The notes below the pieces were generated by a model. The model was not told where the DNA came from, made no database searches, and worked only from the letters and a program-made list of their open reading frames with translations. Shown here piece after piece: positions 1-32,000 of a stretch of DNA of 32,000 bases. The position numbers were made by a program, and so were the translations under genes. Numbering within the stretch: position 1 is the first letter of the stretch; each line of letters opens with the position of its first letter. Origin of the DNA: Mycobacterium leprae TN (GTDB taxonomy: Bacteria; Actinomycetota; Actinomycetes; Mycobacteriales; Mycobacteriaceae); NCBI RefSeq assembly GCF_000195855.1, contig NC_002677.1, forward strand, positions 3,060,001 through 3,092,000, written 5' to 3'.

Positions 1-1
1 G

Positions 2-328
2 TCAATGGCCGGCATTGCGGGCAACCGCGGTCAGACGAACTACGCCACCGCTAAGGCCGGGGTGATTGGTCTCACCCAAGCACTAGCACCGGGACTGGCC
101 GAGAAGGGCATCACGATCAACGCCGTCGCACCGGGATTCATCGAAACTCAAATGACGGCAGCTATCCCGCTGGCCACCCGCGAGGTAGGACGCCGACTGA
201 ACTCGTTGCTGCAGGGTGGCCTGCCCGTAGATGTTGCTGAGACCATTGCCTACTTCGCTATACCGGCGTCCAACGCGGTGACAGGAAACGTTATTCGTGT
301 ATGTGGCCAGGCAATGCTCGGTGCATGA
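2..328 (+). CDS. fabG4: 3-oxoacyl-[ACP] reductase, FabG4-like, C-terminal ~108 aa (5' end lies outside the window)
   Basis: The reading frame is open to the window edge. The translation [24 protein letters not shown]...[14 protein letters not shown] carries the SDR catalytic Y-x3-K (YATAK) and the PG-x-I-x-T segment. htdX follows downstream, as in M. tuberculosis Rv0242c-Rv0241c. Confidence 0.85.
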
Positions 329-1428
329 CCTCACCGAATCGTTCCACCCGACGCTAAAACGAAAATCTCTGTGCGAAAACACTTACACCAACATAGTCAG
401 ATCAACCAAATGCTATGATAATTTGGCTGATAATATCGCTTATCATGCATCCTCCTATCGTGGCAGCTGTATAACAAATCATAGTGACCAAAATTTATGG
501 TAGTCAGTGATATTAATGGAGATGCCAACGCTATTGCATTGGCTGATCAAAAGTTGTCAAATTACGCGTGCCACGGTGCAGTCAAACTTTTGAGGCTTCT
601 TACGGCTTTGCAAAGCAGAATATTGCGACATCCAAAGGGTCGTAATAATATCCAAAGAAGTTTGTCGTACCCAATAGAGCAGTGCTGACATCATCGCTAA
701 GACTCACCAAGATTGCGGACAATTCAACGAATACGAGCTCCTCATACCTTTTCCATTGGATGTAATCGTACCAACACCCCGATTCCACCTGCCTGTGCGG
801 AATCCTAGCGTTGGTGGCTACGCGCTTCACCATGTTGCTTGCTAGACGTCTCTTAAAGGATGTAGAGAGAAAAAGAAGAAGACAGCAGGTGTCGTCGTTG
901 CCATGATATCCGGGTCCGGACGGTATAACAGCCGCGAAGAAGAGCTTCGGCGGGATCTTAAGTGCCAGAAAGGAAAAACTTACCACGTGCCAAATTGGAT
1001 ATAGGCTGGGTCGGTGACTGATTGCATGATTTCCTCCGCTGCTGTTTCTCTTCAGGGATCGGAAACCTTAAGTGGTACTTAACTATTTGTGCATCAGTCC
1101 GCTGAGTTGACTAGCACTCTCACTCCAGAAGAACATTGAAACGGCTTGGTGACGGAGTCTCTGATCATGCAAAAGAGTTTCCCTCCAAAATCCTAGAAAT
1201 GCCAAACCAATTCGGTTACCCCGTGAGGATATGTACGCATACCTTACGGATCCGCAAGGACCCTTGGTACACACCCAATGTCAACACCCTGCACAACCTC
1301 GGGTCATATATAATATTGGTGTATGATACTGATGTCATCGAAATTGCCTTCTTGAAGGCTGAACGAACTTGACATTCGGATTCGTCTTACGACGGTTAAG
1401 AAGGCATTTTTCCGTCAAGGAGAACACA
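329..1428. other. AT-rich (~40% GC) non-coding or decayed block separating fabG4 from htdX
   Basis: A hand count of 361-480 gives 47 G+C in 120 nt (39%), against 79/120 (66%) for an aftD sample (6001-6120). Only short, mutually overlapping ORFs occur on both strands and I recognise no family. Confidence 0.6.
600..1027 (-). pseudogene. Possible decayed gene of unknown family inside the AT-rich block
   Basis: A minus-strand ATG at 1027 is preceded by GGAGGA (1032-1037). It gives 15 codons (MQSVTDPAYIQFGTW) and then a stop. After a frameshift the reading continues in the 128-codon ORF 600-986. No conserved motif recognised. Confidence 0.25.
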
Positions 1429-2271
1429 GTGAACCAGCCAAGCGGCTTGAAGAATATTTTGCGCGCGATCGTCGGGGCATTACCACTTCTGCCCCGGACA
1501 GACCAGCTGCCCAGCCGGACGGTGACCATCGAAGAACTACCCATCGACCACACGAACGTGTCGGCCTATGCGTCGGTTACCGGTCTACGGTACGGCAATC
1601 ACGTGCCGCTGACATACCCGTTCGCGTTGACTTTTCCCGCTATGATGTCCCTGGTGACTGGATTCGACTTCCCCTTCGCCGCAATGGGATCAGTACATAC
1701 AGAGAATCACATCACGCAGTACCGGCCGATCGCTGTGACCGACGTCGTCGGTGTGCAAGTGCATGCCGAGAACCTCCGCGAACACAGAAAGGGCCTGCTG
1801 GTAGACTTAGTTACCGACGTCAGCGTCGGTAACGACACCGCGTGGCATCAGGTGACTACCTTCCTACACCTGCAACGCACCAGCTTGTCCGACGAGCCCA
1901 AACCACCGTCCCAGAAACAGCCCAAACTTCTCCCTCCGAGCGCTGTACTGCAGATCACCCCCAGGCAAATCCGCCGCTACGCCGCTGTCGGCGGTGACCA
2001 CAACCCAATCCACACCAACCCGATCGTTGCCAAGTTATTCGGATTCCCTACTACCATTGCGCACGGGATGTTCAGTGCCGCAGCAGTATTGGCTAACATC
2101 GAAGCTCGACTTCCGGATGCTGTGCACTATTCGGCCCGGTTTGTCAAGCCGGTGGTGTTACCCGCCACCACGGGGCTCTATGTCGACGAAAGCGCTGGCA
2201 ACTGGGACCTCACACTGCGCAATATCGCCAAAGGCTACCCGCACCTGGCAGGTACCGTGCAAGGCGTGTAA
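1429..2271 (+). CDS. htdX: 3-hydroxyacyl-thioester dehydratase HtdX (MaoC/double hot-dog family), 280 codons
   Basis: GTG at 1429 sits 5 nt after AAGGAGA (1417-1423), in frame with ORF 1369-2271. It has a MaoC-type hydratase segment (GGDHNPIHTNPIVAKLFGFPTTIAHGM). The length matches my recollection of Rv0241c (280 aa). Confidence 0.85.
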   Translation: MNQPSGLKNILRAIVGALPLLPRTDQLPSRTVTIEELPIDHTNVSAYASVTGLRYGNHVPLTYPFALTFPAMMSLVTGFDFPFAAMGSVHTENHITQYRPIAVTDVVGVQVHAENLREHRKGLLVDLVTDVSVGNDTAWHQVTTFLHLQRTSLSDEPKPPSQKQPKLLPPSAVLQITPRQIRRYAAVGGDHNPIHTNPIVAKLFGFPTTIAHGMFSAAAVLANIEARLPDAVHYSARFVKPVVLPATTGLYVDESAGNWDLTLRNIAKGYPHLAGTVQGV

Positions 2272-2277
2272 AGCACA

Positions 2278-2892
2278 CTAATCGGTCTTCGGCGCTGCAT
2301 CGTCGCGAAATCCCCCTAAGCAGTACTGCAGTCTGTACGCGTAAGCCGCGGTTAGCAGAAAACGAGAAAAAGCCAGAATGTGAGGCCGGGCGAGTTCCCA
2401 GACAAAGAGATGGCCGCCCAGATAGGCGAGCCCGGGGTAACCCGCAAGTACCCCGGCTGTACCAGCCAGCGAAACCGCAAGCATATGCAGGTGCGTCCCG
2501 GAAAGCCAATCAACAACACCAACACTACTCCCGCTGCCACGTTGGTGGCCAGCGTCGGGGTAAGCGTTACGCCGGCCTCACCTCCGCGCAAGAACCATGC
2601 GGTCAGCAGCGACTTCAAAACCAGAAGCACGAACACTGAGAACAGGGTGATCCCGCTGGCCAGACGGACCGTTAAGATACTTCGGCCGTTGCCCAGCAAC
2701 ATAACAGAGGGCACCAATGCAAGCAAAAGCCCACAACCCGCCCCGACGCTGACAAGTGCCGATATTGCAGCCCGGTTAGCATCATTGCGACAGCCGGATG
2801 GTTCGGCCAGGCACGCCAACCATCCGTTTGATCAGCCCAGCAGCCGCATGTGCGGCTAACACGCCAGCCAGCCGGAACAGCGTAAACTGCAC
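2278..2892 (-). pseudogene. Frameshifted polytopic membrane protein remnant (family unknown)
   Basis: About six hydrophobic helix-like segments are spread over three minus-strand frames: VQFTLFRLAGVLAAHAAAGLI; AAISALVSVGAGCGLLLALVPSVMLL; ASGITLFSVFVLLVLKSLLTAWF; NVAAGVVLVLLIGF; LAVSLAGTAGVLAGYPGLAYLGG; ILAFSRFLLTAAYAY. The sensible reading switches frame near 2790 and near 2490. Confidence 0.4.
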
Positions 2893-3245
2893 CTAGCTCG
2901 CACCAATCGCAGCAGGGTAGCAAGATCTCACGATCGTGGCACGACAGCCGCTTCAGCCACCTGGTCACCTGGCGAATTAGCGGGGAGCGCCTTCCCGACC
3001 TAGGAATGCCCTAGAGCCAATCAGGAGCACTTACAGCACTGCGGACGCAATATTCTTCATGACAATCGCGGTTGTCCGGTTACCACGAACGTATCGTGAG
3101 CACCACGGTGGTCGGCACCTCGGAAGCGGGCAGCGTCGCACGACCAACTGCAAAGGCGTCGCCGATCAGCAACCCCAGCGCGAGGCGGACTGGACTGCTG
3201 GCGATGAGGACTTCGGAAGAGACGGAAAGTTCAGCCACGGCACGA

Positions 3246-3267
3246 ATACGCTAGCCATACGCTAGCC
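3246..3267. repeat. Perfect 2 x 11-bp tandem duplication (atacgctagcc) spanning the TetR stop codon
   Basis: 3246-3256 is identical to 3257-3267. The TetR stop (minus-strand TAG, 3262-3264) lies in the second copy and an identical gctag lies in the first. Confidence 0.9.
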
Positions 3268-3888
3268 AGCAACAATGCTAGGGCCGAAATCTCGATCCGC
3301 GGGTGCGCCCTTGAGGCCGTGCCAGAACAGGTTAATCATCAGCTCGGCGGCCTCATCGACAGCGATGTCACCGGTCGTGAGCCGGGTGGCCATTGCCTCA
3401 CCAGCGCCCACCAGCGCCCCGGCCATTATCTCGTATTCATGGTCCGGTCTTGAGCTGCGAGTGCCTACCCGCATCAACCCAGCCACCAATTCGGTGATCT
3501 GATCGCGTGCTTCACGCACCGTCTGAGCGAACGCCGGCAAGCTCATCGCCTGGATGTACATCACGATCCACGACGCCCGATTCGCGTCGATGTAACGTAG
3601 GAACGACACGATTGTGTTGCGTAGCAAGTCCTTCGGACTCTGCGTGAAGTCGATATCAGCACGCACCATAGCGATGAATCGGCTCATCTCGCGGTTTAGG
3701 CAGGCGCCGAAGAGGTCTTCCTTGGAGCCGTAATACAGATACAGCATTGGCTTGGAAATCTGCGCCTCAGCGGCGATGGCGTCCATCGAGGTCTTGTGGT
3801 AACCGTTGACCGAGAACATCTGCACCGCGGCGTCCAACATTTGCTGCTCGCGAACAGCACGCGGTATCCTCTTTGCACCACCTGCCAT
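3262..3888 (-). CDS. TetR-family transcriptional regulator (Rv0238-like), 208 aa
   Basis: Clean ORF with an N-terminal TetR helix-turn-helix (SMDAIAAEAQISKPMLYLYYGSKEDLF). It lies 69 bp downstream of, and co-directional with, lpqI. Confidence 0.9.
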   Translation of the reverse strand: MAGGAKRIPRAVREQQMLDAAVQMFSVNGYHKTSMDAIAAEAQISKPMLYLYYGSKEDLFGACLNREMSRFIAMVRADIDFTQSPKDLLRNTIVSFLRYIDANRASWIVMYIQAMSLPAFAQTVREARDQITELVAGLMRVGTRSSRPDHEYEIMAGALVGAGEAMATRLTTGDIAVDEAAELMINLFWHGLKGAPADRDFGPSIVAG

Positions 3889-3957
3889 CGCATGCCCCTT
3901 TAGCGTGGACGCTCTTACTCCAGAGTAAACACCGACGCAGCTGCCACGCAGACTGTG

Positions 3958-5121
3958 CTAGCGCCCGCACCCCGGGCCGGGACCTTTTATGGTGGCTACC
4001 CGCACGACTGAAGCGTCGACGGCCGACATCGCTAATTCGCCCGCGGATACCACCTTCTCTAGCCGGTCCAAGACTGCAGGCACTGTCTGGGTGCTGACCC
4101 ACAGCGCGATGTCGGTGCCAGCTTGCAAGGTGCGTAGCACAGCGTCAGCCAGCCCGTAGCGGTCAGAAATCGCAGCCATGCTGGACACATCGTCACTAAA
4201 GACCGGACCATTGAAAGGTGGGGCCCCGTAGTTAGCGCCAGTGCGCAGCAACTGCACCGCGGCGGGGCTCAAACTCGCTGGGTCGTCACCGGTCAGCCCG
4301 GGAACGTCCAGATGACCGAGCATCACTCCGACCGGGGCATCGGCCACCAACGTCCGGTAAGGAACCAAGTCGTTGGTTTGCAGGTCTTGCAGCGGCGGCG
4401 TGGTGACACCGCCAGTGTGCGAATCTCCCGAACCATGCCCATGACCGGGAAAATGTTTGAGTACAGGCAGCACGCCAGCGTCACGCAGACCCCGCGCGTA
4501 CGCCCCAGCGTAGGCTGTAACGACGGCCGGGTCCGAGCTAAATGAGCGGCCACCGATAACGCTGTCGTCCGGGGCGTCGGTCACGTCGACGACTGGGGCG
4601 AAATCGATGGTGATCCCCAAATCGCGCATCTTGTGACCACGGTCCAGCGCCATGTCGTAGACCTGGTCAACAGTGCTGGTCTGTGCCAGCACCCGAGCCG
4701 AAGGCGCCATACCTATCAGCGACTTCAACCGCGACACCCGACCACCTTCTTCATCGACGCTGACCGCCAGCGGCAGCGGTCCCGGATTGCGGGCGATGTC
4801 TGTCAGCGCGCCGTTGATCAACATCGACAAGTCTGTCCAGCTGCCGATCATGATGCCGCCGACGTGGTGATCGGTGACAACGGCCTTGGCATCGGCCGCA
4901 TCACGTACGCCTACCATCAGCAGCTGGGCCAGCTTGTCGCGGGTGGACAGGGTCCCCGGCACAGATGCCGGGAGATCGACGCACGCCGGTGTCAGCGCGG
5001 CGGCGGTAAGCTCCCCGGCTACGATCGACGCCGAGTCAGGAGCCTGTGCAACATCGTGGCCACAAGTCACCACCAGGGCCGAGGCGGCAGCAAGCACAAT
5101 CAGAGTGCGCGGAAAAGCCAT
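3958..5121 (-). CDS. lpqI: Lipoprotein LpqI, glycoside hydrolase family 3 (NagZ-like beta-N-acetylglucosaminidase), 387 aa
   Basis: Signal peptide with a lipobox-like LVVTC (Cys20). GH3 motifs KHFPGHGHGSGDSHTG and VSVDEEGGRV. Position next to aftD as for Rv0237. Confidence 0.9.
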   Translation of the reverse strand: MAFPRTLIVLAAASALVVTCGHDVAQAPDSASIVAGELTAAALTPACVDLPASVPGTLSTRDKLAQLLMVGVRDAADAKAVVTDHHVGGIMIGSWTDLSMLINGALTDIARNPGPLPLAVSVDEEGGRVSRLKSLIGMAPSARVLAQTSTVDQVYDMALDRGHKMRDLGITIDFAPVVDVTDAPDDSVIGGRSFSSDPAVVTAYAGAYARGLRDAGVLPVLKHFPGHGHGSGDSHTGGVTTPPLQDLQTNDLVPYRTLVADAPVGVMLGHLDVPGLTGDDPASLSPAAVQLLRTGANYGAPPFNGPVFSDDVSSMAAISDRYGLADAVLRTLQAGTDIALWVSTQTVPAVLDRLEKVVSAGELAMSAVDASVVRVATIKGPGPGCGR

Positions 5122-5267
5122 CAGACCATGGTGTCATGGCCGGTATTCGTACGCGCCCCACCCCACCTGGCACCCGCTGACCGGGGTGGGGTGACGACCG
5201 CGTTCATGCTGATCGGTCCTCTGCTAGGTTATCGCTATCCACGATCGCGCACCCCGAGGAGCCATCG

Positions 5268-5441
5268 ATGAGCCGGATCGTTGCGCCCGCAGCCGCCAGC
5301 GTAGTAGTTGGTCTGTTGCTTGGCGCTGCCACAATCTTCGGGATGACATTGATGGTGCAGCAGGACACAAAGCCACCACTGCCCGGGGGCGATCCGCAGT
5401 CCTCAGTACTCAACCGGGTCGAGTACGGCAACCGTACCTAA
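5268..5441 (+). CDS. Small (57 aa) secreted or membrane-anchored protein, Rv0236A-like; absent from the ORF track because it is under 60 aa
   Basis: ATG at 5268 sits 6 nt after GAGGAG (5256-5261). Translation: MSRIVAPAAASVVVGLLLGAATIFGMTLMVQQDTKPPLPGGDPQSSVLNRVEYGNRT, with one N-terminal hydrophobic helix. Its TAA (5439-5441) ends 10 nt before the aftD ORF start. Same size and position as M. tuberculosis Rv0236A, from memory. Confidence 0.65.
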   Translation: MSRIVAPAAASVVVGLLLGAATIFGMTLMVQQDTKPPLPGGDPQSSVLNRVEYGNRT

Positions 5442-5451
5442 TCCGGCGACG

Positions 5452-8400
5452 ATGCGGTCGGGTACGGCGACCCGGGAAGAAGCCGAGCAATCCAGCTCGG
5501 GCCCGGCGGCAGCGGCCACCGAGGCGGGGCCGGTAAAAACGCTGGCGGACTCGTCTGTGGCGGCAATGTCGCGTTGGTGGTTGGTGTTGGTCGGGGTCGT
5601 CGCGGTGGCGTTGACGTTCGCGCAATCCCCGGGACAGATCTCCCCCGATACCAAACTGGACCTAACCACCAACCCGCTACGCTTTCTGGCCCGCGCGACC
5701 AACCTGTGGAATAGCGACCTGCCGTTTGGTCAGGTGCAGAATCAGGCCTACGGCTATCTGTTTCCGCACGGCACCTTCTTTCTCATCGGACAGCTACTGG
5801 GATCACCCGGATGGATAACCCAGCGTTTGTGGTGGGCGCTGCTGCTGACGGCCGGGTTCTGGGGACTACTCCGAGTCGCCGAGACACTGAGCATCGGCAG
5901 TCCAACTTCACGCGCGATTGGCGCGGTAGCGTTTGCGTTATCGCCACGGGTGCTGACCACACTGGGGTCGATCTCGTCGGAAACTCTGCCGATGATGCTG
6001 TCGCCGTGGGTGTTGCTGCCCACGATTCTAGCTTTGCAGGGAGCTCCGGGCAGGTCGGTGCGGACACGTGCCGCGCAGGCGGGGCTGGCGGTCGCGTTGA
6101 TGGGTGCAGTTAACGCCATTGCAACGCTGGCCGGTTGTCTGCCTGCAGTGATCTGGTGGGCTTGTCACCGACCGAACCGCTTGTGGTGGCGTTATACCGG
6201 GTGGTGGCTGTTAGCACTGTGTTTGGCAACGCTGTGGTGGGTGGTGGCACTGGTTCTGCTGCACGGCGTCAGTCCCCCGTTCTTGGACTTCATCGAATCC
6301 TCCGGCGTTACCACGCAATGGTCGTCGTTAGTTGAGATGCTGCGCGGCACCGACAGCTGGACACCCTTCGTGGCACAGACCGCTACCGCGGGCACACCAC
6401 TGGTCACCGAGTCGGTGGCCATCCTGGGCACCTGCCTGGTAGCGGCGGCCGGATTGGCCGGGCTGGCTAGCACTGGGATGCCGGCTCGAGGTCGGCTGGT
6501 AACGATGTTGGTAATCGGAGTGGTATTGCTATCCGCCGGCTACAGCGGTGGGTTGGGCTCGCCGCTGGCGCAGGCGGTGCAGGCGTTCCTGGACTCCAGC
6601 GGCGCAGCACTGCGCAACGTGCACAAACTGGAGTCGGTGATCCGAACCCCGTTCGCATTGGGCATCGCCGGGCTTCTGGGCCGAATCCCCCTACCGGGCA
6701 GCGCGCCGGTATTGGTGTGGCTGAGCTCGTTTGCCCACCCCGAGCGCGACAAACGAGTCGCCGCGACAGTGGCGGTGTTAACCGCACTGTTGGTCAGCAC
6801 CTCGTCAGCGTGGACGGGTCGGCTCACCCCGCCAGGCACGTTCAGTGCGATACCGCAATATTGGCACGACACCAGTGACTGGCTCAGCGAACACAACACG
6901 GGAATACCGACACCTGGACGGGTGCTGGTGGTACCGGGCGCGCCGTTCGCCACTCAGGTGTGGGGCACCAGCCACGACGAGCCGCTGCAGGTGCTCGGCA
7001 ATAGCCCATGGGGAGTGCGCGACTCCATCCCGCTGACTCCGCCGCAGGCTATCCGGGCGCTGGATTCGGTGCAACGGCTATTCGCCTCCGGACGCCCGTC
7101 GGTTGGCCTGGCCGATACCCTTGCCCGCCAAGGCATTTCCTACGTGGTGCTGCGCAACGATCTGGATCCCGACACGTCGCGCTCAGCTCGCCCGATCCTG
7201 GTACACCGGGCCATCGCCGGGTCACCGCAGCTGGAAAAAGTAGCGCAGTTCGGTGCACCAGTGGGCACCAACATGCTCAAAGGTTTCGTTGCCGACAGCG
7301 AATTGCGTCCCTGGTACCCAGCGGTGGAGATCTATCGGGTGGCCGTTAGTGATGGGACCAATCCCGGCAAACCCTACTTCGCCGACACCGACCAACTTCC
7401 CCGCATCGACGGCGGACCCGAAGTGCTGCTGCGTCTTGACGAACGGCGCCGACTACTGGGACAGCCTGCATTAGGTCCGGCGCTGATGACCGCAGACGCC
7501 CAGTTCGCTGGTCTGCCACTACCCAGCCGGGCCGAGGTCACCATAACCGATACCCCGGTAGCACGCGAGACCGACTACGGCCGAGTAGACCAGCACTCGT
7601 CGGCGATCCGCGCAGTTAACGACGCCCGGCATACTTTCAACCGAGTACCCGACTACCCAGTCCCTGGCGCCGAAATGGTATTCGGGGGTTGGAGCGGTGG
7701 CCGGATCACCGCGTCAAGCTCGTCATCGGATGCCACCTCGATGCCCGATGTCGCTCCGGCAACCTCACCGGCCGCCGCCATAGACGGCGACCCGGCGACC
7801 TCGTGGGTGTCCAACGCACTGCAGCCCGCCGTCGGTCAATGGCTGCAAGTCGATTTTGACCACCCGGTAAACAACGCCGTCATCACCGTCACGCCCAGCG
7901 CGACTGCTGTCGGAGCACAAGTTCGGCGCATCGAGATCGAGACCGTCAACGGCACTACCAATTTGCGGGTCGATGAGGCCGGCAAGCCACTAGCAGTGGC
8001 GTTACCCTACGGTGAAACCCCATGGGTGAGGATCACCGCGGCTGCCACCGACGATGGGTCCTCCGGGGTGCAGTTCGGCATCACCGACCTAACGATTACC
8101 CAGTATGACGCGTCCGGATTCGCCCACCCGGTCAATCTACGGCACACCGCGCTGGTTCCCGGATCACCGCCAGGTTGGGCAGTTGCGGGGTGGGACCTGG
8201 GATCGGAATTACTCGGCAGACCGGGCTGCGCTCCGGCGCCCGACAACGTTCGCTGCGCGGCATCGATGACGCTAGCACCAGAAGAACCCGTCAATTTTAG
8301 CCGGACATTAACCGTTCCCTACCCGATATCGGTTACAGCAATGCTGTGGGTGCGACCACGACAGGGCCCTAAGCTGGCGGACCTGATCGCCGAGCCGAAG

Positions 8401-9774
8401 ACCACCCGAGCCTACGGTGAAGCCGACACGGTCGACATCCTTGGTTCGGCATATGCGGCCACCGACGGCAATCCGGCCACTTCGTGGACGGCACCGCAAC
8501 GGGTGGTGCAGCACAAGACCCCTCCGACACTCACCCTCGTCCTTCCGCGGCCCACCGAGGTCAACGGGCTGCGGCTAGCACCCAGCCGGTCGGCACTGCC
8601 CGCGCGTCCGACGCTAGTGGCGGTGAACCTGGGCAATGGCCCACAAGTTCGAGAGTTGCAGGCCGGTGAACCACAGGCGCTTTCGCTGAAGCCCCGAATA
8701 ACCGATACTGTCACGATTAGCCTGCTCGACTGGCACGACGTCATCGACCGCAACGCGCTGGGTTTCGATCAGCTCAAACCACCAGGGCTGGCCGAGGTTA
8801 CGGTGCTCGGGACCGACGGCAACCCAATCGCACCTGCCAACGCCAGCCGCAACCGCATCCGTGAGGTCACAGTAGACTGCGATCACGGACCAATCATCGC
8901 GGTCGCAGGCCGATTTGTGCACACTTCGATCCGGACCACGGCAGCAGCACTGCTGGATGGCGAACCGGTCGCCGCGGTCCCCTGCGAACGCGCCCCTATA
9001 GTACTGCCGGCAGGCCAGCAAGAGTTGTTGATCAGCCCTGGTGCCGCGTTCATCGTGGATGGGGCGCAGTTATCGACTCAGGACGGAACAGAATTGCCCA
9101 GTGCCAGAACAATTTCCGCCGATACCGGCAAGTGGGGTCCCAGTCGGCGCGAGGTGCGCGCCCCCGGGTCGGCCACCTCCCAGGTATTGGTTATGCCCGA
9201 CAGCATCAACCCTGGCTGGGTGGCTCACACCAGTACCGGAGTCCGCTTGATGCCAGTTGCCGTTAACGGATGGCAGCAAGGTTGGCTAGTGCCGGCGGGG
9301 AACCCCGGCACCATCACGCTGACCTTCACCGCTAACTCGCTGTACCGACCTGGCCTGGCGGCGGGGCTGGCATTGCTACCGCTACTGGCCTTGCTTGCCT
9401 TATGGGGCAGGCGAAATGAACGGGCTGCTGACGCGGCAGCGCAACCATGGACACCTGGAGCCTGGTCCGCGGTCGCAGTGTTGTCGGCAGGAGCGGTTAT
9501 CGCCGGCGCAGCCGGGGTTGTTGTGGTCGGTGCCGCTCTCAGTTTGCGGTATGCGTTGCGCCATCAGCAGCGGTGGCGCAACGGCCTTACCGTCGGTTTG
9601 AGCGCAGGTGGGCTGGTTTTAGCCGGCGCAGCGCTGTCCCGACAGCCGTGGCGATCGGTCGACGGATACTCCGGACATTCCGCGAATGTTCAACTACTAG
9701 CATTAATTTCGCTCGCCGCATTGGCCGCATCAGTGGTGTCGCCGCGGTGTGGCAGCACGGGGGTAGCTACTTGA
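5452..9774 (+). CDS. aftD: Arabinofuranosyltransferase AftD (GT-C membrane glycosyltransferase with a large extracytoplasmic domain)
   Basis: Uninterrupted 1440-codon ORF. It has an N-terminal polytopic region (FAQSPGQISPDTKLDLTTNPLRFL..., many TM helices), a long soluble middle region and C-terminal TM helices. Synteny with lpqI/Rv0236A. The true start may be ATG 5566 (MSRWWLVLVG..., giving 1402 aa, close to the ~1400 aa of Rv0236c). Confidence 0.9.
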   Translation: MRSGTATREEAEQSSSGPAAAATEAGPVKTLADSSVAAMSRWWLVLVGVVAVALTFAQSPGQISPDTKLDLTTNPLRFLARATNLWNSDLPFGQVQNQAYGYLFPHGTFFLIGQLLGSPGWITQRLWWALLLTAGFWGLLRVAETLSIGSPTSRAIGAVAFALSPRVLTTLGSISSETLPMMLSPWVLLPTILALQGAPGRSVRTRAAQAGLAVALMGAVNAIATLAGCLPAVIWWACHRPNRLWWRYTGWWLLALCLATLWWVVALVLLHGVSPPFLDFIESSGVTTQWSSLVEMLRGTDSWTPFVAQTATAGTPLVTESVAILGTCLVAAAGLAGLASTGMPARGRLVTMLVIGVVLLSAGYSGGLGSPLAQAVQAFLDSSGAALRNVHKLESVIRTPFALGIAGLLGRIPLPGSAPVLVWLSSFAHPERDKRVAATVAVLTALLVSTSSAWTGRLTPPGTFSAIPQYWHDTSDWLSEHNTGIPTPGRVLVVPGAPFATQVWGTSHDEPLQVLGNSPWGVRDSIPLTPPQAIRALDSVQRLFASGRPSVGLADTLARQGISYVVLRNDLDPDTSRSARPILVHRAIAGSPQLEKVAQFGAPVGTNMLKGFVADSELRPWYPAVEIYRVAVSDGTNPGKPYFADTDQLPRIDGGPEVLLRLDERRRLLGQPALGPALMTADAQFAGLPLPSRAEVTITDTPVARETDYGRVDQHSSAIRAVNDARHTFNRVPDYPVPGAEMVFGGWSGGRITASSSSSDATSMPDVAPATSPAAAIDGDPATSWVSNALQPAVGQWLQVDFDHPVNNAVITVTPSATAVGAQVRRIEIETVNGTTNLRVDEAGKPLAVALPYGETPWVRITAAATDDGSSGVQFGITDLTITQYDASGFAHPVNLRHTALVPGSPPGWAVAGWDLGSELLGRPGCAPAPDNVRCAASMTLAPEEPVNFSRTLTVPYPISVTAMLWVRPRQGPKLADLIAEPKTTRAYGEADTVDILGSAYAATDGNPATSWTAPQRVVQHKTPPTLTLVLPRPTEVNGLRLAPSRSALPARPTLVAVNLGNGPQVRELQAGEPQALSLKPRITDTVTISLLDWHDVIDRNALGFDQLKPPGLAEVTVLGTDGNPIAPANASRNRIREVTVDCDHGPIIAVAGRFVHTSIRTTAAALLDGEPVAAVPCERAPIVLPAGQQELLISPGAAFIVDGAQLSTQDGTELPSARTISADTGKWGPSRREVRAPGSATSQVLVMPDSINPGWVAHTSTGVRLMPVAVNGWQQGWLVPAGNPGTITLTFTANSLYRPGLAAGLALLPLLALLALWGRRNERAADAAAQPWTPGAWSAVAVLSAGAVIAGAAGVVVVGAALSLRYALRHQQRWRNGLTVGLSAGGLVLAGAALSRQPWRSVDGYSGHSANVQLLALISLAALAASVVSPRCGSTGVAT

Positions 9775-9799
9775 CGAGCGATAGCTACACATAGCGTGC

Positions 9800-10530
9800 A
9801 GTATTTGCAAGTTTATTGACGAATTGCTTTGGTGCACAGGTAAAGTACTTCCTCTAAGTTGCCGACAAACAGGATGGAGCGTGCAACTAGGCAGCAAAGC
9901 GCAGATTTCGTTACACCGAAACAGATGTTCGCGCCGCACACGACACCGGAGCTGTGATCCTTCATGACCCGAGACTCGAGTCGGCTACGGGAGTGCCAGG
10001 CACGGTCTACCAGTTGTATTGGCGGGATTTCCACAAAACGGATTTAATTGCCGGGGAGACAATCCCAACCCTCGAAGAACTCCTAGTCACACTCCCAGAT
10101 ATGCGGGCCAACATCGATATCAAAGCTGCCTCGGCAATAAACCCGGCTGTCAACGTCATCGAGCTGATGTATGCGCGCTTTCGGTACTGATCGGTTCGTT
10201 CTCTGATCAGTACCGAAAGCGCGCAGTACGTCTGCTGTCTAATCGGATCCGCCAGCACGGCGGACACGGGTACGTTCCTAGCGTTCCTGGCGGCGCAAAC
10301 GGCCCGCAGCCAGGCAGCTGCTAGGCGGATGTTGCACGACAGTGACTGCTTCCAGTTGCTTGGCTTTGGGGTGTGGCTATAATTAGCCGGTAAGCATGCA
10401 GGCGGGGGACGCTTCAGCTTACCTGGTTCATGCCTGGACGGTTGATGAGCCGGTCACAATGCACCCACTTCTCGACATCAACGTGGCCGGCCGGCGGTTG
10501 CTTCCGCGACTATCACCGGTATTGGGGCCA
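9800..10530 (+). pseudogene. Glycerophosphodiester phosphodiesterase (GDPD/UgpQ-like) pseudogene
   Basis: GDPD motifs are split across frames and interrupted by stops: YTETDVRAAHDTGAVILHDPRLESATG...GETIPTLEELL...ANIDIKAAS (9912-10190, ending at an in-frame TGA) and LVHAWTVDEPVTMHPLLDINV (about 10415-10480). Confidence 0.6.
10172..10225. repeat. Perfect palindrome P1: 21-bp arms, 12-nt spacer
   Basis: 10172-10192 tgcgcgctttcggtactgatc is the exact reverse complement of 10205-10225 gatcagtaccgaaagcgcgca (checked base by base). It lies inside the GDPD pseudogene, and the first arm supplies the in-frame TGA. Confidence 0.95.
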
Positions 10531-11588
10531 TGGGATGGTTTACGGCACACGAATATTGGCTGGGCGCCACTTGGTGCTCGAGCATGGCGCGGCAGCCATC
10601 TACCGCATCGCGTTTATGGCAGCCGCTACGCAGTTTCAGGCACTCATCGGGGAGAACGGGATGCTGACGGTGCTGCGATTTCTGGCTAGGCGGTCCTTCT
10701 GGAGATCACTGAACGTCTTTCATACCCGCTACTACGATGGGTTGTTCACCATTGCCTTCCGGTTCGGCGCGGCAATTGCGGCAGCTATCGTGGTCGTGGC
10801 GGCAGACTTGGCACCGTTGTGAGCCACGATGCCGATGCTGCTGACGCGCTGGGACCTTTACCTTTCGATGTCGGCTGGGCGAGCTAGTTGCTGTACGGGC
10901 TGGCGAGCCTGCTAGTTCTACCACTATGAGACACAGGCGATGCCGGGGCCGATCAGTTGGTTTTCTACCATCTACCCAAGCCACTGCACCGAATCGAGGT
11001 GTCGGGTAACTATTTTTTCCCCAGATCATCGGCCTATTCTGGTTGTTCACTCCACAGCAGATTGGCCAGCCTAGCTAAGGCGCTTATCGGTCGTCACCAA
11101 GCTGTGGCTAGTGGCATCGGACAACTTCATCTGACTCGATTAGCTGACGGTAATACTGGCCCGCAGCATGATAGATCAGTCTTGGGTCCTTCAGTGGCCG
11201 GCAACACCCCTACCCACGCAGCCGTTACTGCTGGCGTCGCAGTCGTGGTTCACCGTCTTGGCGAACATGTTCACCACCGCAGTTCTGTTCTTAAACCACA
11301 CACCTGTACGCAGCAAACTATCGTTTCATCAAAAAATGAACATGTTGTTCAACCCATTTCACCTCGTGTCGTGAACACCTACGGAGCTTTCGGCAGCTTT
11401 GGCTGCATTCACCGGTAACTGGTGATCGAAGGCACCGAAGAGACGACCATCAACAAGACAGATCCATAAGGAATACGAGTTCAAAAGCAAGCCCGGCACT
11501 ATATGCCGGTTGCAGCATCAATAGGTGCTCTATTAACTACGACCGGATCGCGGTAGCGCTGGAGATTAGCGAACGGCACGTAGTGATT

Positions 11589-11626
11589 TTTGATCAAGTG
11601 CAAGATCTATCTTGCACTTGATCAAA
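11589..11626. repeat. Perfect palindrome P2: 18-bp arms, 2-nt spacer
   Basis: 11589-11606 tttgatcaagtgcaagat is the exact reverse complement of 11609-11626 atcttgcacttgatcaaa. It lies in the C-terminal remnant of the ThDP-enzyme pseudogene. Confidence 0.95.
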
Positions 11627-12317
11627 TCGTAACCACCGTCCTCCCATATAAACACCACAAAAAGTATATGTTCTCGAATGGCTATCTCGCTTGTCTACGA
11701 GTTCCTCATTAACTCACCCTCACCAACAAAAGCCAACACCTTCGAGTCCGGCTTGGCCCACACCTCCATACCGCCGAGCAAAGCCATCAATAAATAATAC
11801 ATTTGAGGCCAAAAGACCAAAAAATGTTGTGCTGATACGTCGGGTACAGCTGCGCCATTCCATATCTTGATGACACCGATGTCCACCAGTCTGACATCGC
11901 CGCTGTCCATTGCCGAGCTAGTATAGGCGACTCCCGCTGGGGAGCTAGTGGAAACCTCGAATCCTGTCTCCCCGAGCTAATTACTCAGCAGGCAGACCAG
12001 ATCCTGTCACTGCGACATAGCCGCCGAAGCAGTATCCGGCGATCTCTAATGTGAGCGTGTGGAGAAAAGAACTTTGGTGTAGCAGATTATCCCGACACTC
12101 ACTGAATAGCGCATGTCGAACTCGGTCAGTGTCGCCGCAGCGGATTAACCCAGACGGGATTAAATTCCGCAATCAAGTTCTGAAGCACCTCAGTTCCCCC
12201 ATGTAGGCTCGCCAGCGAGTGATCAAGGCAAACATCAAAACCCAGTCGACTTATTACTGGTGCGACTCCATTATAATTATATTGACGACCCTGGCCCAGC
12301 TGAACCGAGATCACTAC

Positions 12318-12368
12318 CAGCGGGATGCTGGTGGTGGTGTCAGTGACACCACCACCAGCATCCCGCTG
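12318..12368. repeat. Perfect palindrome P3: 25-bp arms around a single central base (51 bp)
   Basis: 12318-12342 cagcgggatgctggtggtggtgtca is the exact reverse complement of 12344-12368 tgacaccaccaccagcatcccgctg. Both strands therefore translate to ...RDAGGGV(T/S)DTTTSIPL..., as seen in ORFs 12126-12392(-) and 12219-12413(+). Confidence 0.95.
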
Positions 12369-12683
12369 CATGTTGATCACACCAGGGACCAAATTCCACC
12401 GTACGACAGGTAAGCTACCTAATACATCTACATCTTCGCCATGAACGCCGTCGCTCGTTCATCCCGGAGTAAGTACGTGCCTGATGTGTGACGCCGCCAA
12501 TGCCTGCACGAAACGGATGTTTCCCACACCGGGTATCCCGAAGTCGACCGAGACAACCTCGCTTTCCAGGCACTTGACCATCGGTTGAACGACTGTGCTC
12601 ATCCAACATCTCCCCGGGGACACGATACTGGCAGGCTATACCCAGATGTTTCACCAGCCAGCCCAAATGAAGGAGAGGTCAGC

Positions 12684-14057
12684 ATGTCGATCGCCACCAT
12701 CAACCCGGCCACCGGCGAGACGGTCAAGACCTTTACACCGACAACCCAGGATGAAGTCGAGGATGCGATTGCTCGCGCCTATGCGCGGTTTGACAACTAC
12801 CGTCACACTACCTTCACTCAACGGGCCAAGTGGGCTAACGCCACCGCCGACCTGCTCGAAGCTGAAGCCAACCAATCCGCCGCCCTGATGACCCTCGAAA
12901 TGGGTAAGACGCTGCAGTCAGCTAAGGATGAGGCAATGAAGTGCGCCAAGGGTTTTCGCTACTACGCTGAGAAAGCCGAAACGTTGCTCGCAGATGAGCC
13001 GGCCGAAGCCGCCGCCGTTGGTGCGTCGAAAGCATTAGCCCGTTACCAGCCGCTCGGTGTGGTACTGGCTGTTATGCCGTGGAACTTTCCGCTGTGGCAG
13101 ACTGTTCGGTTCGCTGCACCGGCGCTGATGGCAGGCAACGTCGGCCTCCTAAAGCACGCGTCAAACGTGCCGCAGTGCGCGTTGTACCTCGCCGACGTCA
13201 TTGCCCGTGGCGGCTTTCCGGAGGACTGTTTCCAAACGCTGCTCATCTCGGCCAATGGTGTCGAAGCCATTCTGCGTGATCCCCGGGTCGCGGCGGCCAC
13301 CCTCACCGGTAGCGAACCAGCCGGCCAGGCGGTCGGCGCCATTGCGGGCAACGAGATAAAGCCCACTGTGCTAGAGCTTGGCGGCAGCGACCCTTTCATC
13401 GTGATGCCCTCGGCGGATTTGGATGCGGCAGTTGCCACCGCGGTTACCGGACGGGTGCAGAACAACGGCCAATCCTGCATCGCCGCCAAGCGGTTTATCG
13501 CCCATGCCGACATTTACGATGAGTTCGTCGAAAAATTCGTCGCCAGGATGGAAACGCTGCGAGTGGGTGACCCTACCGACCCGGACACCGACGTCGGTCC
13601 GCTGGCCACTGAGTCGGGCCGCGCCCAAGTCGAACAACAAGTCGACGCCGCAGCAGCAGCAGGCGCAGTGATCCGTTGCGGCGGTAAACGTCCCGACCGG
13701 CCGGGGTGGTTCTACCCACCGACCGTGATTACCGACATCACCAAGGACATGGCACTCTACACCGACGAGGTCTTTGGTCCGGTCGCCTCAGTATACTGTG
13801 CCACAAACATCGACGACGCCATCGAAATCGCCAACGCTACCCCCTTTGGGTTGGGTTCCAACGCTTGGACGCAGAACGAGTCCGAGCAACGACACTTCAT
13901 CGACAACATCGTCGCCGGGCAGGTCTTCATCAACGGTATGACGGTATCCTATCCCGAATTGCCGTTCGGCGGTATCAAACGGTCAGGCTACGGCCGAGAG
14001 CTGTCGACCCATGGGATCCGTGAGTTCTGCAACATCAAGACAGTTTGGATCGCATAG
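12684..14057 (+). CDS. gabD1: Succinate-semialdehyde dehydrogenase GabD1 (NADP-dependent aldehyde dehydrogenase), 457 aa
   Basis: ATG at 12684 sits 5 nt after AAGGAGAGG (12670-12678), in frame with ORF 12585-14057. ALDH motifs: VLELGGSDPFIV, the catalytic Cys in NNGQSCIAAKR, and PFGGIKRSGYGRE. The length equals my recollection of Rv0234c (457 aa). Confidence 0.9.
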   Translation: MSIATINPATGETVKTFTPTTQDEVEDAIARAYARFDNYRHTTFTQRAKWANATADLLEAEANQSAALMTLEMGKTLQSAKDEAMKCAKGFRYYAEKAETLLADEPAEAAAVGASKALARYQPLGVVLAVMPWNFPLWQTVRFAAPALMAGNVGLLKHASNVPQCALYLADVIARGGFPEDCFQTLLISANGVEAILRDPRVAAATLTGSEPAGQAVGAIAGNEIKPTVLELGGSDPFIVMPSADLDAAVATAVTGRVQNNGQSCIAAKRFIAHADIYDEFVEKFVARMETLRVGDPTDPDTDVGPLATESGRAQVEQQVDAAAAAGAVIRCGGKRPDRPGWFYPPTVITDITKDMALYTDEVFGPVASVYCATNIDDAIEIANATPFGLGSNAWTQNESEQRHFIDNIVAGQVFINGMTVSYPELPFGGIKRSGYGRELSTHGIREFCNIKTVWIA

Positions 14058-14950
14058 AACAGCCTAACCTCACGCCTAATCTAGCCTCGGTCATAACATG
14101 ATTCGAGAAAAATTGGCAACTTCGAGGAAGTATTCCTCTTCCTGTAGATGAGTTGTGCAGCTGAAATGCTCTAATTTTGTGTACTGGACCCGTGGAATCC
14201 GCTGCACGAAAAGAAACGACGCATAGGTCGGGCGCTTCATCGTAGCGCACATCGATAACGAGAGTGGTCACGGTGATCCGATTAAGCTGATCTACAACGG
14301 ACCACTATTTCAAAGCGCCCGCGCATGTAACACTCATTGGACCCAGCCGTCGCGTGATAGAAGACAGTCTGATCTTCTTTCACTGCGTCAAAGCTAGCCA
14401 CCAAGTACGGCGGGTTGGGAACCGGCGGCACACATGGCGGTCGTAAAACACCTAGTTGGTTGCCAAGATACTCCGCGAAATCCGTTGGGGTAGTGCTGCA
14501 GGTATAAGTTCGGACCGCAACTGGTTGACCCCGCCCCACCATAACCGCATAAACTCAGGTGTTTTAGCGAGTATCATTCCCCGAAGACCCGGAGACTGAC
14601 ACGGCATTGCTTAGCGAGGAGCATTCGACCCAGGAGTTATCTAACAGATAGTAATTATCGGCTATCTCAAGATCTGTAAGTAAGCAAACCAACTCGTCAA
14701 AGAATCAGGTGGACCTTCCAAAATTCAGGATCGGTGTTAGGGGAACTGAATTGATCGCACCGACCTAAACTGGTCGTAGTGGATGACAGTGCTTAATTAG
14801 CCGGGAGATCCGCGGCAGATAGGCGGTGCACTACCATGGACAACGACCAAAAGCGCGCGTCCTAGAACAGCTTTTCTAGCCCGCCGATGATGTGCCGTCA
14901 AGTGCGTCTACGAAGAATTTCAGGGTTAAGCTTCCAACGTGCTAAGCGAG

Positions 14951-14994
14951 ATCGTCATCCCTCTCCAAGTAAATCGTCATCCCTCTCCAAGTAA
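14951..14994. repeat. Perfect 2 x 22-bp tandem duplication (atcgtcatccctctccaagtaa)
   Basis: 14951-14972 is identical to 14973-14994. It is flanked by an imperfect inverted pair, agcttccaac (14929-14938) and gttgggaagct (15001-15011). Confidence 0.9.
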
Positions 14995-15124
14995 ACTAGT
15001 GTTGGGAAGCTCAGTTTGACCCGTCGGGTTACAGCCGCACACGTTAGCCCGTCGCGAAACACGGCCTGCATTCGGTGTGCTAATCCATTCCGCGTGCAAA
15101 CTACCAGGGGTCTGGCGTTGTCGA

Positions 15125-16060
15125 TTAAAAGGCTGCCAGAGTCCGTTTGTCCTCAACGGCTAAGCTGTCCTCCAGTTGCAGCGGCGAATAGTCGACATCG
15201 ATCTACTCCAGCAGCCATCCGCGAGCACTGCTGATTGTCCCTTACCCGTCGCACCCCTTCGTCGCTGGAGTACTGCATGAACTCGTCAACCGACAAACCG
15301 AACGGGATGTCGGCGTCGTAGAGCGCAAAGCCTTCTTGGATGCGGCACAACACTAAATAAATGAACTGATTTATCCGCGTTTCAAACGCCGTCCAATTAG
15401 CGGCGACAGATGAAGGTGCCTCACGCCATATGGTGTCGCTTGTCATCGTCGATTCGGCAGACCAATTCCTGCACGCCGGGAATAACAGCGCCCTATGAAA
15501 ATCGTAAGCCAGGAGTAGCATATCACCAACGCCAGTACGCCTTCGACGACGTGGTTGCAGATGACTGATGCCCGAACCTGTACGGCCGATGAGTGATCCG
15601 TCAACAATACCTCGAGGAATTCCAGCAGCTCTGGATAGAAGAAGATCTTACGGGTAGGGCGGAATTCCATCGAGGTAACGATGCAGATCGTAGCTGATAC
15701 CTACGGCGTCTAGCCATAAGCGGAATACCTGCGTGCGTTTGGGTTGCTCGATCGCGACCTCCGGATACATCTCTTCTCCCAGCCACCCTTCGGCGCGCAT
15801 CGCGCTCATGAACAGCTGGCTGTCCTTGGTGACTGCTTTTTCGCCGGTGGCGAACTCGTCGCACAGCCGGGTAGTAGCATCGCCCTCATGGTCCGACAGG
15901 GACTATGGTAGTCCTCACTGCCGCGAGAGAAGTCGTATCGGCTGGATTACAAAACTTTGCGTTTCCGCAGGCACACAGCTTCAAAGGCAAGCTCTCCCTG
16001 TTGAATCAGCCCACAACGAGCTATCCTATGCATGTGTGTTCACGATATTGAACTCCACGG
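15125..16060 (-). pseudogene. R2-like ligand-binding oxidase / ribonucleotide reductase small-subunit-like (Rv0233 nrdB-like) pseudogene
   Basis: Minus-strand fragments in several frames match the R2lox order as I recall it: [142 protein letters not shown]. Confidence 0.7.
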
Positions 16061-16529
16061 ATCATATCGAGACCGATTGTGTAGAAGCAGGTTTCGATGA
16101 CACAGTGAAGGCCGCCGCCAACACTACGATAATCCGGAGCACGGCCAACACTGGATTGTCGGGAGTTAGCGTGTCCCGTCCCAGGACCGCATCCATACCG
16201 CGCAGGCATAGATCCCCATATGCAGAAAAATCATCATCAGCACCAATAACAGCGCGGCTGTATCACAGTCCGCATGCAGCTCACCTGCGCGCACCACCGG
16301 CCGCAGCAAGTCCAGGCAGTGGCAATGAACTACGGTCCCCACACTGACCCGGGCAACGGCGGCCAACGCCAAAGCCGCGACGGCATGGAGCCCCCTAACA
16401 TCGATGACCATGTAATCATTCTGGTGTAATCTAACATAATAGTAAAACGCGTTGTCGGCTGGCCGTCAGAAGAGCACGCCGACGAACGTTAAGTTGGCCG
16501 CACGCTGGATAACAACAGCGGAGAAGGAA

Positions 16530-16839
16530 TCAGTCAAGGTCTAGTTCGTCGATGCGGATTGCTTGCAAGAGAGCAGATTCCTGAGCGAGAAACACGGTAA
16601 CCGATGTGTTAACCCAAAGCGGGGGGCTAGTGGAGATGGACACGATGTTGTCGCAATTGACTACTGAGGCCTGTTGTAGGCCGCTCTCGTTACCGACAGG
16701 CACCTCAGTCGACAGGTACACGGACAATGCTGGGGACTGGCACGACGGTAACGCGAGACAGATGCGGCCGGAAGAGTTCCGGGATCAGCATCAAAACGGG
16801 GCGCGCCTTGTCCAGATGTGCGGCGTGAATCGGCCGCAT
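16530..16839 (-). pseudogene. MazF/PemK-type toxin remnant (one frameshift near 16705-16727)
   Basis: MRPIHAAHLDKARPVLMLIPELFRPHLSRVTVVPV... continues after a frameshift as ...EVPVGNESGLQQASVVNCDNIVSISTSP...LDLD*. The total of about 103 codons is typical of MazF. The start overlaps the end of the upstream antitoxin remnant. Confidence 0.55.
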
Positions 16840-17073
16840 AAGTTCAGGCCTGGCGGAAGTTTCACCACATACCCAACCAGGGCATCCAGATCCGGACCAG
16901 TTCCCATAGCGGTAAGTTTCTGGGCATCGCGGGCTGCGATCTGGATTCACCGTTCGCTTTCAAGTGCACGCAACACCACTGCAGCGCAGCTCGGTGCGTG
17001 CTGCTCACCGACTCCCTGATTCCAGGAAGACGACGATGTCATCGGGTAACCGCACAGCAATCTGAGTGCTCAT
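16840..17073 (-). pseudogene. Ribbon-helix-helix-type antitoxin remnant (premature stop plus frameshifts)
   Basis: Minus-strand ATG at 17073 gives MSTQIAVRLPDDIVVFLESGSR* (stop at 17005-17007). This is followed in shifted frames by GEQHAPSCAAVVLRALESER and IQIAARDAQKLTAMGTGPDLDALVGYV. The AVRLPD...SRAxVVxxAL...ARDA pattern is typical of antitoxins paired with MazF-like toxins. Confidence 0.45.
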
Positions 17074-17103
17074 ACCATTCCGGTATCGGAATGGTATGAG
17101 CAC
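17066..17103. repeat. Perfect palindrome P4: 17-bp arms, 4-nt spacer; covers the antitoxin start codon (candidate former operator)
   Basis: 17066-17082 gtgctcataccattccg is the exact reverse complement of 17087-17103 cggaatggtatgagcac. On the minus strand the downstream arm contains ATGAGCAC, the first codons of the antitoxin remnant. Confidence 0.9.
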
Positions 17104-17144
17104 CCTAAGGAAACCAATGTCAAGAGTTCATCTGATAGGCCACG

Positions 17145-18860
17145 TTAATCGGCAGGACGTGTTTCTTCCAAGACTTGGTCGTAACGAGCCGAGTCGTTGA
17201 CCGGACACGGATCATCCGCATTACGAAACGAGCCTGGTCGCCTGTGGTTCGAAAACTTGCTATTGAGCTCGACGGGATAGCGGTTGAAGTCATTGACGAG
17301 CAGCGCGAAGAGGTCGTCGAGCAGCAGCTCACTCATGCCAGACGATGCAGCATCCTCCAGGATCAACTGGGTATAGGGCACAGTCGCTAAAAGCTGGCCC
17401 ACGCCGAAGACGAAGCCGATGTCCTTTTGCTGCGCTGCATCGGGAGTCAAGCTGACTAGCAGCGCGGCGAGCACATTGATCTACTCACGCAACAACGCAA
17501 AGTTGAGCAGGTGAGCATAGCTGCCGAACGTCGACCGCTAATCGTAGAACGCACCTCACCTAGGCTGCCCGTGGGCCCTGGGCAAACAAGAACGCCTCGT
17601 TGGACGTACCGACGCGACAACCCCAATCGGGGGCAATTCGCTATTCGGGGCGAGCAGGTAATTGAGCATAAACTCACCGAGCAACCCGATGTTGATGTGA
17701 ACGGTACCTTCCAGCCGGGACAACTCTCCGATCTCACGGACCATCGTTTCGAAAAACATGTCCTGCTTCGCAGCCTAAGGCAACGATGAGATCAAAATAG
17801 GGCAGTGTGCCGGCGAGAGAACACCGAGAATAGCCGGTAGCGGTGCATGCAGCATCAGTGAACAGCCACCACACGTGAGTAAAGTCGGTGACGACAGTCC
17901 CATCCAGGCGGCGGTTGGACATGTGGGTGACGGCCTCGTAAACGGCGTGCGTACACATACCGACAGAACACCCACATCCCAAATCATACGTTGACGGCGT
18001 TGAAGGGGCAGTGTGGAAGGCCTTCGGGCCTTGGTAACCAGATAGTCGCGCAGCGCGTTAATTGGCAACGTAGTTTGCGCTTCATACCATATTCTTGATC
18101 AGATCATACCACTCATGTCTGGAAATCGGCAGCGAAAAATATATAATTTGCCAGGGACGGTCACTTCACCGAAGGTGAGGACCATCCGGGTGACTTTTAC
18201 GTTGCCTATGTAGTCCTTCTAATCCAGCCAGTCCGTCCACCTTGACTCGGCCGCAAGATCATGTCGGGCTGGTAGACGTCGGCGCCGTGGGTCTGCTCCG
18301 ACAGATCGAAGGCTAACACCTCACCGGCCTGCAGCTGGGCAGTGAACTTGCGCTTGGCGTCCTCGTTGACGCTCGATCCAGATCAGGACCAGACCGAAAG
18401 CAGTCACCTGGAAGGGGACCAGTAGCTGAGTCCGTAGAAGCCGATGAACTGGGCAAACTCGCTGATTCGGTAGGTGTCCCGACAGCAATCCAGGCCACCG
18501 TACTTGTCCGGCATAAGCAGAGAAGCAAAGACGTGCTCCCGCCCTACGAAATCGGATAAATCATCTAAGTATCACACACTCGCGGTCGTCGGACTTCAAC
18601 CAGCGACTTCCCCGGAACTCGAAAAGTGCACCATCGCGGTCATGATCTCCCCAAGCGACGGTCTGGGTATTGGCGCTCCAAGCGGTTGGGATTTAGCAAC
18701 ATGACAATGTCTCCCTGGTACTCTCGGCAAGTTCCCGGGAGGCCGGTTCGGACAAGAACTAAGGTAAATGGCACTGCAAAAACGCGGCCACCGCGTGTCA
18801 GGAGAAAAACCGGGCCAGCAAATTGGCCAGTAGCACAATCAACTAAACCCAAACACCACT
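17145..18860 (-). pseudogene. fadE4: Acyl-CoA dehydrogenase (FadE4-like) pseudogene
   Basis: Minus-strand fragments in multiple frames: RKFTAQLQAGEVLAFDLSEQTHGADV (N/middle domain), AVYEAVTHMSNRRLDGTVVTDFTHV (ACAD C-domain pattern A..A..ya..R..fG..i.df), MFFETMVREIGELSRLEGTVHINIGLLGEF, and the C-terminal ORF 17145-17474. Divergent from php, as Rv0231 is from Rv0230c. The 5' boundary is approximate. Confidence 0.65.
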
Positions 18861-18893
18861 GTTTTCCTACCGCCGGACCTAGCTACCGGTTAA

Positions 18894-19863
18894 GTGTCAG
18901 AACTAAATACGGCTAGGAGCCCATAAATGTCACTGACATGCGCGTAACGTTCACGCATTAGTCAAGTGTTCATCCTTACCCCTGAATCGCGCAGAACTAT
19001 CCGGAACCCTGGACTGATGAAGAGCAGCGAGTGGCTGACGCCATTACCTGGCTAGGCTAGCTCAAGGACAGCGGTGTAGAAACCATCGTCGACCTCACTG
19101 TGATCCTGCTAGGTCGTTACATCCCGCGCATCGCCCGTGGCGCAGCGTCCACTGAGTTCAACATTGTTGTGATGGCCGGCATGTACATCATAATAACGAC
19201 GTACCGTTCTATTTCCACTAGTTCGGTGCGGGATGCGCCGTTGGACGGTCCAGAAATTATGACCTCCATAGTTCGTTCCGTGACATCGAGCTAGAGCATC
19301 GCTGACACCAGCATCAAGGCTGCGATCCTCAAATGCACCACCAGGCTTGCCTGGTGGTGCGCACAGGAGCCTAGGCACACAAACGCACCGGAGTCGCCCG
19401 ACCTCCACCCACACCCATGCAGCGGCTAAAGCGCGGACTTCGATCAGCAGCGTCTTTTCACTGAAGAAGGCGCGTCAGGGCCACGTGATCATCGGCCATT
19501 CCGGCGACACCAACAACGTAGACTACCTCGAGGCACTCAATCAACAACGGCTCCTACCTGGGGATGGACCAGTTAGGCCTCGACGTAACCTCGCCGATCG
19601 AAGACCGAGTGAACAGTGTGACGCACATGTTCGGCCGCAGGCACGGCAGACAAGATGGTGTTGTCCCACGATGCCAACTGCTATATCCGACGCGCCGCCT
19701 GAGGCGCTGCATCTGGTGGACGCACCCAATTAGCATTTACCTGCGCACCCATAACGACGTGATCACCACACTGAAAAATTAACGTGGTATCAACGATGAA
19801 CAGCTACACACCAGGCTTGTTGACAATCCGCGCAGCGCCTCCGAACACCAGGAAACTTATTAA
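18894..19863 (+). pseudogene. php: Phosphotriesterase-homology protein (Php) pseudogene with in-frame stops and frameshifts
   Basis: VSELNTARSP*, RVTFTH*, IAQNYPEPWTDEEQRVADAITWLG*LKDSGVETIVDLTVILLGRYIPRIARGAASTEFNIVVMAG, LDGPEIMTSIV, IKAAILKC, HVIIGHSGDTNNVDYLEAL, MDQLGLDVTSPIEDRVNSV, NDVITTLKN*..NDEQLHTRLVDNPR. These run collinear with Php (Rv0230c) as I recall it. Confidence 0.8.
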
Positions 19864-20174
19864 TTGAGCCGGTCCCCCGATCAGTTCATGCTGACTGCGC
19901 TCGTTCCCGACAAGCCCGCGGTCACGTGCTACGGGGTGATCGTAACCCGCCGCCCACGACCGGTCGACGAACCGGTTGGCCCAAGCGCTTTGGTGCACCC
20001 GGCCGACGGATCCAGGCTAAAAGCAGACGGCGTGAAAGAGTTGGCGCACAAACGTATTTTGTTATACACGGGAACACAAATCATCTAATTCGTCAGGACT
20101 CCGCTAAGGGACGACGGCGGAAAGGTGCGGCGATGGGCGGTGCGCACAAAAATCATGGCGCGATAGCATTCGCC

Positions 20175-21329
20175 TCAGTATGTATTGAGCTGGGGTACAA
20201 CGGCCGGCTTGCGCCGACACTCCCAGCGGCGCAACGCCTCCCGGCAGGGTGACTCGACCAGCGCGTAGCTGACGGCGGCGATCGCGAAACTGAAGATCAG
20301 TGTTAGCATCAACACCATGAGCATCCGGCCGGTGAACGGGAAGGCTCCAAGCACCGGGAAGACCATAGCCAGCGCAGCAAGGTGCCACACGAACATGCCA
20401 TAGGACCAGCGACCCAACGTCACCATGCCGGTGCTACCCAGTACGCGGTGCAACGTCTCGGGCCGGTCCAGGACCAACGGCGCCACCAACGCGAAAGCCA
20501 CCAGGGAACCCATCGCCATCTTCACCGCGAATTGCGTGGCAGTGCCCGGCACCAACCCTTCCGGGCCAGCTAGCGGGGAAACCGCCACCAAGTAGGCCAA
20601 CAGAGTCATAACAGCCATCGTCAAGCGGGAACGAGCCAACCGGTGTGGCAAACTGATACGACTATACGACCACTCCGCCAACAACATGCCCGCCGCAAAC
20701 CAGGAGAAAAATGCCGGCGGCCAGGTCAGCGGATTAACGCCCGATCCAGTATGCACCGGCACCCAGCCCCAGGCCCAACTGATCACCACAGCGGCGGCTA
20801 TCACCGGCACCCGGGCACGAACCGAGATCCTACGGGTCAACAACGCCAGGATAGGCAACGCCAGGTAGAAGCTGGCCTCGACGGACAGGCTCCACATCTG
20901 GGTCAGGCCGCTGGTCAGGGTGAGCGGAACGTAGATCTGGGTGAGCGTCAAGTTTGCCAACCATACGATCCAGCTGGCATGATTGGCGCCGGGTAACAGG
21001 GACAGAATCACGACGACTGCCACCAGATAGGCCGGCATGATGCGTACCACCCGCGATCGTAGGTAGTGGCTGGTGTGTGGTTGCTCATCCTTGGGCACCG
21101 GTTGTCTAGCCGTAGCGGCGTGTCCACGCCACAACAGGAACCCCGACAGCGCAAAAAACACCGCCACCGCGAGGTCGAAGCGGCCGAAGAGGCGGCCCAC
21201 AATGCCGCTGGAGTGCCCCGTCTGAAAAGCGACATGGGTAACGACCACACCGATGGCCGCGCATGCACGCATACCTTCCACAGCGGGCAGAAAGCTGCGG
21301 ATCCCACCCACCTGCTGGACGTCGGTCAC
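20175..21329 (-). CDS. Integral-membrane acyltransferase (acyltransferase-3 family), Rv0228-like; the orthologue family includes the corynebacterial trehalose-mycolate acetyltransferase TmaT (from memory)
   Basis: Clean 384-codon ORF starting at GTG 21329. About 10 hydrophobic helices, with the N-terminal AT3 signature region RACAAIGVVVTHVAF...FFALSGFLL. Confidence 0.85.
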   Translation of the reverse strand: MTDVQQVGGIRSFLPAVEGMRACAAIGVVVTHVAFQTGHSSGIVGRLFGRFDLAVAVFFALSGFLLWRGHAATARQPVPKDEQPHTSHYLRSRVVRIMPAYLVAVVVILSLLPGANHASWIVWLANLTLTQIYVPLTLTSGLTQMWSLSVEASFYLALPILALLTRRISVRARVPVIAAAVVISWAWGWVPVHTGSGVNPLTWPPAFFSWFAAGMLLAEWSYSRISLPHRLARSRLTMAVMTLLAYLVAVSPLAGPEGLVPGTATQFAVKMAMGSLVAFALVAPLVLDRPETLHRVLGSTGMVTLGRWSYGMFVWHLAALAMVFPVLGAFPFTGRMLMVLMLTLIFSFAIAAVSYALVESPCREALRRWECRRKPAVVPQLNTY

Positions 21330-21537
21330 GATTTTCCAGTCTGCCTAAGGCGCGTTGCTCTACGAATCAGGTGCATCCCGATGTCCCCAAAAATTACCCG
21401 GATAACCGCCGATAGGTTCGTAAGTAAAAGCCTTACATTCTGCTGTTAAGGTCAAACGGGTTTTACCTCGCTGCTTGGCCAGGTCGGAGCGGGTCGCGAC
21501 CAACGAGTCCAGGGACCAGAAGGAGGATCACATCAAC

Positions 21538-22821
21538 GTGAACCGAGCAGTCATTTTGCGGTTCACCGCATGCGGGATCATCGGGCTCGGCGCCGCCTTT
21601 TTGATCGCCGCATTGCTGCTGGCAACATATACTAGCAGCAGAATCACCAAAATCCCGCTTGATATCGACGCAACATTGGTTAGCGAAGGAAACGGAACCG
21701 CGCTCGATTCAAGCTCTTTGTCCAGTGAGCACATCATCGTCAACCAGAATGTGCCGCTAGTGTCCCAACAGCAGATCACTGTTGAGTCGCCGGCCAACGT
21801 TGACGTGGTCACGTTTCAGGTCGGTGTCTCGATTCGGCGCACCGATAAGCAAAAGGACACCGGACTACTGCTGGCCGTCGTCGACACCGTCACACTCAAT
21901 CGTAAAACAGCGATGGCTGTTTCGGACGACACACACACCGGCGGCTCCATCCAGAAGCCGCGCGGATTCACTGACGAGAACCCGCCTACCGCCATCCCGT
22001 TGCGGCACGACGGATTGTCCTACCGGTTCCCCTTCCACACCGAGAAAAAGACGTATCCGTACTTCGACCCGGTAGCACAGAAGACGTTTGACGTTAATTA
22101 CCAAAACCAAGAAGACATCAACGGTTTAACTACTTATCGCTTCACACAGAACGTCGGCTATGATGCCGACGGCAAGCTGGTGGCCCCAATAACCTACCCG
22201 TCGCTGTACGCCAGCGATGAGGACGGCAAAATCACCACCACCGCGGCGATATGGGGTTTGTCCGGGGATCCGTCGGAGCAGATCACCATGACCCGCTACT
22301 ACGCCGCGCAGCGTACGTTCTGGGTGGATCCGGTGTCAGGCACCATCGTCAAGGAAACCGAGCACGTCAACCACTACTTTGCCCGCGATACACTAAAGCC
22401 AGAGGTGACGCTGGCCGATTACAAGGTCACTTCCACCGAAGAGACCATCGAATCTCAGGTCAACTCGGCCCGTGACGAACGGGACCGACTGGCGCTATGG
22501 TCGCGAGTGTTGCCGATCACGTTCACCGCGGTCGGCTTGATCACACTGCTAAGTGGTGGATTCCTGGCTTCGTTCAGCCTGCGGACCGAGAGCGCGCTGA
22601 CCGAATCCGGTCTGGACCGGGCAAACCGCGACGCCTTCGGCCACTGCCGCACCGAGGAACCAGTTCCTGGCGCTGAAGCCGAGACCGAGAAACTGCCCAC
22701 CCAACGCCCTGAACTGCGTGATTCTAGTATACTCAGCGTCAGTGCGCACCGACGACGTTCAAGCGAGTCGTCACCACCCAATTCGGGGCCAGCCGACCCT
22801 GGCCACCCTGAACGGGGATAA
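21538..22821 (+). CDS. Conserved membrane protein, Rv0227c-like (N- and C-terminal TM helices flanking a large exported domain; DUF3068/PorA-like by recollection)
   Basis: GTG at 21538 sits 10 nt after AGGAGGA (21521-27), in frame with ORF 21475-22821. TM helix ILRFTACGIIGLGAAFLIAALLL, a soluble domain of about 300 aa, a second TM helix VLPITFTAVGLITLLSGGFLASF, then a Pro/Ser/Glu-rich tail. Confidence 0.85.
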   Translation: MNRAVILRFTACGIIGLGAAFLIAALLLATYTSSRITKIPLDIDATLVSEGNGTALDSSSLSSEHIIVNQNVPLVSQQQITVESPANVDVVTFQVGVSIRRTDKQKDTGLLLAVVDTVTLNRKTAMAVSDDTHTGGSIQKPRGFTDENPPTAIPLRHDGLSYRFPFHTEKKTYPYFDPVAQKTFDVNYQNQEDINGLTTYRFTQNVGYDADGKLVAPITYPSLYASDEDGKITTTAAIWGLSGDPSEQITMTRYYAAQRTFWVDPVSGTIVKETEHVNHYFARDTLKPEVTLADYKVTSTEETIESQVNSARDERDRLALWSRVLPITFTAVGLITLLSGGFLASFSLRTESALTESGLDRANRDAFGHCRTEEPVPGAEAETEKLPTQRPELRDSSILSVSAHRRRSSESSPPNSGPADPGHPERG

Positions 22822-22949
22822 CTCGGCAACGATGCGGGACAAAATGACCGATGGTATAAAGTACCTCCCGCGTGCGGGGAAACCGGGCAATCAGCACATC
22901 GCTCGGCGGCTGGGTCGTAGGGGTGAGTAGAGAGTTATACCACCGGTCC

Positions 22950-24725
22950 ATGAGCTGGTCTCGACCCAGCTACGCGTTGGGGATGGCGCTACTAGTGGTT
23001 GGCCCGCTAATGCGGCCCGGCTACCTGCTGCTGCGCGACGCGGTGTCCACACCCCGGTCATATCTGTCCGATGCCGCCCTGGGATTGACGTCTGCACCGC
23101 GGTCGACGCCGCAAGATTTCGCGGTGGCGATGGCCTCGCATCTTGTCGACGGCGGTATCGTGGTGAAGTCAGCACTCGTCTTGGGGTTATGGCTGGCTGG
23201 ATGGGGTGCGGCTCGACTGGTAGTGACGGCGCTGCCTTCGGCGGGTGTGGCTGGCCAGTTCGTCGCTAGCACACTGGCGGTCTGGAATCCCTATGTAGCC
23301 GAACGGCTGCTACAAGGCCATTGGAGCCTGCTGGTCGGCTACGGGTGCCTGCCCTGGGTTGCTGAGGCAATGCTAATGCTGCGATCATCCGACAATGCAA
23401 GCCGGCCGGGATTACTGGGGTTTTTCGCACTGGCTTGCTGGATCGCGCTGGCCGGGCTGACTCCAACCGGATTGATGCTCGCCGCGACAGTGGCGCTGAT
23501 CTGCGTGGCTGTCCCAGTTGAGGGCCCTGGCGAGCCCAGGCCACGTTGGCTGTGCGCCGCAGCGACATTGGGCAGTGCGCTAGGAGCAGCGCTGCCCTGG
23601 CTAACAGCTTCGGCAGTGGGCACGTCATTGACCGCCCATACGGTGGCGAACACGCTCGGAGTCACGGTCTTTGCGCCTCGTGCCGAGCCTGGTCTAGGCA
23701 CACTTGCCAGCCTGGCCAGCCTCGGCGGTATCTGGAATGGCGAGGCTGTACCCACTTCGCGGACAACACTTTTCGCGGTGCTATCGGCCACGGTACTGCT
23801 TGGGGTGGTGGTTGCGGGACTACCGGTAGCGGTGCGACGTCCAGCAGTAGTTCCGCTGCTGGTGCTGGCAGCGGTGGCGGTAGCGACACCTGCCGCTTTG
23901 GCAACAGGCCCGGGAATAGACATGCTAAAAGCAGTAGTCAATGCCGTGCCCGGCCTCGGAGTACTGCGCGACGGGCAGAAGTGGGTGGCGTTAGCGGTTC
24001 CGGGATACTCACTTGCGGGGGCCGGCGCAGTGGTGACGCTGGGACGCTGGCTAAGACCTTCAAGGCCCCTAAGTCCCGTAGTAACGGCGTTGGCGTGCTG
24101 TCTCGCGCTGATTCTGGCGCTGCCAGACCTAGCCTGGGGTGTGTGGGGCAAGGTTCAGCCAGTGCATTACCCGTCCGGATGGGCGGCCGTGGCGGCGACA
24201 ATCAACGACCGAGGCGAAGGCCCAGGGTGGGTAGCGGTACTGCCCGCCGGAACCATGCGACGCTTCTCGTGGTCCGGGACCGCACCAGTGCTGGATCCGC
24301 TGCCCCGCTGGGTCCGCGACGACGTACTGACCACCGGTGATCTGATCATTTCCGGAGTGATGGTTGCTGGCGAAGGTAATCATGCCCGGGCGGCACAAGA
24401 CTTGCTTCTGTCCGGGCCGAATCCTTCCGCCTTAACTGCGGCAGGAGTGGCCTGGCTTGTGGTTGAATCGGACACCGCCGGTGACATGGGTGCGTCTGCA
24501 CGGACCCTCGCAGCGCTGCAGCCAACCTACCGTGACGATGCGATCGGACTTTATCGGATCGGCGGTAGCAACGCAAAGACAGCGCCTTCCCCCTACCGAG
24601 GGTTACTGATTGCCGCGCATCTGACTTGGCTGGTAATACTGGTCATGGCCGTGGTCGGCATGCAGATTACCCGGCACACTCACTTCCGCGACGTATCAAG
24701 TGTAGCCTTACTATCACGACGATAG
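22950..24725 (+). CDS. Large polytopic membrane protein, Rv0226c-like (orthologue family of corynebacterial MmpA, from memory)
   Basis: ORF 22872-24725. The likely start is ATG 22950 (MSWSRPSYALGMALLVVGPL...). It has more than 10 hydrophobic helices plus a C-terminal soluble segment and a final TM helix. The overlapping long ORFs on other frames are low-complexity GC artefacts. Confidence 0.85.
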   Translation: MSWSRPSYALGMALLVVGPLMRPGYLLLRDAVSTPRSYLSDAALGLTSAPRSTPQDFAVAMASHLVDGGIVVKSALVLGLWLAGWGAARLVVTALPSAGVAGQFVASTLAVWNPYVAERLLQGHWSLLVGYGCLPWVAEAMLMLRSSDNASRPGLLGFFALACWIALAGLTPTGLMLAATVALICVAVPVEGPGEPRPRWLCAAATLGSALGAALPWLTASAVGTSLTAHTVANTLGVTVFAPRAEPGLGTLASLASLGGIWNGEAVPTSRTTLFAVLSATVLLGVVVAGLPVAVRRPAVVPLLVLAAVAVATPAALATGPGIDMLKAVVNAVPGLGVLRDGQKWVALAVPGYSLAGAGAVVTLGRWLRPSRPLSPVVTALACCLALILALPDLAWGVWGKVQPVHYPSGWAAVAATINDRGEGPGWVAVLPAGTMRRFSWSGTAPVLDPLPRWVRDDVLTTGDLIISGVMVAGEGNHARAAQDLLLSGPNPSALTAAGVAWLVVESDTAGDMGASARTLAALQPTYRDDAIGLYRIGGSNAKTAPSPYRGLLIAAHLTWLVILVMAVVGMQITRHTHFRDVSSVALLSRR

Positions 24726-24970
24726 CAACGGTTAAACTTCAGTGCTGGTTTTTACGGCCACTCTACTGAATAAAGTGGCTAAACTCTCGTTGTAGAGCCG
24801 GGGGGTTAAATTTGTGATAGCTGCGTCAGGCTGTATATCGACGTGGGCTCGATGCCAAGCTCACCATCAAGACGCCAAAGATCCCATAAGTGGGCAACAC
24901 TAACTGACGAAGCGCCTTCGGCTCCTTGTCGCTAATCACAGCGACCACTGTCAACCTGGAAGTAGGACTT

Positions 24971-25006
24971 CGGGATTGGGAGTTCGAACGGGATTGGGAG
25001 TTCGAG
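24971..25006. repeat. 2 x 18-bp tandem duplication (cgggattgggagttcgaa / cgggattgggagttcgag; one mismatch)
   Basis: 24971-24988 against 24989-25006 gives 17/18 identical. It sits in the 362-bp convergent intergenic region between the Rv0226c-like and Rv0225-like genes. Confidence 0.9.
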
Positions 25007-25087
25007 CTGCGGCACCAAAGTACCTCATGGGTACGCATAGGCTCCGGATTAAGTACAAAGCATCAGTTGGTACGGGAAAGCTTCGCC

Positions 25088-26272
25088 TCACACACCGCCT
25101 GAGACCACGCCAGTTATGTAGTCGCCGGCCTGCACCGCTTCCAACACCGTACGCATTGCGCCAGCGCTTTGCCGCCAGGAAAACTCGAGGCTGCGGGCCT
25201 GCGCCTTAGCACCAAGTTGATCACGCAACACCGGATCAGTTAATAGTTCCTCGAGCCTATCCACCAGATCAGCGCGGTTATCCACCAATATCCCAGTCAC
25301 CCCGTCGATGATCGAATCGGTTAGCCCCCCGGAGGACCGATAGCCAATAGTGGGCACGTTGTGCTGGGCCGCTTCCACCACCGCCAAACCCCATCCCTCC
25401 TTCCGCGAAGGCAAGAGATGCAGCCAAGAGCTTTGCAACACATGGTGCTTGGTCACGTCATCGACATGGCCATGGAAGGTCACCGCATCGGAAATCCCAA
25501 GTCGGTGCGCATGATCGACGAGACGTTGACGCCACCACCCACCGCCAACGATGTCAAGATGCAAACCCGGTATCCTCAAGCGTTGCCGCAGATCCGCGAC
25601 GGCCTCCAGCGCATCTTCAACCTGCTTGTGCGGCACCAGCCGCGACAACACAACCACTCGCGGCGCAGCCCCGCGTGTGCCAGACAACGATTGCGCCGGC
25701 GCCTCGTCTAGACCGTTGCGCACCACAGCGATCCGCTCGTGATCCACGCCAAGAGCAACCAGATCGCGAGCCGACGGCAACGACACCGTCAAATATTGAT
25801 TGCGGCGGTGCAACCGCGGGGACAACGTTGACTCGACATACCAGCCGAGCCGGCCGATCACCGGGCCGGCCACCGGCCACTGCTCACGATGACAATGGTG
25901 CACCAACACCACCACCCGGCTGCCATACAACAGTCGGGCCAGGAATGGCCAACCATTTTGGGTATCGACCACCACATCTGGACGCACCCGCCGCAGTGGT
26001 CCAAGCCCGAAGCGGGCCGCAGCCATCGCCAGCAATGCCCACAGGTACACCGAGTAGCGCCCGCCGGCGCGGCTAATCAGCACACCGTCAACCACTTCAC
26101 GCCGTGACGCACCTGGATAACGTGCGGTGCGTAGCGTTACGGAGATACCTGATGCGGCCAGCTGTACACCGATGCGCTGCAAATAAGTTTCGCTACCGCC
26201 CCCCTGTGGGTGACCAATGTCACGCCAGCATAGTAACAATACCGAACCCAGATCACGTCGCGCTGCAAACAT
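25088..26272 (-). CDS. GT4-family (GT-B fold) glycosyltransferase, Rv0225-like, 394 aa
   Basis: Clean ORF starting at ATG 26272. N-terminal GGSETY motif and a C-terminal GT4 nucleotide-sugar binding region LLPSRKEGWGLAVVEAAQHNVPTIGYRSSGGLTDSI. Confidence 0.9.
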   Translation of the reverse strand: MFAARRDLGSVLLLCWRDIGHPQGGGSETYLQRIGVQLAASGISVTLRTARYPGASRREVVDGVLISRAGGRYSVYLWALLAMAAARFGLGPLRRVRPDVVVDTQNGWPFLARLLYGSRVVVLVHHCHREQWPVAGPVIGRLGWYVESTLSPRLHRRNQYLTVSLPSARDLVALGVDHERIAVVRNGLDEAPAQSLSGTRGAAPRVVVLSRLVPHKQVEDALEAVADLRQRLRIPGLHLDIVGGGWWRQRLVDHAHRLGISDAVTFHGHVDDVTKHHVLQSSWLHLLPSRKEGWGLAVVEAAQHNVPTIGYRSSGGLTDSIIDGVTGILVDNRADLVDRLEELLTDPVLRDQLGAKAQARSLEFSWRQSAGAMRTVLEAVQAGDYITGVVSGGV

Positions 26273-26324
26273 CGACCGCTAGCCTAGCGAGAAAGCGGCC
26301 TAGCGTAACGCTCACGTTGGACAG

Positions 26325-27134
26325 GTGGACACCAGACGTAGGGTGTGGCCGGTGGCCATCATCACCCCTCATGTAACTGACGTGTTCGCGCAGCGAGCGA
26401 CATTGACCCGCTCGCTGCAGCTGCTGTCAGAATTTCGCTACGAGCAGCCGTATCCAGCCCGCTTCTACCGAGCATTGGCAGCCGATACCGTGGCTATGGT
26501 CGGTGATCTTTGGCTGTCGACACACGGTGCACCCCCGGTTGGCCGCATACTGCTCGACGTCGGTAGTGGGTCCGGATATTTCGCAGCAGCGTTTGCCGAC
26601 GCCGGCGTCCGATACATCGGTGTCGAACCGGACCCAAGGGAGATGCACGCGGCGGGACCGGCTTTGGTACCGAAAGCAGGCGCGTTTGTCCGAGCTTCGG
26701 GCATGGCGTTACCCTTCGCCGATGACGCTGTAGACATCTGCTTGTCGTCTAATGTCGCCGAACACGTACCGCAGCCCTGGCAATTGGGCAACGAAATGCT
26801 GCGGGTGACCAAACCTGGCGGCCTAGTCGTGTTATCCTACACTATTTGGCTGGGCCCGTTCGGCGGGCACGAGATGGGCCTGACGCATTACCTAGGCGGT
26901 GCCCGTGCCGCCACCCGGTATGTTCGCAAACACGGTCATCGGGCAAAGAACGACTACGGGTCTTCGTTGTTTCCTGTGTCGGCGGCCGATGGCCTGAATT
27001 GGGCGGCCAGTACCGGGGTCGCGGTTGCCGCATTTCCTCGCTACCACCCGCGATGGGCCTGGTGGCTGACATCGGTGCCGGTACTACGGGAGTTCGTGGT
27101 GAGCAATCTGGTGCTAGTTCTGCGGCCACGATAG
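26325..27134 (+). CDS. SAM-dependent methyltransferase, Rv0224c-like (orthologue family of corynebacterial MtrP, from memory)
   Basis: Clean ORF with SAM motif I ILLDVGSGSGYFAAAF, post-I YIGVEPD and motif II-like VDICLSSNVAEHV. The start is uncertain (in-frame GTG at 26325, 26343, 26352 or 26382). It is divergent from the GT4 gene with a gap of only 52 bp. Confidence 0.85.
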   Translation: MDTRRRVWPVAIITPHVTDVFAQRATLTRSLQLLSEFRYEQPYPARFYRALAADTVAMVGDLWLSTHGAPPVGRILLDVGSGSGYFAAAFADAGVRYIGVEPDPREMHAAGPALVPKAGAFVRASGMALPFADDAVDICLSSNVAEHVPQPWQLGNEMLRVTKPGGLVVLSYTIWLGPFGGHEMGLTHYLGGARAATRYVRKHGHRAKNDYGSSLFPVSAADGLNWAASTGVAVAAFPRYHPRWAWWLTSVPVLREFVVSNLVLVLRPR

Positions 27135-28302
27135 GCCAATGACAGTAGTTTACTGAACTATATTCTCGAGGCACTGCGGTTTGGGTAGGGGTGGCGCCAT
27201 GGTCGCCATACGCAAAACAGAGTACGACAAACTCTTCACCGACTGAATCTGGACGCAACCATCGACCTCCAGCATCATCCAGGTGTACTGCCCGGACACC
27301 GGTGAGTATGTGTGCGAAGTACCGATGGCAGCGCCCGGCCGACATTGACGACGCAGTCGCCGCGGCGACTTCGGGATTCCACCGCAGTCCCTGGCCCTCG
27401 ACGCCACCGACACTGGACACAGCCGTTAATCACTGCAGCGGTCTTAGGCAATGAAGGCCTGGTCAACACGCTGCTGACAGCTGAAACCAGTCAGACGCAC
27501 ACCATCACCGAGACGATGCATTGGATGAGTTCGAATGAAGCGAGGAACTTCTTTGCCGGCGCTGCGGACAAGAATCAAGTGTACCGAGATCCACAACGGC
27601 TCGTACGAGCAAACCATCGTCAGCCGGCGAACCGATTGTGCTGGTAAGCGCGATCGTCGCATGGAACGCGCCGCTGTTCCTGACGGTCAACAACCTGGGT
27701 CCGACGCTGCTAACCGGCTGCACAAGGGTACTAAAGCCGGCCACCGAAACCCCGTTGACCGCAAACGCTCTAGCCGAAGTTCTCGCTCCGGCGGACCTAT
27801 CTGAGGGTATGCTCTCAGTAGTGTCGGGCGGCGTCCCAACCGGATAGGCCCTGACGTCGAACCCGGAAATCGACATAATTTACCTTCACCAACCGATTCG
27901 GCCGGCGGTAAGGAGGTCGGGCTGACCTGCTCAAGCCGTGCACCGTGGAGCTCGGCGGAAAGTCGTTGGCCATCCTCCTCGAGGAAGTTTACCTGTCCAC
28001 CGCTATTCCGATGTTGGTGTTCTCTGGGGTGATGAACGCCGGGCAAGGCTTTGTGAATCAGGCCCGCATCCTGGCCCCACGTTCCGGGTACGACGAAATC
28101 GTGTCCGCGATCGAGGAGCACAGCACAAACATCGACAGACAAAAGCATCGGGAAGGTGAGTTCGGCTGGTGTGCAGCAATGGAAGCTGCGGTGCCGGCAA
28201 CGGGTTTTTCGTGTAGCCCAAGGCATTCAAAGATATCGACAACAAGATAACGATCGACCAGGAGGAAATCTTTGGGTAGGTGCTAAGCATCATTGGTTAT
28301 GC

Positions 28303-28342
28303 CACCGAGTCGTTGGCGATCACGATCGCCAACGACTCGGTG
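28303..28342. repeat. Perfect palindrome P5: 19-bp arms, 2-nt spacer
   Basis: 28303-28321 caccgagtcgttggcgatc is the exact reverse complement of 28324-28342 gatcgccaacgactcggtg. It encodes TESLAI-T-IANDSV within the ALDH pseudogene. Confidence 0.95.
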
Positions 28343-28368
28343 TATGAGCTAATCCGCAATATATAGAC

Positions 28369-28429
28369 TATCCCCCTCGAAGGGCATTAAGATCTGTTTC
28401 GCAGATCTTAATGCCCTTCGAGGGGGATA
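28369..28429. repeat. Perfect palindrome P6: 28-bp arms, 5-nt spacer (61 bp)
   Basis: 28369-28396 tatccccctcgaagggcattaagatctg is the exact reverse complement of 28402-28429 cagatcttaatgcccttcgagggggata. It lies 26 bp downstream of P5 in the same pseudogene. Confidence 0.95.
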
Positions 28430-28695
28430 CGAAATCAATTGGTACACTTTCAATCCCAGCTTCCCCTTATATCCACTACAAAAACTCCGGAATCGGACGT
28501 GAAAACGAGCCCGAATAAGTCAAGCACATCACTCAACAAAAGAACGTGCTAACGACGATAGGCTACACAACCAGCTATAGAGCCGTGGCAGACCATAAGA
28601 GAAGAGCCAAGGTGCTTTGTGAGGCACACTGGCTTTTAGTTGAAGTCCAAGGCATAGATGTTAGCATCGGCCCTTCATGCGTCGGGCGGTGGGAG

Positions 28696-29169
28696 CTACC
28701 GAATGTAATACACGGTGTTGCCGGCCATTATAACCACCCCTATCCGTGGCACCGCAGCTACCGATCGGTGTGTCGGCATGCTTACACCAACTTGGTCCAT
28801 GCCCCGGATTGTGGAGTCGAACCGTTCAAACACGGTAAAGGCCGTGTCAGTGGAGAGGCACCTCCCGCCGATCGTGTACCCGTAGATGACATCCGACACC
28901 ACAGCAAGGTGGTTACGTGGGGGGAGGCATGTGCTACATCCTTCCACGAGCTGCCGTCGAACCTCGGTCTGCGGGGCGCAGCTTTTTGGCGTTCTGCCCC
29001 CGACCATTACGAGTTTGCCACCAATGCACCAGCCGTGCACCGACGCGATCGGTGGCGTGCAGCAATCAACGGCGGCGTTAAGCACGACACACGCCATGGC
29101 CAACCTGGTACGTGATGCGGGTCTCGGGTAAGAAACGCCATTTCGCCGCGGGCCAGACTCTGCACACAA
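28696..29169 (-). pseudogene. Possible hormone-sensitive-lipase-family esterase remnant (LipC/LipW-like)
   Basis: ORF 28696-29169(-) contains SVHGWCIGG (degenerate HGGG oxyanion motif) followed about 40 aa later by LAVVSDVIYGY (compare VVSVDYRLAPE). There is no start context and the ORF is truncated. Weak call. Confidence 0.3.
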
Positions 29170-29399
29170 GAGCAGCTGCAGCGCTTAGGACACCGAGGTC
29201 ACCCACAACTTGGCCATCACCACCAGGATAATCAGCAGACCCAGCACCACATGCAGGCCTTGAGTCAGCCGGGTACAACCAGGGCGGCCACTGCCTCAGT
29301 GGTGCCCCCCGAAACCCGATGCTGGCTATCAGTACAGAAAACGCCACAGCCTAGTCGGAAAGCCATAGTGGTTGCCATGTTCTAGCCTGGACCCTGAGG

Positions 29400-30470
29400 T
29401 GCGTTCTGAATCGAATCACATCATCGCCCATCAAGCCACAAAACTCGCGATTCCCTCAGCCGCCGAACGGATCGCGGCTGCAGGGAGACCGATTCCAAAC
29501 CACCCGATTGTAACGATACCCCAGTATTGACATCCTCTCCGGCATGGCCGACCCAGCTGACCCAGAACCATCCCTACGACCAATCCATAGCATGCTACAC
29601 ACAGACCACGGTTATCGCGCATAACATCCTCTAAAGATAACGTGCACTTAATAGGATATCATCAGATAATTTCATTTAGGATGCCGTGCTGACGCACATC
29701 AACTTGGCTGGCCACGCAATTACATCGTTTTATATCCAGCGTCGCCAATATCAACAGCGATATCGGTTTCAGTGGTGGGTCGTTGTTCCACATTGCTGTC
29801 ACCGGCAAACATGCTGGGCGTCCCTGTGGTCAACGTCGACAGCTTTCCCCGAAGCCCTGGTGAAGGGCGGCATTCTGTCCGGCCGAGATGTCTCTGGTCA
29901 CTTGCCTGCGGCTGGGCGACGACGTGGAGCCGTAAGCGCGGATCGGTCAGGACGGTAATCTAGTATGGCCGTCGCCCGGGCGGTGGTCGACGAGAACATG
30001 AACGACGTGGCTGTTGGCTGAGGTGGTGGAAATAATTTACCGGCCGCCGACATGGATAAGCGGTTACTTGGAACAACTCGACGGCTACCTCGGAGGTGTT
30101 TGCTAGCCCCTGGTTCCATACCGAGGACCTCGTTTGAATGGACGAAAATGGCTACGTCTGGTAGGTGGATAGCAAGCAAGAAGGACACGAGCATCACCGG
30201 TGGTGATAACATCTACTGCTTTGAGGCAGAGAACATCCTCGCCGGCCATCCCGACATCGTCGAGGTCTCCACCAGCGGGTGAGCTCACGAAAAGTGGAGC
30301 GAGGTGCCGACCGCGGCTGTAAAGAATGAGCATTTGCGGCTAGCAAGGACTAACTTAACTTGAGTTCCTGCCTGATCGGCTCGCGCGCTACAAACACCCC
30401 GCAGCGCTTGAGATCGTTACCAATCCGCTTCGCAACCCAGCCGGGAAGGTGCCCAAAAAATTAAACCGCC
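29400..30470 (+). pseudogene. fadD5: Fatty-acyl-AMP/CoA ligase (FadD5-like) pseudogene, shortened and frameshifted
   Basis: AMP-binding motifs in shifting frames: ALNRISSDNFI*DAVLTHINLAG (decayed YTSGTTGxPKGAxLTHxN P-loop region, about 29640-29720), WIASKKDTSITGGDNIYCFEAENILAGHPDIVEVS (GRxKDxIxxGGxNIYxxEVE), HEKWSEVPTAAV, FLPDRLARYKHPAALEIVTNPLRNPAGKVPKK. It lies directly upstream of yrbE1A, as Rv0166 does. The 5' boundary is uncertain. Confidence 0.55.
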
Positions 30471-30765
30471 ATTGCATTTTGACGTTTAGTGAGGGTTACG
30501 AAAGAAATTCGGTGCCAAGATCAAGATATTTAGATAACCAAAGAAGATTGTTGACAGAGTCGAAAAGTTGTCCTCTGAGCGTTGACAAAAGATCAATTCG
30601 GCAGATGCGATGCACATGCGGTAGACCATCGGGTACATTCCTCTGGTCTCCGTTACCACTTGTTGGGTAGGGAGCCGATGGTTACTTCAGTACGGCCGAA
30701 ACAAGGAGGTGGCGTTGTGACACGATCTGCCGAGGCATATATGGTTCCGGCGTGAGGGGTCAGCG

Positions 30766-31569
30766 GTGACGACGGAGACGCGCTCGAGCCTGGTCGAGTA
30801 CGCCCACACCAAACTCCAGACGCCACTGGTTCTTGTTGGCGGGTTCTTCCGAATGCTCGTCCTGACCGGAAAGGCGTTGTTCCGGCGGCCATTCCAATGG
30901 CGCGAGTTCATATTACAGTGCTGGTTCATCATGCGGGTTGCATTTCTGCCGACCGTCATGGTGTCGATTCCGCTGACCGTGCTGCTGATCTTCACCCTCA
31001 ACGTTCTGCTGGCTCAGTTCAGCGCTGCAGACTTATCTGGCGCGGGCGCGGCGATCGGGGCCGTCACCCAGCTCGGCCCGTTGACCACGGTGCTGGTGGT
31101 GGCCGGCGCCGGATCGACGTCCATCTGTGCGGACCTGGGTGCGCGCACTATCCGCGAGGAGATCGACGCGATGGAGGTTCTCGGCATCGACCCCATACAT
31201 AGACTGGTAGTGCCCCGGGTCCTTGCCGCGACGCTGGTAGCCACGCTGCTCAACGGCTTGGTCATCACCGTAGGCCTAGTGGGCGGCTACCTCTTCGGAG
31301 TTTACCTGCAGAATGTGTCGGGCGGTGCCTATCTTGCTACTCTCACCACTATTACCGGTCTTCCCGAAGTGGTGATCGCGACTGTCAAAGCCGCGACGTT
31401 CGGACTCATCGCTGGCTTGGTCGGCTGTTATCGCGGGCTGATCGTACGCGGTGGTTCCAACGGACTGGGCGCCGCCGTCAACGAAACCGTGGTGCTTTGC
31501 GTGGTCGCGTTGTACGCGGTCAATGTGGTGCTGACCACCATCGGCGTGCGCTTCGGAACTGGACACTGA
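30766..31569 (+). CDS. yrbE1A: Mce-system permease YrbE1A (MlaE-like), 267 aa
   Basis: GTG at 30766 sits 6 nt after GAGGGG (30754-59). Polytopic, with the conserved MlaE/YrbE segment GPLTTVLVVAGAGSTSICADLGARTIREEIDAMEVLGIDPIHRLVVPRVLA. Confidence 0.9.
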   Translation: MTTETRSSLVEYAHTKLQTPLVLVGGFFRMLVLTGKALFRRPFQWREFILQCWFIMRVAFLPTVMVSIPLTVLLIFTLNVLLAQFSAADLSGAGAAIGAVTQLGPLTTVLVVAGAGSTSICADLGARTIREEIDAMEVLGIDPIHRLVVPRVLAATLVATLLNGLVITVGLVGGYLFGVYLQNVSGGAYLATLTTITGLPEVVIATVKAATFGLIAGLVGCYRGLIVRGGSNGLGAAVNETVVLCVVALYAVNVVLTTIGVRFGTGH

Positions 31570-31572
31570 AAC

Positions 31573-32000
31573 ATGTCGACCGCTGCCGTGTTGCGCGCCC
31601 GTTTTCCGCGGGCTGCCGCCAATCTGAATCGTTATGGCGGAGCCGCGGCCCGCGGAATTGACGACATCGGCCAAATGAGCTGGTTTGGCCTGATCGCCCT
31701 CGGAAACATCCCTAATGCCCTGAGCCGCTATCGCAAGGAAACGCTGCGCCTGATAGCCCAGATCGGGATGGGTACTGGTGCAATGGCTGTCGTTGGTGGC
31801 ACCGCCGCGATCGTCGGGTTCGTCACGCTCTCCGGTAGCTCTCTGGTCGCTATCCAGGGTTTCGCGTCGCTGGGGGCCATCGGTGTCGAGGCGTTTACCG
31901 GCTTCTTCGCTGCACTGATCAACGTGCGCATCGCTGCCCCCGTGATCACAGGTATCGTCATGGCGGCCACCGTCGGCGCCGGCGCCACCGCCGAACTAGG
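31573..32000 (+). CDS. yrbE1B: Mce-system permease YrbE1B, N-terminal ~142 aa (3' end outside the window; not in the ORF track because no stop is reached)
   Basis: ATG at 31573 is 3 nt after the yrbE1A stop. Translation: MSTAAVLRARFPRAAANLNRYGGAAARGIDDIGQMSWFGLIALGNIPNALSRYRKETLRLIAQIGMGTGAMAVVGGTAAIVGFVTLSGSSLVAIQGF..., open to position 32000. Confidence 0.85.
   Translation, partial: MSTAAVLRARFPRAAANLNRYGGAAARGIDDIGQMSWFGLIALGNIPNALSRYRKETLRLIAQIGMGTGAMAVVGGTAAIVGFVTLSGSSLVAIQGFASLGAIGVEAFTGFFAALINVRIAAPVITGIVMAATVGAGATAEL

What the first reader, a model, noticed from the sequence alone, without database searches (positions are those of the whole stretch)
10172..28429. Six long, perfect, mutually unrelated palindromes, all confined to pseudogenes or decayed DNA
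**The six repeats (arms 100% complementary, checked base by base).**
- P1: 10172-10192 / 10205-10225 (21-bp arms, 12-nt spacer)
- P2: 11589-11606 / 11609-11626 (18 bp, 2 nt)
- P3: 12318-12342 / 12344-12368 (25 bp, 1 nt)
- P4: 17066-17082 / 17087-17103 (17 bp, 4 nt)
- P5: 28303-28321 / 28324-28342 (19 bp, 2 nt)
- P6: 28369-28396 / 28402-28429 (28 bp, 5 nt)

**Why this is not chance or a repeat family.** For random sequence, the expected number of perfect arm pairs of at least 17 bp with a spacer of 12 nt or less in 32 kb is about 32000 x 13 x 4^-17, roughly 2e-5. The six arm sequences share no similarity with one another, so this is not a REP, MITE or IS-end family.

**Where they lie.** All six are in pseudogenes. 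By eye I saw none in the ~16 kb of intact CDS.

**What the arms encode.** In P2, P3, P5 and P6 one arm still reads as the ancestral conserved protein motif. The other arm is its reverse complement, occupying roughly the length the native codons would have had. This looks like in-situ replacement rather than insertion.

**Apex sequence.** Five of the six have a self-complementary tetranucleotide at or within 2 nt of the arm/spacer junction (GATC in P1, P2, P5, P6; CCGG in P4). That is what a nascent 3' end would need in order to snap back on itself.

**Interpretation.** Together this matches the signature of intrastrand template switching or fold-back priming that converts short quasi-palindromes into long perfect ones, retained only where selection has been lost. 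I am not aware of this having been described as a feature of decaying mycobacterial genomes.
Basis: partly seen in the sequence, partly recalled or inferred. Interest (0 to 1): 0.8.

Follow-up and report, generated by a model that had tools for sequence, protein, structure and literature searches.

The report
Template-switch palindromes in leprosy-bacillus pseudogenes
Six long, perfect DNA palindromes in this Mycobacterium leprae region are real, and five were made in dead genes by a known copying error in which the polymerase briefly copies the opposite strand and turns a partly symmetrical sequence into a perfectly symmetrical one.

Summary
All six perfect inverted repeats exist exactly as listed. 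Chance does not give them: shuffles never exceed 14 paired bases. They are also present in four other M. leprae assemblies and three de novo read assemblies.

Comparison with M. lepromatosis, M. uberis, the M. tuberculosis complex and dozens of functional mycobacteria polarises five of them (P1, P2, P3, P5, P6). One arm is the ancestral coding sequence. The other has been rewritten as its exact reverse complement, starting from a weaker quasi-palindrome already present in the functional genes. P1, P3, P5 and P6 are specific to the M. leprae lineage; P2 began before the split.

This is the signature of quasipalindrome correction by short-range template switching, a known mutational mechanism.

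- **P4 differs.** It is intergenic, lies just after the stop of a fadE4-like pseudogene, and is identical in M. lepromatosis. It resembles a conserved hairpin after intact fadE5 just outside the window.
- **Density is unusual.** The window has 6 per 32 kb, against 0.15 per 32 kb in 1.5 Mb of functional relatives.
- **No decayed copies.** None is found, which suggests recent events or recurrent arm homogenisation.
- **GATC at the apex.** This enrichment is unexplained.

Known mechanism, apparently unreported setting.

The parts
10172..10225 (.). P1: 21-nt perfect arms with a 12-nt spacer, inside a glpQ2-like (GDPD) pseudogene read on the + strand. The left inner arm plus spacer encode the conserved VLIGSFSD motif. 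The left outer 7-nt tract was rewritten to the reverse complement of the right arm, and two bases of the right inner arm changed to match the left.
   Evidence: alignment with M. lepromatosis, M. uberis and MTBC glpQ2. Pfam GDPD, E=1.8e-7.
11589..11626 (.). P2: 18-nt perfect arms with a 2-nt spacer, in the C-terminal TPP domain of an acetolactate-synthase-like pseudogene on the - strand. A quasi-palindrome is already present in functional orthologs (7-10 of 18 paired). The outer TTTGATC/GATCAAA part is shared with M. lepromatosis. M. leprae has a compensatory G>A / C>T change in both arms since the split.
12318..12368 (.). P3: 25-nt perfect arms with a 1-nt spacer, in the N-terminal TPP domain of the same pseudogene. 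The left arm is ancestral (17-19 of 25 identical to outgroups). The right arm is rewritten (8-11 of 25), with a net gain of 9 nt. Specific to M. leprae.
17066..17103 (.). P4: 17-nt perfect arms with a 4-nt spacer. It is intergenic, about 16 nt past the aligned stop (17120-17122, - strand) of a fadE4-like pseudogene. It is identical in M. lepromatosis, where the arms are 19 nt, as part of a 59-nt identical run (17066-17125). Probably an old 3'-end hairpin, not a recent template switch.
28303..28342 (.). P5: 19-nt perfect arms with a 2-nt spacer, in the EEDAIKIANDSVYG motif of an aldehyde-dehydrogenase pseudogene on the + strand. The right arm is 17-19 of 19 identical to functional orthologs. 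A mismatched bubble in the left arm (GAGGAC in functional orthologs) was replaced by TCGTTG, the reverse complement of the right arm, with no length change.
   Evidence: Pfam Aldedh.
28369..28429 (.). P6: 28-nt perfect arms with a 5-nt spacer, 27 nt downstream of P5 in the same pseudogene. The left arm is ancestral (20 of 28 identical to M. uberis, 15-18 of 28 to functional orthologs). The right arm is rewritten (8-12 of 28), with a net gain of 9 nt. M. lepromatosis has a deletion of about 44 nt here.
19335..19360 (.). A small seventh case: a 12-nt perfect inverted repeat (GCACCACCAGGC TT GCCTGGTGGTGC) in decayed DNA. It was created by a 22-nt deletion plus clustered substitutions relative to functional orthologs.
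27214..28700 (+). Aldehyde-dehydrogenase (Rv0223c-like) pseudogene that hosts P5 and P6.
   Evidence: fragmented tblastn hits; Aldedh fragments called.
11656..12635 (-). TPP-dependent (acetolactate-synthase-like) pseudogene that hosts P3. P2 lies just beyond its last detectable protein match but aligns with the orthologous genes at the DNA level.
17123..18793 (-). fadE4-like acyl-CoA dehydrogenase pseudogene. P4 follows its 3' end.

Best explanation
**Origin of P1, P2, P3, P5 and P6.** These five, and probably the 12-nt repeat at 19335, are products of quasipalindrome correction by short-range template switching during DNA synthesis. Each site began as an ordinary coding sequence that happened to contain a weak inverted repeat. 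While copying one arm, the polymerase left its template and copied the other arm, most likely on the opposite strand. It then returned to the original template.

**Result of each event.** A tract of 5-25 nt was overwritten with the exact reverse complement of the neighbouring ancestral sequence, with a length change of 0 to +9 nt. In an intact gene such a multi-codon rewrite would be removed by selection. In M. leprae pseudogenes it is neutral and stays.

**Maintenance.** Repeated switching between arms that are already similar would also keep them identical. This could explain why every copy is still perfect.

**P4 is a separate case.** It is an older hairpin at the 3' end of the fadE4-like gene, inherited from the common ancestor with M. 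lepromatosis.

**Shown versus inferred.**
- Shown: polarity of the arms, lineage specificity, pre-existing quasi-palindromes, reality of the sequence.
- Inferred: the replicative mechanism, inter-strand rather than intra-strand switching, and ongoing homogenisation.
For: **The sequence is real.**
- The window is 99.99-100% identical across all six sites to NCBI assemblies GCA_003253775.1, GCA_001648835.1 and GCA_001653495.1.
- It also matches de novo Logan assemblies of SRR11049266 (P1-P4), SRR11049263 (P5-P6) and SRR6241800 (P1-P2).
- Source names identify the organism as M. leprae.

**Polarity of the arms.**

| Palindrome | Arm close to outgroups | Rewritten arm |
|---|---|---|
| P5 | right, 17-19/19 | left, 13-14/19 |
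| P3 | left, 17-19/25 | right, 8-11/25 |
| P6 | left, 15-20/28 | right, 8-12/28 |

**Nature of the changes.**
- The changes are clustered and all go toward complementarity. In P5 the bubble GAGGAC became TCGTTG with no length change. In P1 the tract ACAACCG became GCTTTC, the reverse complement of GAAAGC.
- Ancestral quasi-palindromes exist in functional genes. Paired positions are 11-15/19 for P5 and 7-10/18 for P2, and P1 has inner CTGATC/GATCAG and outer TGCGC/GCGCA stems.
- P1, P3, P5 and P6 are absent or uncorrected in M. lepromatosis. P2 shows paired compensatory changes since the split.

**Density.**
- The window has 6 per 32 kb. Seventy-eight functional orthologous loci have 7 per 1.5 Mb, mostly members of intergenic repeat families.
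- All six lie outside the 16.0 kb of intact CDS.

**Evidence for a copying process rather than selection on a hairpin.**
- All 128 arm pairs are Watson-Crick, with no G-T pairs.
- Complementarity reaches within 1-2 nt of the axis.
- No T-tract follows any of them.

**Literature.** The mechanism, and the model that switching both creates and maintains perfect inverted repeats, are established (PMC5941160, PMC5453318, PMC8794818, PMC7202029).
Against: - **More than one event at some sites.** In P1, P2 and P6 both arms differ from the inferred ancestor. One simple event is not enough, and several rounds or another homogenising process are needed.
- **Weak seeds.** Ancestral complementarity for P3 and P6 is only slightly above chance (8-11/25 and 4-10/28).
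- **No decayed copies.** None of the derived palindromes has decayed, although the M. leprae branch shows about 8% neutral divergence. A steady neutral birth-and-decay process would give this with P of about 0.002 on my estimate, so an extra assumption is required: a recent burst or ongoing correction.
- **GATC is not predicted.** The apical GATC enrichment (4/6 against 2-3%) is not predicted by the model.
- **Unequal lineages.** M. lepromatosis and M. uberis carry the same pseudogenes but show far fewer events.
- **P4 cannot be polarised.**
- **Small sample.** Only about 46 kb of M. leprae sequence could be examined.
Confidence: 0.8

Rival explanations
1. **Homogenisation without replication.** The arms are made identical by repair of mismatches in an extruded cruciform or hairpin, or by intramolecular recombination or gene conversion between arms, rather than by a polymerase switching templates.
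For: In P1 and P2 the changes run in both directions between arms. P2 shows paired compensatory substitutions. All copies are perfect despite about 8% branch divergence, which any efficient homogenising process would explain.
Against: - Mismatch correction alone cannot add the 9 nt gained in P3 and P6, or write a 20-25 nt arm where ancestral pairing was near chance.
- Arms of 17-28 nt are very short substrates for homologous recombination.
- From general knowledge, mycobacteria lack MutS/MutL mismatch repair.
- The end product cannot be told apart from a template switch by sequence alone.
Confidence: 0.1
2. **Selected hairpins.** The palindromes act as transcription terminators or insulators, RNA-stability elements or protein-binding sites. 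They would have evolved to silence or fence off pseudogene transcription.
For: - P4 plus 21 nt of flank is identical in M. lepromatosis. This 59-nt run is the longest identical run outside intact genes.
- P4 lies about 16 nt after a gene's stop codon.
- The similar hairpin after intact fadE5 is conserved at 35/36 positions in M. lepromatosis.
- M. leprae is reported to have few intrinsic terminators and much read-through into pseudogenes (PMC2753549).
Against: For P1, P2, P3, P5 and P6:
- No T-tract follows on either strand, and there is no Rfam match.
- They sit in the middle of dead reading frames, up to 1.2 kb from the nearest intact gene.
- They are absent from the orthologous M. lepromatosis pseudogenes.
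- Pairing is strictly Watson-Crick and extends into positions that cannot pair in a hairpin (spacers of 1-2 nt).
- P5 and P6 lie only 27 nt apart.
Confidence: 0.07
3. **Artefact.** The palindromes were created by assembly, cloning or whole-genome amplification.
For: GATC is the Sau3AI/MboI site used for many genomic libraries, and it is enriched at the apices.
Against: - The sequence is identical in four other NCBI assemblies and in three de novo Logan assemblies from separate sequencing runs. About 20 further similar contigs exist per look-up.
- P4 and a P2 precursor are present in M. lepromatosis.
- The symmetry axes do not coincide with the centre of a GATC site, as a ligation chimera would require.
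Confidence: 0.01
4. **Repeat family.** The palindromes are members of a dispersed palindromic repeat or mobile-element family (REP, MITE or IS ends).
For: Functional mycobacterial loci do carry two families of intergenic hairpin repeats in this region.
Against: - The six arms share at most 5 nt.
- None matches anything except its own ortholog in about 1.6 Mb of fetched loci.
- Five are derived in place from host coding sequence.
Confidence: 0.01

Closest known systems
Quasipalindrome-associated template-switch mutations in E. coli and phage T4 (Ripley 1982 model; thyA, rpsL and lacZ QP5/QP6 reporters; PMC7202029)
   Same: An imperfect inverted repeat is converted to a perfect one by a clustered, templated change. 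One arm serves as the template for the other. The length change is small.
   Different: The experimental cases correct a few bases in short stems and are seen as single events. Here the tracts are 5-25 nt, the final arms are 17-28 nt, and the events were fixed over evolutionary time in pseudogenes. The enzymology in mycobacteria is untested.
Excess and conservation of perfect short inverted repeats in Proteobacteria, explained by recurrent template switching (Lavi et al. 2018, PMC5941160; van Noort et al. 2003, cited there)
   Same: Perfect repeats are over-represented relative to imperfect ones. Arms evolve in concert, as in P2. The proposed model is a balance between mutation and correction.
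   Different: Those repeats are mostly short and were studied in functional genomes. Here long repeats are concentrated in decayed DNA of a reduced genome, at about 40 times the density of functional relatives. The ancestral coding sequence is recoverable for each.
Short-range template-switch mutations under the four-point model in primates, and the creation of RNA hairpins (Loytynoja & Goldman 2017, PMC5453318; Monttinen & Loytynoja 2022, PMC8794818)
   Same: Mutation clusters are explained by one inverted copy of nearby sequence. They can create perfect stems de novo and produce apparent compensatory substitutions.
   Different: Different organisms. No formal four-point model fit was run here. 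Several M. leprae sites seem to need more than one event.
Coding palindromes in Nematomorpha mitochondrial genes (PMC6649704)
   Same: Long perfect inverted repeats lie inside protein-coding sequence.
   Different: There both arms remain part of functional genes. Here the host genes are dead and the rewritten arm destroys the motif.
Mycobacterial intergenic hairpin repeats and 3'-end hairpins, such as the GCGAGCAGACGCAAAAGCCCCC... and CGAGCGTGAAGC...GCTTCACGCTCG families seen in the functional loci
   Same: P4, and the fadE5 hairpin outside the window, share the position just downstream of a stop codon.
   Different: P4 has a unique sequence and no T-tract. The other five palindromes are intragenic, unique and lineage-specific.

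Membership tests
Quasipalindrome correction / short-range template-switch mutation | The derived state is confined to one lineage, and the ancestral state is recoverable in sister and outgroup taxa. | tested here: met
   P1, P3, P5 and P6 are perfect only in M. leprae. M. lepromatosis, M. uberis, MTBC and functional orthologs keep the unconverted sequence. P2 is partly older. P4 is not polarisable.
Quasipalindrome correction / short-range template-switch mutation | The new tract is the exact reverse complement of adjacent sequence that is itself ancestral. | tested here: met
   Arms are 100% complementary. One arm matches outgroups at background divergence and the other does not: P5 right 17-19/19, P3 left 17-19/25 against right 8-11/25, P6 left 15-20/28 against right 8-12/28.
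Quasipalindrome correction / short-range template-switch mutation | The change is a multinucleotide cluster in one short tract, with collinear flanks and a small length change. | tested here: met
   P5: 5 of 6 bases changed against functional orthologs, no length change. P1: a 7-nt tract, -1 nt. P3 and P6: +9 nt each. Flanks align normally.
Quasipalindrome correction / short-range template-switch mutation | Partial inverted repeat or microhomology was already present at the switch points. | tested here: met
   Ancestral pairing is 11-15/19 for P5 and 7-10/18 for P2. P1 has inner and outer stems of 5-6 bp. P3 (CAGCG/CGCTG plus GCTGTTG/CAACAGC) and P6 are weaker.
Quasipalindrome correction / short-range template-switch mutation | A single switch-and-return event accounts for all differences. 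| tested here: inconclusive
   Plausible for P5 and P3. P1, P2 and P6 show changes in both arms, implying two or more rounds. An automated parsimony count was blurred by alignment ambiguity. No formal four-point model was run.
Quasipalindrome correction / short-range template-switch mutation | The event arises by a polymerase template switch during DNA synthesis. | not testable with these tools
   Needs reporter or mutation-accumulation experiments in mycobacteria.
Intrinsic (Rho-independent) terminator | A stem-loop followed by a T/U-rich tract. | tested here: not met
   None of the six appears among the terminator-like sites on either strand. Spacers of 1-2 nt in P2, P3 and P5 are too short for a loop.
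Intrinsic (Rho-independent) terminator | Location just downstream of a gene's stop codon. | tested here: not met
   Met only by P4, about 16 nt after the aligned fadE4-like stop. The other five lie inside dead reading frames.
Dispersed palindromic repeat family (REP / MITE / IS ends) | Several copies with similar sequence. | tested here: not met
   Arms share at most 5 nt. There are no non-orthologous matches in about 1.6 Mb of fetched loci. The whole M. leprae genome could not be searched.
Assembly or amplification artefact | Absent from independent assemblies or reads. | tested here: not met
   Present in four NCBI assemblies and three Logan de novo assemblies.

The most novel reading that the evidence does not exclude
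The M. leprae lineage specifically has a raised rate of long-tract template switching, or an efficient arm-homogenising process. Loss of a nuclease or helicase that normally aborts such switches is a possible cause. Its pseudogenes would then carry hundreds of long, still-perfect palindromes genome-wide. Events would preferentially start next to GATC, which would point to a specific initiating lesion or nick. Such events could also have contributed to gene inactivation itself.
Probability: 0.3. Interest if true: 0.75.

Novelty: new member of a known kind. Interest (0 to 1): 0.55.

Why it matters
M. leprae pseudogenes are a rare natural record of mutations that selection does not erase. If the density seen here holds genome-wide, they would give a large, polarisable catalogue of template-switch events in a bacterium.

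That catalogue could be used to:
- measure the rate, tract length, strand bias and sequence triggers of this mutation class;
- test whether perfect inverted repeats are actively maintained;
- ask which lost repair functions unleash the process.

It also matters practically:
- These clusters inflate apparent substitution counts used to date pseudogenisation.
- They can break short-read assemblies; one Logan contig ends inside such a palindrome.
- They could be mistaken for terminators or regulatory sites.

Tried and rejected
- **Rfam scan of the window:** no family matched.
- **Promoter and terminator scan:** none of the six qualifies as a terminator, and site counts equal the shuffle expectation.
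- **Exact-product look-up of the 490-aa gabD1-like ORF:** failed because the called gene starts later. It was repeated successfully with the 457-aa form.
- **Pfam on raw ORFs around P1:** nothing found. A frame-stitched translation was needed to show the GDPD pseudogene.
- **Genome-contig scan:** did not return M. leprae itself or M. haemophilum. The closest functional outgroup for P1 came from MTBC glpQ2 through a protein search.
- **Automated parsimony count of derived changes per arm:** blurred by indel alignment, especially where M. lepromatosis has deletions. I rely on the arm-identity asymmetry and the printed alignments instead.
- **Literature searches for M. leprae palindromes, inverted repeats or template switching:** found no prior description. 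The M. lepromatosis genome paper mentions none.
- **dnaQ reference:** the paper I expected to support loss of dnaQ proofreading in M. leprae does not contain the term in the held text, so I make no such claim.
- **Genome-wide density:** could not be measured, because only about 46 kb of M. leprae was reachable.

Full report
**Observation.**
- In a census allowing mismatches (spacer <=15, +1/-1 scoring), they score 17-28 and nothing else in the window exceeds 12.
- Thirty Markov-1 shuffles never exceed 14, and the low-score background equals the shuffle expectation.
- The arms share at most 5 nt with each other, and each is unique in the window.
- None lies in the 16.0 kb I count as intact CDS.

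**Identity and reality.** The gene order is htdX, TetR, lpqI, aftD, gabD1-like, Rv0228-Rv0224c-like, yrbE1A. Source names attached to identical proteins identify the organism as Mycobacterium leprae.
- The window is 99.99-100% identical across all six sites to assemblies GCA_003253775.1, GCA_001648835.1 and GCA_001653495.1.
- It also matches de novo Logan assemblies of three separate sequencing runs: SRR11049266 carries P1-P4, SRR11049263 carries P5-P6, and SRR6241800 carries P1-P2. About twenty similar contigs per look-up were not shown.
- An artefact is therefore excluded as far as these data allow.

**Where the palindromes lie.**

| Palindrome | Host | Evidence |
|---|---|---|
| P1 | glpQ2-like GDPD pseudogene; left inner arm and spacer encode the conserved VLIGSFSD | |
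| P2, P3 | C- and N-terminal TPP domains of an acetolactate-synthase-like pseudogene, minus strand | |
| P5, P6 | 27 nt apart in an aldehyde-dehydrogenase pseudogene; P5 covers the EEDAIKIANDSVYG motif | |
| P4 | intergenic, about 16 nt beyond the aligned stop of a fadE4-like pseudogene | |

**Polarisation with relatives.** A genome scan with the Rv0228-like protein returned the syntenic loci of M. lepromatosis (L007), M. uberis (L008) and 78 functional mycobacteria. MTBC glpQ2 was fetched separately for P1.
- **P5.** Functional orthologs read CACCGAG-GAGGAC-GCGATC AA GATCGC-CAACGA-CTCGGTG. This is a quasi-palindrome with 11-15 of 19 positions paired. In M. leprae only the mismatched bubble of the left arm changed, to TCGTTG, the exact complement of the right arm, with no length change. 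M. lepromatosis is uncorrected.
- **P3.** The left arm is at background divergence from all outgroups (17-19/25). The right arm is unrelated to them (8-11/25) and 9 nt longer.
- **P6.** The left arm is ancestral (20/28 identical to M. uberis). The right arm is rewritten (8-12/28), with 9 nt gained. M. lepromatosis has a deletion there.
- **P1.** The ancestor had inner (CTGATC/GATCAG) and outer (TGCGC/GCGCA) stems. The intervening left-arm tract ACAACCG became GCTTTC, the complement of GAAAGC. Two right-arm bases changed to match the left.
- **P2.** A quasi-palindrome already exists in functional genes (7-10/18). The outer TTTGATC/GATCAAA part is shared with M. lepromatosis. M. leprae has since acquired a G>A change in one arm matched by C>T in the other.
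- **The 12-nt repeat at 19335-19360.** It was likewise produced by a 22-nt deletion plus clustered changes.

**Mechanism.** The pattern has four parts:
- a clustered change that is the exact reverse complement of adjacent ancestral sequence;
- seeding by pre-existing partial symmetry;
- confinement to one lineage;
- collinear flanks.

This is the defining signature of quasipalindrome correction by short-range template switching. The mechanism is established experimentally in E. coli and phage, and has been inferred from genome comparisons in bacteria and primates (PMC7202029, PMC5941160, PMC5453318, PMC8794818).

Three observations favour a copying process over selection on a hairpin:
- all 128 arm pairs are Watson-Crick;
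- complementarity runs to within 1-2 nt of the axis in P2, P3 and P5, where a hairpin cannot close;
- none has a T-tract or an Rfam match.

This step is inference.

Rewritten arms lie on either side: the left arm in P1 and P5, the right arm in P3 and P6. The negative GC skew of the + strand and the chromosomal position suggest a leftward-moving fork. On that reading, both leading- and lagging-strand events would be needed.

**How unusual it is.** For perfect inverted repeats with arms >=17 nt and spacer <=12:

| Sequence | Count | Notes |
|---|---|---|
| M. leprae window | 6 per 32 kb | all six listed |
| 78 functional loci | 7 per 1.5 Mb (0.15 per 32 kb) | nearly all belong to two intergenic hairpin-repeat families, within a continuous spectrum of imperfect copies |
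| M. lepromatosis | 2 in 21 kb | the P4 ortholog and one of its own, between intact convergent genes, where M. leprae has only a quasi-palindrome |
| M. uberis | 0 in 18.7 kb | |

The process therefore operates in the sister lineage too, but M. leprae has five lineage-specific cases in the same aligned span.

**An unexplained feature: no decay.** Neutral divergence on the M. leprae branch is about 8% per site in these pseudogenes.
- The 222 arm positions of P1, P2, P3, P5 and P6 should have collected roughly nine mismatches if the events were spread evenly since the split.
- None is seen, and no long repeat with 1-3 mismatches exists in the window.
- By my estimate this has a probability of about 0.002 under steady neutral birth and decay.
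- Either the events are recent, or the arms are kept identical by recurrent switching. The second is the model of Lavi et al. (PMC5941160) and fits the paired change in P2.

**P4 and the hairpin outside the window.**
- P4 is identical in M. lepromatosis within a 59-nt identical run. This is the longest such run outside intact genes, in a region that is otherwise 73-85% identical.
- An 18-nt zero-spacer palindrome lies 2.9 kb upstream of the window, about 23 nt after the stop of intact fadE5. It is conserved at 35/36 positions in M. lepromatosis. It carries a single-arm SNP in two M. leprae samples.
- Both look like old 3'-end hairpins of acyl-CoA dehydrogenase genes. I treat them as a separate class whose function is untested.
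- They show that long perfect palindromes are not restricted to decayed DNA beyond the window.

**GATC.** Four of the six palindromes have GATC within 2 nt of the arm/spacer junction, and P2 and P6 both have AGATCT.
- The background is 2-3% of short inverted-repeat seeds in the functional loci.
- The uncorrected binomial P is about 6e-6, but the test is post hoc and n is 6.
- In P5 and P1 the GATC pair forms part of the ancestral inner stem. In P6 the second copy was created by the event.
- The axes do not coincide with a GATC centre, so a ligation artefact is not supported.
- I have no mechanism for this enrichment.

**Prior knowledge.** The mechanism is known. Searches of the held literature for M. 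leprae with palindromes, inverted repeats, hairpins or template switching found no description of this feature. The comparative M. lepromatosis genome paper does not mention any. That paper dates pseudogenisation to about 14 Mya, shortly before the species split (PMC9248898).

**Verdict.**
- This is a new and unusually clean instance of a known mutational process.
- Three open points deserve a genome-wide test: the high lineage-specific density, the absence of decayed copies, and the GATC bias.
- Only about 46 kb of M. leprae could be examined here, so genome-wide claims remain untested.

Noticed in passing
L098 5660-5695 (= L004 16766-16801), about 2.9 kb upstream of window position 1: A seventh long palindrome, AAGGTCCCCCGCTTCAAC|GTTGAAGCGGGGGACCTT (18-nt arms, no spacer). 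It lies about 23 nt after the stop of intact fadE5, between convergent intact genes. It is conserved at 35/36 positions in M. lepromatosis. Two M. leprae samples (LVXE01, SRR6241800) carry a single-arm G>C SNP. A Logan contig (L005) ends inside it.
   Followed up: partly
window 19335-19360: A 12-nt perfect inverted repeat in decayed DNA. It arose by a 22-nt deletion plus clustered substitutions relative to functional orthologs, so it is a smaller event of the same kind.
   Followed up: partly
L007 6302-6343 (M. lepromatosis), orthologous to window 25010-25046: An M. lepromatosis-specific perfect palindrome (18-nt arms, 6-nt spacer) between the convergent intact Rv0226c-like and glycosyltransferase genes. 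M. leprae has only a quasi-palindrome there.
   Followed up: partly
window 29669-30402: This 734-bp stretch is absent from CP029543.1 but present in the two draft assemblies. Their contigs end at about 30395-30457, which suggests a dispersed repeat or an assembly problem just downstream. No microhomology was seen at the boundaries.
   Followed up: partly
window ~24971-25006: A tandem duplication of an 18-19-nt unit (CGGGATTGGGAGTTCGAA/G) in M. leprae, relative to a single copy in M. lepromatosis.
   Followed up: no
window ~17800-20166: No counterpart in the M. lepromatosis locus. The span is about 2.3 kb in M. leprae against about 170 nt in L007, so it is a lineage-specific deletion or insertion covering php/Rv0229c-like remnants.
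   Followed up: no
L098 ~5700-5900 (outside the window, next to the fadE5 hairpin): An AT-rich stretch with repeated TTAATATACGGT-like motifs in M. leprae. It has no counterpart in M. lepromatosis.
   Followed up: no
L009-L086 (functional mycobacterial loci): Two recurrent families of intergenic hairpin repeats (GCGAGCAGACGCAAAAGCCCCC...GGGGGCTTTTGCGTCTGCTCGC and CGAGCGTGAAGC...GCTTCACGCTCG) account for most long inverted repeats there.
   Followed up: no
L098 3399-3435; L096 10379-10408: Near-perfect inverted repeats (15-nt arms, one mismatch each). One is in M. leprae decayed DNA upstream of the window. The other is inside the intact htdX gene of M. lepromatosis.
   Followed up: no

Follow-up and report, generated by a model that had tools for sequence, protein, structure and literature searches.

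How did the aldehyde dehydrogenase (ALDH) pseudogene of Mycobacterium leprae TN come to contain two long and perfect palindromes, P5 and P6, separated by a gap of only 26 nt? The pseudogene lies in the 32,000-nucleotide stretch of DNA that was analyzed here in full (the window), and the original prediction for this locus held that the palindromes had been written into the gene by copying of the opposite strand and not by insertion of a foreign hairpin. An inverted-repeat search found both palindromes where they had been described: P5 has 19-nt arms and a 2-nt spacer, and P6 has 28-nt arms and a 5-nt loop, with 100% complementarity between the arms in both cases (Table 1). In one frame, the translation of the P5/P6 region reads ...ATESLAITIANDSVYEL..., and in another it reads LSPSKGIKICFADLNALRGGYEINWYTFNPSFP, followed by YKNSGIGRE in the third frame; the translations quoted previously for the two palindromes match this three-frame reading.

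Table 1. Coordinates of the ALDH pseudogene, the parts of palindromes P5 and P6, and the other long palindromes of the window
Feature	Coordinates	Strand	Description	Basis or remark
ALDH pseudogene (Rv0223c orthologue)	27190..28560 (about)	+	Frameshifts and stops	Three-frame translation
Palindrome P5	28303..28342		40 nt	Inverted-repeat search
P5 left arm	28303..28321	+	Converted, non-native; changed core TCGTTG at 28310-28315, ancestral GAGGAA	Alignments, one-switch model
P5 spacer AC	28322..28323	+	Ancestral GC gave the spacer-less 14-nt palindrome GCGATCGCGATCGC	
P5 right arm	28324..28342	+	Native, encodes I-A-N-D-S-V; conversion template	19/19 identical to L091
Palindrome P6	28369..28429		61 nt	Inverted-repeat search
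P6 left arm	28369..28396	+	Native with background-level decay; first GATC at 28391-28394	CGAAGGGCATTAAGATCT matches orthologue CGAAGGGCATCAAGATCT (PKGIKI)
P6 loop TTTCG	28397..28401	+	With flanks, TGTTTCGCA	Best one-switch solution and by-eye comparison
P6 right arm	28402..28429	+	Exact inverted copy of the left arm; replaces native CGCACCGGGACG(TA)	Native sequence resumes at TACGAAATCAATTGG
Perfect palindrome, 21-nt arms, 12-nt loop	10172..10225		GDPD-family pseudogene	Both arms partly converted versus outgroup, in opposite directions
Perfect palindrome, 18-nt arms	11589..11626		TPP-enzyme pseudogene	Outer stem common to M. lepromatosis
Perfect palindrome, 25-nt arms	12318..12368		TPP-enzyme pseudogene	M. 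leprae specific; right arm replaces native sequence; return at GCTG microhomology
Perfect palindrome, 17-nt arms	17066..17103		Dead DNA	Identical in M. lepromatosis (L082:2975-3016)

Arms of this length were far outside the range of shuffled sequence: the longest perfect arm in 60 block shuffles of the window was 8 to 12 nt, versus the 28 nt observed. Folded as DNA hairpins, P5 and P6 reached -23.3 kcal/mol (z = -11) and -34.2 kcal/mol (z = -15), respectively, and the orthologous stretches of M. haemophilum folded no better than shuffled sequence. The Logan assembly SRR10570880 (L087) was 100% identical to window positions 16352 to 29642 (13.3 kb), both palindromes included, and the P5 and P6 sites were identical in three independent assemblies (L087, L093, and L094). 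The arms are unique sequences that have no further copy elsewhere in the window and belong to no repeat family. Within the intact aftD gene, positions 6405 to 6423 (CACCGAGTCGGTGGCCATC) share 17 of 19 bases with the P5 left arm, where about 0.01 such matches are expected; this match is probably due to chance, because the P5 right arm offers a 19/19 template.

The best match of the pseudogene is the putative aldehyde dehydrogenase of M. tuberculosis (P0001, the Rv0223c product), and the open reading frame directly upstream (positions 26325 to 27134) is ML2584, a methyltransferase gene whose exact sequence is found in TN, Br4923, and Kyoto-2. A search of genome contigs with the M. tuberculosis protein returned 80 intact orthologues, a set without the leprosy bacilli and M. 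haemophilum, whose loci were recovered via cluster members of the neighboring genes. The outgroups in the alignments were M. haemophilum, an intact uncultured M. haemophilum-like relative (L091), M. fragae, M. gastri, M. simulans, and M. triplex, and M. lepromatosis was aligned in addition. The relative is a metagenome-assembled mycobacterium (L088, L089, and L091; ENA ERZ1079237 contig k127_206844; Logan ERR2163669) in which the genes of the region are intact; its nucleotide identity is about 93% to M. haemophilum and 88% to M. leprae, and it is a useful extra outgroup.

Both M. haemophilum (L084) and L091 have an intact ALDH of 488 amino acids at the syntenic position, and a pseudogene occupies the same ALDH position in M. 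lepromatosis (L081 to L083). The ALDH pseudogene is about 21 to 26% diverged from M. haemophilum. Deletions of 72, 9, and 3 nt in the pseudogene (gaps at window positions 28111, 27443, and 28189, respectively) are common to M. leprae and M. lepromatosis, and the gene was therefore inactivated in their common ancestor, before the split. Counted at sites where two outgroups agree, substitutions per site were 8.5% on the M. leprae-specific branch, 6.0% on the M. lepromatosis-specific branch, and 8.9% for changes common to both leprosy bacilli.

At P5, the intact orthologues read CACCGAG GAGGAA GCGATC GC GATCGC CAACGAC TCGGTG, and M. leprae reads CACCGAG TCGTTG GCGATC AC GATCGC CAACGAC TCGGTG. The ancestral site was a quasi-palindrome with 7 + 6 complementary bases around a mismatched hexamer, and its perfect 14-nt central palindrome is found in M. 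haemophilum, L091, and M. fragae. The left arm is GAGGAGGAA or GAAGACGAA in all intact orthologues (GAAGACGAA being the L091 sequence). Five of the six core bases are changed in M. leprae, every one of them to the complement of its partner, and the net change in length is 0, the region measuring 42 nt here and 42 nt in M. haemophilum, L091, and M. gastri. A brute-force one-switch model, in which a segment is replaced by the reverse complement of a nearby segment, lowered the number of differences in 71 nt from 10-11 to 6, removing 4 or 5 of them, and it picked exactly the replacement of GAGGAA by TCGTTG.

The P5 left arm of M. lepromatosis is the unconverted GAGTAGGAA; the conversion is therefore specific to M. 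leprae and later than pseudogenization. The first of the five changes, a G-to-T substitution that creates a TAG stop, is also found in M. lepromatosis and probably arose before the switch, so that the template switch itself would account for four changes. At about 0.085 x 1/3 per site, the chance of four specified substitutions is of the order of 1e-6 (arithmetic from the branch rate), and independent substitution is negligible as a source of P5. In M. lepromatosis, the TAG stop stands at the codon that was overwritten later in M. leprae, and the tandem GCGATCGCGATC is one GCGATC unit shorter at L082:11965-11975, through a slippage-type 6-nt deletion.

At P6, the intact orthologues read ...CCGAAGGGCATCAAGATC TCGGAGCA GATC CGCACCGGGACG TACGGAATCAATTGG, and M. 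leprae reads ...CTCGAAGGGCATTAAGATC TGTTTCGCA GATC TTAATGCCCTTCGAGGGGGA TACGAAATCAATTGG. The core of the left arm is identical to M. haemophilum at 17 of 18 positions, and the whole arm is identical at about 75%, which is the background level of the pseudogene; the right arm is complementary to the left arm at 28 of 28 positions and unrelated to the native CGCACCGGGACG of all intact orthologues. The region is 89 nt long, versus 82 nt in all intact orthologues, and since this net gain of 7 nt compares with a palindrome of 61 nt, the sequence was replaced, not inserted. Specifically, an inverted copy of 35 nt stands in place of the native 26-nt TCGGAGCAGATCCGCACCGGGACGTA, and there are small changes elsewhere. 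The replacement shifts the reading frame, and the native reading is back after the copies (YEINWY...YKNSGIGRE).

The ancestral P6 site contained short inverted repeats, AGATCT/CAGATC and TATCCC/GGGAcgTA. With an ancestral template, the one-switch model reduced the edits from 36-45 to 27-37 (about 9 removed), and the right arm cost 0 edits when it was templated by the left arm of M. leprae itself. In the best solution of an exhaustive search, copying leaves the template at the first GATC, resumes at the second, and runs backward across the loop and then the left arm; the return point, TA/GGGA, is also present in the native GGGACGTACGG. The loop segment TGTTTCGCA agrees at 6 of 9 positions with the inverted native loop TGCTCCGA, from which it differs by two C-to-T changes and one inserted base, and at 3 of 9 positions with the native orientation TCGGAGCA. 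This comparison of 9 bases is suggestive of an inversion of the loop as well, which would place the first switch at the first GATC and not after the second. The outer left arm (TATCCC CCTC G) needs extra indels, the left arm is about 25% different from the ancestor, and P6 may be the product of more than one event.

At the P6 site of M. lepromatosis (L082:12020-12045), a 34-nt deletion relative to the intact orthologues leaves GTACCC-TTC-GGGTAC, a perfect 6-bp mini-palindrome. The idea that it is a centrally deleted P6 was dropped: in a single-deletion comparison, palindromic and non-palindromic ancestors fitted equally, with 8 to 10 residual edits for both.

The alignments show that one arm of each palindrome is native and that the other was overwritten by its exact reverse complement in the lineage that led to M. 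leprae. The arms had been assigned in this way in the original prediction, which took the first arm of P5 and the second arm of P6 to be foreign to the ALDH, named gcgatc...gatcgc as a pre-existing short palindrome that could have been the seed at P5, and had the native reading resume after P6; the native arms, the ancestral 14-nt palindrome, and the YKNSGIGRE that follows P6 bear it out on each of these points. Its estimate that the gene was about three codons longer holds approximately, the excess being 7 nt and not a number of whole codons. Its central claim, replacement by opposite-strand copying, is likewise supported by the orthologue and M. lepromatosis alignments: the arms are not extra sequence relative to the orthologues, and the non-native arm occurs in none of the intact orthologues aligned.

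Quasi-palindrome mutations arise by polymerase strand switching in replication and are suppressed by 3' exonucleases. Both P5 and P6 show the hallmarks of this class: an imperfect inverted repeat pre-exists in the ancestor, the changes are clustered and the new bases are complementary to the partner arm, the templating arm (the right arm of P5 and the left arm of P6) keeps the ancestral sequence, and the replacement is in register, with a net change of 0 nt at P5 and +7 nt at P6. P5 and P6 were thus very probably left behind by template-switch mutations at quasi-palindromes, in a pseudogene that decays neutrally. In the mechanism proposed, the 3' end of the replicating nascent strand would dissociate and re-anneal at a short self-complementary microhomology, for which GATC at P6 and the GCGATC core at P5 are candidates, either on the opposite strand or on itself. 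Being self-complementary, GATC could readily serve as the microhomology for an opposite-strand switch. The wrong template would then be copied for about 20 to 35 nt, before synthesis went back to the correct template, with a second microhomology (TA/GGGA at P6) as the point of return. The apparent inversion of the P6 loop would speak for an opposite-strand switch at the first GATC and against a simple snap-back that followed the second. The products are presumably without function, and they would persist because the ALDH gene was already dead.

P5 and P6 belong to a window-wide pattern and are not peculiar to the ALDH gene. The 32-kb window contains six perfect palindromes with arms of 17 to 28 nt, all of which lie in pseudogene or noncoding DNA (roughly half of the window, as estimated from gene calls), are made from local sequence, and have the same anatomy against the outgroups. 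The four palindromes at 10172, 11589, 12318, and 17066 are also present in independent M. leprae assemblies. By a back-of-envelope estimate for about 15 kb of dead DNA, two of six events would lie as close as 26 nt with a probability of roughly 0.2, and the adjacency of P5 and P6 was therefore not treated as significant. In addition, a perfect palindrome with 12-nt arms, GCACCACCAGGC tt GCCTGGTGGTGC, was seen at positions 19335 to 19360, in a pseudogene region aligning to a phosphotriesterase-family gene of M. haemophilum.

Two of the six palindromes predate the split of M. leprae and M. lepromatosis and are still perfect. In the palindrome at 17066-17103, all 38 nt are identical in M. lepromatosis, versus only 87 to 89% identity in the flanks; the M. 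lepromatosis arms are 19 nt long, and M. leprae has one outer G-to-A change. In the palindrome at 11589-11626, the derived outer stem TTTGATC/GATCAAA is also present in M. lepromatosis (L086:16100-16145), and one pair that is A-T in M. leprae is G-C in M. lepromatosis and the outgroups, a compensated difference in both arms. The M. lepromatosis counterpart of the latter palindrome carries a 5-nt insertion in its inner part. M. lepromatosis also has a perfect palindrome of its own, with 18-nt arms and a 6-nt loop, at L082:8650-8691; the corresponding M. leprae sequence (about window positions 25010 to 25050) is not palindromic and has only a short GTACC/GGTAC repeat, and the M. lepromatosis palindrome is a parallel, independent event in the sister species.

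The density of such palindromes in the window, 6 per 32 kb, is about 35 times that in the 1.5 Mb of loci from other mycobacteria. The 80 control loci (1.496 Mb) yielded 8 perfect palindromes with arms of at least 16 nt and 41 hairpins of comparable score, 26 of which were imperfect, with many lying right after the ALDH stop (terminator-like). The flanks of M. haemophilum (L084 and L085) and of two uncultured relatives (L088 and L090), about 21 kb each, had no arms of at least 12 nt, and one perfect repeat with 11-nt arms was found in each of L084, L088, and L090. The M. uberis flank (about 21 kb) had arms of 11 to 12 nt only, and the M. lepromatosis loci (about 21 to 24 kb per locus) contained several palindromes. 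In M. uberis, about 8.5 kb of dead DNA held 0 long palindromes, versus about 3 expected at the M. leprae density, which hints weakly at a lineage-specific rise in template switching over mere long neutral exposure. Directly after the ALDH stop, many mycobacteria have one or the other of two recurring long palindromes, a AGACGCAAAAGCCCCCAAAAC... type and a CGCCGAGCGTGAACTCACGGCGA... type (about 11220-11320; loci L012, L040, L043, L047, L048, L055, and L058; L015, L017, L036, L039, L053, L056, L066, L072, and L077), which resemble families of terminator-like repeats between genes.

High rates of quasi-palindrome correction have been measured in Escherichia coli reporters, and correction from arm to arm is expected from them. 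Without correction, a palindrome with 17-nt arms would stay perfect on the M. leprae branch with a probability of about exp(-0.085 x 34), or roughly 0.06 by arithmetic, and a mismatch-tolerant scan of the window found no imperfect palindrome of comparable score. The two old and perfect cases, together with the lack of any decayed palindrome, suggest that arm-to-arm correction is ongoing and keeps the palindromes perfect; the long stems would probably be maintained by repeated correction events of the same kind as those that made P5 and P6.

Among the other explanations, fold-back (hairpin-primed) repair synthesis at a double-strand break or gap, in place of a switch at an active fork, is unlikely. 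It would give the same product, an inverted copy joined at microhomologies, and M. leprae has lost many repair functions. In its simple form, however, fold-back repair gives an inverted duplication with distal loss and no in-register return, whereas the native reading here resumes exactly; moreover, it is a variant of the same template-switch class and inseparable from fork-associated switching by sequence alone.

It is very unlikely that the hairpins are functional and selected, whether as a terminator or RNA-stabilizing stem-loop limiting ML2584 read-through, as a small RNA, or as a protein-binding site. Read-through transcription of M. leprae pseudogenes is widespread, strong stem-loops in them have been reported as putative terminators (PMC2753549), and the palindrome at 17066 is identical in M. 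lepromatosis. P5 and P6, however, are both absent from M. lepromatosis, which has the 34-nt deletion at P6; neither is followed by a T-tract or called by a terminator scan, and an Rfam search over the whole window returned no match. All arm pairs of the six palindromes (128/128) are Watson-Crick, with no G-T pair, a result that DNA copying gives and that RNA-level selection need not, and the hairpins of the control mycobacteria are imperfect in 26 of 41 cases. Furthermore, a stem of this kind in a pseudogene did not terminate transcription in the work of Williams et al. (PMC2753549). With no U-tract, no Rfam family, and no M. lepromatosis counterpart, P5 and P6 were rejected as candidates for an intrinsic terminator or structured RNA.

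It is extremely unlikely that a foreign hairpin, such as a palindromic repeat of the MITE or REP type, was inserted into the pseudogene. Families of intergenic palindromic repeats do exist in mycobacteria, and two of them sit just after the ALDH stop in many control loci, but each palindrome has one arm that is homologous to the ALDH sequence of the orthologues, the net length changed by 0 nt for the 40-nt palindrome and by +7 nt for the 61-nt one, no further copy of the arms was found in the window, and the sites lack a target-site duplication. The orthologue alignment and the fact that the arms are unique rule out a mobile element of this type. Finally, a chance build-up of independent substitutions or a sequencing or assembly artifact can be set aside as next to impossible: clusters of differences are expected at about 21 to 26% divergence from M. 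haemophilum, but shuffled arms never exceeded 12 nt, every changed P5 base is the complement of its partner, and the artifact is rejected by the identity of L087, L093, and L094 at P5 and P6.

Template switching at quasi-palindromes remains the preferred reading, and P5 and P6 are new examples of a known mutational mechanism. The density, perfection, and persistence of palindromes in the leprosy bacilli are mildly surprising. A broader proposal, which we regard as possible but rather doubtful, is that template switching is elevated genome-wide in the leprosy-bacillus lineage, that dead DNA thereby acquires long perfect palindromes at a density tens of times that of other mycobacteria, that recurrent arm-to-arm correction (concerted arms) has kept them perfect for more than 10 million years since the split, and that the cause is a lineage-specific loss of a hairpin-processing or 3'-exonuclease function. 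Naive extrapolation of the window would give several hundred such palindromes per genome, and an enrichment that proved genome-wide would point to a specific lost repair or exonuclease function. About half of the leprosy-bacillus genome evolves neutrally, and the leprosy bacilli offer a long-running natural record of bacterial template switching, which includes evidence that long palindromes can remain perfect through the separation of two species. In the pseudogenes of M. leprae, some of the frameshifts and densely clustered mutations represent single template-switch events and not many independent substitutions, which matters for pseudogene dating, Ka/Ks, divergence estimates, and alignment-based ancestral reconstruction in M. 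leprae.

A search of the literature on template switching or palindromes in M. leprae returned nothing specific, and no catalogue of template switches for mycobacteria or M. leprae was found in the searchable literature. The nearest observations in the species are those of Williams et al. (2009), who described strong stem-loops (delta-G of -37 and -38) in M. leprae pseudogenes as putative terminators, at least one of them non-terminating (PMC2753549). Like P5 and P6, these stems are very stable and lie inside pseudogene sequence. They were read as terminators, and their origin was not examined there; P5 and P6, by comparison, have no T-tracts and are not conserved in the sister species. The "terminators" of Williams et al. 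may belong to the same class as P5 and P6.

For Proteobacteria, Lavi et al. (2018; PMC5941160) proposed that inverted repeats are preferentially corrected to perfection, and van Noort et al. (2003) likewise dealt with the correction and conservation of such repeats in bacterial genomes. As in those studies, perfect repeats exceed imperfect ones in the window, repeats persist across species (17066 and 11589), and changes in the two arms are compensated. The earlier work concerned short repeats, mostly in functional genomes of Proteobacteria, whereas the arms described here are 17 to 28 nt long, lie in nonfunctional DNA, and are about 35 times as dense as in related genomes.

Template switching at quasi-palindromes itself is established experimentally in E. 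coli (PMC7202029), from the model of Ripley (1982) to the thyA and lacZ QP reporters (Viswanathan et al. 2000; Seier et al. 2011; Lovett laboratory, PMC7202029). In that system, as at P5 and P6, a pre-existing imperfect repeat is made perfect by a cluster of changes that exactly complement the opposite arm, the length changes little or not at all, and the junctions fall at microhomologies. In contrast to the reporter mutations, P5 and P6 are fixed evolutionary events in a natural pseudogene of an obligate intracellular mycobacterium, their arms are long (19 to 28 nt), and the P6 event copied about 35 nt and apparently inverted the loop. The four-point model of short-range template switching (Loytynoja and Goldman 2017; Walker et al. 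2021), which has been described and catalogued in primate genomes (PMC7954356), applies to P6. Events of that type appear in a linear alignment as a dense cluster of mismatches and indels, as P6 does, and P6 fits the 1-2-3-4 scheme, with an exit at GATC, backward copying of the opposite strand, and a return at TA/GGGA.
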